Below the pieces are notes generated by a model. The model ran no database searches. It was not told where the DNA came from and saw nothing but the letters and a program-made list of their open reading frames with translations. The translations under genes were made by a program, and so were the position numbers. A DNA stretch of 64,000 nucleotides. Source: Macrostomum lignano (lineage: Eukaryota). The stretch covers positions 806,001 to 870,000 of the forward strand of contig NIVC01000114.1 in NCBI GenBank assembly GCA_002269645.1. The letters are read 5' to 3'. Positions 1 through 64,000 of the stretch are shown here, one piece after another (within the stretch, counting starts at the first letter, position 1; every line of letters begins with the position of its first letter).

Positions 1-1274
1 TCCTGCATACCTGCATACTGTACTTTACAATCGTAGGTACGGACTGATAATGTCTCTCAAAGCGATCCCACGTTCGGAATTCGAAGTCAGTCAGACCAGG
101 CTGACTGACGCCATCAAGTTCTCGTTGCTCTGAAGGTCTTGCAGAGAACTCCAGTATACGATCGATTAAACGGCTGCGTTACAACACCAGATCTAGGCTT
201 CGATCGCACACAATTCATGCCATATGGTGACTAATGACGGCTGCTCCAGCATGATGAAGCTTGATGGAGTGCTGTTAGCGCAAAACTGAGTCTGTTGGCA
301 ACACACTTGATGTCACCAACTAAAATGAAATGCGACGGCGTCAAAAAAAAGAATCCACAGCGGCTTTTCTCATTTAGTGCTCACAGCCGAACCCTGAAAC
401 CCGAGCCCATGCTGACAGGGCCAACTTTAAAAAAAAACTAGCCTGATATTTTGCACAGTACTCAAAGCTTGCCATCAGGTCACCTTCCTATGTTCTACAG
501 GTAAGCTGCCCCCAAATGACCCGAGCTTACAAGAGTTGTCGATCAGTTGGAAGAGCTGGTTGATACTGATGCTAGAGGACCCAGGGCGAGATGCTCAGTT
601 TAAAAATGAATTACAAGCATATATTTGTCTACCTCTTGTTTGTTTTCACGCAACAATAAGTTGCTTGATGATAAGAAAGCTCTATCTAACTACGAGCTAA
701 AATTTATAAAATTTTCAACATTACCTAAATTAAAAAAAAACAGAATCTTTGCAATGCAGTGAAATCTATGGTAAAACTTCCAGAGGCTTTGCGCATGTCA
801 GAACGCATCTGCAGCTCTCCAACAGCTCAGAATACTCACGTGGAGTTCCCGTCGCTGCAGACGCCGCCGTTCTGACAGGGCCCTGACAGGCAGTAGTCAG
901 TGTCCACTGAGCAGTTCCTGCCCTCCCAGCCTGTGAAGCAGCTGCAGCTGTAGTTTTTCACCAAGTCTGAGCACAGGCCGTTGGTGCAGGGCTTGCTGGC
1001 GCAGTCATCAATGTTGTTTTAGCACCTGTCACCTGTGAATCCCGTGTCTGTGCAGTCGCAGGTGAATCTGAAATTCAAGCAGAAAACTCGGCACTATAGT
1101 TCGGCTGTTCAGCGTTTCCATCGGCAGTTATCGGTGTTAAATTTTCCCAACCATACAAACGACGGTTATAAAACTCGGAGTAGGGTTTTATAGTTTCAGA
1201 GTCGTAATTAAACGGTAGATATTAGTTTAAGTAGCCGCTACAGAAACAAAATTTAGAATCGAAACAGGAAAGTA

Positions 1275-3459
1275 CCCTCTGTTAAATAAACCAGATAACA
1301 TCACAAGATAACTTTCGCTCAAACAAGATAACATGCCCTATTCCGGTTATGCAAAATGTTATCTTGTATGAATCCTGTTTGCGTGACGAAATCTTACGTT
1401 TCCTTGTTTCAAACAGGATTCACTGAACAGGTAACAGTCGGGTAATTCATGCGAAAAAAAGCCGGAAGGCATTGACATCAAATTTCGCAGTAAAGAAGCG
1501 TATAAAAAGTTGGTGCTTCAAGATGTTGTGAGTAGCATCTATATTTAACAGAGGGGTGTCATTTGTAAGCGCCTTATACAAACTAAACGGTAGATCAACA
1601 GGAACGGAAACTTCTGGAGAACAGTGTGGCATACGTCTGAGTTTCGGGAGTCCAGTAACGACTACTGTATTGACTTGTTCGAGGTTTTACTAGCACCCGA
1701 CAAGATTACCGACACTCGTAGTCTGTAACGACTACTCTCTTGACTTTATCTGCTCACGGCTGGTGCAACTGCAAACGCCTTAGACAAACCAATGGAGCAT
1801 GTACCGATAAAAATCGGATTAGCGTCTATCTTAATAGGAAAGCTGCTTTGCATACTGGGCCAGTTAGAGCTATTTGGAACTATGCCACAGTCTCCGTCTA
1901 GACACCCAGCTGTGCCAAACAATTATGGTTGGCTGACTCATGCTTCTAAGCGTCAAATATGACGATAGAATCATTCAGCCCGTTGACACACTAAGCAGCT
2001 GTGATAGACTACATGCCAGTGGAAGTCAAACCTCTTGCACACAATCAGGGCGCAACAATTTTTCAATTGTCACCTGTACGGAGGATGGGCACAGCCTCAC
2101 ATTACGGACGCTACAGTGCCTCCGAAAAGCAGATCAATTCAACTTGCAATTTCGAGGCTTTATTACCCCTCGGATTTAAGATTGACAAATCAAAGTGACT
2201 ACTCTTAGCAGCTGCCTTGAGCCACAACAGACGCGAGGATTGATTACCCCTCGTAGGTCAGCGTTTTCAGTCAACTGCTAAACTCTGATTCATCGGTTGA
2301 AGGGTGGTTCCATTGTCAAAAATCAGCCGCGCGCACTCATGAGCCGGACTATTATCCTAAAGTCTCACTTACGAATAACCAACCATTATCCCTCGCTGGT
2401 GGCCATAAACCAAAACTGCAGACGCTTTAGACAACCCAATTGAGCATGCTCTACGAGCTAGCAAGAGCTAAAATAACATCTGTCTTAAAAAAGATAATGA
2501 TACCGTAGAACTGGGCTTGAAATGGGCTATCACCGGCAGAGAGGGTGGGCACGGCCTCACATTACGAGCGCTAGCGTTTGCTGATATGGCACTTTACCCC
2601 TCGCAGGTCAGCATAGCAGCTGCCTTGAGTCCCAACAGAAGCGAGGATTGATTATCCATCGCAGGTCAGCATAGCAGCTGCCTTGAGTCCCAACAGAAGC
2701 GAGGATTGATTATCCATCGCAGGTCAGCATAGCAGCTGCCTTGAGTCCCAACAGACGGAAGACCAGTCTTATCCGTAACTTCATCGAGATGACGAGATTC
2801 AGGTCAATGGGAGCTGAACCCTGTGGATTTTCCGGATCACTTAGTCTAGATCACTGAGGAATTCCGACTGAACTCCAAAAATCTCATCCAGAACATTTTC
2901 ATTGAGACAACCTGAAATTTGGGTCCATACAATCAGAATTCAGCAGTGTTCCAGGTGAAAAGTACAATGGGTTCTTACAGACCGGATAACACAAAGGCAT
3001 TTTTGAAATCTTTTTCCATTATCTGGTTTGCAAGCCAGATTCGCATCATGTTATCCGTCATATTTCAGATTCACACAGGTTTCTTACAGACCAGATAACA
3101 CACAGTTATCTTGATTTAAATCTTGTATTGTTACCAGTATCTGATTTTCAAACAAGATTCGCGCCATGTTATCCTGTAAAATTCCGATTCAAACAAGATT
3201 CGGTCAACCAAGATAACAGAGAATTATCTGGTGGCGAATATTGTACTGTAATCTGATTTCTAAGCAAGATTCAGGCCATGTTATCTGGTGAAATTCACAT
3301 AACTCACCAGATAACAATCAAACCAGATAACACTAATATTACCTGTTGACGAATCTGGTGGTTTCACCAGTTTCGCACGACAAACAAGGGATATCGGTAG
3401 TGAATTTGACAAGATTCGCAAATTATCTTGTGGTGTTATCTGGCTTATTTACCAGAGGG
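1275..3459. mobile_element. Non-autonomous TIR DNA transposon, EnSpm/CACTA(CMC)-like
   Basis: ~45-bp imperfect TIRs (CCCTCTGTTAAATAAACCAGATAACATCACAAGATAA vs reverse complement of the right end CCCTCTGGTAAATAAGCCAGATAACACCACAAGATAA). Flanked by TA (or GTAC) duplication. Many subterminal AGATAAC/GTTATCT and AAGATTC repeats. Absent from paralogous introns. Superfamily inferred from CCC termini, short TSD and subterminal repeats. Confidence 0.75.
2601..2756 (+). repeat. 58-bp tandem repeat (~2.6 copies) plus a dispersed copy at ~2207-2262
   Basis: Unit CAGCATAGCAGCTGCCTTGAGTCCCAACAGAAGCGAGGATTGATTATCCATCGCAGGT starting at 2609, 2667 and 2725. Confidence 0.9.
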
Positions 3460-3499
3460 TACCTATCTCGATACTTTACTAACGAAAATTGAAGAACTC

Positions 3500-3885
3500 A
3501 ACCGCAGGCACATCAGGGTGGTAACCATGGCCCTCTCATGCCAATACTGTTTTGCCAGACATCGCTACCTCCAGGTAAAAATCGCCAGTGAGGAAAGCCC
3601 TTTGTGTCTCTCCGGTGTTGAGAATGCGGAGCACTTCATCTGTGAATGCCCGCCCTACAAAAGACAGGCTCACCTGCCTCGGCCAGAACCCAATTTTTTC
3701 GATGCTTTCAGGACTGGGAATTTCTGCCAGATCGCCCGCTATCTTATTGTCTACCATCCTGCGGTTCCCCCTGCGCGACACCGCAGCACCAGCTGCCCGT
3801 GGTCGCCAGAGGTTAGCGGAATGGGCGTCGACGCCTCTCCGCTGCATTCGCGGATGCCCAGAGCCCCCTGCAGCTGAGTCTAATC
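3500..3885 (+). mobile_element. 3' end of a non-LTR retrotransposon (I/R1-group-like C-terminal Cys/His motif), intronic
   Basis: Frameshifted GHG..FARHRY...SPLCLSGVENAEHFICECP motif, then a 3' UTR; sister copies end in (TCAAG)n. Antisense to the host gene. Confidence 0.65.
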
Positions 3886-4328
3886 AAGAAGAACTCACGT
3901 GCCGTTGCCATCAATGCACCTGCCGCCATTGAGGCAGGCGCCCGTTGGACAGTCGTTGTGGTTGATGTTGCAGTTCCTGCCCTCCCAGCCTGTGAAGCAG
4001 CTGCAGCTGTAGGCATTCACCAAGTCTGAGCACAGGCCGTTGGCACACGGCTTGCTGGCGCAGTCATCAATGTTGATCTCGCAGTCGGTGCCTGCAGCAG
4101 ATTGCAAAATCGAAAGGAAAGAAAAATAATCAGAGACTTCAGCTGAGGCATTTCTGTATGAATGCCGTCCTGACTGGCTTGTGTCCTGACACCACTGATC
4201 AGTTGACAATTCTTATTTTTTACAATGCGGAGAATTGCTTTACGCGTAGCTTTGCCGAAATTTACTTTTTAACCAATGTAAATGACGAGGAGGAAAAATG
4301 AAAATAACTCATCTGTTTTGAAGGGGCT

Positions 4329-4590
4329 GTGAGATGGTGGATGGGATCTGTGAGATGATGGATGGGATCTGTGAGATGATGAATGGGATCTGTGAGATAA
4401 TGGATGGGATCTGTGAGATGATGGATGGTATCTGTGAGATGGTGGATGGAATCTGTGAGATGATGGATGGGATCTGTGAGATGATGGCTGGGATCTGTAA
4501 GATAATGGATGGGATCTGTGAGGTAATGGATGGGATCTTTGAAATGAAATGATGGATTGGATCTGTGAGATTAAAGATGGGATTTTGGAG
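4329..4590 (+). repeat. 21-bp minisatellite type A (GATGGGATCTGTGAGATGATG), intron 2 of gene A
   Basis: About 12 direct copies, interrupted by a 1-kb insert; the last unit resumes near 5594. Confidence 0.95.
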
Positions 4591-4592
4591 AT

Positions 4593-5593
4593 TGTAACAG
4601 TCACTATTTTTGCCTATCATTTTACGTATACCGCCTTAGTAAATACGACTATTTTTCAAAATCGCTAAAAACATCTCTGTGCCTGCATAAATAAATCTTT
4701 TATGCCGTTAATATTAAATCTTAGTATCGATTAGTAGCCTACAGTATAATCTAGTGTTTTTATTAGTTTAAACGCGTACGCCATATTGATTATGTTTTAT
4801 ATATAAGCAAGAGAATAAATCGAGAAGGAGAATAACTTTTTCCTCCGCCAGCCTGGCTATAATTAAGGCCTGCTTTGCGGTTGTCACCGAACATTGTTCT
4901 AAAAATAGACTAGTCTTAGTCATTTAAAGCGCTCCGCCTTCCCTCTCCTGCGAAGCTTGTACAGTTAGAAGTGTTCAACACTTCCCTTCCCCCTATTACC
5001 CGCTCCCCGGGACGTTCAGTCCTACCCCGAGTAATTGCCCTCCAATCGCCCGCCTCTTCTGCCCTCCCCCCCTTTTAGTGGATAGTCTGTCTGCTCAGGT
5101 GTACAGCCTTATTCCCTCAGACGTACAGTCTGCCCCAGCATCCCCGCTCCCAACCCTTCTTTGTAGAAATCTCCCATATTCATTAGGCGGATTGCCTTCT
5201 TACAATGCTATATTAGACGGACAATTTACTTATGCCAGCATTCCCTATTAGTGTTTAGAAATCCCCCATTAGTGCGCTTTTCCAGGCAACTCCGATCCAT
5301 CGCGAAGCCCTTAATTCCCCTCTCCCATCTATATTCCCCGGACTGAGAAGAAAATTGTGTCTTGCCACTCGGACACACCCACGCTCCAGGAATACTCCTT
5401 TCAGTAGGCTATTCCAAACATTTCCTCCCGAATCCCCGAGTCCCAACTTAATTTCCCAACCCATAGCACAGTTTTGGTGATTCCCAGTGAACAGTGAAAG
5501 ACCCCTGTAACACTTTTGGTTGCAGCGAATACCTCCAACAGTTTCTGTAGCTAAACGGTGGGATAAAGCTATAAATAAACACCCCCTACAACA
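4593..5593. mobile_element. Probable solo LTR (~1 kb) inserted in minisatellite A
   Basis: TGTAACAG...CTACAACA termini; flanks AGAT/AGGT (4-bp TSD with one mismatch); absent from the paralogous array at 51805-52447. Confidence 0.55.
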
Positions 5594-6806
5594 AGGTGAT
5601 GGACGGGATCTCTGAGAGGCTGTACGAGTTTTGTTAGGTGTCTTATTGTATGGAATGATAGTATTCGTTTGTTAGACAGACATCAAGATAAGATTTCGGG
5701 ATTTTTACGAGCTAAGTCAATTGTTAGCATTAATATTATTCTTTATAAATTTTCAGAAAACAAACTTTCTGTAAAAAAATCCCACATAAAAGCAGCCAAT
5801 ATACTTTTCAATTGAGTTGATCTGGTTCAGCCTAACTCAACAATTTAAAAAAATTATTCGGATAATAGTAGTTCTAAAACATTTTTTAGAGTTTCAAATT
5901 TTGATTTGCAGCAGGTCACCCACCTGTGTAGCCGGGAACGCAGCTGCAGTGATACCAGGGGCTCGCGTCTGTGTTGCTGCAGGTGCCTCCGTTTTGGCAG
6001 CGACTGCCTGAGTATGTAGCACAGAAGTCTATTCTATTGGTGCAATATGTACCAGTGTACGCGTCAGGGCACAGACACGGAGGAGTGCTTGACGTCACAC
6101 CACCCGGCCAGCAAATGCCGCCATTCTTGCAGTCGCCCTCGCTGCAGGCGGCTCGCCTCGTCCGCGCCAATTCGTTGGCGTCCTCGTCAAAACCTTCATA
6201 TTGAAAATCAGAGGAAAACTTATTAACTGTCATTTAAGCTACCTTAAAACCCCAACTCACCAGCGGATAAGTCTTCTGAAACCGAAGCACACGAAGCTCG
6301 ATGCCAAGCCAGCGTCAGAACTAGAATTAGTGTCGGCAGTCGAATTTCGGACGACATTCCGGACGAGCTCAGAGCCGAGGCTTATCTAGTTTGAAACTCG
6401 CACAAGTTTGAGCAGCTGAAAATCAAATTGAATCAAATTTGAATCAATTGAAATAGAAGGAATTAGTATAGCTGTGCTGAATATGCTACTTATGAGATAA
6501 TTAATATTGAAATAAGAATCAGATTTGCCATACTGGTTAATAAAAAATAAAGTAATTAAAATCAGTCGCAGGTATATTTTCATTTCAAGCAGCTGGCTGA
6601 GGCTCAGGCAAAACAACTTTTTCGACTCTAAAAAGCACTGAATTATTTTGTGACTGCTGAAAAATGCACATTGAAAATGCATTGAATTTCGCTATTTAAA
6701 ACCGGCTCGGCGGTTTTAAACTGAAAATTTTCAATTTTAAGGTCGATCATATTTTTAGACAATTTTGAACTTAGGCTACTACTTATAAAGATTTTCAGTA
6801 GTCAAG

Positions 6807-7633
6807 TGTGACGTTGCTAGTTTAAGTGGTCCCGCAAAAGGGCCGTTGGACTATAGTTTCCCTTGTAATTTCTCATATTAATTTTTCCAATAGTTTATTC
6901 TAACGTTTACTTATAGTAGCGTGCAAATAATTTGTATCAATTGCTAATTCACTGTGTATTTGCTATCCTCTCTCGCGACCGTATAATTTTGGCACGATCG
7001 ATAATTTCAAGTTCTCTCGCCAGCCAATGAGAGCTCTCCGTGTTTGCGCTACCCCCTTTTGCGCTCTTTATTAAACCCCCCGCCTGGCGGCGGGCACTCC
7101 TCACTTGCTCTTGGCCTCCCTCTTGTTAGTCCTTGTGTTCTGTGTTCTCTAGGCTTGTCCTTCGTCCCGTCTGGCTTGCCTAGCCTTGCCTAGCCTTGTC
7201 TAGCCTTGTTTTCCTTCTCTCTGTTTGGCTGCCTCGAGCCTCCTTACTTCACGCCACGGCTGACGCCAACCTCGCCACTGCTCATCTACCTGCCTACTGC
7301 GTCTCACTGCCTTCACTGTGCTCACTGCCATTGCTCATCACGTCGCATCGCCATTGCACCGTTTGTCTGTCACTTGACTATCCAATTTATCTTCAAAGAA
7401 ACCATTGTTGCAGCCGCCAGTGCCCAGAAAGCTATAGTTTGTTTATTGACATAAATTTTAACCAAGCCTAGTATTGATACTACCAATAAAACCAACTACG
7501 GCAGTTCCTGCCTCTATCGCCAAGTGCTCCGCTACAAAATCCGCTTATGAGAATTGTCTTCGACTTATTTTGGGACTAAAACGGCCCTTTTAAGGCTCTT
7601 CGCATAACTGGCCGCTACGCCAATAACGTGACA
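6807..7633. mobile_element. Solo LTR (827 bp) upstream of gene A
   Basis: TGTGACGTT...AACGTGACA inverted termini; exact 5-bp TSD TCAAG (6802-6806, 7634-7638); empty site with a single TCAAG at ~53655 in the duplicate. Confidence 0.9.
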
Positions 7634-8099
7634 TCAAGTAAGACCTTTACAAGTATAAAGAGTTTTAGTAAAGAAAAATCCAGAAAAAAGCTGGATTTTA
7701 TTTTTAGAAACTAAACTAGAATTTTTGTAAACTAAAAATATTCCACTTGGGAACTCGGTCGCCTGGAATTGCAGCAGCACGGCAGTTGACCATGAAAATT
7801 TAAAAAATCGAAAACGGTAATTAGCAAAAACTAATGCATTATGATACAATGAGCAGTTTGTTTCTGGTTTTACATTGCCTAACAATTTCAAGTATTCACT
7901 TTTATTATGCCCAAACTTCATAAGCTCCAAACTTCCTAACACAAATTTCACAACGCTCACAATTCACCTGTCAGTGTTGGGCATTGTTAAAGAAAATTTT
8001 AACTTCCGTTAACGACGAAAGGATTTGCCGTTAAATTGAAAAAAAATATTTTTCAAAAAAAACGCTAAAAAGGTGGGCCTCTACGGGCTTCTGTCTCAC

Positions 8100-8246
8100 A
8101 GTTCGATAAACTGAAGACGGCAGGCGCAACAACCGACAGCACCACGATGCCCAGTGCTCCGAGGGCGACTCTTAGCACAATGGTGACAGTGCTAGAGATG
8201 CCCGTGTCAGAGTCTGTCGGCTTGATCTCGGGGTAACGGCGAATGT
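8100..8246 (-). other. Orphan transmembrane-coding exon (147 nt, phase 1-1)
   Basis: cag|AC acceptor and T|gtgaga donor; encodes DIRRYPEIKPTDSDTGISSTVTIVLRVALGALGIVVLSVVAPAVFSLSN; open copy at 54113-54259. Confidence 0.55.
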
Positions 8247-8941
8247 CTGACAAGTGCAGTGGATTTGTGAAATTGAGAACTCCTTGTAGTTGTATGTTTT
8301 AATATTGTGAAAGTGTGAATAACATGTCCAATCACTGCCTTACGCGGTGATTAACTGATAAATTACTTTGAATTCTTTTGAAAACCTGACATCACAATAT
8401 GATACCTTGACACTCAGAGGGCGCCCAATGTAACACCCTGACATCATGTTCAACACTGTTAAACATTTCAACATTCTAACATGGCTCTGTTAGACACTCT
8501 AAAACCTAATTAGACACCCTGATTCCCATTTAGACAACTCGCTACCAAATTAGAGGCGCCCCTGGTAGAATAAAGAAAAGACTGAGTGAGCCAAGGACAT
8601 TCCACTGTAACAGGAAAGCAAAACAAAATTTTCTAACCAGCGGAGCAAGCCTTGGCACCAACCAGACACCAGCAGACAAACCTCGGAGCCAAGGAATAAC
8701 TGAAAGTGTAGATTGGCTGGCCAATCGCTGTTAGCGGGGCCGGGGGGCTTGTCGTCGCCCGTGTTTGGGGGTGCTTGGTCCGGGGGTGGGTGCGCCGCCC
8801 CCGGGGCGGGGGTGGGTGTCTGTGGGGCCTTTTTAGCCCCGTGCGTTGTGCCCGCCTCAGCCTAACTCTCCTCGCCAGCTTGCATGCGTTTTTGCGATTT
8901 TTGGCTAGCCCAACTTAATTACTCAACTTACTCTGGGTACT

Positions 8942-9631
8942 ATGAGTTTGCGTAGGATGACTGTAAATCAGCTACGTGAAGAATTGAGTGATAGGGGCCT
9001 GAGCACGCACGGCTACAAGAAAGACCTGGTCAGCAGACTCTCCACTGCGATGAACCAGAGCGAAGCAGCTAGTCGGCGGGAACAAGCGGCGTCAAAGTCC
9101 GCGGAGACCGACAACGAAGGTCGGCGGCAGCAGCAGCAACAACGGCTGGAGGCAGGGGAGGCGCTGGACCTAGCAGAGCTCCGGCGGAAGATAGCTAGCC
9201 TGGAATCGGAGACGGCAGCAATGCGCCAGCAGCTGGAAGGCCGATTTAGACCAGGTGAGGTGGACCAACAGCTTCTTAATGAGCCCTCTGATTGTAGTAG
9301 CGACATGAATATCCCGAGTATGCTCAGAGGTCCCGGGTTCGAGACCAGGCTCGAGCCCTCAGTAGCTCAACTAGGGTTACGGGCGGCACCACTCGTCGTT
9401 GCGGATTTCTGCGGTTGCGACCCTCGGACGGCGCCGGCGAGTCGTAGGGAAAAGGTGCTGCATCCAACCGCCAATCAGCCTAAACCCGAATCGCTGGGAA
9501 TTTTGCTTCGGCCCACATCAACGTTAAGGAGACCATCACACCTGTCCTCAGCATCCTCGCGGCCCCGGGCCGCTTCGCCGGTGCGGACATCGTCGTGTAC
9601 AGCGACAGCTCGGCGGCTGTCGGTGCGCTGA
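8942..9631 (+). CDS. ORF1/gag-like protein with N-terminal SAP domain and coiled coil; 3' part runs out of frame across a deletion
   Basis: LRRMTVNQLREELSDRGLSTHGYKKDLVSRL matches the SAP consensus; followed by a helical Q/E/L-rich segment. Confidence 0.7.
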   Translation: MSLRRMTVNQLREELSDRGLSTHGYKKDLVSRLSTAMNQSEAASRREQAASKSAETDNEGRRQQQQQRLEAGEALDLAELRRKIASLESETAAMRQQLEGRFRPGEVDQQLLNEPSDCSSDMNIPSMLRGPGFETRLEPSVAQLGLRAAPLVVADFCGCDPRTAPASRREKVLHPTANQPKPESLGILLRPTSTLRRPSHLSSASSRPRAASPVRTSSCTATARRLSVR

Positions 9632-9780
9632 ACAAGCTCAGCTCGCCATGTAACGACGTCAACCGGCTCCTGCACACGCTGTCGCTTGCCTGCGACGCGT
9701 GGGGTCTGCGGCTGCGGGCCTTTCACGTTCCGGGCGCCTTCCAGGTCCTGGCGGACCCGGCCTCTCGCCTTGCTTCTAGA
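9484..9780 (+). pseudogene. DIRS-type RNase H fragment (C-terminal half)
   Basis: HINVKE...DIVVYSDSSAAVGALNKLSS...LRAFHVPGAFQVLADPASR fits the DIRS RNase H pattern (HINxLE...VxxDN...HIPGxxNxxADxLSR). The N-terminal DAS motif and the whole RT are missing. Confidence 0.75.
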
Positions 9781-9839
9781 AGCGGGGCGCAGAATTTCTT
9801 TCTCCGCTTCTACCGTAGCCTGCATGATTTAGCTGCTGA

Positions 9840-10913
9840 ATCCTGCTGCATCTCGCGCCACGCGCTCTGCCCTGCCTCCGCCTCGCTTTTGCTTTTGCAG
9901 GTCCGGCGCCTCCTGCCTCCCGCCTACCCGGGCCGCTCCTTCGCTTTCTCGCCGACGCCTGGGCTCCTAGTACGAGGGCATCGTACGCTTCAAACCTCAA
10001 ACAGTGGCAGCGCTTCTGCAACCTCGAAGGTGTTCAGCCACTAGCGGCGTCCCCGGTGCACTTGGTCGAGTATGTGCGACGCCTGGCTAAGCGCGGCGTG
10101 GAACCCGGTAGCCTCGGTGGAGACCTGGCGGTTATCAGCTGGAGCTTCAAGCTGGCGCAACTCCCCGACATCACCAAGTCCGGCCTGATCGATCTGGCAG
10201 TTAAGAGCGCCAAACGGACAAGCGGCCATTCAGTCAAGCAGAAAGACCCCATCACCCCGGCTGTTCTGCTTTCACTGGCAAACCAGGTGAACCCAAGAGA
10301 CCCTGCAGACGCCGCCTTTTGGGCCGCCGTGCTCTGCTGCTTCTGGGCGCTTCTCAGGAAAGCAAATGTCTGCGGGCGCCACTCCATTCTCGTCAGCGAC
10401 ACTCAGGCCGATAGTCAGTGCTGGAGACTCCGAGTTCGACAGTCGAAGACCAACCAATGCGGACAAGACTACCAGGAGGCGGTGCTGCCAGTACTCGGAA
10501 ACCACCCACTTTGTCCTGTCCAAGCCCTGCGGCGGCATTTTCAGGCTAACAAGCTGCGGTCTGCGACGGCGCTCACTCGGCTGTTTTGCGTCCACATCGC
10601 CGGAAGCTGGTGCCCGATGTCATCGCGTCAATTCGACCGCCGCCTCGCTCGGGCTCTGACAGATGCGGGTTGGGCGGCGACAGCTTTCTCGGGCCACTCT
10701 CTACGACGGGGTGGCGCCTGTCTGGCGTTCGACAGCGGCCTCGACGTGGAGCAGATCAAGCGGCTGGGCGGCTGGCGCAGCGGCGCCGTTTCACGCTACC
10801 TGCCGCAGTCGGGAGGTTGCCTCCGTCTCCTGCGCCCAATCGTCAACCGTGTGCTGTCGGCACCTCCTAGCGCTCGCCTGACTCGCCCCGTCGCCGTGTA
10901 CCCTACTCTTTGA
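9840..10913 (+). CDS. Tyrosine recombinase/integrase (DIRS/Ngaro type), intact reading frame
   Basis: Stop-free frame from 9840 (no ATG; the ORF track starts at GTG 10056). N-terminal APSTRASYASNLKQWQRFC; catalytic set LLRKAN (R), SKTNQ (K), GHSLRRGGA (HxxR), GGWRS (W), SRYL (Y). Confidence 0.9.
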   Translation: MLLHLAPRALPCLRLAFAFAGPAPPASRLPGPLLRFLADAWAPSTRASYASNLKQWQRFCNLEGVQPLAASPVHLVEYVRRLAKRGVEPGSLGGDLAVISWSFKLAQLPDITKSGLIDLAVKSAKRTSGHSVKQKDPITPAVLLSLANQVNPRDPADAAFWAAVLCCFWALLRKANVCGRHSILVSDTQADSQCWRLRVRQSKTNQCGQDYQEAVLPVLGNHPLCPVQALRRHFQANKLRSATALTRLFCVHIAGSWCPMSSRQFDRRLARALTDAGWAATAFSGHSLRRGGACLAFDSGLDVEQIKRLGGWRSGAVSRYLPQSGGCLRLLRPIVNRVLSAPPSARLTRPVAVYPTL

Positions 10914-11444
10914 TCCCTTTGTTCGGGTTTTTTGGGATGTTTTGCGCGTGCTATCCAATTGTTGCCTTTGTTCTCTCCCTCCGGCCGTTCCGCTATGTCT
11001 CGTTGAAAGGCCATGGCAGATCGGACCTTCCGTACAGAGTCCGGTTGCTGCGCTCCAGACAGACAGTTTTTGTCTTTCCTTGGTGCAAGGATTTGGTGAG
11101 GAGTCGACAACGTTCGATTCGCAGTGTTTGCCTAAAAATTGTTGGTTGGCGAATTAGCGGATTCTGATGGATTGAAATTGCATTATTTGAAGCAGAAACA
11201 ATCACATGTTACCATAGAAACCAGCCTGGCAGTTGCATTGGTTGCGGCAGAGGTGGGACACTGGCCACCGTTTTCACACTTGCAACCTGTGAAAAGTTTA
11301 CAATTGAGTTATGTGAATAAAAGCTTAGCTCCTTATTCAAGGTTCTAACTGTGTACCACTTAGATAAAAGGAGATAAATAAAAATTTTGTTATGCATCTT
11401 TATATAACAAAATAGATTTATATAACAAACATCTTTATTTAACC

Positions 11445-11700
11445 TAATAAACAGCTCAGCCGCAGCTATTGTGCGGCGCATCATGAAGGCGGCGTGCGGC
11501 TGCTCAGTCCAAGGACTGGGGTGTCGTCACACACACTCAATTAAACCCCAGCTAATGCTGGCACCCATTTTACAGCTGAGCGAACTGAAGCAATGCAGAG
11601 TCAATTCGCTTGCTCGAGGACACAAGATGTTCCTAGTAGATCTAGAGTCGAACCCCAGACCTCGCAGTCGTGAGTCCGACTCTCTAACTACTCGTCTAAA
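11445..11700 (-). mobile_element. tRNA-derived SINE
   Basis: Minus-strand tRNA-like head with B box GGGTTCGACTC and central CAGCTGTAAAATGGGT; same family as 16352-16660; duplicate at 54612-54900. Confidence 0.8.
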
Positions 11701-13544
11701 AGCCTTTTTTACCACCAAAAAATATCTCCTGAAAATGCTACAAACCATAAAAAAATACCAAAACTTTCTTATTTAATGCGCTCACATTACTCTGCCAAAA
11801 TAGCTACTAATCATTTCCTAAGCGGACTCGGAGGCAGAATAGATTACTGCGACAAATGTACTCCGTAATAAATGTCCATTACAAGTCTAAAGCATATACA
11901 TGTACAATAACAAAAAATACCAAAAAAATCTGAATAAAGTAAAATAGTTTTCTTTTGAATGCTTTAAAACAAAGCTAATGAAGCTTACTGCCAGTCGTCT
12001 TTGCATACGGATGAACCCAACGCAAGCAACACAGTTGATAAAACCAGCAGGTGCCACATGCTGTTTAAATACAAAACGATCTCTTTAATATTACCAGTAT
12101 ATGACCTTTTTCATTGGCTTGACGGCTTGCGGTCTGATGGTTGCTAAATGGAGTCTCTGCTCACATTGCAGCTGGAAGAATTAAAGAAACATTGAATAAA
12201 ATATACATATATCAATTTCGCTCAATAAAAATAAATTTCTGATAAATTTTCTCACAATAAAATTGATGGGGCTAATCTGATAAGGAGTATTAGAAGTACA
12301 ACACTATTAATTCTGCCCTAAAAAATTAAGGTCGCATTACGCGTACTACGCTAGTATAAGTAACTTTTTAACAACAATTGACTCAAGAACACAAAATAAC
12401 AAAGCTTACAATAAGATGTGTTCAAGTATTCTATCAAAAATGAAAAAATCCGTTTAAAATATGCAATATACAATTAGTGTTTGTTATCTGTTGTTAAACG
12501 AGGAGGGTAGCCAAGAGGCTCCCGCGGATCAGCCCAGCGAAGGACTCTGCCGCTGAGGGGGCACATCTTACCAGGGGCATATAGCCCGAGCAGCCCAGAT
12601 TGGGACCTGACTTCTTGGCCAGGAAGATTGGATGCTACTAACCCAAGCCTATTGACCAAGACACCGCCAACCCAACTTGTGGAATCAGGGACGGTGCAAG
12701 GACCGAATCCACCCAGGCCACCCCCCAGCAGACAAATCCCGGGAGTGCGCGAATAAAGACTGGAAAAACTTCGAAATACTAAATTTGTGAACATTTGTGA
12801 ATTTGTTATCATCCTTGAACTAAATTTTCTATCACCAAACGAGTGGCAAAGCACAGGTTTCATCATCGCAAGAAACCCGTCGAAAAGACCCTCTGTTGCC
12901 TTCTTTTGGCTCTCCAAACAGGTTTGACGATGCTAAGCGAAATTGGAAATATGAAAAAGGATACCTCCAGGTTGAGAGTCTGTTTGAGGATTTTTGAAAT
13001 TACAGACAGTGAACTCTAGTATCTGGCTAGGAATTGCATTTAGCTTCTTTGTACCTGTAAATCAATTAGAAGTTCAATATTGGACGGACCTACAGGTACG
13101 GTGTCATTTTGAATAGAAAATTTGAGCTGTCTGCCACATGAAAGCAAATTAAACTATTGCTTGAGCATTCCTTGAAGGCATGAAAATGGACTACTTAAAG
13201 TATAGACATCAAAGGCGATTACTATTATATCATGTAAGCTAATGTGGTCAATTGTGAAATCCTAAACTAGTTCTCAATATCCATAGACTCAATCAATCAG
13301 AGGGAACAAAGGAGCTGGCAAAACAAAAAAATTGTGATATGGAGGTTTGGCTATACTTTTTAAATTTACAAGATATCGGCCTGGAGTTTACTACATCGCC
13401 TAAAATAAATTTGCATGTATAGCATAAAATCAACGCCAAAACTTTCACAAGCTCAAAATTTTACCAAAACAAAAATGTATGCATTAACTTTTATCAGAAC
13501 GTTTATATTCGCCTCCCAATAGTTATTTCTTATGCAAGTAACAC

Positions 13545-13705
13545 CTAGCGCGGGGAAGCGCGCTGCAGACACCGGCACCACCGGATCTCCCTACTCGACA
13601 CCGCAGCCCCAGCTGCCCATGGTCGCCAGGGGTTAGCGAAATGCGCCGCAACGCCTCCTCGCTGCCTCCGGATGCACGGAGTCCCTGTAGCCAAGTCAAG
13701 TAAAT
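13545..13705 (+). mobile_element. Short 3' UTR/tail copy of the same LINE family
   Basis: Matches 3770-3885 and ends in CAAGTCAAG; absent from the duplicate at ~56470. Confidence 0.6.
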
Positions 13706-13754
13706 CAGCACCTTTGAGGAGTGCTATAGCCCGTAATGTATCAATGAGCCTTTT

Positions 13755-13975
13755 TCATATCCCATGTACTCTCCCCATACCCTATGTATCCTTCCTATAC
13801 TTCATGTGCCTTCTGCATACCCCATGTGCCCTCCCTGTACCCCATGTGCCCTCCCTGTACCCCATGTGCCCTCCCCATACTCCATGTGCCCTCCCCATAC
13901 TCTATGTTCCCTACCCGTACGTCTGCGCCTCCCCCATATCCCATGCGCCCTCCCCATTCCTCTGTGCCTTTCCCA
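13755..13975 (+). repeat. Degenerate 21-bp minisatellite type D (CCATGTGCCCTCCCTGTACCC)
   Basis: About 10 degenerate copies; shorter copy at ~56475-56610. Confidence 0.85.
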
Positions 13976-15069
13976 TATTCTATTATCATTTCTTCGCATA
14001 TTTTTGTACCCTACCACGCTCCCGCATTCCTCAGTACAACTTTGCAAAGTGGCACACAAATTCTAAATAGATCCTGGCAAATTAAATTGCTAGTAAATTA
14101 CCTATTACGAGCTACGAAAATAAATGCTTAGCAATTCCCAAAACCTACCATGTAGCCGAAATCTTTAAGAAATACATGGGAGTGCATCTCAATCACATCA
14201 GATTTCGGTCAACAACTGACCAAACAATAACCAAATATTTGATGCAAATGTTTCCCTCAGAGGATTCTTCTACATTCGTCAATAACCAGAAGTTCGTAAG
14301 AAGTCACTGTAATTTCATTGTTAGTCATTTTAATCCGCTGTTAGCTGAAATGTAAAAATACACAAAAATCAATATAGTTTTAAACGTACTAAGAGCTTAC
14401 TGTCACATATCGAACAATATGCTAACAAGAATGGTCTGCCCCCTGTCCGTACCATAACAAATGTGAACAAAAAAAGCCAACAACTTTTATCAAGAGAACA
14501 AGCTCTTATACAATGGAATACAAAAAGTAATGAAGGACATCAATAGCATTTCAAATTAAAGCTTAAAACGGTTATCTTCAGGGCTTACACCTCAACAAAC
14601 AGCAAACCAGTATAATTACGTTGTGATCGGCGCCCCCCCCATCAGGGGGGATGCAAAAGAGAAGAAATAAAAACGTTGAATAAACTACATTTATGACTTT
14701 TAAAGCAAAAAACTGCATCCCTCCGGAAAGCAAGCTGTCTAGCCTAAGGTATCAGATCCTCGTGAGCTTTGGCTCAAAGCATCTCAATGAGCCAATCATT
14801 TCGGCAATACCCCCATAATTCAGCAATTTCCAAAATAAATCAGTATATTTTAAGTGTTGTAGGTTGCCTACTCTGTTTTTATCCCTGAAAATTGTAATGT
14901 ACATTTAACGGCTGGACTGAACCCGAATTTTCTACTGCCAAGTGCAGTTTTTGACTTATTAATTAAATATACTGCTCTGATGCGTGGTGTCGTGTAAGCC
15001 CTGAAGATGACAGCTTGTATCGAAACGCGATGCGTTTACCCTTGAATATTGGTGGTAGTGGTAGCTATA

Positions 15070-15155
15070 TTTCATTATATAGTTATTATAACTATAGTTA
15101 TTATAGTTATAGTTATTATAGTTAATTATAGTTATTATATATAGTTATTATATCA
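15070..15155. repeat. AT-rich (TAGTTATTA)-like low-complexity repeat
   Basis: Visible directly; duplicate at ~57715-57795. Confidence 0.85.
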
Positions 15156-15659
15156 TTGATCGAGCAAATGAGCATTGATCAATTAAAAAGCACAACAACA
15201 ACAACAACAAACAACAACAGAGTACGCTGCCGGTTCGCAAAAGCAGCGTCAGATGGCGCGCTTCGAAGCTTGGGCGCGAACAAAGGCCGCACCGCCGGCA
15301 GAGTAAAATTAATAAAAAGCACGCAAAAGCGTAATAATGATACTACTCATTAATCAACACATCAAAAAATAATTGACCTTTTGTTGATTTCTAGAGTAAA
15401 AGTTTAAATATAAAAACTTATCGGAAATAAAAGTTGAATGAATTGCGCTGAAAAATAAAAAGCGGAAAATTTGATCAAAATAGAAATGTATAGATTAAAA
15501 ACATAGATACAGTTAGAGAAGTCGCTGATCAATACGATTTTTGGTTAGTAACGTTGGAATATTCCATGTTCAGACTTGCTAGGCCTGTCAGTCATGCACA
15601 CTCTCTGTGCCTTGGGTGTTAGCCCTCACAGGTATTGAATCGGGCGACAACCCACCGGC

Positions 15660-18600
15660 CTAAATAAATGTTACTGCGCAAGGAACCGAACTAGCTGTGG
15701 CGTTGTGGCGCGGGAGTGAATCGGCTGCCCCGCTATAGAATAAAAAAATCCACGGTTGCATGAAAAAAATGTCTTAAACAAAAACTAAGAGATATCAGAT
15801 GTCAGTTATAACAAACAACATTGTCGTTTGTTTGTTTCATATATCACACAGTAATTTTTCACGCGCATTGGAATGAACTGAACTTGGCTGGATTGTTATT
15901 TAAATTTTCGTACGTGCAGTCATCGGTTGACGTGTCATATACACCAGCATAAGGCGACCCTGCCTCATCAGTTGGCTGAGCGCCGTCACTGAGCTGCTGC
16001 AATGTAATTATAACTCATATCAAATTATATTTAGTTAGAAGTACGGCAGAATCTGCACTATAAAATTCATTATTATTTAAAATAGAAAAACTTACGTGCT
16101 GCTGAATGCGATCAGCGGTAGCGTAAACAGCTTGGCCCTCTAAGTCGGGCTGCGGCAGGGAGTTACCCTAAGAAAAAAATGAATGTTGGTAAATTTCTCA
16201 GAGCAAAGTTTCAAAAGGTAGAAAAATTATTTAGTCAAAAAGTTTTTTCTTAAACTACAAAATTTTAACGCTGCTGCAAATTTTGAGCTGGATAAACTGC
16301 AAACACCTCAAATTCATGGTGTTTGTGTTAAAAGCACTGTTCTCACGTTCAGGGTTGTAGCCTAGGGTTAGAGCGTCGGACTCATAAATTGAAGGTCAGG
16401 GTTCGATTCCGGATCCCACTGAAACAATTTTCATTTCTGAGCAAGACGCTTAACTCTGCTTTGCTTCAAAGTTCACCCAGCTGTAAAATGGGTACCAGCG
16501 TTAGCTGGGGTAATTGAGGGTGTGTGTGGCGACCCCCCAGTCCTTGGACTGAACAGCTGTACGCAGCCTTCAGATACGCCGCGCAATAGCTGCGGCTGAG
16601 CTGTTGGTTGCACATCTGCCTTTTGGGCAGGTGTAATCAATTATTATTATTATTATCATTACTAAGCGTTCAGCAAAGCAATAAGAAGCTAACCTGAGTA
16701 ATATCTTTCTGTGCCAAAGATGTTGAACCACTTGTTAAGGAGCCTTTACCTAACAGTTGCCTCTAAAAAGTTTAAAAATAAAACTCAAAATTGCTTTTTT
16801 AAGTTATTTTTCAAAACATTTAGTACATACCAATCAATAAATATACATGCCATTACAACTTACCGATCGAAATCGAACAACCAAAATAACAATGCCACAC
16901 GTAAAAGCCGCAGACAGTAAGGCACTGACCACAATAATGATTAAATAGAAACCAATTGAGCCGATAAAGCCTGTGGATGTTTCTGATACTGATAAAGAAG
17001 CTGGAAAATAATGTATGATTCAATGCTTTGCCAAATACAATACTGCGTCGCGTGTAAAATGTTACGAATTTCAAGACGGAATCTTACCATACGATTTCAG
17101 ACACAGATACCCATCAGCTAATTCGTACTTAAATGACCCGTTAAATGGCCACGGCAGTATTCGATTGTTATAATTTTCCGAGTGGCTTCTCTCTAAACAC
17201 ACTTCATCGCTACCGCACGGATTCGGGCTGCATTCTAGGTTGTCAACTGAGCAGTCCGTCCCAGAATAGCCGGGGTGGCACACGCAACTGAAAAACGTCT
17301 GATTGCATTCAAACTCAAGCATTATATAATAGTGCCATAAACAGCGAAAAATACTCACGAAGCCTTTGACGAAGTGCACGTTCCTCCGTTTCTGCATGGC
17401 AAATATACCTCACAAATATCAAGCGACGAGCTCAAGACGACACCTGAAGACTCACTGGCTGCCATTGCTCCTGACAGAGCAAGGTAAGATGGGGAAGAAC
17501 TCAAAATCAGTGGCTGAGCCTCATTCAATCTCGGATGGGAAATTATTCCCCGAAATCCAGTCACGCCTGAAGGCATCGCAGCCCAGATGCTGGCTGGAAA
17601 AACAGGCAGAGATCGCTTTGATCTGCCGCCGGTGCTTGGCGGTGATGCGCCGCTGAAGCCGCCGATGATGAGCTGGCCTGACAGCTGCGGCAGCGGACTC
17701 GCACTGCTCAGCGATGCCGACCTGACTGAAGATGACACTGACAGCGACAGCGAGCGACCCGATATCGACACGGAGATCTTCACGGAGACGAAGCTGCCGG
17801 TGGCCACCGAGTCTGAGGACGTCAGCGATGCGATGTGGGAGCCGTTGCTGTGCAGTAACTGGGCGGACAGACGGCCAGAGTGATCGATCTAAATAGATTG
17901 AAACAAATACTGACTTTACCAGATTTCACTCAATCCAGAAAACAGAACTATTAAGGACACTGACCGTAGCAAGCAGTCTCGGAGTGGTCGCCGAGTCGCT
18001 CGGGTCGCCCAGCAGCAGCAGAAACGCTCCTCGAGACAAAGTCACCAGCCTCAGCTCAATCGTCCACGAGTCTCCGCCATACACACTTGACACACCTGCT
18101 GCAGACGCGAAGATCGCTGATGACACGCTGCCGCCCACACCCAGTGAGAACGATGGAAGCTCAACGGAGCAGTTTCGACCTCCGAAGTCCGCAGCGCAGT
18201 GGCACACAAAGTCGTTCCACACATCTGAGCACATCGAGCTCGTCTTTGCTTCACAAGGCGACGGGCTGCCGCACTGCACCGACCGACTGCAGACTCCCCA
18301 GGTGGCGTTGCTCGACTCCGCCGTGGTCTCCGTGGCGACCAATTTCGAGTCGTTCGTCACGAGCCGCACGTCTCTCACGCAGCCGCGGAAGCCGGATCCG
18401 CTCTCGCCGCCGACACGAACTGACATTCGACTGTTCGGCTTAAATGAGTTCGACAGTCCGTCGACCAGCTGTGCTCCAGGCAGCTGACTCACTCCTGACT
18501 CACTGCGACTCAATTTCGCACTGCCATTGGTCAGCGAGACCGACAGCGTCAGCCAATCAGTAGAGGCCAAGCTGTCACTGACTGGCCAAGCGACCCGACC

Positions 18601-21600
18601 AATCACAGACGATGAGGCACTGGAGAACAGCAGCACGAGACTGGAGTCGTGAGCGCCGACTCGGATGTCTCCCCAGTGAGACGAGAGCCGGACCAGATCA
18701 AAGTGGGCAAGACTCGTGCGGAACGACAGCTCGAAGGTGCAGTCAGCTGTTTTGCTGGAATTGGTGTTGTCCAGCAAGACGCTGAAGGCCGTGCTTCCGC
18801 TGAATGACGCCAGAGTGGTCTCGTTGCACTGCGGTCCAGACCAGCCAGGCTTGCAGGTGCAGCGATAGCCGTGAGCAGGTGACGGCAGCTCGCGAAGAAG
18901 CAGCGCCTCGCACTTCTCATTCATTTGGCACGGGCTGGAGTCGCAGCCAGTCAGTCTGACGCTGCAGTTTTTGCCTCCGAACTCAGCGGGGCAGCCGGTG
19001 CAGGCATAATCCGCTACCAGGTCCTTGCAGACGGCTCCGTTCTGACACGGCTGTCCGAACCGCTCGCACTCGTTGATGTCGATTGAGCAGGTGGGGCCCT
19101 CGTAGCCGGGCAGGCAGTGGCAGGTGAATGAGGCCAGGCCGTCCGTGCAGCTCGACGCGTGAGCGCACACGCTACGGTTGGTGGCCAGATCCAGACAGTC
19201 GTTCGGGTTGATCTTACATGTGTCTCCGTAGATGCCTTTGCGTTGCAGTTAAATAAAGGAATAATTGCTATAGATTAGAATCATTACAGTCAATACAGTC
19301 AATGCACAGGATCTCCTCACCTCTCGGGCAGAGGCAGACGAACCCGGCAGCCAGCGCATAGCTGAAGCTGTCATTGAAAGGCGAAGGCAGTGATGAGTTT
19401 CCATACAGAGCCTGGTTGCTGCGCTCCAGACAGGCGCCACCGAACTGGCACGGATTCGGCGAGCAGTCCGGCACGTCATGGGAGCAGGTCTTTCCCGAGT
19501 AGCCGCTGAAGCAGCTGCAGCTGAAGTCTCTGAGCCCGTCAGTGCAGGTGGCGTTGTGGCTGCACGGGTTGCTGGCGCAGTCGTCAATGCGGCTCTGGCA
19601 GTTCGATCCGTTGAAGTCGGTTGCAGAGCAGTCGCAGGTGAAGCCCCTGACACCGTCGATGCACCTGCCGCCGTGCTGGCACGGGCTCGATGCGCAGTCA
19701 TCGATCTTGGAGCTGCAGGTGTCGTCTTGGAAGTCGACGCGAGAGCAGTCGCAGGTGAACCTGCATTTTTTTCAACATTTTAATGTGAGGGAATACAAAA
19801 CGTGCACAGGAAAATAAAACAAATTTTTGAACTTAAAAGACTGCTTGGTTCGGGATGAATCATCAACGAGGGAAAATAATAAGTATTAGATTTTTTTCGA
19901 ATTTTGACACATTTCTTCCTCTACTAGAAGAGAATTAGCAAGTATGACTGCTAATCAGAAGAAAATAACGCTGTCAGAATATCTGATGGTTGGATTATTA
20001 TTTATCTGACCATTAAATCTTTCAGTTTTCAGTAGAAGTGCAGGAATTTTTTACTTTAGTAGCATGCATTTTCGGGAGGGTAGCAGATATTGTCTACCTC
20101 AGGGACAGGGTTATATAAGTATTTTTACTTTTACACATGATTTTAAGTACCCTCTTTAATTTTAACTTTTTAATCTTGGAAACATTTTGCTTCCAGCGAT
20201 AAATAAACAAAAAGAAAGCTCTTTTTCTGATCAAGGGCCTGAAGGAAAGAGAAGCCGAGCTCAAAGCAGAATTTTCACTGCAAAGCCCAGATACTAGAAT
20301 AAGTAGATGGGCCACTCAGGCGTATATACTTAGTAAAACAGCCTTCTACTTTCAGTTCAGTAGCAAAGAAGAATGCAAGAGTGCATAAGCAATTTTTTTT
20401 AAATAAAGGTAGCTTAAATGACTTTGATAAGCTTAGAAGCCCAAGCTTGGAGGTGTAAACAACTTGCTAATTGGTTCAGCAATAATGTACATAGCCGTTC
20501 CACTGTAATTTACATGGCAGCTATAGGCTGGAATTCTGAGAAAGGCAATTAAAATTGGGGCGGGGCAGGGGGTTAAAGCTGGTGGGTAAGAGCCAATAAA
20601 TGAGCCTTGGCTTTAAAAATACATTGCAATGCTTGTTTAACTTTCTACTGAACAGTAGCTTACACGCAAATGTGCAGAGTGGCTAATCTAGTTATTCTAG
20701 TATCAGATATCTGTGCTGCAAAGCGACGTCCGCAAGACAACGAAGGGATCAGACTCCCGGTGAATGGTAGGATTCGTTTGGCGAACGTATTTTTGAGTGA
20801 CAGAGGCCTCAGCTTCTAATGATCAGGCACTGGGGATGTACTTACGCTCGTAGAAATAGATTTTCCAGTAGTGACGCAAGAGTATAAAATTAAGCCAGTC
20901 TGTTGATGGGGGTAAAGCCTGTGAAGTTCTGAGTCGCTGCTGTTTGGTAACTTTATCTTCGGTACGAGCGTACGCACCAGCCCTGCGACTGCCCCACACC
21001 CCATCATACCGCTGTGATTGGCTGGCCAGCCCCAAGCTGTCTGCAACCAGCTGCCTGTAACCTCCTCTGACCTCCGATTGGCTATTGTTTTTTTCGCGTA
21101 AGTTTAAATTTGGCTTGAGCTCGTGGGTCTTGATTCCCTAGGGCTAAAATTCAGTGGACTCAAATATAAGGAGATGTGTGTGTGGGCAGCGGGCATTGGC
21201 TTTCGCTTCTAACCTGAAAATTAGCTCTCAATTTGCCCGTGTGTCCGCCTTTTTTATTTCGTGGGTGAACCTACATACTGTACGGGATAATCGTAAAGAC
21301 GGACTGATCACGTCTCTTCAAGCGATCCCACGTTCAGAATTCGAAATCAGTCTGACTAGGGTGACTCCATCTTTACCCTCTAGAATCCGCCCCTGGGTCT
21401 TTACCCTCTAGAATCCGCCCCATGGGTCTTTACCCTCTAGAATCCGCCCCTGGGTCTTAACTACATTAAAAAAAATGTACTCCCGTTGTTGGCCCACCAC
21501 CACCTTACTTTCCTTCGCTGCCAGTTTCCCTATATCTATTCTATTCGAAAGTTTAAACTAATGTGCTGACTATCTAGAGTTTGTAAACAGCCACTTACAC

Positions 21601-24600
21601 GATCAGTTCGTGTCTCATTACTAATTTGTCATTAAAGTTGGCAATTGAAGAAAGGAATTCCCCCATTTTTAGTACAAAAAACTTTTGTGGGAGAAACAAT
21701 GAAGTTACAATAAAGGTGCGGGCTGGATTATAATATTTAAAATTAAGGAAGTTCGCGGGCCGCATAGAAAGTCTTTGCAGGCCGGAGGTTGCCGACCCCT
21801 GGACTAGGCTGACTGACGCCATCAATTGCTCGTTGCTCTAAAGGTCTTGCAAAGAACTGGGAAGCATACGATCGATTAAACGGCCGTGTCACAACACTAG
21901 ATCTAGGCTTCGATCGCTCACAGTTCATGCGATATAATGAGTAATGACGGCTGCTCCAGCATGACGAGGCGTGATGGAGTGCTGTTAGCGCAGACCTGGC
22001 TCTTGTGGCAACACGCTCGAAAGCATCAACTAAAATGATAAATGCGACGGCTTCGAAAAAGGAAACCACAGCCAAAGCCCTGTTTCGAATCCAATATTCT
22101 GTACGGCTGCTCATATCCGCACTCTGGAGCCCGAGCCCAGGCCGAATGGGTCAAAGTTTTGATATTTGGCACAGTAATCAAAGATTGCCGTCAGGTCACC
22201 TTCAGCTTCTTCTGTCCCACAGGGGAGCTGCCCCCAAATGACCCGAACTCAAAAGAGTTGTCGATCAGTTGGAAGAGCCTCCACGTGGTACTTCTTACCT
22301 TCGGAGTTATTCTGTTCCGAATACAGGTGCGCCAGAACGCCATCCTACGTTCCCAATCGAGCCCTTTAGATTTTCTGTTGCGTTTCAAAAGTCATAATAT
22401 TTGAGGACCAGCTGCTCAGAATCAAAACATTTTGCATACAAGTTCATACGTGTATGCAGATGTCACCTACGTTGCTTCTTTTCCTGCCTTAATAAGTTGC
22501 TGACTGGCAAAAAGGCTAACTCAGCATGTCAAAAAGCTTTAAATCAGAATTATTCCACTGCCTTCAATATCTAAATCAGGGAGTCCGGAATACAGGGACT
22601 ACCCAAACACCGGGACGGGAAACTAAAATTTTTTAAGAGGCTGGCTGGCAATTATTTGCATTAGAGAGATGCTGTGTTACTTTGTTGTCTATGGTTATTT
22701 TCTACTGCTGATAAAAGACCAGCCTCGTAAAAAACTCCTAGTTTCCCGTCCCGGTGTTTGAGTAGTCCCTGCCGGAATACTACGGCATGCAGTGAACTCG
22801 ATGGTAAAACTATCAATATCAGGATTTGCACGTGCAAAACGCATCTGCAGCTTCCCAATGGCTCAAAGAACTCACGTGGAGTTTCCGTCGCTGCAGACGC
22901 CGCCGTTCTGACAGGGCCCTGACAGGCAGTAGTCAGTGTCCACTGAGCAGTTCCTGCCCTCCCAGCCTGTGAAGCAGCTGCAGCTGTAGTTTTTCACCAG
23001 GTCCGTGCACAGGCCGTTGGCGCAGGGCTTGCTGGCGCAGTCATCAATGTTGATTTGGCACCTGTCACCTGCGAATCCCGTGTCTGTGCAGTCGCAGGTG
23101 AATCTGAAGAGAGAATAAAGATGAGCTCTATTGTTACAGAAATGCTCAAAGTTTATCTATCGGCGGTTCCGGTAATTTTTAAGAACTGTTACAAACGACG
23201 AATGTAAGACTCTGAGTAAGGTTTTACAGTTTCAAAATCGTACTTAAACCGCAACTGAACCGAGACTCTCGCTTCAAGTCAAGTCAACAAGAACATCGGT
23301 TTAAGTAGCGACTACAGAAACAAAATTTAAAATAGAAACTGGACAGCCACCAGCTCTTCACTTTAGAAACGAAAGTGGAGGGTTGGCGTGTCAGGCCATG
23401 GCTGTGTTGTCAGACTTTACTACCGTCATGAACAAATCTCATTCTGCCTCTCCGGTGTTGAGAATGCGGAGCACTTCATCTGTGCGTGCCCGCCTCTACT
23501 CAGGACAGGCTCACCTACTCGGTTATTTTCGCCGTTTTCAGGCCCGAAAATTCCTGCCATATCTCCCGCTACCTGAGGGCTACCGGGCTCCAGGACTCCC
23601 CGGAGGAGGACCGCGCTGCGGACACCGGCACCACATGCCTCCCCGCTGCATCCGAATGCCCGAAGCCCCCCTGCAGCTGAGTCAAGTCAAGAAGGAGAAC
23701 TCACGTGCCGTTGCCATCAATGCACCTGCCGCCATTGAGGCAGGCGCCCGTTGGACAGTCGTTGTGGTTGATGTTGCAGTTCCTGCCCTCCCAGCCTGTG
23801 AAGCAGCTGCAGCTGTAGTCATTCACCAAGTCTGAGCACAGGCCGTTGGCGCAGGGCTTGCTGGCGCAGTCATCAATGTTGATCTCGCAGTTGGTGCCTG
23901 TGAAGTTAACAGGGAATTTCAAAAATAGCAAGAAATCATCTTCTGATGTCGCTCTGCTATCAAGCACAAATTTTGCAATAAGGATCAAATTTTAAGCAGA
24001 GAAATATAAAAATACACAAAATTTTGAAGATTTCTTATCGTCTTCCAGACAGTGCGGAACAGAAGGCGGAAACCTGAACAATGCCATTAAAAGCAGCCTT
24101 TGAATTGAATGCTTCTGGCAACCAGAGCACCGTGCGCTAAAAGTATGTCTATCATACATGCATAGGCGTGCTAAAGATGAATAGCATTGTCTCAAACTGT
24201 CAAAAATTCTGAATGGAGGCAGAGCGATCAGCATCGATTTCTGGCCTGAAACATAGTTCTTCCAAGGCTTGTGCCATGAACGGACAGAGCTATCGAAACG
24301 TGACGATAGCGGGTGGCGTTTCCGACTCTTATGTGGGCGATCCTTTATCTGAGGTGGGCGCTCCTTTATCTGAGGTGGGCGCTCCTGTCTCTGAGATGGG
24401 CGCTCCTGTCTCTGAGGTGGGCCCTCCGTTGTCTGAGGTGGGCGCTCCTGTCTCTGAGGTGGGCGCTCCTGTCTCTGAGGTGGGCGTCCCTGTCTCTGAG
24501 GTTGTCGCTCCTGTCTCTGAGGTGGGCACCCCTGTCTCTGAACTAAGCGCCCCTGTCTCTGAGGTGGGCGCCCCTGTCACTGAGGTGGCGCCCTAGTCCT

Positions 24601-25750
24601 AGCTACATGAAATTCCACGGTCGGTGGTTGCCATTTCCAAGAGGTAGCAAAAGTTGAGCCCTTGTCATTTCGCGAGACTGTTTAAATATTTCATTCGGTT
24701 TTTAAGGAGAAGATTTTTGTTACGGTGCAATTCTTTTCCGTCCCATGCCTAGCTCCGCCCTTTCTCTGCAGGTGTCTCTCTCTCTCCATTGAGTATTTTT
24801 AGCAATTCATTTGTTTGACTTGCATCTTTTCTGGCTGGGCATTTACCCCAAAATTAAACGAGCAAAACAGAAAATCAATATTTAATAATCGAAAAGATTT
24901 CTATCATCAACTCAATCTCGCAAGCAGTTACGCGTAGTTATACGGCGCTTCAATTTCAACTGGTTATGCCCCACCTGGTCACCCACCTGTGTAGCCGGGA
25001 ACGCAGCTGCAGTGATACCAGGGGCTCGTGTCTGTGTTGCTGCAGGTGCCTCCGTTCTGGCAGGGACTTGCTCTTGTAGCGCCACCGCCCGAAGTTGAAG
25101 AACAGAAGTCTTTTCTAACAGTGCAATCAGTACCACTGTACGCCTCAGGACACAGACACGGAGGAGTGCTTGACGTCACAGCGCCCGGCCAGCAAACCCC
25201 GCCATTTTTGCAGTCGCCCTCGCTGCAGGCGGCTCGCCTCGTCCGCGCCAATTCGTTGGCGTTTCTGTCAATCTCTGCAAAACATACAAGCATACAAACA
25301 ACTCATTTGTAGAATTTTTTAAAAATATAAATAAAGCATATATACTGATTAGTAAAAATAGCAAATATTTTCCATAGTGCAGTTCAAGGCCGAAAAAGTT
25401 AGCCTAAGACTCAATGACATACAGTAAGTTTTATTTTAACAAACTTATTCAATTCGGCGGCAAAAACAATACAAATAAAAACTAAAAAGCACTTCTAGGT
25501 ATTTGAATTGTCGCAAAGCATTTTTTTGTTGAGCTCATGAAAATTATCAACTGCATTACTTGATACCATGGCCTGAAACGTCACATCTGGCACAGCTAAT
25601 GCCTTTCACTTCTCTCAAGTTCGAATAGTTTTAGAAAACTGCCAGAGCGGACTCACCAGCTGGTCGTCTGTCATGCGAAACCGAAGCAGCCACAGCTTGG
25701 TGCACAAAAATGAGGATAACCAGCTGCTGTGGCCAACACCACGACATCAT
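15660..25750 (-). CDS. Gene B: long Crumbs-like receptor (SP, ~15 EGF, 2 LamG, TM, Tyr-containing tail), ~1225 aa
   Basis: Exons 25750-25657, 25274-24987, 23897-23705, 23103-22876, 19760-19321, 19235-17965, 17888-17359, 17287-17088, 17000-16864 (TM), 16762-16694, 16167-16096, 15996-15914, 15732-15660; all phase-compatible GT-AG. Crumbs-type insert CLERSNQALYG...FSYALAAGFVCLC. The last two exons are less certain. Confidence 0.8.
16352..16660 (+). mobile_element. tRNA-derived SINE with (ATT)n tail, in an intron of gene B
   Basis: GGGTTGTAGCCTAGGGTTAGAGCG...GGGTTCGATTCC head (A/B boxes), CACCCAGCTGTAAAATGGGTACC core, ATT tail; duplicate at 58975-59284. Confidence 0.85.
21369..21455 (+). repeat. 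28-bp unit x3 (TCTTTACCCTCTAGAATCCGCCCCTGGG)
   Basis: Three direct copies; the reverse complement contains CAGGGGCGGATTCTAG, resembling MITE termini. Confidence 0.85.
21745..21801 (-). mobile_element. Single terminus of a hAT-like MITE
   Basis: Reverse complement CAGGGGTCGGCAACCTCCGGCC...ATGCGGCCCGCG; the partner end was not found. Confidence 0.55.
22593..22771. mobile_element. hAT-type MITE (179 bp)
   Basis: TIRs of at least 33 bp (CAGGGACTACCCAAACACCGGGACGGGAAACTA, 1 mismatch); exact 8-bp TSD CCGGAATA (22585-22592, 22772-22779). Confidence 0.92.
23380..23690 (+). mobile_element. LINE 3' fragment (intron after the NGT exon, gene B)
   Basis: GHGC...FCLSGVENAEHFICACP motif and TCAAGTCAAG tail. 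Confidence 0.65.
24345..24595 (+). repeat. 21-bp minisatellite type B (GTCTCTGAGGTGGGCGCYCCT), intron 2 of gene B
   Basis: About 12 copies. Confidence 0.95.
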
Positions 25751-26423
25751 AATTGTATTTGATTAACTGTTTTAGTTTATTGCGAAGCTGGACCCAAGCT
25801 CGATTCGGAGTTTTATTGTTCGATATGTAGCTGAAACAAAGGTATGAGGTGGAATATTTATTTCGTAGAACAGCGCGTTTCTAACAACGAATAATGCAAG
25901 GCATGGAAAGCATTGCTTTTAAATCACAAATACTCCTAGCATTTTGAACAAAACAATGCGTTTCAGGCCTTTCTGTGTATAAATATTCCAAAAACGTTGG
26001 TCGATCTGGGCTTCTAAAGGTTACTGAGATGCTGAAATTCTATAAATTCAAACAAAACGTACAGATTTTAATATTCTGCCAACCAACATTTCTTAAAATT
26101 TGTAGAATTTTATTTTACAATGGAGCTAACAATGTCCCAGGAGCACAACAATCACTGATTACTTTTACGGCCATAAGTAAAAACACGAAGGAATCTGAAT
26201 AAAGACTGATTTATTGAATTAAAACTTTGATTTCGTGTACAAGAGTTTGTGCTTTTGATTGCTTTTGCTGCTCTTGAACCGTGAAAAAAATCATGACGCA
26301 AAATATTGTAAAAGTGAAAAATAACTGTAAAATTATCAAATAGTTCATAGTCAGAGTATCTTGGATAGAAAAATTGTCAGGGGTGAATCAGCGGAAATGA
26401 TTAAAAGTTCTTTAGGTATACAT

Positions 26424-27219
26424 TCTCATCCTTTTCCAGGTGTGGCTATGGAAAAGGAAGTCCAAGGATGCATTTCTCAGGCCGAGGCGAAGCCGAGGCC
26501 TTGAGAATATCATATCGAGAATATCATCCAAGAATATTTGGAAAAAGGAGGAGAAAATATTTAACCTACTGAAAGCAAAAGACGCATCAATTATCCAGTA
26601 CAGTTAGTCTGTGGCACAAGCTATGTGACTGACTGGCTAAAGTGCTGAGAACCCAACAGCAGTTCATCAATTTTTTTCGTCTCCTACATACATAACAGCT
26701 GTAACACTTTACAATGCAAGACGACTTAGATCTAGTGTTAGGATATTTTGAAAGTAAAGAATCCGCAGCAACGAATCCTGCTACGAGTTGTCACCCGTCG
26801 GCCGCCACAGCTTGGACGGTTTTGTTCGTGAATTAACGACTCCTCTAACTGGAGTGACTGAAAGGTAATCAGTCTCTATACAAGACTTGCGCAAGTACTC
26901 TACACCGTGCTGGCTTCGATAGAGAGGACATTGCTCGTGTTACAGGACACTCTTCGACAGCTATTGAGCGCTATATTCAGTTTCGCGTACAAGACCATGT
27001 TAAAGTATCGCATGCTCTTCTGGTGGTCAGTCATCAGTCATTTCTTACTATGTTAAACTTCCTGTTGTTGGATTTGTTAATTTACATTTGTTAAATGCAA
27101 CTGTAGCAGGACTGAGAACCATTTCTCAGGCCTCGTTTGGGGACTGAGAAATGGTTCTCAGTCCTCCTACTACCGATAAATTACCATAGAAGTTGTTGTT
27201 CCTCGGGAAAAGGATGAGA
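26424..27219 (+). mobile_element. Decayed Crypton-like tyrosine-recombinase element remnant
   Basis: ~26780-27020 translates, with a frameshift, to YELSPVGRHSLDGFVREL...NQSLYKTCASTLHRAGFDREDIARVTGHSSTAIERY (YR C-terminus, HxxR degenerate). 14-bp inverted repeats at 26424 and 27206, CCGAGGCGAAGCCGAGG at 26483, 27-bp-arm palindrome at 27103-27170. Confidence 0.65.
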
Positions 27220-28165
27220 CTGGGAAAGAGGCGCGAAATACACTTTCTGTAGGTTAAATTTACTTATTGGACATAAATACCGGCACACCGGATGGACCGA
27301 AATGTATCACAGCATAAAAATGATTCATAAAAACTGCAGCAATACAACTTGCTTAAAAGACATACAGGTATACTGTACTAAAAATAGTCTGAAGCAGGCT
27401 ATATTCATTTTTTAATAAATGGCATTGTTTGTTTTAATGCGAGTATATACGAGTATTTAGTAGTTCACATGCATCTGCTTCAAACGAGAACGCAGTATTA
27501 AAATCACCGTCGGTTTTTGATCCGAGGACCAAAATAATGCTCTAGAAAAGTCACTAAATTGAACTACCAACCAGATGTGACCACAGCAACTTGGGTATTG
27601 TAGAATAAACACATATCATCCAACCTATTTACAATACGCTCATAAACTTACGGAGCAATTTAAACATAGCACGGAAATAGTACACCTATAGAAGTTTCGT
27701 TGCCTTTATTTTAACCTGCGATGATCAATTGTACAAAAGACACAGCTGCTTGAACCATTTCAATATCCAAGATGGCTCATACAGACTCTACACTCCCGAA
27801 TAGCACACAGACATTCACATTCCACGGCTGTCAAAATATTATATCTATAATTTTTCAATAGGCATAGCAGCATATCCAATGCTATAAATAACCTATGAAG
27901 GATTTCTAAACCGAGCTACGCTTTTGTAAGAGCGGGACTAAAAAATTGATTTGGAAAAATTTTAAACTAAAAAAAGCAAACACGAACGCTTTAAAAGTGC
28001 AAAAAAGTAAAAAAATATTCGCAATATAAAAAATTATCAGCTGCTCAAAAAGGCCAGCACTGGAGTAAAAAGCGACAAAAACTGATCAAACTCACACGGA
28101 ATGTTTCAACGCAATGTTTTTAATAAATATGGGATGTCTTCCGCAGAAAAAAAACTGTTGCATTC

Positions 28166-31100
28166 TCACTGAGAGCCTTGATTAGCGTAAATGGCAGGTG
28201 CGAAATCCGAGTTCTCATTTGCGTATTCGCAACCTGCGGCTTCAGCAATGGAATCCATCTGGACTGGTGGAAGCGGCTGGTTCTGCCGATTCTTCTGAGA
28301 GGGGGGTGGTAAGTAAAAAGAGTTGGTGGAATTCATGTATGATATCCAGTCCTCATCATCAAAACTAACCATAAAAGGTCTTGAATAATTTCAGTTTTGA
28401 GTTAGAATTTTTAAGGTCTAGTTTTCTCGTTAATAATAATATGCCTTTTTCGTTTCAAAAGTTATAACAAATGTCAAGGGACGCGAATTGATATCTCACC
28501 ACTGAAGCTTTGCAGAGCTCTTCAGTAGCTGAGGCATACTGATGCGCTGAGTCAACATCCTGCACCTTGGCATTCTGTGTGGGCACCAATATTTTGTATA
28601 TTATTGAGAATTAAAACCCACATCTCAAAATGTATTTCGAAATTCCACAGCAAAGCTTACACGTAAAACTTCACCAGTTGCTGAAACTGTTGGTTCCGCA
28701 TACTTGGCTGGCTTGGTGCGCGATAAATAGCCCTGAACAATGGCAAAACGATTATTTCAGTTACGGTTAATGCGTCATTATCGCAAATAGCACAATAATA
28801 TAACAATCTCTGCACTTACAAAACGGATTAAAAGACCCACCACGGCGACAGCGAGCGCAGCTGTGAGGACGACAGTAAGTACACCCACAACTGCGCCTAC
28901 AACTACTGAAGAGCTTCGTGATTCTAAAAAAATATAGAACTCATATTCAGTAAAACACCTCTGTAGGGCGTAGGCCGTGCGCTGCACTCTCTGCCCCACA
29001 TTATTATTTATGACTCATTCTCTCGCCTAAACTTGTTTGTTAATTCTCGACCAATCGCGCATCGCTTCACCCCACCCCACAATATTAACTAAAAGTATAT
29101 AGTAAGTAAACAGAGCCATACAGAGGCCACCTTTTTTCGGCACGCAAACCTAGACTTCACAACCTCACTCGAACATATAAAAAATAAACATACAAAAAAC
29201 GCTTTAAAGACGACAATAAAAAACGTCTCACCATAAGAATCAATACAGACGAATCCGGGAGCCAGATCATAGCTGAATGACCCATTGAAAGGCCAAGGCA
29301 GAAATCTCAACTTGTAGTTCGCATGGTCGCTTCTCTCCAAACAGACTTCACCGCTCTTGCACGGATTCGGGCTGCAGTCGGGATGATCAACCGAGCAGTT
29401 CACGCCCGAGTAGCCATTGTGGCATTTGCACCTGCGGAGTTGCCATAGACAATATGCACTACGGAACATGGCAGCAATCTGAATCACAAAAACTGCTCAC
29501 TCATAGGAATTGTAGAAAACGTCCATGCATGTAGCTCCGTTTCTGCAAGGTGAAAACGTTTCGCACACCTCAGAAACAACTCCCAGTCGTACACCAGACG
29601 AATCGCTGGCTGCAATGGCCTGAGGAAGGCTTGCCAGCAAGCTGGGAGAGACAGGACACAACATCAGCGGCTTCTCGCCGTTCAGTTTGGGGCCAGAAAT
29701 GGTGCCGCGGAAAGCTGTGGTGTTCGCTGGTAGAACTGAGGCCACTGCACTCGATAGGGTCGGCGCTGACCTCTTTGATCTACGGCTGCCGTGAGCTACA
29801 GGCAACAATGAGGAGTCTGGGGCTGCCCGAAGACCGCTGAAGCCGCCGATGATGAGCTGGCCTGACAGCTGCGGCAGCGGACTCGCACTGCTCAGCGGTG
29901 CCGACCTGACTGAAGATGACACTGACAGCGAAAGCGAGCGACCCGATATCGACACGGAGATCTTCACAGAGACGAAGCTGCCGGTGGCCACCGAGTCTGA
30001 GGACGTCAGCGCTGGGATGAGGGTGCTGTTGCTGTGCAGTAACTGGGCGGACAGACGGCCAGAGTGATCGATCTAAAAATATTTTAACAAAACTGACAAC
30101 ATCTGAAAAATCGTTAAGGGACATCATTAAGGACACTGACCGTAGCGAGCAGTCTCGGAGTGGTCGCCGAGTCGCTCGGGTCGCCCAGCAGCAGCAGAAA
30201 CGCTCCTCGAGACAAAGTCACCAGCCTCAGCTCAATCGTCCACGAGTCTCCGCCAGACACACTTGACGCATTTGGCAGAGAAGCGAAACTCGCAGACGAT
30301 ACAAGTCCGCTTATGCCGAACGAGTACAGCGGAAGCAGCACGGAGCAGTTTTTGCCTCCGAAGTCACCGGGGCAGCCGGTGCAGTCATAATCCGCTACCA
30401 GGTCCTTGCAGACGGCTCCGTTCTGACACGGCTGTCCGAACCGCTCGCACTCGTTTATGTCGAATGAGCAGGTCGGGCCCTCGTAGCCGGGCAGGCAGCC
30501 GCAGGTGAAGCTCCTGACACCGTCGGTGCACCTGCCGCCGTGCTGGCACGGGCTCGACGCGCAGTCATCGATCTTGGAGCTGCAGGTGACGCCTTGAAAA
30601 TCGACGCGAAGGCAGTCGCAGGTAAACCTGATTTTTGATTAGAAAAGGCACTTTGAAACCGTAATGCTTGCGCCGATGAAGTAAGAATCTAAAAAATTGC
30701 CTGTTTCATTGTTTGATTAACACCTGTTTTAACTTTGCTTACCTGTCACGGAAATATAGTTGGTTTTCAATCTCTCTCTTTCCTACGATTTTCCTAGATT
30801 TTCCTTACGGAATTTTACAATCGTTTATGTTTTAACGCATCAATGAAAAAGCCTCTGAGCTCTAATTTTAAAAATAAATTGCAAGAAGACTATGGGGCAC
30901 TGAGACTTCACAATTTTACAATCAAGACGGGAGAAAAGGATGGAGTCTACAGATTACAGAATTATCTAATCGGATAATTCTGTTCAGGAAAAATTTGCGT
31001 TAAAACGCCGCCTTTCGAAACCGTTCTCAAAGGAGCCCTTCAGATGTTTTTTTTTAATCCAACTCAGTCTCAAAAGAGTTTGCAAACAAGTTTATACCCA

Positions 31101-34100
31101 ACCTATCGATGTCACTTTAGTTGCTACCAAAACATTTCTTACAGCGTAGGACCCAAAAAACTGATTTAGTGGCAGGGGCTCGGGGCATCCGGATGCATTG
31201 GGAAGACAGAAAACTCGAGATCCTAAATATTTCCAAAAACTGAAGTTGCTAGCTGACAAGAAAGCTGTTTGGGCATGCCAGAAAGCTTCAAATTTAATTT
31301 ATTGCATTGCCTACATTATCTAAAAACAAAGACTGCAGATCCTTACGCAATAAAATTAAATCAACAGCCAAAGGGTTTCGATCTGAGGCTTTGAGTACAC
31401 CACATTGCATATGTAGCTTCTCAAAAGCTTAGGAAACTTACGTAGAAAATTTGAAATCCACGAAGAGAAAAATAAGTAGTTAAACATTCCGATCTGAGGC
31501 TTTGCACATGCCGAAACCCATCTGCAGCTTCCCAATGGCTCAAACACTCACGTGGAGTTTCCGTCACCGCAGACGCCGCCGTTCTGACAGGGCCCTGACA
31601 GGCAGTAGTCAGTGTCCACTGAGCAGCTCCTGCCCTCCCAGCCTGTGAAGCAGCTGCAGCTGTAGTTTTTCACCAGGTCCGTGCACAGGCCGTTCGCGCA
31701 GGGCTTGCTGGCGCAGTCATCAATGTTGATTTGGCACCTGTCACCTGCGAATCCCGTGTCTGTGCAGTCACAGGTGAATCTGAAATGAGGATAAAATTAA
31801 GAACTGTTGTAACAGAAAAGCTCAAAGTTTTTTATCGGCGGTTGCGGCGATAAATTTTAATAAGTATTACAAACGAAGATTTGTATGGTAGTTCAAGTAG
31901 CCACTACAGAAACAAAATTTAAAATAGAAACTGGACAGCCACCAGCTCGTCACTTTACTAACGAAAACTGGAGGGTTGGCGTGTCAGGCCATGGTTGTTT
32001 TGTCAGACTTTACTACCGTCAGGAACAAATCTCATTCTGCCTCTCCGGTGTTGAGAAAGCGGAGCACTTCATCTGTGAAGGCACCGCCTCTACTTGGGAC
32101 AGGCTCACCTGCGTCGGAACCAACCCTGTTATTTTCGAAGTTTTCAGACCCGAGAATTTCTGCCAACTCGTCTGCTACCTGAGGGCTACCGGGCCAGCAA
32201 ATACCCACCCCGGGACTCTCCGGAGGGGGACCGCGCTGCGGACACCGGCACCACACGCCTCCCCGCTGCGTTCGAATACCCGAAGCCCCTGCAGCTGAGT
32301 CAAGTCAACAAGGAGAACTCACGTGCCGTTGCCATCAATGCACCTGCCGCCATTGAGGCAGGCGCCCGTTGGACAGTCGTTGTGGTTGATGTTGCAGTTC
32401 CTGCCCTCCCAGCCTGTGAAGCAGCTGCAGCTGTAGTCATTCACCAAGTCTGAGCACAGGCCGTTGATGCAGGGCTTGCTGGCGCAGTCATCAATGTTGC
32501 TTTGGCACCTGTCACCTGCGAATCCCGTGTCTGTGCAGTCGCAGGTGAATCTGAAAAGAGGATAAAATTCAGCTCTATTGTTACAGAAATGGTTGGAAAT
32601 CCGAGTTTTCTACTGGCGGTTCCGGTAATAAATTTTAAGAACTTTTACAGACGAAAATTGTAAAACTCGGAGTAAGGTTTTATAGTTTCGAAATCCTACT
32701 TACAACGCAACCGTATATTAGCTGCAGTAGCCACTACAGAAACAAACTTATCATTTGAAACTGGAAAACAACCAGCCCGTAACTTTAGTAACGAAATTGG
32801 AGGATGTGCGCATCAAGTCATGGCTGTCTTGTCAGACATCGCTGCCTCCAGGAATACCCATTTTGTCTATAGCGTGTTGAGAATGCGGAGCACTTCATCT
32901 GCGACTGCCCCGCCTTTACTCAGGACAGGCTCTTCTACCTTGGCACAAACCCGGGCCTTTCCGACGGTTTCAGGGCCGAGAATTTCTGCAAGCTCGTCCG
33001 CTACTTAAAGGCTACCGGGCTAGACTCGATCCACCCCTTGGACTCTCCAGAGGGGGACCGCGGTGCGGTCACCGGCACCACCGGCTCTCCATGTGTGAAA
33101 CCGCAGTACCAGCTGCCCGCAGTGGCCAGGGTTAACAAAAGGGACTTCAACGCCTCCCCGCTGCATCCAGACTCCCAGAGCTCCTGCAGCTGAGTCAAGT
33201 CAACAAGGAGAACTCACGTGCCGTTGCCATCAATGCACCTGCCGCCATTGAGGCAGGCGCCGGTTGGACAGTCATTGTGGTTGATGTTGCAGTTCCTGCC
33301 CTCCCAGCCTGTGAAGCAGCTGCAGCTGTAGTCATTCACCAAGTCTGAGCACAGGCCGTTGGCGCAGGGCTTGCTGGCGCAGTCATCAATGTTGATCTCG
33401 CAGTTGGTGCCTGTGAAGTTAACACAGGGGATTTCAAAAGTAGCAAAGAAAATCATCTTGCTTGTTCGCTTTCCTGATTCAGCACAATTTTTTAACGAAA
33501 AGTCAAATTTCAAGCGGAGAAGTCAAAGCATTAAATGCACAAAACCTCGAATGTTTCTTATCGCCTTCCAGACAGTGCAGAACAGAAACGAATACGGAAA
33601 GCTGAGCAATGTCACTCAAAGCAGCCTGAATGTTCCTGGCAACCGGAGCACCATGCGCTAAAAGCATGTCTATCATGCATGTACACGCGTACTAAAGATG
33701 AATAGCATTGTCTCAAACTGCAGACAAATTAAAGATAATATTGGCACTACAGGGGCGTAGGGGGTGCCTAAGAGGCGCCAATCTTCGATTAGATTTGAGT
33801 ACAATCTGAGTAGGTACGGGCTACAATAGAAAACTCGCACACATAGCCATCATAACCATAAAGTGAAAAGTCAAAATTTCTGAATGGTGGCAGGGCGAGC
33901 AGCATCGATTTCTGGCCCTGAACAGATATTTATTCCAAGGCTTGTGCGATGAACGGAAAGAGCAATCGAAACGTGACGATAGCGGGGTGGCGCGCACGAC
34001 TCTTAGGTAGGCGCCCTTTCTCTGAGGTTGGCGCTCATGTCTGTGAGGTTGTCGCTCCTGTCTCTGAGGTGGGCGCCCCTGTCTCTGAGGTGAGCGCCCC

Positions 34101-37100
34101 TGCCTCTGAGGTGGGCGCTCCTGTCTCTGGGGTGGGCGCCCCCGTCTCTGAGATTGGCGCCCCTGTCTCTGAGGTGGGCGCCCCTGTCTCTGAGGTGGAC
34201 GCCCCTGTCTCTGAGGTAGGCGCCCCTGTCTCTGAGGTGGGCGCCCCTGTCTCTGAGGTTGTCGCTCTTGTCTCTGAGGTGGGCGCCCCTGTCTCTGAGG
34301 TGGGCGCCCCTGTCTCTGAGGTAGGCGCCCCTGTCTCTGAGGTGGGCGCCCCTGTCTCTGAGGTAGGCGCCCCTGTCTCTGAGGTAGGCGCCCTCGTCTC
34401 TGAGGTTGTCGCTCCTGTCTCTGAGGTGGGCGCCCCTTCTTTGAGGTTGGCGCTCATGTCTGTGAGGTGGGCGTCCCTCTTTTTGAGGTGGGCGACCCTC
34501 TCTTTGAGGTGAGCGCCCCTTCTCTGAGGTTGGCGCTCATGTCTGTGAGGTTGGCGCTCCTGTCTCTGAGGTGGGCGCCCCTCTCTTTGAGGTGGGCGAC
34601 CCTCTCTTTGAGGTGAGCGCCCCTGTCTCTGAGGTTGTCGCTCCTGTCTCTGAGGTGGGCGCCCCTGTCTCTGAGGTGGGCGCCCTAGCTACATTAAATT
34701 CCGAAGCCGGTGTTGCCATTTCTAAGAGGTAACAAAAGTTGAGCCCTTGTCATTTAACGAGATATTTTAAATCTTTCCTTCAGTTTTTAGTGATAAAAAT
34801 TTTGGTAGGGCGCAACTTCTATCCACCCCGCCTCCATTCGCTGTCTTTCTGCAGCCACTGAGTATTTGTAGTAATTCATTAGTTTGGCTTACATCTTTTT
34901 TGGCTGTGCATTTAGCCAAAAATGTAAACAAACAAAAGCAGAAAAGCAAAAGTTAGTAATCAAATAGATTTCTATCATAAATTCAATCTTGCAAGCAATT
35001 CTAAGGCGTTTCAATTTCAACTGGCTTTGCCCCACCTGGTCACCCACCTGTGTAGCCGGGAACGCAGCTGCAGTGATACCAGGGGCTCGCGGTTGTGTTG
35101 CTGCAGGTGCCTCCGTTTTGGCAGGGACCGGTTGCTGTGCTGCCACCCGGAGTTGAAGCACAGAAGTTTATTCTAACAGTGCAATAAGAACCAGTGTACG
35201 CCTCAGGACACAGACACGGAGGAGTGCTTGACGTCACGGGACCCGGCCAGCAAATGCCGCCATTCTTGCAGTCGCCCTCGCTGCAGGCGGCTCGCCTCGT
35301 CCGAACCAACGCGTTGGCTTCCTCGTCTGTGTCTAAAAAGCGTTCTTGAGTTTAAAATCAGATTGTTAGGATAGTTTTGGGTTATTAAAACATAAACTGT
35401 GAGCTCGTCCTAATTCTTTCACTACTTTAGCAAAATAACTAATGATAGACGAAGCTCAGAGAGCTCTGTAAAGTCACCGTCATTTTGCTCAACCCTACCT
35501 TATAGACTTGGAGCTGTACTTCAACTAAAGCTACAATATGTTTTAGAATAAATAATGTTTTTATATAAATAAAAATACAGCATATCAACTGATATATGCT
35601 ATCATTTTTTCACAGTGTAGTTCAAAGCCGCAAAAGTTAAAAACTTAGCCTAAACTCTATGGGATACGGTAGATTTGATTTTAACAAACTTGGCTACAAT
35701 ACAAACACTTGAGCTTTCATGTATTCAGTGTTTAAGTTAGTTTTGTTTTGCTTAAAATATTAACGGGAAATGAATCGCAATGGATGACATGGTGGGGGAA
35801 AAAAGCCAAAAATTCTACATCACTAAAACCCTATCACATTTTCTGGGAATCTACGTTAATAGCACTCATTTTGGCACCAAAGGCGTTTCATTTTGGCGCT
35901 GTAGACACTCATTTTAGCAACGCAGGCACTCATTTTATCAACAAGGGCACTCATTTTAGCAACAAGGGCACTCATTTTAGCAACAAGGGCACTCATTTTA
36001 GCAATGCGGGCACTCATTTTAGCAATTCGGGCACTCATTTTAGCAACAAGGGCACTCATTTTAGCAACAACGGCACTCATTTTAGCAACAAGGGCACTCA
36101 TTTTAGCAACAAGGGCACTCATTTTAGCAACAAGGGCACTCATTTTAGCAACAACGGCACTCATTTTAGCAACAAGGGCACTCATTTTAGCAACAAGGGC
36201 ACTCATTTTAGCAACAAGGGCACTCATTTTAGCAACAAGGGCACTCATTTTAGCAACAAGGGCACTCATTTTAGCAACAAGGGCATTCATTTTAGCAACA
36301 AGGGCACTCATTTTAGCAACAACGGCACTCATTTTAGCAACAAGGGCACTCATTTTAGCAACAAGGGCACTCATTTTAGCAACGCAGGCACTCATTTTAT
36401 CAACAAGGGCACTCATTTTAGCAACAAGGGCACTCATTTTAGCAACAAGGGCACTCATTTTAGCAATGCGGGCACTCATTTTAGCAATTCGGGCACTCAT
36501 TTTAGCAACAAGGGCACTCATTTTAGCAACAACGGCACTCATTTTAGCAACAAGGGCACTCATTTTAGCAACAAGGGCACTCATTTTAGCAACAAGGGCA
36601 CTCATTTTAGCAACAAGGGCACTCATTTTAGCAACAAGGGCACTCATTTTAGCAACAAGGGCACTCATTTTAGCAACAAGGGCACTCATTTTAGCAACAA
36701 GGGCACTCATTTTAGCAACAAGGGCACTCATTTTAGCAACAAGGGCATTCATTTTAGCAACAAGGGCACTCATTTTAGCAACAAGGGCACTCATTTTAGC
36801 AACAAGGGCACTCATTTTAGCAACAAGGGCACTCATTTTAGCAACGCAGGCACTCATTTTAGCAACAAGGGCACTCATTTTAGCAACAAGGGCACTCATT
36901 TTAGCAACAAGGGCACTCATTTTAGCAACAACGGCACTCATTTTAGCAACAAGGGCACTCATTTTAGCAACAAGGGCACTCATTTTAGCAACAAGGGCAC
37001 TCATTTTAGCAACAAGGGCACTCATTTTAGCAACAAGGGCACTCATTTTAGCAACAAGGGCACTCATTTTAGCAACAAGGGCACTCATTTTAGCAACGCA

Positions 37101-37465
37101 GGCACTCATTTTAGCAACAAGGGCACTCATTTTAGCAACAAGGGCACTCATTTTAGCAACAAGGGCACTCATTTTAGCAACAAGGGCACTCATTTCGGCG
37201 CCAAAGGCGCTAAAAATCAAAACTGAAAAACACGAGCTCATGAAAATTAATATTTGCATTACTTTAGTCAATTAGGACCATGGCCTGAAACGCCACATCT
37301 GGCACAGCTAATGCCTTTCACTTCTCTCGAGTTCGGATGTTTCTAGAAAACTGCCATAGCGGACTCACCATCTGGTCGTCTGTCATGCGAAACCGAAGCA
37401 GTCACAGCTGCTTGGAGCACAAAAATGAGCAAAACCAGATGCTGCAGCGAACACCACGACAGCAT
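28166..37465 (-). CDS. Gene C: short Crumbs-like receptor (SP, ~12 EGF, 1 LamG, TM, 5-Tyr tail), ~889 aa
   Basis: Exons 37465-37369, 35332-35048, 33410-33218, 32550-32323, 31779-31552, 30627-30141, 30072-29501, 29431-29232, 28923-28820 (TM), 28732-28661, 28574-28500, 28294-28166; total 2670 nt, no in-frame stop seen. Confidence 0.88.
31970..32310 (+). mobile_element. LINE 3' fragment (intron, gene C)
   Basis: GHGCFVRLYYRQEQISFCLSGVEKAEHFICE; GTCAAGTCAA tail. Confidence 0.65.
32810..33205 (+). mobile_element. LINE 3' fragment (intron, gene C)
   Basis: Homologous to the other intronic copies, with the same tail next to the donor site. Confidence 0.65.
34015..34690 (+). repeat. 21-bp minisatellite type B, intron 2 of gene C
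   Basis: About 30 copies. Confidence 0.95.
35905..37200 (+). repeat. 21-bp minisatellite type C (AGCAACAAGGGCACTCATTTT, ~61 copies) with 462-bp higher-order period, intron 1 of gene C
   Basis: Variant units recur exactly 462 bp apart (35921/36383/36845; 36001/36463; 36282/36744). Confidence 0.97.
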
Positions 37466-38007
37466 AATTTTAGTCGATGATAAACCGTTTTCAACTGATT
37501 GCAAAGCTGGGCCAAGGCTCGATTGGAAGTTTAACAGTTTGATATGCAGCTGAAAAGGTTTTATGAGGCTAAATATAAACTTTTCTCAACAGCTTCTCCT
37601 AACAAAAAATGCTGCAAGAAGACACGAAGGTATGGTTTTCTAATCAAAATGCTCTTAGCTAACGATCAGATAGCAGAGCTCACTGCGTTTTAAACAAATC
37701 AACGATTTCCGGCTTTTTTGTAAAAATGCTCCAAAAATGATGGTCAATACAGCGGCTTCTAAACGTTCCTATGGTGCTTCAAATTCTATAAACTCAAACA
37801 AATTATGAGTTTAAATATTTTAAGCTTTAAACATTGTTATCCAAGGTTTCTTTAAATGGGTAAAATGTCCTTTTACAATGAAGCTCACAATGTCTCAAAA
37901 GTACAACAATCACTGATTATCTATACGGCTACAAGAAAAAATACAAAAGAATCTGAAGAAAAACTTAAATTATATGAAAAACATGTTTCCAATTCGTGCA
38001 CACAAGC

Positions 38008-38188
38008 TTGATGAACTGCTGTTGGGTTCTCAGCACTTTAGCCAGTCAGTCACATAGCTTGTGCCACAGACTAACTGTACTGGATATTGATGCGTCTTTT
38101 GCTTTCAGTAGGTTAAATATTTTCTCCTCCTTTTTCCAAATATTCTCGGATGATATTCTCGATATGATATTCTCAAGGCCTCGGCTTC
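38008..38188 (-). mobile_element. Inverted fragment of the Crypton-like element's left part
   Basis: Reverse complement of ~26490-26670 and ~43090-43270. Confidence 0.85.
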
Positions 38189-38894
38189 TTAAAGTACTTA
38201 AAGCGAGACTTAAAGTATCTTAAATAGAACTATTCTAAAGGACAATCAGCCATGATGATAAAACTTATTGAGATTTGTTTATCAGATGAGAATACTGGTA
38301 CAACGGTTCGATCACAAAATATTTCAGTATTAGAAATATTAATCGAAACTGCAATTCGTGTATCAAGATATTAGCAGCAGTGCTACTTGTCTAGAAAGAA
38401 TGATGGTATACTTTACTCAAAAACTTCAAAAACTAAAAAATTAACAAGGCAACATGATTTTTTAATAAATGGAATTGTTTATTGCGATATGTACATGTAC
38501 ATTTATGAATTTTCCTGCATCTGCTTTGAACGAGAACGCAGTATTAAAATGACTGCCGTCCTTCGATACGAGGACCGAAATAATGCTTCATAAAATCATT
38601 AAATTTAACTACCAACAAGATGTGGCCAAAGCGACTTGGGTATTGTAGTATAAACACAGATATCATCCAACCGACCACCACAACTACTATCTACAATATG
38701 CTCATCACAGTACATGGTGATTTTAAAATAGAACAAAAAAGTGCAGGTACGCTCCTAGAAGGTTTTTGTTACTTTTATTTATCCTGTGATGATAAATTGT
38801 ACAAAAGGCTACGTTACTTGACACAGTTCTTTGACCATTTCACCATCCTAATTGGCTCATACAGACTCTACAATCCCAAGTAAAACACAGACAT

Positions 38895-41800
38895 TCACAT
38901 TCCACAGCTGTCAAAATATTGAATTAAATTTTTCATTTGGCAAGTCGAAAGAAAGTACGAGATTAATACGAGACTACGAAGAGCCGGAGCCTTGCAGACG
39001 GCTCCGTTCTGACACGGCTGTCCGAACCGCTCGCACTCGTTGATGTCGACTGAGCAGGTCAGGCCCTCGTAGCCGGGCAGGCAGTCGCAGGAAAAGCTCC
39101 TGACACCGTCGGTGCACCTGCCGCCGTGCTGGCACGGGCTCGATGCGCAGTCATCGATCTTGGAGCTGCAGGTGACGCCTTGGAAGTCGACACGGAAGCA
39201 GTCGCAGGTGAACCTGATTTAGAGTTGAAAAAGGCAGTTTGACACCGTAAATGTGTGTGATGATGAAGTAAGAATCATAAAGAATTGACTGTTCGTTTCA
39301 TTGCTTGATAAACACCTGTTTCAGCTTTGCGTAGCTGGCAAAGGAAGATATTTGGTCTTCAATGTCTCTTTAGTAGGATTTTCCTAAAAACTGCTTACGG
39401 AATTCTACAATTATTTATGTTACACGCACCACTGCGCAGGCATCTCTGAGGTTCAATATGAACCGAAACTTTTTTTCTAGAATAAAATATTACGAGGCAC
39501 CGAAACTTCACAGCTTTACAATCAAAGCTGTCTTTGTGAACCAAGATGGGAGAAAAGGACTAAGTCTAGAGAATTATCAAATCTCAAAATTTTGTTTGGG
39601 ATAAATGTCTGCTAAAACGTCATTTTCGGAAGTGTTCTCAACCGCAACGTTGAGAACGTTGTTAAGCATGTTAGGCAACGTTTCAAAAGTTTCCATTTTT
39701 AGAGTCGAATTCAATCTCAAAAAATTAGCAAACAAGTCTCGAAGTTACTTGAGCCGTTTCTGTTCCTGCCACTGTTTTATCTTGTAGTGTCGGACCAAAA
39801 CTTTAAACTGGCTTTGAACAGGGGCTTGGGGCATCCAGATAGGCTCGTAAGTTGGGAAGAAATCAAACTCGTGACGTTAACTATTTCTAAAAACTTAAGT
39901 TACATGTACTAGATGACAAGAAAGCTGTTAGGGCATGTGAGAAAAGTCTAAACTAAATTCATTCTATCGTTAATATTGTCTAAATCAAAGACTTCTGAAT
40001 CAGATGCAATTCAATTAAAAAAATGGCAGAAAATTCCAATCTGAGGCTTTGCGCATGCAAAAACACATCTGCAGCTACCTAATAGCTCAGAGCAACTCAC
40101 GTGGAGTTTCCGTCGCTGCAGACACCGCTGTTCTGACAGGGCCCTGACAGGCAGTAGTCAGTGTCCACTGAGCAGTTCCTGCCCTCCCAGCCTGTGAAGC
40201 AGCTGCAGCTGTAGTCATTCACCAAGTCTGAGCACACGGCGTTGGCGCAGGGCTTGCTGGCGCAGTCATCAATGTTGATCTCGCAGTCAGTGCCTGTGAA
40301 GTTAACAGAGAATTTCAAAAGTTTCAAGAAATCATCTTCTGCTTGCGCTCCGCTATTTAGCACAAATTTTGCAAAAAGGATCGAATTTCAAGCCGAGAAT
40401 TATAAAAATACACAAAATTTTGAAGATTTCTTATCGTCTTCCAGACAGTGCAGAACAGAAAACGGAAACCTGAACAATGCCATTAAAAGCAGCCTTTGAA
40501 TTGAATGCTTCTGGCAACCAGAGCACTGTGCACTAAAAGCATGTCTATCATACATGCATAGGCGTGCTAAAGATGAATAGCATTGTCTCAAACTGTCAAA
40601 AATTCTGACTGGTGGCAAAGCGATCAGCATCGATTTCTGGCCTGAAACATTTCTTCCAAGGCTTGTGCGATGAACGGAAAGAGCTATCGAAACGTGACGA
40701 TAGCGGAGTGGCGCCTCCGACTCTTAGGTGGGCGATCCTTTATCTGAGGTGGGCGCTCCTGTCTCTGAGATGGGCGCTCCCGTCTCTGAGGTGGGCGTCC
40801 CTGTCTCTGAGGTGGGCGCTCCTGTCTCTGAGGTGGGCGCTCCCGTCTCTGAGGTGGGCGTCCCTGTCACTGAGGTGGGCGTCCCTGTCTCTGAGGTGGG
40901 CGTCCCTGTCTCTGAGTTGGGCCCTCCTGTCGCTGAGGTGGGCGTCCCTGTCTCTGAGGTGGGCGCTCCTGTCTCTGAGGAGGGCGCCCCTGTCTCTGAG
41001 GTGGGCGTCCCTGTCACTGAGGTGGGCGTCCCTGCCTCTGAGGTGGCGCCCCTGCCTCTGAGGTGGGCGCTCCTGTCTCTGAGGTGGGCGTCCCTGTCTC
41101 TGAGGTGAGCGCCCCTGCCTCTGAGGTGAGCGCCCCTGTCTCTGAGGTGGGCGTTCCTGTCTCTGAGGTGAGCGCCCCTGCCTCTGAGGTGGCGCCCTAG
41201 TCCTAGCTACATGAAATTCCACGGTCGGTGGTTGCCATTTCCAAGAGGTAGCAAAAGTTGAGCCCTTGTTATTTCACGAGACTGTTTAAATATTTCATTC
41301 AGTTTTTAAGGAGAAGATTTTTGTTACGGTGCAATTCTTTTCCGTCCCATGCCTACCTCCGCCCTCTCTCTGCAGGTGTCTCTCTCTCTCCATTGAGTAT
41401 TTTTAGCAATTCATTTGTTTGACTTGCATCCTTTCTGGCTGGGCATTTACCCCAAAATTTAAACGAGCAAAACAGAAAATCAATGTTTAATAATCGAAAA
41501 TATTTCTATCATCAACTCAATCTCGCAAGCAGTTACGCGTAGTTATACGGCGCTTCATTTTCAACTGGTTTTGCCCCACCTGGTCACCCACCTGTGTAGC
41601 CGGGAACGCAGCTGCAGTGATACCAGGGGCTTGTGTCTGTGTTGCTGCAGGTGCCTCCGTTTTGGCAGGGATTGCCTGATGTTGTAGTACAGTAGTTTAT
41701 TCTATCAGTGCAATAAAAACCAGTGTACGCCTCAGTGCACAGACACGGAGGAGTGCTTGACGTCACAGCGCCCGGCCAGCAAACCCCGCCATTCTTGCAG

Positions 41801-42333
41801 TCGCCCTCGCTGCAGGCGGCTCGCCTCGTCCGCGCCAATTCGTTGGCGTTTCTGTCAATCTCTGCAAAACATACAAGCATACAAACAACTCATTTGTAGA
41901 ATTTTTAAAAAATATAAATAAAGCATATATTCTGATTAGTAAAAATAGCAATTATTTTCCATAGTGCAGTTCAAGGCCGAAAAAGTTAGCCTAAGACTCA
42001 ATGACATACAGTAAGTTTTATTTTAACAAACTTATTCAGTTTGGCGCCGAAAACAATACAAATAAAAGCTAAAACGCACTTCTAGGTATTTGAATTGTCG
42101 CAAAGCATTTTTCGTTGAGCTCATGAAAATTATCAACTACATTACTTGATACCATGGCCTGAAACGTCACATCTGGCACAGCTAATGCCTTTCACTTCTC
42201 TCAAGTTCGAATAGTTTTAGAAAACTGCCAGAGCGGACTCACCATCTGGTCGTCTGTCATGCGAAACCGAAGCAGCCACAGCTTGGTGCACAAAAACGAG
42301 CAAAACCAGCTGCTGTGGCCAACACCACGACAT
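38895..42333 (-). CDS. Gene D: truncated paralogue, predicted secreted EGF-only protein (~290 aa)
   Basis: Exons 42333-42243, 41861-41592, 40293-40101 (hybrid E3/E5), 39213-38895. Homology to C/E breaks at ~38990 (GAVCK|APALRSLVL...CGM*); LamG, TM and tail are deleted. Confidence 0.7.
40735..41200 (+). repeat. 21-bp minisatellite type B, intron 2 of gene D
   Basis: About 22 copies. Confidence 0.95.
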
Positions 42334-43028
42334 CCTAATTGTATTTGATTAACTGTTTTAGTTTATTCCAAAGCTGGACCCAAGCTCGATTCGGAGTTTT
42401 ATTGTTTGATATGTAGCTGAAACAAAGGTATGAGGTGGAATATTTATTTTTCCTAAAAGCGCGTTTCTAACAAGGAATAATGCAAGACATTGAAAGCATT
42501 GCTTTTAAATCACAAATACTCCTAGCTCATTATCAGACGTCATTGCATTTTGAACAAAACAATGCGTTTCATGCCTTTCTGTGTATAATATTCCAAAAAC
42601 GTTGGTCGATCTGGGCTTCTAAAGGTTACTGAGATGCTGAAATTCTATAAATTCAAACAAAACGTACAGATTTTAATATTCTGCCAACCAACATTTCTTA
42701 AAATTTGTAGAATTTTATTTTACAATGGAGCTAACAATGTCCCAGGAGCACAACAATCACTGATTACTTTTACGGCCATAAGTAAAAACACGAAAGAATC
42801 TGAATAAAGACTGATTTATTGAATTAAAACTTTGATTTCGTGTACAAGAGTTTGTGCTTTTGATTGCTTTTGCTGCTCTTGAACCGTGAAAAAAATCATG
42901 ACGCAAAATATTGTAAAAGTGAAAAATAACTGTAAAATTATCAAATAGTTCATAGTCAGAGTATCTTGGATAGAAAAGTTGTCAGAGGTGAATTAGCGGA
43001 AATGATTAAAAGTTCTTTAGGTATACAT

Positions 43029-43820
43029 TCTCATCCTTTTCCAGGTGTGGCTATGGAAAAGGAAGTCCGAGGATGCATTTCTCAGGCCGAGGCGAAGCCG
43101 AGGCCTTGAGAATATCATATCGAGAATATCATCCGAGAATATTTGGAAAAAGGAGGAGAAAATATTTAACCTACTGAAAGCAAAAGACGCATCAATATCC
43201 AGTACAGTTAGTCTGTGGCACAAGCTATGTGACTGACTGGCTAAAGTGCTGAGAACCCAACAGCAGTTTATCAAATTTTTTCGTCTCCTACATACATAAC
43301 AGTAACATTTTACAATGCAAGACGACTTAGATCTAGTGTTAAGATATTTTGAAAGTAAAGAATCCCCAGCAACGAATCCTGCTACTAGTTGTCACCCGTC
43401 GGCCGCCACAGCTTGGACGGTTTTGTTCGTGAATTAACGACTCCCCTAACTGGAGTGACTGAAAGGTAATCAGTCTCTATACAAGAATTGCGCAAGTACT
43501 CTACACCGTGCTGGCTTCGATAGAGAGGACATTGCTCGTGTTACAGGACACTCTTCGACAGCTATTGAGCGCTATATTCAGTTTTGCGTACAAGACCATG
43601 TTTAAGTATCGCATGCTCTTCTGGTGGTCAGTCATCAGTCATTTCTTACTATGTTAAACTTCCTGTTGTTGGTTTTGTTAATTTACATTTGTTAAATGCA
43701 ACTGTAGCAGGACTGAGAACCATTTCTCAGGCCTCGTTTGGGGACTGAGAAATGGTTCTCAGTCCTCCTACTACCGATAAATTACCATAGAAGTTGTTGT
43801 TCCTCGGGAAAAGGATGAGA
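43029..43820 (+). mobile_element. Crypton-like remnant, duplicate copy
   Basis: Near-identical to 26424-27219; palindrome at 43704-43771. Confidence 0.65.
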
Positions 43821-44744
43821 CTGGGAAAGAGGCGAGAAATACACTTTCTGTAGGTTAAATTTACTTATTGGACAAAAATACCGGCACACCGGATGGACCG
43901 AAATGTATCACAGCATAAAAATGATTCATAAAAACTGCAGCAATACAACTTGCTTAAAAGACATACAGGTATACTGTACTAAAAATAGTCTGAAGCAGGC
44001 TATATTCATTTTTTAATAAATGGCATTGTTTGTTTTAATGCGAGTATATACGAGTATTTAGTAGTTCACATGCATCTGCTTCAAACGAGAACGCAGTATT
44101 AAAATCACCGTCGGTTTTTGATCCGAGGACCAAAATAATGCTCTAGAAAAGTCACTAAATTGAACTACCAACAATGATGTGACCACAGCAACTTGGGTAT
44201 TGTAGAATAAACACATATCATCCAACCTATTTACAATACGCTCATAAACTTACGGAGCAATTTAAACATAGCACGGAAAAAGTAAACCTATAGAAGTTTC
44301 GTTGCCTTTATTTTAACCTGTGATGATCAATTGTACAAAAGACCCAGCTGTTTGAACCATTTCAATATCCTAGATGGCTCATACAGACCCTACACTCCCG
44401 AATTGCACACGGTCATTCACATTCCACAGCTGTCAAAATATTATATATATATTTTTTCAATAGGCATAGCAGCATATCCAATGCTATAAATAACCTATGA
44501 AGGATTTCTTAACCGAGCTACGCTTTTGTAAGAAAGGGACTAAAAAAAATTGATTTGGAAAAATTTTAAACTAAAAAAAGCAAACACGAACGCTTTAAAA
44601 GTGCAAAAAAGTAAAAAAAGATTTAGCACTGGAGTAAAAAGCGACAAAAACTGATCAAATTCACACGGAATGTTTCAACGCAGTGTTTTTAATAAAAATG
44701 GGATGTCTTCCGCACAAAAAATAATAAAAACTGTTGCATCCTCA

Positions 44745-47700
44745 CTAAAAACCTTGATTAGCGTAAATGGCAGGTGCGAAATCCGAGTTCTCGTTTGCGT
44801 ATTCGCAACCTGCGGCTTCAGCAATGGAATCCATCTGGACTGGTGGAAGTGGCTGGTTCTGCCGATTCTTCTGAGAGGGGGGGGGGCAATTGGAAAAGAA
44901 AATAGTGGAATATACTAGATATATGATATTGATATTCAATCATCATACTTATCAACACTAAACATGGAAGGTGTCGATTAATTTCTCTTCAAAGTTAGAA
45001 TATTGAAGGTCTAGTTTGCTCTTTAGCAATCTAAATATTATACTCTTTTTGCTTTCGAAAGTTATAACAAATGTCAAGGGACGCGAATTGATATCTCACC
45101 ACTGAAGCTTTGCAGAGCTCTTCAGTAGCTGAGGCATACTGATGCGCTGAGTCAACATCCTGCACCTTGGCATTCTGTGTGGGCACACAATATTTTATAT
45201 ATTAGTGAGAATTAAAAGCCACATCTCAAAATGTATTTAAAAATTCCACCGCAAAGCTTACACGTAAAACTTCACCAGTTGCTGAAACTGTTGGTTCCAC
45301 ATACTTGGCTGGCTTGGTTCGCGATAAATAGCCCTAAACAATGGCAAAACAATTATTTCAGTTACGGTTAATGCGTCATTGTCGAATATAGCACAAAAAT
45401 ATAACAATCTCTGCACTTACAAAACGGATTAAAAGACCCACCACGGCGACCGCGAGCGTAGCTGTGAAGACGCCAGTAAGTGCGCCGACAAGTGCGCCTA
45501 CAACTACTGAAGAGCTTCGGGATTCCTCAGGATTGGATGCATGCCTTGATTCTAAAAATATAGAATTCATATTCAGTAAAACAACGCACTCAATAATATA
45601 AAATCAACATACACAAACCGTATATTGAGACGACACTGCAATACATCTCACCATAAGAATCAATACAGACGAATCCGGGAGCCAGATCATAGCTAAATGA
45701 CCCATTGAAAGGCCAAGGCAAAAATCTCAACTTGTAGTTCGCTTGGTCGCTTCTCTCCAAACAGACTTCACCGTTCTTGCACGGATTCGGGCTGCAGTCG
45801 GGGTGATCAACCGAGCAGTTCACGCCCGAGTAGCCATTGTGGCATTTGCACCTGCGGAGTTGCCATAGACAATATGCACTACGGAACATGGCAGCAATCT
45901 GAATCACAAAAACTGCTCACTCATAGGAATTGTAGAAAACGTCCACGCATGTAGCTCCGTTTCTGCAAGGTGAAAACGTTTCGCACACCTCAGAAACAAC
46001 TCCCAGTCGTACACCGGACGAATCGCTGGCTGCAATGGCCTCAGGAAGGCTAGCCAGCAAGCTGGGAGAGACCGGACACAGCATCAGCGGCTTCTCGCCG
46101 TTCAGTTTGGGGCCAGAAATGATGCCGCGGAAAGCTGTGGTGTTCGCTGGTAGAACTGAGGCCACTGCACTCGATAGGGTCGGCGCTGACCTCTTTGATC
46201 TACGGCTGCCGTGAGCTACAGGCAACAATGAGGAGTCTGGGGCTGCCCGAAGACCGCTGAAGCCGCCGATGATGAGCTGGCCTGACAGCTGCGGCAGCGG
46301 ACTCGCACTGCTCAGCGATGCAGAACTAACTGAAGATGACACTGACAGCGACAGCGAGCGACCCGATATCGACACGAAGATCTTCACGGAGACGAAGCTG
46401 CCGGTGGCCACCGAGTCTGGGGACGTCAGCGCTGCGATGTGGGAGCCGTTGCTGTGCAGTAACTGGGCGGACAGACGGCCAGAGTGATCGATCTGAAAAG
46501 ATTTAAACAAAGCTCAAAAGAAAAACATCTTGAAATCCACCAAGAGTACCATTAAGGACACTGACCGTAGCGAGCAGTCTCGGAGTGGTCGCTGAGTCGC
46601 TCGGGGCGCCCAGCAGCAGCAGAAACGCTCCTCGAGACAAAGTCACCAGCCTCAGCTCAATCGTCCACGAGTCTCCTCCAGACACACTTGACGCATTTGG
46701 CAGAGAAGCGAAACTCGCAGACGATACAAGTCCGCTTATGCCGAATGAGTACTGTGGAAGCAGCACGGAGCAGTTTTTGCCTCCGAAGTCACCGGGGCAG
46801 CCGGTGCAGGCATAATCCGCTACCAGGTCCTTGCAGACGGCTCCGTTCTGACACGGCTGTCCGAACCGCTTGCACTCGTTGATGTCGACTGAACAGGTCG
46901 GGCCCTCGTAGCCGGGCAGGCAGTCGCAGGTGAAGCTCCTGACACCGTCGGTGCACCTGCCGCCGTGCTGGCACGGGCCCGACGCGCAGTCATCGATCCT
47001 GGAGCTGCAGGTGGCGCCTTGAAAGTCGACGCGAGAGCAGTCGCAGGTAAACCTGATTTTGGATTTAAAAAGGCACTTTGAAACCGTAATGCTTGTGACG
47101 ATGAAGTAAGAATCTAAAAAATTGCCTGTTTCATTGTTTGATTAACACCTGTTTTAACTTTGCTTAACTATCAAGGGAATATAGTTGGTTTACAGTGTCT
47201 CTCTTTCCTAGGATTTTCCTAGATATTCCTTACGGAATTTTACAATCGTTTATGTTAAACGCATCAGTAAAAAAACCTCTGAGCTCTTTTTAAAAAAATA
47301 AATTGCAAAAAGACTATAAGGCACTGAGACTTCACAATTTTACAATCAAGACGGGAGAAAAGGATTGAGTCTACAGAATTATCTAATCAGATAATTCTGT
47401 TCAGGATATAATTATGCGTTACAACGCCGCCTTTCGAAACCGTTCTCAAAGGAGCCCTTCAGATGTTTTTTTGAATCGAAATCAGTCACAAAAGAGTTTG
47501 CAAACAAGTTTATACCCTGACCTATCGATGTCACTTTAGTTGCTACCAAAACATTTCTTACAGCGTCAGACCCAAAAAAGTGATTTAGTGGCAGGGGCTC
47601 GGGGCATCCGGAAGCATTGGGAAGACAGAAAACTCGAGATCCTAAATATTTCCAAAAACTGAAGTTGCTAGCTGACAAGAAAGCTGTTTGGGCATGCGAG

Positions 47701-50700
47701 AAAGCTCTAAATAAATTTATTGCATTGCCTACATTATCAAAACAAAGACTGCAGATCCTTACGCAATAAAATGAAATCAACGGCAAAAAGTTTTTAATCT
47801 GAGGCTTTGAGTACACCACATTGCATCTGAAGCTTCTCAAAAGCTTAGGAAACTTACGTAGAAATTTAGAAATTCACGTAGAGAAAAATAAGTAGTTAAA
47901 ACATTCTGATCTGAGGCTTTGCACATGCCGAAACCCATCTGCAGCTTCCCAATGGCTCAAACACTCACGTGGAGTTTCCGTCACCGCAGACGCCGCCGTT
48001 CTGACAGGGCCCTGACAGGCAGTAGTCAGTGTCCACTGAGCAGTTCCTGCCCTCCCAGCCTGTGAAGCAGCTGCAGTTGTAGTCAGTCGCCAAGTCTGAG
48101 CACAGGCCGTTGGCACAGGGCTTGCTGGCGCAGTCATCAATGTTGTTTTGGCACCTGTCACCTGCGAATCCCGTGTCTGTGCAGTCGCAGGTGAATCTGA
48201 AAAGAGGATAAAATTCAGCTCTATTGTAACAAAAATGCTCAAAGTTTTTCTATCGGCGGTTTTGGCGATAAATTTTAATAACTGTTACAAACAAAGATTG
48301 TAAAATTTGGAAAAGGGTTTTATAGTTTTGAAATTATACCCTCACCGCAACCGTATGGTAGTTCAAGTAGCCACTACAGAAAAATAGTTTCAAATAGAAA
48401 CTGGAAAGCGGTGAAAGGAGTACCAGGGGTGACAAGGCTAATAGGGAACCAGCTCGTCACTTTACTAACGAAAACTGAAGGGTTGGCGTGTCAGGCCATG
48501 GCTGTTTTGTCAGAATTTACTACCGTCAGGAACAAATCTCATTCTGCATCTCCGGTGTTGAGAAAGCGGAGCACTTCATCTGTGAAGGCACCGCCTCTAC
48601 TTGGGACAGGCTCACCTGCGTCGACCCCAACCCGATTATTTCCGACGTTTTCAGACCCGAGAATTTCTGCCAACTCGTCTGCTACCTGAGGGCTACCGGG
48701 CCAGCAAATACCCACCTCCGGGACTCTTTGGAGGGAGACCGCCCTGCAGACACTGGCACCACACGCCTCCCCGCTGCGTTTGGGTGCCCGAAGCCCCTGC
48801 AGCTGAGTCAAGTCAACAAGGAGAACTCACGTGCCGTTGCCATCAATGCACCTGCCGCCATTGAGGCAAGCGCCCGTTGGACAGTCGTTGTGGTTGATGT
48901 TGCAGTTCCTGCCCTCCCAGCCTGTGAAGCAGCTGCAGCTGTAGTTTTTCAGCAGGTCCGTGCACAGGCCGTTGATGCAGGGCTTGCTGGCGCAGTCATC
49001 AATGTTGCTTTGGCACCTGTCACCTGTGAATCCTGTGTCTGTGCAGTCGCAGGTGAATCTGAAAAGAGGATAAAATTCAGCTCTATTGTTACAGAATTGT
49101 TTGGAAATCCGAGTTTTTTATTGGTGGTTCCGGTAATAAATTTTAAGAACTTTTACAAACGAAAATTGTAAAACTCGGAGTAAGGTTTTATAGTTTCGAA
49201 ATCCTACTTACACCGCAACCGTATATTAGCTGCAGTAGCCACTACAGAAACAAACTTATCATTTGAAACTGGAAAGCAACCAGCCCGTAACTTTAGTAAA
49301 AAATTGGAGGATGTGCGCGTCAAGTCATGGCTGTCTTGTCAGACATCGCTGCCTCCAGGAAAACCCATTTTGTCTATACGGTGTTGAGAATGCGGAGCAC
49401 TTCATCTGTGAATGCCCCGCCTTTACTCAGGACAGGCTCTTCTACCTTGGCACAAACCCGGGCCTTTCCGACGGTTTCAGGGCCGAGAATTTTTTGCAAG
49501 CTCGTCCGCTACTTAAAGGCTACCGGGCTAGACTCGATCCACCCCTTGGACTCTTCAGAGGGGGACCACGGTGCGGTCACCGGCACCACCGGATCTCCAT
49601 GTGTTAAACCGCAGTACCAGCTGCCCGCAGTGGCCAGGGTTAACAAAAGGGACTTCAACGCCTCCCCGCTGCATCCAGACTCCCAGAGCCCCTGCAGCTG
49701 AGTCAAGTCAACAAAAAGAACTCACGTTCCGTTGCCATCAATGCACCTGCCGCCATTAAGGCAGGCGCCGGTTGGACAGTCGTTGTGGTTGATGTTGCAG
49801 TTCCTGCCCTCCCAGCCTGTGAAGCAGCTGCAGCTGTAGTTTTTCACCAAGTCTGAGCACAGGCCGTTAGCGCAGGGCTTGCTGGCGCAGTCATCAATGT
49901 TGATCTCGCAGTTGGTGCCTGTGAAGTTAACAGGAAATTTCAAAAATAGCAAAGAAAATCATCTTGCTTGTTCGCTTTCCTGATTCAGCACATTTTTTAG
50001 CGAAAAGTCAAATTTAAAGCGGAGAAGTCAAAGCATCAAATGCACAAAACCTCGAATGTTTCTTATCGCCTTCCAGACAGTGCAGAACAGAAACGAAAGC
50101 GGAAAGCTGAGCAATGTCACTCAAAGCAGCCTGAATATTCATGGCAACCAGAGCACCATGCGCTAAAAGCATGTCTATCATGCATGTATTATTTTACGCG
50201 TACTAAAGATGAATAGCATTGTCTCAAACTGCAGACAAATTAAGATAATATCGGCACTACAGGGGCGTAGGGGGCGCCTAAGAGGCACCAATCTTCGATT
50301 AGATCTGAGTACAATCTGAGAAGGTACGGGCTACAATAGAAAACTCGTACACATAGCCATCATAACCATAAAGTGAAAAGTCAAAATTTCTGAATGGTGG
50401 CAGGGCGAGCAGCTTCTATTTCTGGCCAGAAACTGATTTCTTCCAAGGCTTGTGCGATGAACGGAAAGAGCAATCAAAACGTGACGACAGATGGGCGCCC
50501 CTTCTCTGGGGTGGGCGCCCCTTTCTCTGAGGTGGGTGCCCCTCTCTGTGAGGTGGGCGCCCCTGTCTCTGAGGTTGTCGCTCCTGTCTCTTAGATGGGC
50601 GAACCTGTCTCTGAGGTGGGCGCCCCTGTCTCTGAGGTGGGCGCCCCTGTCTCTGAGATGGGCGAACCTGTCTCTAAGGTGGGCGCCCCTGTCTCTGAGG

Positions 50701-53208
50701 TGGATGCCCCTGTATCTGAGGTGGGCGCCCCTGTCTTTGAGGTAGGCGCTTTCGTCTCTGAGGTTGTCGCTCCTGTCTCTGAGGTTGTCGCTCCTGTCTC
50801 TGAGGTTGTCGCTCCTGTCTCTTAGATGGGCGAACCTGTCTCTGAGGTGAGCGCCCCTGTCTCTGAGGTGAGCGCCCCTGTCTCTGAGGTGAGCGCCCCT
50901 GTCTCTGGGGTGGGCGCCCATGTCTCTGAGGTGAGCGCCCCTGTCTCTGAGGTGGGCGCCCCTGTCTCTGAGATGGGCACCCCTGTCTCTGAGGTTGGCG
51001 CTCATGTCTGTGAGGTTGGCGCTCCTGTCTTTGAGGTTGGCGCCCCTCTTTTTGAGGTGAGCGCCCCTGTCTCTGAGGTGGGCGCCCCTGTCTCTTAGAT
51101 AGGCGAACCTGTCTCTGAGGTGGGCGCCCCTGTCTCTGAGGTGGGCGCCCCTGTCTCTGAGGTGGGCGCTTCTGTCTCTGGGTGGACGCCTCTGTCTCTG
51201 AGGTGAGCGCCCCTGTCTCTCGGGTGGGCGACCCTGTCTCTGGGGTGGGCGCCCTTGTCTCTGAGGTGGGCGCCCCTGTCTCTGAGGTTGGCGCTCCTGT
51301 CTTTGAGGTTGGCGCTCCTGTCTCTGAGGTGGGCGCCCCTGTCTCTCGGGTGGGCGCCCCTGTCTCTGAGGTGAGCGCCCCTCTTTTTGTGGTGGGCGAC
51401 CCTGTCTGAAGAAAGCGCCCCTGTTGTCGTGTCTTAGCAATAAGAAAGACTCTTTTCTATTTGAGAGAGCTCTTAGCTGAGCGTAGAATACGAGACTTCA
51501 ACTGGTAGCCAAACCGGCCTTTATATTATATTGAATATGACCGACGGCAACATGCCGCCTACATTAGGAGTACAGCGTGATCAAACTTCAAGCTTTAGCA
51601 TATAGAATAGAAAGATGCAACGTGCCGCGCGTGCACACTAAGTACATTGGGAATGAGTACACTAGATATTAAGTACGCAGATACGCAACGCGAGTCAGAG
51701 ATAGTTGATGAGCCCCGCCAAGCGGCGCCACACCTGTCTGTGAGGTTGGCGCCCCTGTCTCTGAGGTGGGCGCCCCTGTCTCTGAGGTGGGCGCCCCTGT
51801 CTTTGAGATCTGTGAGATGATGGATGGGTTCTGTGAGATGATGGATGGGTTCTGTGAGATGATGGATGGGATCTGTGAGATTGAGGATGGGATCTGTGAG
51901 ATGATGGATGGGATCTGTGAGACGATGGATAGGATTTGTGAGATGATAGATGGGTTCTGTGAGATGATGGATGGATTCTGTGAGATGGTGGATGGGATCT
52001 GCGAGATGATGGATGGGATCTGTGAGTTGCTGGATGGATTCTGTGAGATGATGGATGGGATTTGTGAGATGATGGATGGGTTCTGTGAGATGGTGGATGG
52101 GATCTGTGAGTTGCTGGATGGGATCTGTGAGTTGCTGGATGGGATCTGTGAGTTGCTGGATGGATTCTGTGAGATGATGGATGAATTCTGTAAGATGCTG
52201 GATGGGTTCTGTGAGATGCTGGATGGGATCTGTGAGATGATGGATGGGATCTGTGAGATGATGGATGGGATCTGTGAGATGGTGGATGGGTTCTGTGAGA
52301 TAATGGATGGGATCTGTGAGATGATGGATGGGATCTGTGAGATGAAGGATGGGATCTGTGAGATGAGGGATGGGTTCTGTGAGATGATGGATGGGATCTG
52401 TGAGATAATGGATGGGTTCTGTGAGATGATGGATGGGATCTGTGAAAGGCTGTACGAGTTTTGTTGGGTTTCTGATTGTATGGAATGATGGTATTCGTTT
52501 GTTAGATAGACATCGGGATAAGATTTCGGGGTTTTGAAGTCAATTGTTAGCTCTCCTACAGTCTTGATGTGATGTTGTTATATTATTCTTTATAAATTTC
52601 AGAAAACAAACTTTCTGCTAAAGAAACTTCCACATTAAAAACAGCCGATACACTGTCCAATTAAGTTGATCTGGTTTAGCCTAACTCAACAATTTTACAA
52701 ATTTATTTCGGATAATAGTAGTTCTAAAACATTTTTGAAGTTTCAACTTATGATTTGCAGCAAGGGTCACCCACCTGTGTAGCCGGGAACGCAGCTGCAG
52801 TGATACCAGGGGCTCGCGTCTGTGCTGCTGCAGGTGCCTCCGTTTTGGCAGGGACTGCCTGAGTATGTAGTACAGAAGTTTATTCTATTGGTGCAATAAG
52901 TACCAGTGTACGCACCAGTACACAGACACGGAGGAGTGCTTGACGTCACAGCACCCGGCCAGCAAATGCCGCCATTCTTGCAGTCGCCCTCGCTGCAGGC
53001 GGCTCGCCTCGTCCGCGCCAATTCGTTGGCGTCCTCGTCAGAACCTTCATATTGAAAAGCAGTGGAAAACTTATTAACAGTCATTTAAGCTACCTTAAAA
53101 CCCCAACTCACCTGCGGATAAGTGTTCTGAAACCGAAGCACACGAAGCTCGATGCCAAGCCAGCGTCAGAACTAGAATTAATGTCTGCAGTCGAATTTCG
53201 GACGACAT
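44745..53208 (-). CDS. Gene E: short Crumbs-like receptor with A-type head, ~892 aa
   Basis: Exons 53208-53112, 53044-52775, 49918-49726, 49058-48831, 48196-47969, 47052-46566, 46492-45921, 45851-45652, 45551-45421 (TM), 45333-45262, 45174-45100, 44870-44745; total 2679 nt. Confidence 0.88.
48480..48815 (+). mobile_element. LINE 3' fragment (intron, gene E)
   Basis: Duplicate of 31970-32310. Confidence 0.65.
49310..49712 (+). mobile_element. LINE 3' fragment (intron, gene E)
   Basis: SHGCLVRHRCLQENPFCLYGVENAEHFICECPAF; duplicate of 32810-33205. Confidence 0.65.
50485..51805 (+). repeat. 21-bp minisatellite type B, intron 2 of gene E (interrupted by a 308-bp insert)
   Basis: About 45 copies in two blocks; runs directly into type A repeats. 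Confidence 0.95.
51425..51732. mobile_element. Small solo-LTR-like insert (308 bp)
   Basis: TGTCG...GCCACA (TG..CA) termini; exact 5-bp TSD CCTGT (51420-51424, 51733-51737). Confidence 0.75.
51805..52447 (+). repeat. 21-bp minisatellite type A, intron 2 of gene E
   Basis: About 30 copies of GATGGGATCTGTGAGATGATG and variants. Confidence 0.95.
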
Positions 53209-54112
53209 TCCGGACGAGCTCAGAGCCGAGGCTTATCTAGTTTTAAACTCGCACAAGTTTGAGCAGCTGAAAATCAAATAGAATCAAATTTGAATCAATT
53301 GAAATAGAAGGAATTAGTATAGCTGTGCTGAATATGCTACTTATGAGATAATGAATATTGAAATAAGAATCAGATTTGCCATACTAGTTAATAAAAAATA
53401 AAAGTAATTAAAATCAGTCGCAGGTATATTTTCATCTCAAGCAGCTGGCTGGGGCTCAGGCAAAACAACTTTTTCGACGCTAAAAAGCACTGAATTATTT
53501 TGTGACTGCTGAAAAATGCACACCGAAAATGCATTGAATTTCGCTTTTTAAAACCGGCTCGGCGGTTTTAAACTGAAAATTTTCAATTTTAAGGTCGATC
53601 ATATTTTTTAGACAATTTTGAACTTAGGCTACTACTTATAAAGATTTTCAGTAGTCAAGTAAGACCCTTACAAGTATAAAGAGTTTTAGTTAAGAAAAAA
53701 GCTGGATTTTATTTTTAGAAACTAAACTAGAATTTTTGTAAACTAAAAATATTCCACTTGGGAACTCGGTCGCCTGGACTTGCAGCAGCACGGCAGTTGA
53801 CCCTGAAAATAAAAAAATCGAAAACGTTAATTAGCAAAAACTAATGCATAATGATACAATGAGCAGTTTGTTTCTGGTTTTACATTGCCTAACAATTTCA
53901 AGTATTCACTTTTATTATGCCCAAACTTTATAAGCTCCAAACTTCCCAACACAAATTTCACAACGCTCACAATTTACCTGTCAGTGTTGGGCATTGTTAA
54001 AGAAAATTTTAACTTCCGTTAACGACGAAAGGATTTGCCGTTAAATTGAAAAAAAAATATTTTTCAAAAAAAAGGCGCTAAAAAGGTAGGCCTCTACGGG
54101 CTTCTGTCTCAC

Positions 54113-54259
54113 AGTTCGATAAACTGAAGACGGCAGGCGCAACAACCGACAGCACCACGATGCCCAGTGCTCCGAGGGCGACTCTTAGCACAATGGTGAC
54201 AGCGCTAGAGATGCCCGTGTCAGAGTCTGGCGGCTTGATCTCGGGGTACCGCCGCATGT
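54113..54259 (-). other. Orphan TM exon, duplicate copy
   Basis: Same splice sites and open frame as 8100-8246. Confidence 0.55.
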
Positions 54260-54473
54260 CTGACAAGTGCAGTGGATTTGTGAAATTGAGAACTCCTTGT
54301 AGTTGTTTGCTTTAATGTTGGGTAAGTGTGAATAACATGTCTAATCACTGCCTTGCGCGGTGTTTAACTGATAAATGACTTTGAATACTTTGACAACCTG
54401 ACATCACAATATGATAACTTGACACTCAGAGGGCGCCCAATGTACGTGACACCCTGATATTGAGAGGACCTAA

Positions 54474-54533
54474 AGCCCCTGGTGCTGGCGCCCCTGGTGC
54501 TGGCGCCCCTGGTGCTGGCGCCCCTGGTGCTAG
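54474..54533 (+). repeat. 15-bp unit x4 (GCCCCTGGTGCTGGC)
   Basis: Visible directly, near the position where the left copy carries the YR element. Confidence 0.85.
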
Positions 54534-54611
54534 TAGCTTTGCTCCTTATTCAAGGTTCTAACTGTGTACCACTTAGATAAAAGGAGATAATAAAAAAATT
54601 TTTTATACATC

Positions 54612-54900
54612 TTTATTACACCTGCCCCAATTGGGCCAGATGTGCAACCGACAGCTCAGCCGCAGCTATTGCGCGGCGCATCTGAAGGCTGCGTACGGCT
54701 GTTCAGTCCAAGGACTGGGGGGTCGCCACACACACCCTCAATCATCCCAGCTAATCTGGCACCCATTTTACAGCTGAGCGAACTGAAGCAATGCAGAGTC
54801 AATTGTCTTGCTCGAGGACACAAGATGTTCCTAGTAGATCTAGAGTCGAACCCCAGACCTTGCAGTCGTGAGTCCAACGCTCTAACTACTCGTCTAAAAG
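54612..54900 (-). mobile_element. tRNA-derived SINE (duplicate of 11445-11700, more complete 3' end)
   Basis: Same head, core and tail. Confidence 0.8.
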
Positions 54901-57900
54901 CCTTTTTTACCACCAAAAATATCCCTTGAAAATGCTAAAAACCATAAAAAATACCAAAACTTTCTTATTTAATGCGCTCAAATAGCTATTAATCCTTTCC
55001 TAAGCGGACTCGGAGACAGAATAGATTAATGCGACAAATGTACTCAATAATAAATGTCCATTACAAATCTAAAGCATATACAATAACAAAAAATATCAAA
55101 AGCTCTGAATAAAGTAAACTAGTTTTCTTTAGAATGCATTAAAACAAAGCTTATGAAGCTTACTGCCAGTCGTCTTTGCAGAGGATGAACCCAACGCAAG
55201 CAACACAGTTGATAAAACTAAAACCAGCAGGTGCCACATGCTGTTTAAATACAAAACGATCTCTTTAATATTATATGACCTTTTTCATTGGCTTGACGGC
55301 TTGCGGTCTGATGGTTGCTAAATGGAGTCTCTGCTCACATTGCAGCTGGAAGAATGAAAGAAACATTAAATAGAATTTACTCCTATCAATTTCGCTCAAT
55401 AATAATAAATTTCTGATAAAGTTTCTCACAATAAAACTGATGGGGCTAATCTGATAAGTAGTATTAGAAGTACAACACTATTAATTTTAACCTAAAAAAT
55501 TAAGGTCGCATTACGCGTACTTTGCTAGTACAAGCAACTTTTTAACAACAATTGACTCAAGAACACAAAGTAACAAAGCTTACAATATGATGTGTTCAAG
55601 TATTCCAACAAAAATGAAAAAAAAAATCCGTTTAAAATATGCAATATACAATTAGTGTTTGTTATCTGTTGTTAAACGAGGAGGGTAGCCAAGAGGCTCC
55701 CGCGGATCAGCCCAGGAAAGGGCTCTGCCGCTGAGGGGGCACATCTTACCAGGGGCATATAGCCCGAGCAGCCCAGATTGGGACCTGACGTCTTGGCCAG
55801 GAAGATTGGGTGCCACTAACCCAAGCCTATGGTCTAAGACACTGCCAACCCAACTTGTGGAATCAGGGACGGTGCAAGGACCGAGTCCACCCAGGCCGCC
55901 CCCAGCAGACAAATCCCGGGAGTGCGCGAATAAAGATTGAAAAAACTTCGAAATACTAAATTTGTGAACATTTGTGAATTTGTTATCATCCTTGAACTAA
56001 ATTTTCTATCACCAAACGAGTGACAAAGCACAAGTTTCATCATCGCAAGAAACCCGTCGAAAAGACCCTCTGTTGCCTACTTTTGGCTCTCCAAAAAGGT
56101 TTGACGATGCTAAGCGAAATTGGAAAAATGAAAAAGGATACCTCCAGGTTGAGAGTCTGTTTGAGGATTTTTGAAATTACAGACAGTGAACTCTAGTATC
56201 TGGCTAGGAATTGGCATTTAGCTTCTTTGTACCTGTAAATCAATTAGAAGTTCAATATTGGATGGACCTACTGGTACGGTGTCATTTTAAATAGAAAATT
56301 TGAGCTGTCTGCCACATGAAAGCAAATTAAACTATTGCTTGAGCATTTCTTTACTTGAAGGCATGAAAATGGACTACTTAAAGTATCGAAATCAAAGCTA
56401 ATTACTATTATATCATGTAGGCTAATGTGGTCAATTGTGAAATCCTAAACTTTCAGTGAGTTCTCAATAGCCATACCCCATGTGCCATTCATATACTTCA
56501 TGTGCCTTCTGCATACCTCATGTGCCCTCCGTATACCCCATGTGCCTTAACCATGCCCCATGTGCCCTCCCCATATCCCATGAGCCCTCCCCATTCCTCT
56601 GTGCCTTTCCCATATTCTATTTTGATTTCTTCACATATTTTTGTACCCTACCACGCTCCCGCATTCCTCAGTACAACTTTCCGAAGTGGCACACAGATTC
56701 TAAATAGATCCTGGCAAATTAAATTGCTAGTAAATTACTTATTGCGAAAATAAATGCTTAGCAATTCCCAAACCTACCAGTAGCCGACATCTTGAAGAAA
56801 TACATGGGGAGTGCATCTCAATCACATCAGATTTCGGTCAACAACTGATCAAGCAATAACCAAATATTTGATGCAAATGTTTCCGCCAGAGGATTCTTCT
56901 ACATTCGTCAATAACCAGAAGTTCGTAAGAAGTCACTGTAATTTCATTGTTAGTCATTTTAATCCGCTGTTAGCTGAAATGTAAAAAGACGCAAAAATCA
57001 ATATAGTTTTAAACGTACTAAGAGCTTACTGTCACATATCGAACAACATGCTAACAAGAATGGTCTGCCCCTTGAACTGTCCGTGCCATAACAAATCTAA
57101 ACAAATAAAGCCAACAATTTTTTTTCAAGAGAACAAGCTCTTATACAATGGAATACAAAAAATAATAAAGGACATCAATAGCATTTAAAGTTAAAGCTTA
57201 AAACGGTTATCTTCAGGGCTTACACCTCAACAAACAGCAAACCAGTATATTTAACTTGCGATCGGCGCCCCCCCCCATCAGGGGGGATGCAAAAGAGAAG
57301 AAATAAAAACGTTTAATAAACTACATTTATGATTTTTAAAGCAAAAAACTGCATCCCTCCGGAAAGCAAGCTGTCTAGCCTAAGGTATCAGATCCTCGTG
57401 AGCTTTGGCTCAAAGAATCTCAATGAGCCAATCATTTCGGCAATACTCCCTCATAATTCAGCAATTTCCAAAACAAATCAGTATTTTTAGGTGCTGTAGG
57501 TCGCCTACTCTGTTTTTATCCCTGAAAATTGTAATGTACATTTAACGGCTGGACTGAAACCGGATTTTCTACTGCCAAGTGCAGTTTTTGAGTAATTACT
57601 GTAATTAAATATATTGCTCTGATGCGTGGTGTCTTGTAAGCCCTGAAGATGACAGCTTGTATCGAAACGCGATGGTTTTATCCTTGAATATTGGTGGTAG
57701 TGGTAGCTATATTTCATTATATAGTTATTATAACTATAGTTATTATAGTTTTAGTTATTATAGTTAATTATAGTTATTATATATAGTTATTATATCATTG
57801 ATCGAGCAAATGAGCATTGATCAATTAAAAAGCACAACAACAACAACAACAAACAACAACAGAGTACGCTGCCGGTTCGCAAAAGCAGCGTCAGATGGCG

Positions 57901-58739
57901 CGCTTCGAAGCTTGGGCGCGAACAAAGGCCGCACCGCCGGCAGAGTAAAATTAATAAAAAGCACGCAAAAGCGTAATAATGATACTACTCATTATTCAAC
58001 ACATAAAAAAATAGTTGACCTTTTGTTGATTTCTAGAGTAAAAGTTTAAATATAAAAACTTATCGGGAATAAAATTTGAATGAATTGCGCTGAAAAATAA
58101 AAAGCGGAAAAAATAGATCGAAATAAAAATGTATAGATTAAGAACATATACAGTTAGAGAAGTCGCTGATCAATACGATTTTTGGTTAGTAACGTTGGAA
58201 TATTCCATGTTCAGACTTGCTAGGCCTGTCAGTCATGCACACTCTCTGTGCATTGGGTGTTAGCCCTCACAGGTATATGAATCGGGCGACAACCCACCGG
58301 CCTAAATAAATGTTACTGCGCAAGGAACCGAACTAGCTGTGGCGTTGTGGCGCGGGAGTGAATCGGCTGCCCCGCCATAAAAAAATTCATGGTTCCATGA
58401 AAAAAATGTCTTAAACAAAAACTAAGAGATAATCAGATGTCAGTTATAACAAACAACATTGTTGATGGTTTGTTTCATATATCGCACAGTAATGTTTCAC
58501 GCACGTTGGATTGAACTGAACTTGGCTGGATTGTTACTCAAATTTTCGTAAGTGCAGTCATCGGTTGACATGTCATATACACCAGCATAAGGTGACCCTG
58601 ACTCTTCAGTCGGCTGAGCGCCGTCACTGAGCTGCTGCAATGTAATTATAACTCATATCAAATTATAGTTAGTTAGAAGTACGGCAGAATATGCACTATT
58701 AAATTAATTATTATTTAAAATAGAAAAACTTACGTGCTG

Positions 58740-61700
58740 CTAAATGCGATCAGCGGTAGCGTAAACAGCTTGGCCCTCGTGCTGCGACAGGGAGTTACCC
58801 TAAGAAATAAATAAATGTTGGTAAATTTCTCAGAGCAAAATTTCAAAAGGTGGAAAAAGTACTTAGTCAAAAAGTTTTTTCCTAACCAATAAAATTTTAA
58901 CGCTGCTGAAAATTGCAAACTGCAAACACCTCAAATTCATGGTATTTGTGTTAAAAACACTGTTAAAACGCTTAGGGTTGTAGCCTAGGGTAAGAGCGTC
59001 GGACTCATGAATTGAAGGTCGGGGTTCGATTCCGGATCCCGCTGAAACAATTTTCATTTTTGAACAAGACGCTCAACTCTGCTTTGCTAAAAAGTTCACC
59101 CACCAGCTGTAAAATGGGTGCCAGCATTAGCTGGGGTAATTGAGGGTGTGTGACGACCCCCCAGTCCTTGGACTGAACAGCCGTACGCAGCCTTCAGATG
59201 CGCCGCGCAATAGCTGCGGCTGAGCTGTTGGTTGCACATCTGCCCATTGGGCAGGTGTAATCAATTATTATTATTGTTACCATTACTAAGCGTTCAACAA
59301 AGCAATAAGAAGCTAACCTGAGTAATATCTTTCTGTGCCAAAGATGTTGAACCGCTTGTTAAGGAGCCTTTACCTAACAGTTGCCTCTAAAAAGTTTAAA
59401 AATAAAACTCAAAATTGCTTTTTTAAGTTATTTTTCAAAACATTTAGTACATACCAATAAATAAATATACATGCCATTACAACTTACCGATCGAAATCGA
59501 ACAACCAAAATAACAATGCCACACGTAAAAGCCGCAGACAGTAAGGCACTGACCACAATCAAGATTGAATAGAAACCAATTGAGCCGATAAAGCCTGTGG
59601 ATGTTTCTGATACTGATAAAGAAGCTGGAAAATAATGTATGATTCAATGTTTTGCCAAATACAATACTGCGTCGCGTGTAAAGTGTTACGAATTTCAAGA
59701 CGGAATCTTACCATACGATTTCAGACACAGATACCCATCAGCTAATTCGTACTTAAATGACCCGTTAAATGGCCACGGCAGTATTCGATTGTTATAATTT
59801 GCTGAGTGGCTTCTCTCTAAACACACTTCGTCGCTACCACACGGATTCGGGCTGCATTCTGGGTTGTCAACTGAGCAGTCCGTTCCAGAATAGCCGGGGT
59901 GGCACATGCAACTGAAAAAAGTCTGATTGCATTCAAACCTAAGTATTATTTAATAATGCCATAATTAGCAAAAAATACTCACGAAGCCTTTGACGACGTG
60001 CACGTTCCTCCGTTTCTGCATGGCAAATATACCTCACAAATATCAAGCGACGAGCTCAAGACGACACCTGAAGACTCACTGGCTGCCACTGCTCCTGACA
60101 GAGCAAGGTAAAATGGGGAAGAACTCAAAATCAGTGGCTTAGCCTCATTCAATCTCGGATGGGAAATTATTCCCCGAAATCCAGTCACGCCTGAAGGCAT
60201 CGCAGCCCAGATGCTGGCTGGAAAAACAGGCAGAGATCGCTTTGATCTGCCGCCGGTGCTTGGCGGTGATGCGCCGCTGAAGCCGCCGATGATGAGCTGG
60301 CCTGACAGCTGCGGTAGCGGACTCGCACTGCTCAGCGATGCCGAACTGACTGAAGATGACACTGACAGCGACAGCGAGCGACCCGATATCGACACGGAGA
60401 TATTCACAGAGACGAAGCTGCCGGTGGCCACCGAGTCTGAGGACGTCAGCGCTGCGATGAGGGAGCCGTTGCTGTGCAGTAACTGGGCGGACAGACGGCC
60501 AGAGTGATCAATCTGAAAAGAATAAAACAAATACTGACTTTACCAGATTTCACTCAATCTAGAAAAAAACACTGAGGACACTCACTGTAACGAGCAGTCT
60601 CGGAGTGGTCGCCGAGTCGCTCGGGTCGCCCAGCAGCAGCAGAAACGCTCCTCGAGACAAAGTCACCAGCCTCAGCTCAATCGTCCACGAGTCTCCGCCA
60701 TATACACTTGACACACCTGCTGCAGACGCGAACATCGCTGATGACACGCTGCCGCCCACACCCAGTGAGAACGATGGAAGCTCAACGGAGCAGCGCAGGC
60801 CTCCGAAGCCCGCAGCGCAGTGGCACACAAAGTCGTTCCACACATCTGAGCACATCGAGCTCGTCTTTTCTTCACAAGGCGACGGGCTGCCGCACTGCAC
60901 CGACCGACTGCAGACTCCCCAGGTCGCGCTGCTCGACTCCGCCGTGGTCCCCGAGGTGACCAATGTCGAGTCGTTCGACACGAGCCGCAGGTCTCTCACG
61001 CAGCCGCGGAAGCCGCCACCGCCGTCGATGCCGGATCCGCTCTCGCCGCCGACACGAACTGACATTCGACTGTTCGGCTTGAATGAGTCCGACAGTCCGT
61101 CGACCAGCTGTGCTCCAGGCAGCTGACTCACTCCTGACTCACTGCGACTCAATGTCGCACTGCCATTGGTCAGCGAGACCGACAGCGTCAGCCAATCAGT
61201 AGAGGCCAAGCTGTCGCTGATTGGCCAATCAGCTCGACCAATCACAGACGACGATGCATTGAAGAACAACAGCACGAGACTGGAGTCGTGAGCGCCGACT
61301 CGGATGTCTCCCCAGTGAGACGAGAGCCGGACCAGATCGAAGTGGGCGAGACTCGTGCGGAACGACAGCTCGAAGGTGCAATCAGTTGTCGTGCTCAACT
61401 TGGAGCTGTCCAGCAAGACTCTGAAGGCCGTGCTTCCGTTGAATGACGCCAGAGTGGTCTCGTTGCACTGCGGTCCAGACCAGCCAGGCTTGCAGGTGCA
61501 GCGATAGCCGTGAGCAGGTGACGGCAGCTCGCGAAGAAGCAGAGGTTTGCACTTCTCGTTCATTTGGCACGGGCTGGAGTCGCAGCCAGTCAGTCTGACG
61601 CTGCAGTTTTTGCCTCCGAACTCAGCGGGGCAGCCGGTGCAGGCATAATCCGCTACCAGGTCCTTGCAGACGGCTCCGTTCTGACACGGCTGTCCGAAGC

Positions 61701-62399
61701 GCTCGCACTCGTCGATATCGACTGAGCAGGTCGGGCCCTCGTAGCCGGGCAGGCAGTGGCAGGTGAATGAGGCCAGGTCGTCCGTGCAGCTCGACGCGTG
61801 GGCGCACACGCTGCGGTTGGTGGCCGGGTCCAGACAGTCGTTCGGGTTGATCTCACATGTGTCTCCGTAGATGCCTTTGCGTTGCAGTTAAATAAAGGAA
61901 AAATTGCTATAGATTAGAATCTATGCAGTCAATACAGTCAATGCACAGGATCTCCTCACCTCTCGGGCAGAGGCAGACGAACCCGGCAGCCAGCGCATAG
62001 CTGAAGCTCTCATTGAATGGCGAAGGCAGCGATGAGTTTCCATACAAATCCTGGTTGCTGCGCTCCACACAGGCGGCACCGAACTGGCACGGATTCAGCG
62101 AGCAGTCCGGCACGTCATTGGAGCAGGTCTTTCCCGAGTAGCCGCTGAAGCAGCTGCAGCTGAAGTCTCTGAGCCCGTCAGTGCAGGTGGCGTTGTGGCT
62201 GCACGGGTTGCTGGCGCAGTCGTCAATGCGGCTCTGGCAGTTCGGTCCGTTGAAGTCGGTGGCAGAGCAGTCGCAGGTGAACCTCCTGACACCATCGATG
62301 CACCTGCCGCCGTGCTTGCACGGACTTGATGCGCAGTCATCGATCTTGGAGCTGCAGATGTCGCCTTGGAAGTCGACGCGAGAGCAGTCGCAGGTGAAA
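58740..62399 (-). CDS. Gene F: long Crumbs-like receptor, 3' part (5' end beyond the window), tail truncated
   Basis: Exons 62399-61960, 61874-60586, 60512-59983, 59911-59712, 59624-59488 (TM), 59386-59318, 58799-58740 ending in TAG where B has CAG. Confidence 0.8.
58975..59284 (+). mobile_element. tRNA-derived SINE (duplicate of 16352-16660)
   Basis: Same head, core and ATT tail. Confidence 0.85.
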
Positions 62400-64000
62400 C
62401 TGCATTTATTTCAGCATTTTAATGAGAGAAAATACAAAACGTACACAGAAAAATAAAACAAATTTTTCAAAATAAAAAATTGCTTAGTTCGGAATGAATC
62501 ATCAACGAGGGAAAATAATAAGTATTAAATTTTTTTCGCATTTTGACACATTTTTTCCTCTACTAGAAGAGAATTAGCAAGTAGGATTGCTAATCAGAAG
62601 AAAATAACGCTGTCAACATATCGGACTGTTGGAATATGATTTATCTGTCCATTAAATCTTGTTTTCAGTAGAAAAATTGAAGGAATTTATAACTTCAATA
62701 GCATGCATATCGGGGAGGGTAGCAGATATTTTGTGCTTCAAAATTCTAAGTCAGGGTTATCTAAGTATTTTTTGGTTTGTTTTAAACATGATTTAGGTAA
62801 CCCCTTCAATTTTAACCTTTCTTCTAAGTAAAATTCTCTAAAGATTTGTTTTAGAAGACTTTTGACTACTGAATCTTGGAAACATTTTGCTTTCAGCGAT
62901 AAACAAAAAAAAGAAAGCTCTTTTTCTGATCAAGGGCCTGAAGGAAAGAGAAGCTTAACTCAAAGCAGAATTCGCTGAATGGCTTCACTGCAAAGCCCAG
63001 ATACTAGAATAACTAGATTGGCCACTCAGGCGTATATACTTAGTAAAACAGCCTTCTACTTTCAGTTCGGTAGCAAAGAAGAATGCAAAAGTGCATAAGC
63101 AATTTTTTATACAAATAAAGACAGCTGAAATGACTTTGATAAGCTTAGAAGCCCAAGCTTGCAGGTGTGAACAACTTGCTAATTGGTTCAGCAATAATGT
63201 ACATTAGCCGGTTGGTCCACAGTAATTTACATGGCAGCTTTAGGTTGGAATTCTGAGAAAGGCAATTAAAATTGGGGCGGGGCAGGGGGTTAAAGCTGGT
63301 GGGTAAGAGCTAATAAATAAGCCTTGGCTTTAAAAATACATTGCAATGCTTGTTTAACTTTCTACTGAACAGAAAGTAGCTTACACGCAAATGTGCAGAG
63401 TGGCTAATCTAGTTATTCTAGTATCAGATATCTGTGCTGCAAAGCGACGTCCGCAAGACAACGAAGGGATCAGACTCCCGGTGAATGGTAGGATTCGTTT
63501 GGCGAACGTATTTTTGAGTGACAGAGGCCTCAGCTTCTAATGATCAGGCACTGGGGATGTACTTACGCTCGTAGAAATAGATTTTCCAGTAGTGACGCAA
63601 GAGTTTAAAATTAAGCCAGTCTGTTGATGGGGGTAAAGCCTGGGAAGTTCTGAGTCGCTGGTGTTTGGTAACTTTATCTTCGGTACGAGCGTACGCACCA
63701 GCTCTGCGACTGCCCCACACCCCATACTGCTGTAATTGGCTGACCAGCCCCAAGCTATCTGCAACCAGCTGCGTGCAACCTCCTCTGACCTCCAATTGGC
63801 TATTGATTTTTTTCGCGTAAGTTTGAATTTGCTTGAGCTCGTGGGTCTTGATTCCCTAGGGCTAAAATTCAGTGGACTCAAATATAAGGAGATGTGTGTG
63901 CAACGGGCATTGGCTTTCGCTTCTAACCTGAAAATTAGCTCTCAATCTGCCCGTGTGTCCGCCTTTTTTTATTTCGTGGGTGAACCTACATACTGTACGG

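Follow-up and report, generated by a model that had tools for sequence, protein, structure and literature searches.

A tandem array of Crumbs-like genes with replaced cytoplasmic tails in Macrostomum lignano

The 64,000-nucleotide stretch of Macrostomum lignano DNA analysed here (the window; GCA_002269645.1, contig NIVC01000114.1, approximately positions 806001–870000, a 100% match to NIVC01000114.1) carries six genes, A to F, which lie head to tail on the minus strand and follow one plan of signal peptide, EGF array, LamG, transmembrane (TM) helix and cytoplasmic tail (Table 1). They belong to an array of at least eight members, the others (e.g., G and H) lying beyond the window. The array probably consists of Macrostomum-specific Crumbs-like genes that have evolved by segmental duplication, unequal crossing-over, gene conversion and birth-and-death. 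In place of the Crumbs tail, the genes have two new types of tail. With at least eight tandem copies of the ectodomain joined to these longer tyrosine-motif tails, the array illustrates how an ectodomain of polarity or adhesion can be recruited in nature to another intracellular output. Transgenesis and RNAi exist for M. lignano and make this amenable to experiment in the animal itself.

Gene models were spliced from the genomic sequence with canonical GT-AG junctions, and all EGF-bearing open segments in the window lie on the minus strand. The models bear out the six head-to-tail paralogues of differing architecture described in an earlier note on this DNA; its limits, 840 and 62399, are real exon ends but not gene ends, because the window edges cut A and F. 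Copies B, C, and E are intact, A is interrupted by an early nonsense mutation and F by one in its tail, and D is a deletion remnant. In B, C, and E, all 35 splice junctions and all Cys patterns are intact.

Table 1. Features of the array, in window coordinates.
Feature	Position	Strand	Details
Copy A, 5' part, long type	840..6357	-	Exons 6357-6261 (signal peptide), 6193-5924 (EGF1-2), 4091-3899, 1067-840
Copy A, exons 5-12	Past window position 1; L001 9285-12765		GenBank partial model P0001
A, in-frame TAA, exon 4, codon 203	1019..1021	-	Gln codon in B
Copy B, complete long-type gene	15859..25750	-	12 exons, 1219 aa, 2 LamG, intact
B, exons 1-6	25750-25657, 25274-24987, 23897-23705, 23103-22876, 19760-19321, 19235-17965	-	
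B, exons 7-12	17888-17359, 17287-17088, 17000-16864, 16762-16694, 16167-16096, 15996-15859	-	
B, exon 5	19321..19760	-	Crumbs-type interrupted EGF, CLERSNQALYGNSSLPSPFNDSFSYALAAGFVCLC
B, exon 8	17287-17088	-	Second interrupted EGF, membrane-proximal
B, last exon	15859..15996	-	ITAM-like motif, SPYAGVYDTSTDDCTYENL
Copy C, complete short-type gene	28166..37465	-	12 exons, 889 aa, 1 LamG, intact
Copy D, truncated	38895..42333	-	4 exons, 290 aa: 42333-42243, 41861-41592, 40293-40101, 39213-38895
Copy E, complete short-type gene	44745..53208	-	12 exons, 892 aa, 1 LamG, intact
Copy F, 3' part, long type	58500..64000	-	GenBank PAA90329.1; exons 62399-61960, 61874-60586, 60512-59983, 59911-59712, 59624-59488, 59386-59318, 58799-58740
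F, last exon	58634-58500	-	Now untranslated
F, exons 1-3, off-window	68147-65289 (window-equivalent)	-	
F, premature TAG, penultimate tail exon	58740..58742	-	CAG in B, CGG in A
21-bp minisatellite, CTCTGAGGTGGGCGCCCCTGT family	24326..24588	.	Intron 2 of B
CTCTGAGGTGGGCGCCCCTGT family elsewhere	34000-34685, 40710-41197, 50492-51407		In C, D and E, respectively
Second 21-bp minisatellite family, CTGTGAGATGATGGATGGGAT	51807..52445	.	Intron 2 of E; also 4327-4583 in A
Third 21-bp satellite, CACTCATTTTAGCAACAAGGG	35903..37195	.	Intron 1 of C, ~62 copies
Insert missing from the paralogous E-F spacer	8444..11322	+	SAP-domain ORF 8942-9631, tyrosine-recombinase ORF 10056-10913

The intact genes encode a type-I membrane glycoprotein that begins with a signal peptide and a short propeptide, the latter closed by a furin-type RTRR site. 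There follow 10–13 EGF-like domains, among them the Crumbs-specific interrupted EGF, then a single LamG domain in the short type or two in the long type, a membrane-proximal interrupted EGF and a single TM helix. B has the RTRR site, about 13 EGF domains (two interrupted), LamG1, LamG2, the TM helix and a 96-aa tail; C has about 10 EGF domains, one LamG, a further EGF, the interrupted EGF, the TM helix and a tail of 93 aa in which the YAN motif occurs twice. A conserved RSKR site lies in a LamG loop, and processing by proprotein convertases is probable. LamG domains number two in A, B, and F, one in C and E, and none in D. In a Pfam scan of B, EGF (172 bits) and LamG2 (Laminin_G_2, 30.3 bits; cut-off 22.9) pass their thresholds. 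The divergent LamG1 has no Pfam match when scanned by itself and is assigned by alignment to the ends of Crumbs LamG domains and by a fold search, in which the PDB structures matched by its AlphaFold model, of low confidence (mean pLDDT 47), were all of the LamG/LNS type.

Derivation from Crumbs, as the earlier note had proposed, is supported by full-length best matches and by the unique colinear interrupted EGF. In a one-way search, the best full-length matches of B are Crumbs, CRB1 and CRB2 (80–98% coverage, about 29–31% identity, E down to 1e-226); matches to Notch and fibropellin reach only about 42% of B, and those to EYS about 43% (the EGF part). The interrupted EGF, C-ERS...FSY--AAG[FY]VC-C, which precedes the first LamG as in Crumbs, has a single strong match both in Lingula Crumbs (residues 487–555, 42% identity, E 1e-15) and in a fish CRB1-like protein (residues 579–647, 47% identity, E 4e-19), and the ectodomain of the window genes follows the domain order of the middle portion of Crumbs. 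Members of the Crumbs family (Drosophila Crb, vertebrate CRB1/CRB2, and the Lingula, Capitella and Trichoplax proteins) likewise combine an EGF array and LamG domains in a type-I membrane protein. EYS (eyes shut) also combines extracellular EGF and LamG domains, but is secreted and lacks a TM helix.

Crumbs, a polarity determinant present in low copy number and conserved over deep evolutionary time, owes its function to its short tail. This tail is about 37 aa long and contains ...KRAT-G-YSPS... and ERLI; the ERLI end is conserved from Trichoplax to vertebrates, and the FERM-binding motif was present in 16 of the 18 Crumbs-type matches inspected. Inspection of the tails showed that the FERM-binding GTYSPS and the PDZ-binding ERLI are absent from every copy of the array, in line with the expectation of the earlier note, and that the tails are 92–99 aa long instead (F is cut to 46). 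Crumbs also has three or four LamG domains (four LamG stretches in Lingula Crumbs) and occurs as one to three dispersed genes, whereas the window genes have one or two LamG domains, an additional membrane-proximal interrupted EGF and at least eight tandem copies. It is therefore very unlikely that these genes are ordinary Crumbs orthologues or paralogues still acting as apical polarity determinants, a reading that the homology and colinearity of the ectodomain would favour but that is opposed by the loss of the motifs defining Crumbs function, by tail length and by LamG number. The intact proteins would instead serve in adhesion or signalling as receptors at the cell surface, independently of the Pals1/Stardust–PATJ polarity complex through which Crumbs works. 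Crumbs proteins departing from the usual pattern have been described, namely the CRB3-CLPI isoform with its non-ERLI end (PMC2064851) and a small lineage-specific family in Caenorhabditis elegans (PMC4359734); the former results from alternative splicing and the latter comprises three dispersed genes, and in neither case are the genes arrayed in tandem or the tails exchanged for long new ones.

The long-type tail carries an ITAM-like motif, YAGV-x9-YENL, which is conserved in A and B as YAGVY[DE]TSTDD.TY[ED]NL; F has lost it, and C and E do not have it. The motif is non-canonical, with Val at +3 and a 9-residue spacer. The short-type tail has two YAN motifs. Tyrosine-motif tails had been noted earlier and are confirmed in both types, the C-termini of which are ...SFQCA (B), ...SIQLA (A), ...NQGSQ (C), and ...NQGF (E). 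Signalling, if any, would proceed via these phosphotyrosine motifs (YAGV-x9-YENL in the long type, two YxN in the short type). A word-indexed search with the tails returned one match and missed P0001 and P0017; it was thus judged insensitive and replaced by an exhaustive HMMER search of 1.84 billion representatives, among which the long-type TM helix and tail are confined to M. lignano, as a lineage-specific expansion, also proposed previously, would predict.

Draper, an EGF-repeat receptor, signals via an ITAM and Shark/Syk (PMC4503800). Draper, CED-1, and MEGF10 resemble the window genes in having a single membrane pass and many EGF repeats, and they signal via an ITAM-type double-tyrosine motif of the tail, to which the putative, non-canonical motif of the long type may correspond; but the window genes have LamG domains, and their ectodomain is homologous to that of Crumbs, not Draper. 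The NPxY motif is absent from all tails, and a Pfam scan detected no EMI domain. Relatives of these genes bear the automatic UniRef names Notch or Delta; Pfam scans of B and P0012 detected EGF-type and LamG families only, with no LNR, NOD or ANK domains (Notch) and no MNNL or DSL domains (Delta).

The earlier note regarded the cluster as a diversifying family of receptors for immune, allo- or gamete recognition, in which the tips that bind ligand and the stalks would vary and soluble forms would act as decoys. The arrangement of many copies in tandem, pseudogenes included, which is characteristic of birth-and-death evolution, is in its favour, as are the shuffling of modules between copies, the tyrosine-motif tails (one of them ITAM-like), the lineage restriction and the precedent of Draper. 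Variable tips are not supported: the N-terminal EGF1-2 is among the best conserved parts of the protein (dN/dS 0.45–0.56) save for one indel-prone loop, and no domain has a dN/dS significantly above 1: per-domain values range from 0.19 to 0.94, and a lone value of 1.12 is based on 16 changes against 4. The supposed variable stalk consists of intronic 21-bp minisatellites. Translation of these repeats as a mucin stalk, (ETGAPTS)n, was rejected, given that the only Thr/Ser-rich frame in B is flanked by stops, that the phase-1 donor of exon 2 fits the acceptor of exon 3 directly, and that the repeats are missing from the RNA-seq-based models P0011, P0017, P0012, and P0020, which join the two exons in phase, and from the prediction P0002. 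The putative soluble form, D, is a deletion derivative and not a designed secreted protein: its exon 6 homology ends at about 38990 in mid-EGF, at the deletion breakpoint, beyond which the frame runs through 31 residues of no relation to the family before it reaches a stop. On these tests (dN/dS, tip, repeats, and D), the recognition-receptor reading is not supported by the sequence data, and we regard it as improbable.

Equally doubtful is a more specific proposal, in which A/B-type Crumbs ectodomains would have been re-wired to Src-family kinase and Syk-type (Shark-like) signalling by a flatworm-specific ITAM-like tail, and the short type would signal via Grb2-type YxN motifs. The array would then represent a family of damage, non-self or mating-related surface receptors specific to Macrostomum, diversified by the shuffling of exons and modules at intronic minisatellites and not by point-mutational hypervariability.

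The window copies are segmental duplicates, 91–93% identical and mosaic in structure. The modules shuffled among them include three types of signal peptide, one to three EGF exons, and A-like or C-like halves, with switch points at intronic minisatellites and inside repeated EGF exons. In E, the 5' module (signal peptide and exon 2) is A-like and the body C-like, and the switch lies between the CTGTGAGATGATGGATGGGAT and CTCTGAGGTGGGCGCCCCTGT arrays of intron 2. In D, exon 40293–40101 is a hybrid of EGF exons 3 and 5. The true length variation among copies resides in the one to three EGF exons, a variation that is attributable to unequal crossing-over. The locus illustrates how intronic minisatellites and repeated EGF exons can serve as recombination points for the shuffling of gene modules.

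Pairwise dN/dS values are 0.41–0.59, with dS of 0.08–0.12, near the intron divergence of 0.065–0.077. Judged by a dN/dS of about 0.5, the coding sequence is under moderate purifying selection, although a value of this size would also fit copies that are redundant and on which constraint has partly been relaxed. One alternative is that the copies are largely redundant, decaying duplicates, a neutral by-product of a highly repetitive and partly polyploid genome in which the real work is performed by one or a few members elsewhere (e.g., the P0012 type with three LamG domains). Half of the six copies are disabled or truncated, a dN/dS of about 0.5 exceeds the value typical of essential genes, B to E lack public protein models, and the M. 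lignano genome has undergone extensive duplication and contains 15% tandem repeats (PMC5730564), all of which would fit decay. However, in almost every domain dN lies clearly under both dS and the divergence of introns, and this holds for the tails of C, E, and G as well (dN/dS 0.22); the junctions and Cys patterns of B, C, and E are intact, as described above; and RNA-seq underlies the GenBank models of F and G, of A in its 5' part and 3' half, and of E in its 5' part (PMC5730564), with the qualification that reads multi-map among copies that are 91–98% identical, which weakens the transcript evidence for any single copy. General decay is consequently unlikely, if less so than the recognition-receptor reading.

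Damage to individual copies is evident. The earlier description of A as stop-truncated holds: although A leaves the window, its truncation is not a mere window-edge effect, for it has a true in-frame TAA in an otherwise intact reading frame of 1220 codons. The ML2 prediction P0131 skips around this TAA. The TAG of F removes the last ~50 residues, half of the tail including the ITAM-like motif, and leaves a tail of 46 aa. This stop was missed in the earlier note, which listed F as a long form with two LamG domains. D has no LamG, TM helix or tail, and its truncated end is also present in the ML2 predictions P0130 and P0134.

That the array arose as an assembly artefact, by collapsed or expanded haplotypes or by homeologues mis-joined in tandem, is extremely improbable. 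Redundancy in the DV1 assembly is documented (PMC5730564), but the copies differ in architecture, are only 91–93% identical in sequence and have distinct spacers and insertions on one PacBio contig. Furthermore, in the older, independent ML2 assembly, the read-through prediction P0130 (6392 aa) has the order G-H-F-E-D-C-B, which matches the order here and includes an identical truncated end of D.

The locus is patchily annotated in public databases: A appears there as two separate models, and in older predictions the complete array is merged into the one 6392-aa protein. The models of B, C, D, and E have no exact match in public protein collections; the GenBank annotation consulted was that of the window outside 7.8–48.7 kb. 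Literature searches on Macrostomum crumbs and laminin G genes, including transcript-cluster identifiers, returned nothing relevant, and tRNA and Rfam scans detected no RNA genes.

Related M. lignano genes outside the window (P0012/P0132, equal to BOX15_Mlig000039; P0014; and P0020) share the signal peptide, the N-terminal EGF module and the EGF/LamG core with the window genes at 70–80% identity. P0012 differs in retaining a third LamG, and the short P0012-type tail ends in ...KPVPQEVFF, a faint reminder of the Crumbs end ...KPPPEERLI; in BLASTP against a Crumbs tail, only KPVPQE/KPPPEE was matched (E=0.23). These genes outside the window may have departed less from the ancestral condition of Crumbs, and P0018 (LamG3-EGF-TM; a prediction without a tail) is a candidate for the canonical ERLI Crumbs of M. 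lignano.

The insert at 8444–11322 is assigned to a Crypton/DIRS-like element because of its SAP-domain and tyrosine-recombinase ORFs. It is flanked by relic pieces of interrupted EGF on the minus strand, at 10996–11208 and about 8636–8914.

The locus is most likely a birth-and-death tandem family of Crumbs-like predicted surface receptors whose cytoplasmic tails have been replaced; a literature search found no publication on this M. lignano Crumbs-like family. The window sequence is eukaryotic in character, with patchy GC and short ORFs; every open segment showing the six-cysteine EGF pattern is on the minus strand, as is every "CLE.S" interrupted-EGF motif. The largest exon, used in a protein search, gave high-identity matches to Macrostomum lignano proteins only. 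The six copies (A–F) were modelled from open segments, canonical GT-AG sites, and phase conservation, with the transcript-based M. lignano protein models P0001, P0011, and P0017 as guides. The GenBank models of this assembly come from a genome-guided assembly of RNA-seq data in which transcript clusters received their names at 95% identity (PMC5730564).

Coordinates of gene copies, repeats, and mobile or relic elements at the locus (window scale unless stated)
Feature	Position	Strand	Description
Copy A	6357 to below 1	-	12 exons, long type, in-frame TAA at 1021-1019
Copy B	25750-15859	-	12 exons, 1219 aa, intact
Copy C	37465-28166	-	12 exons, 889 aa, intact
Copy D	42333-38895	-	4 exons, 290 aa, truncated mid-EGF
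Copy E	53208-44745	-	12 exons, 892 aa, intact
Copy F	68147-58740	-	10 exons, long type, TAG at 58742-58740
H and non-LTR RT region	L003 (genomic locus) 25255-35254; record 876662-886661; window-equivalent ~70.7-80.7 kb		also in P0130
21-bp minisatellites	4327-4583, 24326-24588, 34000-34685, 35903-37195, 40710-41197, 50492-51407, 51807-52445		intronic
60-bp tandem repeat	13756-13957		A-B spacer, 3.4 copies
SAP-domain ORF	8942-9631	+	within insert 8444-11322
Tyrosine recombinase ORF	10056-10913	+	Pfam Phage_integrase; within insert 8444-11322
Relic interrupted-EGF exon pieces	10996-11208 (CLERSNRTLYGRSDLPWPFNET); ~8636-8914 (FSYSLAPRFVCWC)	-	flanking the element, inside the insert
181-bp element	26489-26670, 38008-38188 (inverted), 43094-43274		99% identity
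~240-bp element	11450-11688, 54612-54886; inverted at 16367-16605 and 58990-59229		inverted copies in tail introns of B and F
Small ORF with TM-like stretch (GISSAVTIVLRVALGALGIVVLSVVAPAVF)	8068-8298, 54081-54311	-	A-B and E-F spacers

Copy A crosses the window end after exon 4 (1067-840), and an in-frame TAA in this exon bears out the description of A as stop-truncated in the earlier note. The genomic locus L001, which is 100% identical to window 7786-1 and so places the window on M. lignano contig NIVC01000114.1 (assembly GCA_002269645.1, about 806001-870000), carries the remainder of A as an intact long-type body; GenBank annotates the gene as two models, one of 334 aa for the 5′ part and a separate partial one for the 3′ part (P0001). 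F corresponds to GenBank PAA90329.1, with the exons from 62399 downwards inside the window; in its penultimate tail exon a Gln/Arg codon has become TAG, and the last ~50 residues are lost. The signal-peptide exon, exon 2, and hybrid EGF exon of D are intact; in its fourth exon homology is lost at ~38990, mid-EGF, followed by 31 unrelated residues to the stop, and the DNA beyond is similar to the spacer usually found after the tail of a gene. The broken exon and tail-type spacer show D to be a deletion derivative without LamG, TM, and tail, rather than the soluble form that had been proposed for this TM-less copy.

The array extends beyond the window on contig NIVC01000114.1, where F continues, G (PAA90330.1) is a complete short-type gene at 80.7-95.9 kb, and a further family member (P0020) lies ~100 kb downstream. 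P0130, a prediction from the older independent assembly ML2, is a 6392-aa read-through that fuses seven copies, in the order G, an extra short-type copy (H), a retrotransposon RT, F, E, D, C, B; the truncated end of its copy of D is identical to that in the window. Other ML2 predictions reproduce A (the predictor steps around the stop) and the B tail, and also show a second version of the array. Because the contig extension and the ML2 predictions agree, the array is real and has at least eight members. The lineage-specific expansion proposed earlier is supported. H and a reverse transcriptase of a non-LTR retrotransposon are both outside the window, in the stretch from G to F. At least two other contigs carry paralogous or homeologous clusters of this family: locus L002 (NIVC01000038.1:172875-196742) and a 346,538-bp contig (P0012 and P0014). 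Public annotation of the locus is fragmentary and misleading: no matching public full-length protein was found for B to E as modelled, and the names that UniRef gives to relatives ("Delta-like," "Notch," "Cubilin," "REJ domain," "CG32796") were assigned automatically and find no support in domain content.

The long type has ~13 EGF domains (two interrupted), two LamG domains, a TM segment, and a 96-99-aa tail, and the short type has ~10 EGF domains (one interrupted), one LamG domain, a TM segment, and a 92-93-aa tail. EGF scores above the Pfam threshold in every copy, as does the membrane-proximal LamG of full-length B (30.3 bits vs a cut-off of 22.9). The additional long-type domain (B 554-729) goes unmatched in Pfam; its C-terminal hallmark aligns with the ends of true Lingula Crumbs LamG domains, and the AlphaFold model of this region (mean pLDDT 47; 50-69 over the domain) has only LamG/LNS matches in the PDB, namely laminin alpha2 LG5 (TM 0.65), neurexin, agrin, and pikachurin. 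A furin-type RTRR directly before the first EGF cysteine is common to all copies (B codons 42-45, exon 2, 25274-24987), and every copy with the membrane-proximal LamG has RSKR in a loop inserted into that domain (B codons 927-930, exon 7, 17888-17359), with a similar KRSKRQ at the equivalent place in P0005, a distant relative. These motifs suggest that the propeptide is removed and that the ectodomain may be processed in a Notch-S1-like manner.

With full-length B as the query, M. lignano paralogues came first, followed by two kinds of match. Matches of the first kind cover 80-98% of B; where they bear a curated name, it is in the great majority Crumbs or Crumbs homolog 1/2 (insects, Lingula, Capitella, Trichoplax, fishes, and amphibians). 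Those of the second kind, to Notch, Jagged, fibropellin, and EYS, take in the EGF part alone (~42%). In Lingula Crumbs (42% identity) and a fish CRB1-like protein (47% identity) the interrupted EGF aligns at a single, unique place, the insert showing no internal gaps in either; in B as well as in these two proteins it lies upstream of the first LamG. The full-length matches and this unique, colinear site support the Crumbs derivation suggested in the earlier note. The canonical Crumbs tail (...KRATRGTYSPS...KPPPEERLI) is near-invariant among the Crumbs matches of B and absent from every window copy. The window genes therefore have an ectodomain derived from Crumbs but lack the two tail features that define its function. 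The M. lignano family members P0012/P0132, encoded outside the window, retain a third LamG; their short tail ends in KPVPQEVFF, whose likeness to KPPPEERLI is statistically not significant.

The tyrosine-motif tails claimed for the family are present. The long-type tail of A and B contains a conserved SPYAGVY[DE]TSTDD.TY[ED]NL, or YxxV-x9-YxxL, which judged by sequence is ITAM-like and non-canonical, and which F has lost via its stop; the short-type tail (C, E, G) has two YAN (YxN) motifs. NPxY was found in none of the tails compared. When 1.84 billion cluster representatives were searched exhaustively with HMMER, using the B TM and tail, three clusters only came back, all from M. lignano, and on this evidence the long-type tail appears lineage-restricted within the limits of public data. 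Other tail types occur elsewhere in the family, with two YDVI motifs in P0003 and ...PQEVFF in P0012, P0014, and P0020. Draper offers a precedent, being a receptor with EGF repeats whose signalling runs through an ITAM and a Syk homologue (PMC4503800); EMI and NPxY, its defining features, are missing from the window genes, and a functional likeness is speculation.

Pairs of same-type copies have dN/dS values of 0.41-0.59, and dS (0.08-0.12) is near intron divergence (0.065-0.077). By domain, dN/dS ranges from 0.19 to 0.94, with one exception, the EGF between the LamGs, whose value of 1.12 is the sole one above 1 and derives from only 16 vs 4 substitutions. This pattern indicates moderate purifying selection; a hypervariable recognition surface would be expected to show diversifying selection instead. 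The pattern is compatible with diversification by module shuffling. In protein sequence the N-terminal "tip" (EGF1-2) is highly conserved except for a 5-6-residue indel loop, contrary to the variable tips that had been claimed; the signal peptide and propeptide, of three types, are a further exception to N-terminal conservation.

The supposed variable stalk consists of intronic, non-coding repeats, which belong to three unrelated minisatellite families, each with a 21-bp period, in intron 2 (A-E) or intron 1 (C). They are open in two to three frames and mimic Thr/Ser/Pro-rich peptides, creating spurious ORFs on both strands, the longest reaching ~490 aa. A coding role is ruled out by the phase-1 donor of exon 2, which fits the exon 3 acceptor exactly, as in the paralogue P0002, and by the RNA-seq-based models F, G, P0012, and P0020, which have no minisatellite-derived segment. 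The recognition-receptor inference thus retains its tyrosine-motif tails, whereas the variable tips, variable stalk, and soluble forms fall away. Length varies instead through the 64-76-codon EGF exons that separate exon 2 from the LamG-containing part: C, E, and G have three of them, A and B two, and D and F a single hybrid exon. Such a pattern is what unequal crossing-over among repeated exons leaves behind.

Self-comparison of the window revealed a mosaic in which the switch points of duplication or recombination coincide with the 21-bp minisatellites. The F body and its downstream spacer pair with those of B; the E 5′ module resembles A and the E body C, with the switch between two intron 2 minisatellite arrays; and the D 5′ module pairs with B, its 3′ part being old (69-81%). 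The C-B and E-D spacers (26000-27800 vs 42600-44400) are 96-100% identical and the adjacent exons 90-98%; this excess of spacer over exon identity suggests that gene conversion or exchange, limited to the spacer, took place very recently.

The 2.9-kb insert at 8444-11322 has no counterpart in the paralogous E-F spacer and, from its SAP-domain and tyrosine recombinase ORFs, is a Crypton/DIRS-like mobile element; it sits within a relic interrupted-EGF exon, pieces of which flank the element. The 60-bp tandem repeat has both-strand open frames rich in Gly, His, and Trp, and no counterpart HSP in the E-F spacer. The 181-bp element, present in three places, looks MITE-like, and a second element of ~240 bp recurs, inverted, in the tail introns of B and F. 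The small conserved ORF GISSAVTIVLRVALGALGIVVLSVVAPAVF, taken as an exon in P0130, may be what remains of the stalk/TM exon of a family member since lost.

Follow-up and report, generated by a model that had tools for sequence, protein, structure and literature searches.

Unequal crossing-over of tandem paralogues is a familiar source of hybrid genes, e.g., haemoglobin Lepore, CYP11B1/CYP11B2, the red/green opsins and GYPA/GYPB. Repeats also accompany exchange in the immunoglobulin switch regions, which extend over several kb, have a G-rich non-template strand and dedicated promoters and undergo somatic recombination by AID, and in the intergenic 70-bp repeats of the Trypanosoma brucei VSG genes, which are recurrently used in programmed gene conversion. 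EGF modules shuffle as exons through phase-compatible introns, the classic module being 1-1, and proteins of the Crumbs family have a short conserved cytoplasmic tail that carries a GTY motif for FERM binding and ends in the PDZ ligand ERLI.

In the flatworm Macrostomum lignano, a tandemly duplicated gene cluster spans at least 118 kb and encodes single-pass membrane proteins with EGF repeats, laminin-G (LamG) domains and a Crumbs-like ectodomain. One member, gene E, is a true hybrid of the head (promoter and EGF1-2) of one paralogue and the body (exon 3 to the end) of another, joined exactly at minisatellite arrays in intron 2. The event is of a known kind and was previously undescribed; it does not reveal a new mechanism. 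A literature search on these genes or on Macrostomum minisatellites found nothing relevant. The M. lignano genome is very rich in repeats and highly redundant, 15% of it being tandem and simple repeats (PMC5730564).

Materials and methods

The window is the whole stretch of 64,000 nucleotides of contig NIVC01000114.1 that was analysed; its genes lie on the minus strand and are of the EGF/LamG/TM, Crumbs-like type. Locus L003 (1-63226, reversed) matches the window at 100%, and a 54-kb flank was added to give a 117.6-kb super-locus, whose coordinates carry the prefix S. Genes with a 5' end in the window are named A, B, C, D and E, further genes of the contig F, H and I, and two loci elsewhere, L001 and L002, were used for comparison. 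Large duplications were sought by self-BLAST of the window and the arrays were located by TRF. The material, and with it the evidence for the joint, is one haplotype from one assembly.

Results

Pfam assigned EGF, hEGF and Laminin_G_2 domains to the annotated protein P0185. The best non-Macrostomum matches of the long-body ectodomain were CRB1/CRB2, with 96-100% of the query covered at 27-31% identity, and the proteins are built like Crumbs, with LamG domains set among the EGF repeats and a single TM helix. The tails of P0185 (ending in ...QAVYATADRI), P0193, P0069 (ending in ...CPQEVFF) and P0186 contain neither the GTY motif nor a C-terminal ERLI. In all five window genes, introns 1 and 2 begin with GT and end with AG, and exons 1-3 keep an open frame; the annotated proteins P0185, P0193 and P0069 confirm the exon 2-exon 3 splice. 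Gene E has no clean transcript model: the annotated one that begins with its exon 1 (P0070) combines pieces of several paralogues. Coordinates are collected in Table 1.

Table 1. Positions of exons, arrays and other features in the window.
Feature	Position	Strand	Details
Gene A exons 1-2	6357-6261, 6193-5924	-	
Gene A, 1-kb insert splitting the array	4590-5595		sequence read
Gene A intron 2 array	4327-4583		12 copies, AT-type CTGTGAGATGATGGATGGGAT; TRF
Gene A exon 3	4091-3899	-	
Gene B exons 1-3	25747-25657, 25274-24987, 23897-23705	-	
Gene B intron 2 array	24326-24588		12.5 copies, GC-type CTCTGAGGTGGGCGCCCCTGT; TRF
Gene C exons 1-3	37465-37372, 35332-35048, 33410-33218	-	
Gene C intron 1, unrelated 21-bp array	35903-37195		61 copies, CACTCATTTTAGCAACAAGGG; TRF; C exon 1 upstream at 37465
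Gene C intron 2 array	34000-34685		32.8 copies, GC-type CTCTGAGGTGGGCGCCCCTGT; TRF
Gene D exons 1-3	42333-42243, 41861-41592, 40293-40101	-	exon 3 = single EGF-pair exon
Gene D intron 2 array	40710-41197		23.3 copies, GC-type CTCTGAGGTGGGCGCCCCTGT; TRF
Gene D truncated exon-6 remnant	38990-39215	-	
Gene E exon 1, signal peptide, A-type head	53208-53112	-	ATG at 53208, GT donor, 96% to A exon 1
Gene E exon 2, EGF1-2	53044-52775	-	AG acceptor, GT donor, 95.9% to A exon 2
Gene E intron 2, AT-type array	51807-52445		30.4 copies; TRF
Novel joint, GC-type array meets AT-type array	51797-51810		cctgtctttgagat / ctgtgag; sequence read
Gene E intron 2, short GC-type array adjoining joint	51733-about 51807		3.6 copies; TRF, sequence read
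Gene E, 325-bp unique insert splitting the GC-type array	51408-51732		
Gene E intron 2, main GC-type array	50492-51407		43.7 copies, CTCTGAGGTGGGCGCCCCTGT; TRF
Gene E exon 3, first short-body exon	49918-49726	-	
Gene E exons 4-6	49058-48831, 48196-47969, 47052-46566	-	
Gene F 3' two-thirds, long body (BOX15_Mlig015644g1)	54080-64000	-	100% match to P0185

The first-pass annotation had placed a 21-bp minisatellite in intron 2 of every gene with a visible 5' end, and TRF bore this out in 5/5 window genes. The arrays separate exon 2 from exon 3 in genes of the minus strand, and one is present in 8/8 genes on the contig (the five in the window plus three further upstream) as well as in 3/3 genes at the two other loci, always within an intron of phase 1. 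The five window arrays are one ancestral feature passed on with the paralogues, not five independent coincidences. An array is retained in every paralogue, even where the flanks fail to align, and its copy number varies from 12 to 45 in the contig genes down to remnants of 2-4 units in L002, with 12 copies in A vs 39 in its L001 counterpart. Arrays measure 0.26-1.9 kb and make up 14-57% of intron 2. Unit-by-unit orthology (C vs E, B vs D) was sought by ungapped register shift and abandoned, as small indels wreck the phase.

AT-type and GC-type arrays agree in period, orientation and an 11-nt core; the homology between their units is weak (10/21 positions, 9-of-11 core, shuffle p about 0.02). 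Across all introns compared, GC-type units are absent from A-type introns and AT-type units from B/C-type introns, and neither the 5' nor the 3' flanks of A-type and C-type introns align with each other. The GC-type unit includes GAGGTGGGC, which equals 9 nt of the human hypervariable minisatellite core GGAGGTGGGCAGGARG (PMC9069542 Table 2), a match spotted post hoc. The transcript strand had been called C-rich, and the plus-strand G/C counts in gene E agree, at 267/37 for the AT array and 315/274 for the GC array: on the sense strand, C is far more frequent than G in AT arrays and a little more frequent in GC arrays. The array type in intron 1 of gene C occurs again in intron 1 of F; kinship of the former with the intron-2 arrays was rejected, the shared core being absent.

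The body of A is of the long type and extends past the window start, as read on the flanking contig. Beyond the insert that splits its array lies a remnant AT unit (5596-5617), and the first 425 bp of this insert are common to L001 gene 2 (98.6%). The 3' intron flank of A (4095-4326) is A-specific within the cluster and found also in the L001 and L002 paralogues, with identities of 94.9% for L001 gene 2, 77% for L001 gene 1 and 71% for L002; the A-type 3' flank is an established lineage. Gene D is cut off inside exon 6 at 38990 and the LamG and TM exons are absent after it; D is therefore probably a pseudogene or encodes a truncated product. A specific likeness of its exon 3 to F was considered and dropped: over its full length this exon shares 89-91% identity with all SVDTDY-type EGF-pair exons, which leaves no ground for a particular tie between D and F.

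The number of EGF-pair exons is one in F and D, two in A and B, three in C, E, H and I, and higher in L002. All four pairings of an A-type or B/C-type head with a long or short body are seen. Block comparison agreed with the five combinations listed earlier, i.e., A-head/L-type downstream intron (A), A-head/short body (E), B-head/long body (B), B-head/short-derived body (D) and C-head/short body (C). The C-type head, array and body are colinear in I, H and C.

Exons 1-6 of gene E splice into an open ORF of 501 aa. Its upstream blocks (promoter, exons 1-2 and 5' intron flank) match A at 91.6-97.5%, the flank 52446-52769 being 91.6% identical to A's counterpart, and its downstream blocks (3' intron flank and body) match the short-body genes C, H and I at 93-98%. 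Here, the 3' intron flank 49926-50491 shows 93-95% identity to C, H and I, and the body is nearest to I (96.1%, vs 94.3% for H and 93.3% for C). The homology partner changes at the joint, with A on the AT side and the I/C/H group on the GC side, and the microhomology at this position is imperfect and only about 4-10 nt long. No second copy of the 325-bp insert in E's GC-type array was found in the window, the super-locus, L001 or L002. E is the derived recombinant, because the A-type flank is an established lineage and I, H and C are colinear through the C-type array. The hybrid stays in frame because both breaks lie in the same phase-1 intron, and this phase keeps any head/body hybrid of this kind in frame.

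Self-BLAST returned two pairs of large duplicated segments, 5594-21285 with 52424-64000 (pair 1, 92-94%) and 23776-34684 with 40172-51190 (pair 2, 92-95%). The true lower end of pair 1 is the array edge, at 4327 in A and about 51807 in E. One end of pair 2 (23776/40172, the B-D block) lies 121 nt into exon 3, some 540 bp away from the arrays. The view that the in-window duplication ends lie at or near arrays thus holds for three of four, which are at array edges, and for the fourth if "near" is taken loosely. In the super-locus, S 12819-53470 and S 55425-100298 are colinear end to end (27,077 bp chained, 92.8%), adjacent and in the same orientation, i.e., a tandem duplication of 42-47.5 kb, about 45 kb; the 3' two-thirds of F belong to its copy 1. 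A single novel joint at 51797-51810 has sides that match the two outer parental sites, one of them in the GC array of gene I, which lies beyond the window, and the other at the margin of the AT array of A. Pairs 1 and 2 are the two flanks of one joint, so that the number of events becomes one, not three to four. A model of pair 2 as an independent recent 16.4-kb tandem duplication was rejected, since no more than 11 kb out of every 16.4-kb period shows homology; it is also opposed by the E body being closer to I than to C, so that the similarity reflects older paralogy together with B/D head resemblance.

Extended homology, as in classical NAHR, was not found at the parental breakpoints, where the units agree at 10/21 positions and the microhomology is about 4-10 nt. 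This short imperfect homology points to microhomology-type joining.

Discussion

The reading that we favour, at a probability of about 0.8, is that of an ancestral intron-2 array and one unequal exchange giving rise to E, with the arrays used once and not as a general breakpoint marker. The phase-1 intron 2 of the family ancestor would already have contained a 21-bp minisatellite, which every paralogue inherited and which later split into AT-rich and GC-rich types. One unequal exchange between non-allelic intron-2 arrays about 47 kb apart would then have followed, breaking gene A where its AT array ends on the 3' side and the short-body gene I inside its GC array. The interval comprising the I body, (D), C, B and the A head would thereby have been duplicated in tandem, and the joint would have yielded E, in which an A-type promoter, exons 1-2 and AT array lead into a GC array and I-type exons 3 to the end. 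The sequence itself establishes that the copies are colinear, where the joint lies and that the frame is open; the arrays may have caused the breaks as fragile, slippage-prone or mispairing DNA, joined via the imperfect microhomology CTGTyTyTGAG. Consistent with what the first-pass annotation had proposed, ordinary unequal crossing-over suffices. Several features do not fit a simple one-event model: copy 1 has no D equivalent, H lacks exon 1, the F head is C-like and not B-like, and the heads of B and D agree at 95-97%, above the duplication average. The model therefore needs later deletions and conversions, and alternative orders of events are possible.

It had also been suggested that crossover in intron 2 reassorts heads with bodies. 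This stands for E and does not hold as a rule: C, H and I are colinear through their arrays (S 11484-14906 is 92% identical to S 70589-74033 straight across the array), and a duplicated unit of body(n), spacer and head(n+1), as envisaged before, is therefore an arbitrary phase of the tandem repeat. Intron-2 arrays acting as recurrent germline recombination hotspots, with heads systematically reassorted onto bodies family-wide, would explain the E joint, the existence of all four head-body pairings, the persistence of the array beside unalignable flanks, the 9-nt match to the human minisatellite core and the partner change in F (5' flank C/H-like at 92% vs a 3' flank of the B/D length class, 86-89% to all). 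We nevertheless consider such a hotspot unlikely. Besides the colinearity of C, H and I, just one clear and one possible exchange limit among about five detectable ones are sited at arrays, and alignments tend to end at arrays anyway, which biases the impression. Mosaic limits are otherwise found within exon 2 in D and I, where exons 3 and 4 are fused in F, and within intron 1 in H, besides the pair 2 end in exon 3. With arrays making up about 27% of the head-to-intron-3 span, the binomial P is about 0.4, by our own estimate from block comparison and from too few independent events for a formal test; two of about five limits at arrays would not amount to an enrichment. Were breaks uniform in intron 2, both parental ones would be expected inside arrays in about 13% of cases. 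Further exchanges in the cluster, i.e., gene conversion in exon 2, EGF-exon fusion and deletions, bypassed the arrays, and the arrays are therefore not a general breakpoint marker; they are an inherited intron feature, used once. More doubtful still is the idea that the array is kept family-wide as a break- or mispairing-prone germline hotspot that makes in-frame hybrids and large tandem duplications, at the extreme with somatic use.

The composite array of E might alternatively be a chimeric join of reads from two paralogues, as could be expected in a highly redundant genome, at a joint that sits in repeats and at a locus with visibly confused annotation (P0070). Such an assembly artefact is very improbable, as the two arrays are about 50% identical and give an overlap assembler no reason to join them, the flanks differ by about 7% from every candidate source copy, indicating distinct loci and not re-used reads, and colinearity extends over more than 40 kb on either side. 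Even harder to sustain is an ancestral intron with an AT followed by a GC array, of which E retains both and the other genes lost one each: it would account for the common period, orientation and core, but A-type introns are free of GC-type units and B/C-type introns of AT-type units, E has one each of the unalignable A- and C-type flanks at 92-95% to the donor, and whole-flank replacement would be required in every other gene. Equally implausible is programmed or somatic recombination in which arrays would let single cells join a selected head to a selected body; the sequence gives no hint of somatic events. The resemblance to switch regions raised earlier is one of architecture only, an array before each body in a tandem surface-protein family, and fails on strand composition, as had already been seen: neither the AT nor the GC array of E has a G-rich non-template strand able to form R-loops, so that R-loop/G4 logic is inapplicable. 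Moreover, the arrays are short, each gene is already equipped with a promoter, a signal peptide and intact splice sites, and the hybrid is fixed in a germline assembly and diverged by about 7% from its parents.

The locus thus offers a clean, fully resolved case of growth in a tandem family of modular surface proteins, with parents, joint and hybrid all visible. A single illegitimate exchange between intronic minisatellites would have doubled four genes and moved a promoter and N-terminal EGF pair to another body. For users of the M. lignano annotation, the public gene model at this position, BOX15_Mlig028025g1, is a warning, since it is a paralogue chimera. The case could also open the question of whether structural turnover of the M. 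lignano genome is driven by its many minisatellites.

Compared with known systems, the worm proteins are like Crumbs (CRB1/CRB2) in the way LamG domains alternate with EGF repeats and in the single TM helix, whereas their tails lack GTY and ERLI and the family has grown into a tandem cluster. With EGF exon shuffling, the cluster shares modular EGF exons, changes in EGF-pair copy number and a conserved intron phase that leaves exchanges in frame; however, the worm has EGF-pair exons of phase 2-2 and an intron 2 of phase 1 instead of the classic 1-1 module. Human hypervariable minisatellites similarly consist of tandem 10-60-bp units with copy numbers that here vary between paralogues, in addition to the post hoc 9-nt core match. 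As in immunoglobulin class-switch regions, every exchangeable 3' module of a tandem series is preceded by a repeat array, but in the worm C predominates on the sense strand and the exchange took place long ago in the germline. The T. brucei VSG 70-bp repeats are likewise arrays at the upstream border of the cassette that is copied, again among surface proteins, while the flatworm arrays are intronic and have one documented use. Hybrids of the Lepore type share with E the exchange between misaligned neighbours, the tandem duplication with in-frame fusion that places the promoter and 5' exons of one gene on the 3' exons of another, and breakpoints in an intron of matching phase. They differ in relying on near-identity over hundreds of bp, where E shows short imperfect microhomology between two diverged minisatellites, and the interval duplicated in M. 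lignano holds four genes over about 45 kb.

Gene family and exon structure

The best protein matches to the window ORFs are Macrostomum lignano proteins. The window is identical (100%) to the reverse complement of positions 1-63226 of locus L003, on contig NIVC01000114.1 (assembly GCA_002269645.1, Mlig_3_7). All cluster genes lie on the minus strand, and their products have a signal peptide, two EGF domains at the N terminus, EGF pairs from a variable number of exons, LamG domains, a transmembrane (TM) helix and a short tail. Beyond Macrostomum, CRB2 and CRB1 are the top full-length matches (27–31% identity, 96–100% of the long form covered); the tails, however, have neither the GTY nor the ERLI motif of Crumbs, and the genes are therefore named Crumbs-like instead of Crumbs. 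GT-AG introns and open frames were found in all five window genes with a visible 5′ end (A–E; see table), with intron 2 in phase 1 and introns 3–5 in phase 2, and the annotated proteins P0185 (BOX15_Mlig015644g1, gene F), P0193 and P0069 use an identical exon 2–exon 3 junction (..GYTG|T[ND]CEINIDDC..).

Exons and open reading frames of the cluster (window coordinates)
Feature	Position	Strand	Remark
Exon 1	A 6357-6261; B 25747-25657; C 37465-37372; D 42333-42243; E 53208-53112	minus
Exon 2	A 6193-5924; B 25274-24987; C 35332-35048; D 41861-41592; E 53044-52775	minus
Exon 3, first base	A 4091; B 23897; C 33410; D 40293; E 49918	minus
EGF-pair exon region (exons 3-5), examples	47969-49918; 22875-23897; 40101-40293
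ORFs of the 2.9-kb insertion	8942-9631; 10056-10913	plus	One SAP-domain, one tyrosine-recombinase (Phage_integrase)

For comparison beyond the window, three loci of this contig (L005, L004 and L003) were joined in gene sense to a 117.6-kb super-locus, S (window coordinate = 105916 − S), which carries the family genes I, H, F, E, D, C, B and A in this order (n = 8) plus the divergent J.

A hybrid gene joined at two minisatellites

A 21-bp minisatellite lies within intron 2 of each of the five genes (5/5, TRF), as the first-pass annotation had noticed, and all eight family genes on S carry one; the C-richness of the transcript strand was likewise borne out by sense-strand composition. Two unit types occur, given here in common phase: an AT-type (TGAGATGATGGATGGGATCTG) in A and the 5′ part of the E intron, and a GC-type (TGAGGTGGGCGCCCCTGTCTC) in B, C, D and the 3′ part of the E intron. 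Both have the period, the orientation and a 9-of-11 core in common, and overall identity is 10/21 positions (shuffle p = 0.34, against p = 0.02 for the core). B/C-type introns contain no AT units and A-type introns no GC units.

Block-wise identities, determined for the five window genes and then widened to eight, gave three groups 5′ of the arrays (promoter/intron 1, exons 1–2, 5′ intron flank), namely {A,E} with 92–97%, {B,D} with 93–97.5% and {C,F,H}, while the A/E flanks do not align with those of other genes (about 65%). On the 3′ side, {C,E,H,I} group together with 93–99% across 3′ intron flank and intron 3, and {B,D} do so for the flank only; the A 3′ intron flank has no counterpart on this contig. 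The partner switch of E, from A to the short-body group, falls exactly across its composite array, with the joint sequence ...ggcgcccctgtctttgagat|ctgtgagatgatgg... at 51797-51810. The predicted incongruence between heads (promoter and exons 1–2) and bodies (exon 3 onward) appears in the block-wise identities of E, whereas I, H and C run colinear from the C-type head through the array into the body.

E could also have been read as an ancestral composite intron. However, the A-type 3′ flank recurs in three paralogues at the loci L001 and L002 (94.9%, 77% and 71%), with AT-type units in each, and is, judged by these sequences, an established lineage. Together with the colinearity of I, H and C, this led us to reject an ancestral E in favor of a derived recombinant.

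One tandem duplication

Self-BLAST recovered two large duplications, the ends of which had been placed at or near the arrays. This holds for the lower end of the first and the upper end of the second, but the lower end of the second (23776/40172) is located 121 nt into exon 3. The A array is interrupted by a 1-kb insert, a remnant unit at 5596-5617 adjoining the 5′ flank, so that the true end of the first duplication is the edge of the array, at 4327 in A and at about 51807 in E.

On S, the segment 12819-53470, made up of the I body, H, F and the E head, runs colinear end to end with 55425-100298, made up of the E body, D, C, B and the A head, in a chain of 27,077 bp at 92.8%. The E body is closest to I (96.1%), followed by H (94.3%) and C (93.3%), and together these findings are the hallmark of a single unequal exchange. 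Its breaks would lie at the border of the AT array in A and inside the GC array of I (S 12128-12818, beyond the window), yielding a 42–47.5-kb tandem duplication with E's GC|AT junction as the novel joint. The first BLAST duplication is the part upstream of this joint; the second combines general short-body paralogy (E–C 93%) in its body half with a separate B/D head resemblance (95–97%) in its head half. The present map would further require later losses from copy 1 (gene D, and exon 1 of H), a fusion of F exons 3 and 4 and a C-like F head.

Exchange limits elsewhere in the cluster

The more general claim that intron-2 arrays mark the breakpoints is not supported, as only one clear (E) and one possible (F) of about five limits fall across arrays. 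Away from them are the end of the B–D block in exon 3, an A/E-like central tract in D exon 2 including an 18-nt indel state, A/E-like sequence (95%) amid C-like flanks in I exon 2, and the edge of the H deletion in intron 1. Since arrays make up 14–57% of intron 2 and roughly one quarter of the span examined, these counts give no clear enrichment of exchange limits there. For E, the chance of both parental breaks falling in arrays is about 0.13 if uniform in intron 2 and about 0.004 if uniform across the locus, by our own arithmetic from array and exon coordinates; the true value would depend on the strength of selection for an in-frame joint.

EGF-pair exon number also varies: F and D have one, A and B two, and C, E, H and I three, with still more in the L002 gene. 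The sole one of F is an exon 3/exon 4 fusion (S 40449-40658, 96% to B exon 4), and these differences show unequal exchange among the repeated exons themselves.

Further features of the locus

Gene D has intact exons 1–3; in the interval 37300-40293, its body ends within exon 6 at 38990, followed by spacer-like sequence and the C promoter; lacking LamG and TM exons, it is probably a pseudogene or encodes a truncated secreted product. H (S 25036-26400, outside the window) lacks exon 1 and the intron-1 array, both present in its closest relatives C and F, and may be devoid of a signal peptide; its deletion edge lies ~100 bp downstream of the F intron-1 array end position. The 55-kb public gene model P0070 (BOX15_Mlig028025g1; L003 10001-64902, window 53226 to past the window start) is chimeric: its E part (exon 1 and the 5′ half of exon 2) leads into B exon 2 for the 3′ half, then into B-like exons 3–4 and finally into an exon of the long-body type close to A. 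Mismapping among paralogues is the most likely cause, and a transcript of an unassembled recombinant copy is less likely.

The B–A spacer contains a 2.9-kb insertion (8432-11322) absent from the F–E copy, which, given its SAP-domain and tyrosine-recombinase ORFs, is probably a transposable element resembling Crypton or DIRS elements. A 181-bp segment of 99% identity (38008-38188, near D; 43094-43274 and 26489-26670, both inverted relative to it) is far more alike between copies than the surrounding paralogous sequence and could reflect recent conversion or a small mobile element. About 0.9–1.7 kb 5′ of the start codons of A and E lie conserved 62-aa minus-strand ORFs with a hydrophobic helix (..AVTIVLRVALGALGIVVLSVVAPAVF..; 8065-8253, 54076-54264); they do not belong to the annotated F protein, P0185, which has a different TM segment.

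Period 21 occurs in at least three unrelated repeat families at these loci. C intron 1 holds a 1.3-kb, 61-copy, 95%-pure array of CACTCATTTTAGCAACAAGGG (35903-37195), unrelated in sequence to the intron-2 arrays, with 7.6 copies in F intron 1 (S 37992-38151, past the window end), and L002 27574-29377 an 86-copy array of another unrelated sequence. AT-like 21-mers are also found between J and I (S 3313, 6554 and 7765-9115), the last an intergenic 64-copy array outside the window (AACCCAGCCACCATCTCACAA, 17/21 positions matching the AT-type unit), so that this family is not strictly limited to intron 2. As this genome consists of 15% tandem and simple repeats (PMC5730564), arrays as such are common.

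In gene sense, the AT-type unit reads ATCCCATCCATCATCTCACAG, a pyrimidine-rich run with CAG at its end (e.g., 51807-52445, minus), and GC-type units include CCTCAG and ACAG; on sequence grounds, the intron-2 arrays resemble strings of 3′-splice-site-like motifs. Trans-splicing is widespread in M. lignano.

Mechanism and comparison with known systems

The sequence shows a tandem duplication whose joint lies at two arrays and whose hybrid gene stays in frame; the arrays themselves could have been the source of the break or mispairing. The joint unit CTGTCTTTGAGAT matches the GC unit at 11/13 positions and is also similar to the final bases of the A 3′ flank (CTGTTTTGAAGGGG), which points to the use of short imperfect microhomology and not of long homology. 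This is compatible with unequal exchange between sister chromatids or homologues plus microhomology-mediated joining, or with template switching. No sign of a programmed or somatic process appeared in any evidence gathered, and a literature search returned nothing on these genes or on minisatellites in Macrostomum.

Hybrid genes formed by unequal crossing-over, as well as minisatellite instability, are textbook phenomena, and the E joint belongs to this type of event. On the plus strand, the GC-type unit contains GAGGTGGGC (e.g., 34000-34685, 50492-51407), an exact 9-nt match, spotted post hoc, to the human hypervariable minisatellite core (GGAGGTGGGCAGGARG / AGAGGTGGGCAGGTGG; PMC9069542, Table 2), and an equally good core match arose in only 33/20,000 shuffles of the unit.

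Follow-up and report, generated by a model that had tools for sequence, protein, structure and literature searches.

A variable patch inside an otherwise uniform EGF exon of a Macrostomum lignano gene family: probable near-neutral drift and reshuffling by short conversion tracts

Background

The textbook case of a variable segment inside gene families that are homogenised by interlocus gene conversion is that of the MHC peptide-binding exons, as compared with the MHC introns. In another class of systems, exemplified by pseudo-V conversion in chicken immunoglobulin genes and by Borrelia vlsE, diversification is programmed and draws on cassettes. Crumbs, in turn, is defined by the ERLI PDZ-binding motif at the end of its tail. 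In tandem EGF pairs, three elements lie side by side: the C5-C6 hairpin of the first domain, the linker, and the C1-C2 loop of the domain that follows.

The locus analysed here shares features with each of these systems. It belongs to Macrostomum lignano, which is a free-living flatworm and a recent hidden polyploid (PMC10733133, PMC5704211), and lies in a stretch of 64,000 nucleotides (NIVC01000114.1, 806001-870000), hereafter the window, within which five gene heads, each comprising a signal-peptide exon 1 and an exon 2, are found on the minus strand. Exon 2 is nearly identical in the five copies except for a patch of 23-29 codons. An initial annotation, made from the letters of the window, attributed this patch to diversifying selection or patchwork gene conversion at a membrane-distal, probably ligand-contacting tip. 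Below, the divergence, base composition, selection regime and mosaic structure of the patch are considered, and the possible explanations are weighed.

Results

Gene array and family

The position of the window is fixed by a 25,060-base locus of the assembly Mlig_3_7 (GCA_002269645.1; NIVC01000114.1, 828484-853543), which matches window positions 22484-47543 with 100% identity. The layout of the array becomes visible when P0034, a full-length relative of 830 aa located on the same contig about 100 kb away, is mapped onto the window by tblastn: the minus-strand gene order is E, D (truncated), C, B, A (Table 1). In the family, exon 1 encodes the signal peptide, exon 2 the propeptide tail, the RTRR site, EGF1 and the larger part of EGF2, several further exons carry two EGFs apiece, and the 3' portion encodes a divergent laminin-G region, one more EGF and a TM helix. 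In all five copies the frames and splice sites of exon 1 and exon 2 are intact, with a GTGAGT donor on each exon 1, and a sensitive tblastn search with each conserved half of exon 2 as query indicates that the window holds exactly five copies of this exon and no partial ones. The five exon-2 peptides listed in the initial annotation were recovered exactly.

A partial NCBI protein, BOX15_Mlig019047g1 (P0179), has the same sequence as copy C and confirms the exon 1 of this copy. For exon 1 of A and E, a start at MKIYLRL... was considered and rejected for MSSEIRL..., which matches P0034. The 21-bp minisatellite was also considered as a coding, mucin-like stalk of SETGAPT repeats; this candidate was rejected and the repeat assigned to the intron, because P0179 splices exon 2 straight to exon 3, the next EGF exon. 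An Rfam scan around copy B yielded a sole match that was below threshold and is attributed to chance.

Table 1. Positions of exons, variable patches and repeats (window numbering unless a locus is named)
Feature	Position	Strand	Remarks
Copy B exon 1	25657..25750	-	signal peptide MMSWCWPQQLVILIFVHQAVAAS..., GTGAGT donor, phase 1
Copy B exon 2	24987..25274	-	288 nt, AG acceptor, GT donor, phase 1/1; propeptide tail, RTRR, EGF1, most of EGF2
Copy B variable patch	25063..25149	-	PEAYSGTDCTVRKDFCSSTSGGGATRASP; EGF1 C5-C6 hairpin, 6-residue linker, EGF2 C1-C2 loop
B-versus-D divergent tract, full	B 25057..25150	-	codons 41-72; D counterpart 41662-41737
Copy B exon 3	23704..23904	-	EGF3-4; conserved comparator
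Copy A exon 1	6261-6357	-	
Copy A exon 2	5924..6193	-	patch 6000-6068
Copy C exon 1	37369-37465	-	
Copy C exon 2	35048..35332	-	patch 35124-35207
Copy D exon 1	42243-42333	-	
Copy D exon 2	41592..41861	-	patch 41668-41736
Copy E exon 1	53112-53208	-	
Copy E exon 2	52775..53044	-	patch 52851-52919
21-bp minisatellite, intron 2 of B	24326..24588	unassigned	
Arrays homologous to the B minisatellite	34000-34685, 40710-41197, 50492-51407		
Copy F exon 2	L002:21231-21500		A/E type
Copy G exon 2	L002:1318-1575		
Copy H exon 2	L001:10186-10473		= P0034

The search for relatives was extended beyond the window. The exon-2 peptide of B found no match in a word-indexed protein database, which reflects the limited sensitivity of that search, since an exhaustive profile search returned four more M. 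lignano proteins with the N-terminal module (P0034, P0035, P0037 and P0038). Two further loci provided three extra exon-2 copies with DNA (F, G and H). The sample thus comprises eight DNA copies (A-H), from one inbred line, and three protein-only copies (P0035, P0037, P0038), so that the family has at least 11 members in M. lignano. The Pfam matches of the database relatives are EGF (PF00008; 1.4e-57 on the full-length P0034) and Laminin_G_2 (PF02210). Judging by these sequences, the family is one of lineage-specific, predicted single-pass membrane proteins of the EGF/laminin-G type, distinct from Crumbs.

Heads and bodies of the genes have been recombined. Copies B and D lie inside a duplicated unit of ~7.5 kb (24333-31885 and 40938-48302; 89-95% identical). 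Copy E has an A-type head and both kinds of minisatellite, joined to a C-type body; copy D is a truncated chimera with a chimeric exon 3, its laminin-G and TM exons being absent; and the intron type changes at or near the edges of exon 2 in C and F.

Divergence profile of the patch

The range 24987-25274, initially described as hypervariable, does contain the patch; the range as a whole is the complete exon 2 of B, and the patch proper is confined to the shorter segment given in Table 1. The B-D alignment covers 3662 bases, with 3.3% mismatches outside the exons and 3.2% across 300 nt on each side. Against this background, the patch shows 14 mismatches in 69 aligned bases (20%) as well as an 18-nt in-frame indel, and is the most divergent 90-nt segment in the entire 3.7-kb alignment (binomial P = 5.7e-8). 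The remainder of exon 2 contains four mismatches in 201 bases, and the exon core of D has zero replacement changes against B. The contrast between near-identical surroundings and a divergent patch, on which the initial annotation was built, is therefore real.

The other pairs were inspected in the same way. Between A and E, with a background of 5.8%, the patch differs by 10% (P = 0.10), and the remaining exon falls below the background (4/201, P = 0.0085). When the proteins of C and E are compared over 755 aligned residues, 14 of the 58 differences are concentrated in one 29-residue segment, the top one of the comparison, and this segment is the patch.

The same stretch is variable in 11 of 11 members, with a column entropy of 1.09 bits versus 0.17 and 0.24 for the mature parts on its two sides. 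The variation is superimposed on a fixed scaffold: both cysteines of the patch, as the initial annotation had it, and also a Tyr and a Gly are invariant in all 11 members with the residues between them changing, Thr51 and Arg53 are nearly invariant (one exception each among the 11), and the 11 complete cysteines of exon 2 are invariant throughout. In-frame indels recur in the patch among the family copies. The C1-C2 loop of EGF2 is shortest in G, with 3 residues; in A, D, E and F it has 7, and in B, C, H, P0035, P0037 and P0038 its length is 12-13. Ser, Thr, Gly and Asn are abundant in it at every length.

Position and predicted structure

The exon-2 module is built as a canonical pair of tandem EGFs, with the six-cysteine C1-C6 spacing and the CxC...Y/F-x-G-x2-C hairpin. 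A profile comparison with the PDB points to Notch1 EGF4-7 (5fm9, E = 3e-8), and a Foldseek search with a model of the gene C N-terminus retrieves Notch EGF arrays (E = 1e-14), with a TM score of up to 0.80 to EGF11-13 (4cue). This AlphaFold2 model was built from a 35-row alignment headed by P0179 and has a mean pLDDT of 80.3; a model from the five-sequence exon-2 alignment (pLDDT 39) was unusable. The structure prediction of the loop, which the initial annotation had proposed, gives a pLDDT of about 91 for the EGF1 C5-C6 hairpin and below 50 for residues 120-124 of the inserted EGF2 loop, which suggests that the inserted part of this loop is flexible. Since hairpin, linker and loop adjoin in EGF pairs, the patch should form a single contiguous surface at the EGF1-EGF2 junction.

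The calcium-binding motif D/N-x-D/N-E/Q is absent ahead of C1 of EGF2, which is preceded by T-x-R-I/K-N/D-F/Y; EGF3 and the later domains keep such a motif (NIDDC or NHNDC). The Notch-type O-glucose motif C1-x-S-x-P/A-C2 was also tried and fits none of the loop lengths found. As the RTRR site directly ahead of EGF1 is near-invariant, a distance of 26-55 residues would separate the patch from the predicted N-terminus of the mature protein, which would place it at the membrane-distal tip. The tip position that had been proposed at the outset is in agreement with the gene model, namely, with the signal-peptide exon, with RTRR before EGF1, and with a TM helix far downstream in P0034.

Base composition and synonymous divergence

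The third codon positions of the patch stand apart from those of the surrounding exons. GC3 of the patch is 0.17-0.43, matching the flanking introns (GC 0.34-0.42); elsewhere, the values are higher, namely, 0.64-0.80 for the core of exon 2, about 0.8 for exon 3 and 0.714 when 2042 codons of the family are pooled. Once amino-acid content is corrected for, the patch of copy B has 10 of 29 third positions in G or C, with 19.8 expected (P = 1e-4), and that of copy H has 5 of 29, with 20.2 expected (P < 1e-5). The GC3 of the exon-2 core fits the amino-acid-based expectation in every copy.

Synonymous divergence follows the same division. In exon 3, dN among the copies is 0-0.045 and dS 0.05-0.2. 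In the exon-2 core, dS is 0.03-0.12 for A/E/F versus G/H, the upstream introns of which are about 20% different, and 0.06-0.16 between copies with intron types too dissimilar for any alignment. In the patch, dS equals or exceeds the intron divergence. Third positions are left as they are by a selection that acts on replacements alone. In the simplest interpretation, a force which keeps the exons GC-rich and alike does not act on the patch; most plausibly, this force is a combination of GC-biased conversion between paralogues, a component that we infer, and purifying selection. For the high GC3 and low dS of the core, codon-usage selection would be another possible cause.

Selection tests

Rates were estimated by the Nei-Gojobori method from the eight DNA copies, a number that affords low power; for codon-site models, the single tree that they require would be invalidated by recombination. 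For the patch, dN is 0.251 and dS 0.390 (omega 0.64), and for the non-patch part of the mature protein, dN is 0.040 and dS 0.097 (omega 0.41), which corresponds to a six-fold enrichment of replacement changes and a four-fold enrichment of synonymous ones in the patch. An omega above 1 was not significant for the patch in any test (bootstrap Z for dN minus dS = -1.3). Pairwise values range over 0.3-1.9 and, without the divergent copy H, scatter around 1 (0.43-1.94). Since the scaffold codons are constrained, a mean omega near 1 has to be offset by values above 1 at some of the remaining patch codons. Diversifying selection, as proposed initially, is nonetheless not borne out by these estimates.

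Two comparisons can be calibrated against the introns. In the B-D tract, omega is about 0.8, and codons 41-72 differ by 12 replacement and 4 synonymous changes besides the 18-nt indel; at the intron rate, 1.5-2.2 replacement differences (P about 1e-6) and 0.4-0.6 synonymous ones (P about 0.001-0.003) are expected. The synonymous excess implies that the tract is older or foreign DNA and does not merely reflect selected replacements accumulated after the duplication. The A/E/F trio is young, with an upstream-intron tree length of 0.06. Here, 7 replacements are counted in the patch, where the intron rate predicts 3.2 (uncorrected P = 0.044), its synonymous changes number 1.5 versus 0.9 expected, and the core shows 2 replacements versus 7.5 expected; the ratio of replacement to synonymous changes in the patch is 5:0 for A-F, 4:1 for E-F and 5:2 for A-E. 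The replacement excess in this trio is a hint of positive selection on the patch, which is thereby weakly suggested as a possibility.

Mosaicism

The 24 informative sites of the exon fall into two classes: outside the patch they unite B and D, and inside it they contradict both this pairing and one another. Altogether, incompatibility affects 126 of 276 pairs of informative sites, and the signal in a PHI-type permutation is modest (P = 0.024). The patch of D resembles F at its start, C in the middle and E at its end; its INYC motif is also found in P0038, and its NPC motif in P0035 and H. Similarly, B has CSSTS in common with P0038 and its long loop in common with C. The patchwork gene conversion invoked in the initial annotation thus finds support in the incompatible site pairs, in the permutation test and in the excess of synonymous differences in the B-D tract.

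Discussion

An explanation by relaxed constraint and reshuffling

The explanation that we favour, with somewhat better than even confidence, is that the patch, a surface junction and loop, is under weak constraint: it would escape both the homogenisation and the purifying selection to which the other exons are subject, drift in a near-neutral manner and be rearranged by short tracts of conversion. Its observed basis consists of the divergence profile, the omega values, dS, GC3 and the site conflicts. Under this scenario, the other exons would be kept alike by purifying selection and, presumably, by GC-biased gene conversion among the paralogues, which would bring their GC3 to near 0.71 and hold their dS well under the intron divergence. 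The patch would be exempt, with only the scaffold (Cys, Tyr, Gly and mostly Thr/Arg) being held; its remaining positions and the length of the loop would drift at about the neutral rate, and its third codon positions would relax towards an intron-like base composition. Concomitantly, short pieces of the patch would be swapped among paralogues via short conversion tracts. The B-D contrast would then arise if the ~7.5 kb unit was recently duplicated or underwent a long conversion, and a tract of 76-94 nt over the patch was either not co-converted or was overwritten from an unsampled paralogue. We also infer that a heterologous patch may act as a barrier to conversion, and that the variation may be without a specific function.

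Diversifying selection and a recognition function

Diversifying selection is a rather unlikely cause. It would make the patch a membrane-distal recognition surface at which paralogues with different sequences are favoured and homogenising conversion events are removed by selection. In its favour stand the predicted position of the patch close to the mature N-terminus, the fact that the patch is the only hotspot in about 755 residues of the C-E comparison, the interleaving of variable surface positions with retained scaffold residues, the predominance of replacements among the youngest copies (A/E/F), and the retention of diversity in all 11 members while the flanks stay alike. However, omega averages 0.64, approaches 1 when H is set aside, is 0.8 in the B-D tract and never significantly exceeds 1; the raised dS and intron-like GC3 point to a regime at the DNA level that goes beyond selection on replacements; and one half of the patch consists of a low-complexity S/T/G/N loop which varies in length and for which flexibility is predicted.

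A more specific proposal, which we consider unlikely, is that the patch serves as a paralogue-specific recognition code on a recently expanded receptor family, used, for instance, in partner, gamete or self/non-self recognition by an outcrossing hermaphrodite. Diversifying selection would then preserve the differences in the patch in the face of the conversion that makes all other exons alike, and the intron-like GC3 and the deep synonymous divergence would be by-products of a long exclusion of conversion from the patch.

A single conversion tract

That one conversion tract from a distant paralogue, introduced into B or D after the duplication, explains everything is improbable. The B-D differences are indeed limited to 76-94 nt between clean flanks, synonymous and replacement differences are both in excess with omega about 0.8, and the sharing of motifs with other copies is tract-like. 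However, no donor for the tract of B or of D was found among the eight DNA and three protein-only copies: the B and D patches have 11-17 differences to the other DNA copies except H (20-38), and the protein-only copies share motifs with these patches yet are no donors. Moreover, eleven of the B/D differences are private to B or D among the five window copies, and the same stretch is variable in A/E/F, G, H, P0035, P0037 and P0038, for which one event is insufficient. The initial annotation had set a normal dN/dS, together with a single tract from a distant paralogue as the full explanation, against its own proposal. What was found is that dN/dS is not elevated and that the B-D contrast could represent one short tract, either foreign or unconverted; a single tract leaves unexplained, however, that the 11 members known all differ at this place.

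Mutational hotspot and artefact

A local mutational hotspot, in which targeted hypermutation or error-prone repair would raise the rate of substitutions and indels in the patch, is very improbable. The four-fold higher dS of the patch relative to the core, its AT-rich third positions and the recurrent in-frame indels are what such a mechanism might produce. However, the patch synonymous rate in A/E/F equals the intron rate, which makes a hotspot unnecessary; the B-D mismatches in the patch (4 transitions, 10 transversions) are not deaminase-like and do not differ in spectrum from the introns (Fisher P = 0.16); and reading of the alignment revealed no repeat or palindrome in the patch that could drive slippage and no evident origin of the 18-nt insert by tandem duplication.

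Finally, an assembly artefact or a set of decaying pseudogene copies, an option raised by the difficulty of assembling the neopolyploid M. lignano genome (PMC10733133) and by the absence of most of the gene body from D, is scarcely credible given that all five heads retain intact reading frames and splice sites in both of their exons, the indels preserve the frame, none of the cysteines is lost, copy C is an independently annotated NCBI protein, and the exon core of D has accumulated no replacement change against B.

Implications

If the favoured explanation by drift and reshuffling is true, the patch is a compact case of a short heterologous segment within an exon that escapes concerted evolution. 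The coincidence of raised dN and dS, in-frame length changes and a drop of GC3 in the same 29 codons could be mistaken for positive selection, which is a reason for caution in genome scans. The family itself, with its at least 11 members, offers an example of EGF/laminin-G genes of a neopolyploid model flatworm in which heads have become attached to other bodies. If, alternatively, selection maintains the diversity of the patch, the family would become a candidate for a recognition system, of which no example is known in this group.

Comparison with known systems

With Notch and Delta, the family shares the six-cysteine EGF domains, the CxC-x3-Y-x-G-x2-C hairpin, the rod-like tandem array and, in its EGF2, an O-fucose-type motif C2-x4-T-C3 (CQNGGTC). 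It differs from them in that its EGF1-EGF2 linker (TxRI[ND]F) lacks the calcium-binding motif, the C1-C2 loop of EGF2 is enlarged to 13 S/T/G/N-rich residues at most, and the LNR, NOD and ankyrin parts were not found in the family.

The likeness to Crumbs lies in the domain order, namely, a signal peptide, many EGFs, laminin-G, an EGF, a single TM helix and a short tail (as seen in P0034, P0002 and the exon map of the window), and one distant database relative carries the name 'protein crumbs'. However, the tails of P0034 (...PPCPQEVFF) and P0002 (...QKEECR), which are relatives of the window genes, lack the ERLI ending, and because of this the family is not called Crumbs here. Furthermore, Crumbs is one conserved gene, whereas the family described here is arranged in tandem and recently expanded.

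The patch also resembles the variable segments of the cassette-based systems, inasmuch as short conversion tracts would produce mosaics in a defined segment between conserved flanks. In those systems the segment is fed from cassettes; the window, in contrast, contains no silent partial cassettes, and each of its five exon-2 copies is accompanied by an intact signal-peptide exon.

The variable exons of the MHC show further parallels: there, as here, the flanks are more similar than the variable core, the core lineages are deeper, as judged from the raised dS, and motifs are shared in a mosaic manner. The MHC differs in having dN/dS above 1 at the contact residues and extreme allelic polymorphism, whereas the omega of the patch, sampled from one inbred line, is not above 1. 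In a family on which the literature search found no paper, nor any paper naming one of its three locus tags, the pattern is a fresh instance of an already known kind.

Motifs and a second variable spot

Every member of the family carries, immediately N-terminal to EGF1, the dibasic sequence RTRR, a putative furin-type site (25225-25236 in B, the equivalent position in A, C, D and E), which in relatives takes the form RARR or RSRR. An O-fucose-type motif, C2-x4-T-C3 (CQNGGTC), is retained in EGF2, and N-x-S/T sequons are present in several of the long loops. The repeated EGF exons (see the table) have a second variable spot, far smaller than the exon-2 patch: their C3-C4 loop reads SDLVNDYS, SDLVKNYS, TDLLKNYS or SDLATDYN, the rest of the exon copies being near-identical.

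Rearrangement of the tandem array

In the heads (signal-peptide exon 1 plus exon 2), introns 1 and 2 hold seven minisatellites with a 21-bp unit, of 12-62 copies each, which belong to three mutually unrelated unit families. An A-type and a B-type array stand in tandem in intron 2 of gene E, which marks this gene as a recombinant of a C-type body (the downstream EGF, laminin-G and TM exons) and an A-type head; the same arrangement points to the arrays as sites of crossing-over. On a larger scale, a segmental duplication of ~15 kb (5594-21285 versus 52424-64000), 91-95% identical and interrupted by insertions, includes the A and E heads together with a long-type EGF/laminin-G gene body; therefore, the tandem array extends past both ends of the window.

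In gene D (38991-42333), exons 1 and 2 are both intact, and exon 3 (40100-40300) is chimeric, its first EGF being that of exon 3 and its second that of an exon-5-type exon. A single further partial EGF exon (38991-39212) follows, after which the gene ends, with no laminin-G or TM exons between this exon and the upstream region of gene C. It is possible that gene D encodes a shortened, secreted protein; alternatively, it could be a pseudogene or serve gene C as a second head. The source annotation at 22484-47543 gives a 334-residue gene that ranges over this whole 25-kb locus and more, linking exons from distant heads or bodies; such a model might point to splicing from one unit to the next, or it may be a mis-annotation.

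Repeated and putative mobile elements

An element of 181 nt, 99% identical at its three sites, lies 0.5-0.9 kb 5' of exon 1 in B, D and C; similarity in the sequence flanking the C copy is only ~75%. It has no match in Rfam; a small mobile element and a regulatory module common to these genes are both conceivable readings.

Coordinates of the repeated features
Feature	Position	Orientation	Location
181-nt element	26489-26670	+	upstream of B exon 1
181-nt element	43094-43274	+	upstream of D exon 1
181-nt element	38008-38188	inverted	upstream of C exon 1
EGF exon, variable C3-C4 loop	23704-23904
EGF exon, variable C3-C4 loop	33217-33417
EGF exon, variable C3-C4 loop	32322-32549
EGF exon, variable C3-C4 loop	31551-31778
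EGF exon, variable C3-C4 loop	49725-49925
EGF exon, variable C3-C4 loop	48830-49057
EGF exon, variable C3-C4 loop	47968-48195
21-bp minisatellite	4327-4583
21-bp minisatellite	24326-24588
21-bp minisatellite	34000-34685
21-bp minisatellite	35903-37195
21-bp minisatellite	40710-41197
21-bp minisatellite	50492-51407
21-bp minisatellite	51807-52445

The large EGF/laminin-G gene has a long intron in which the + strand, at 8909-10910, contains open frames for a SAP-domain protein (PF02037, 3e-9) and a tyrosine recombinase (PF00589, 2.8e-6), which together look like a mobile element of the DIRS/Crypton type.
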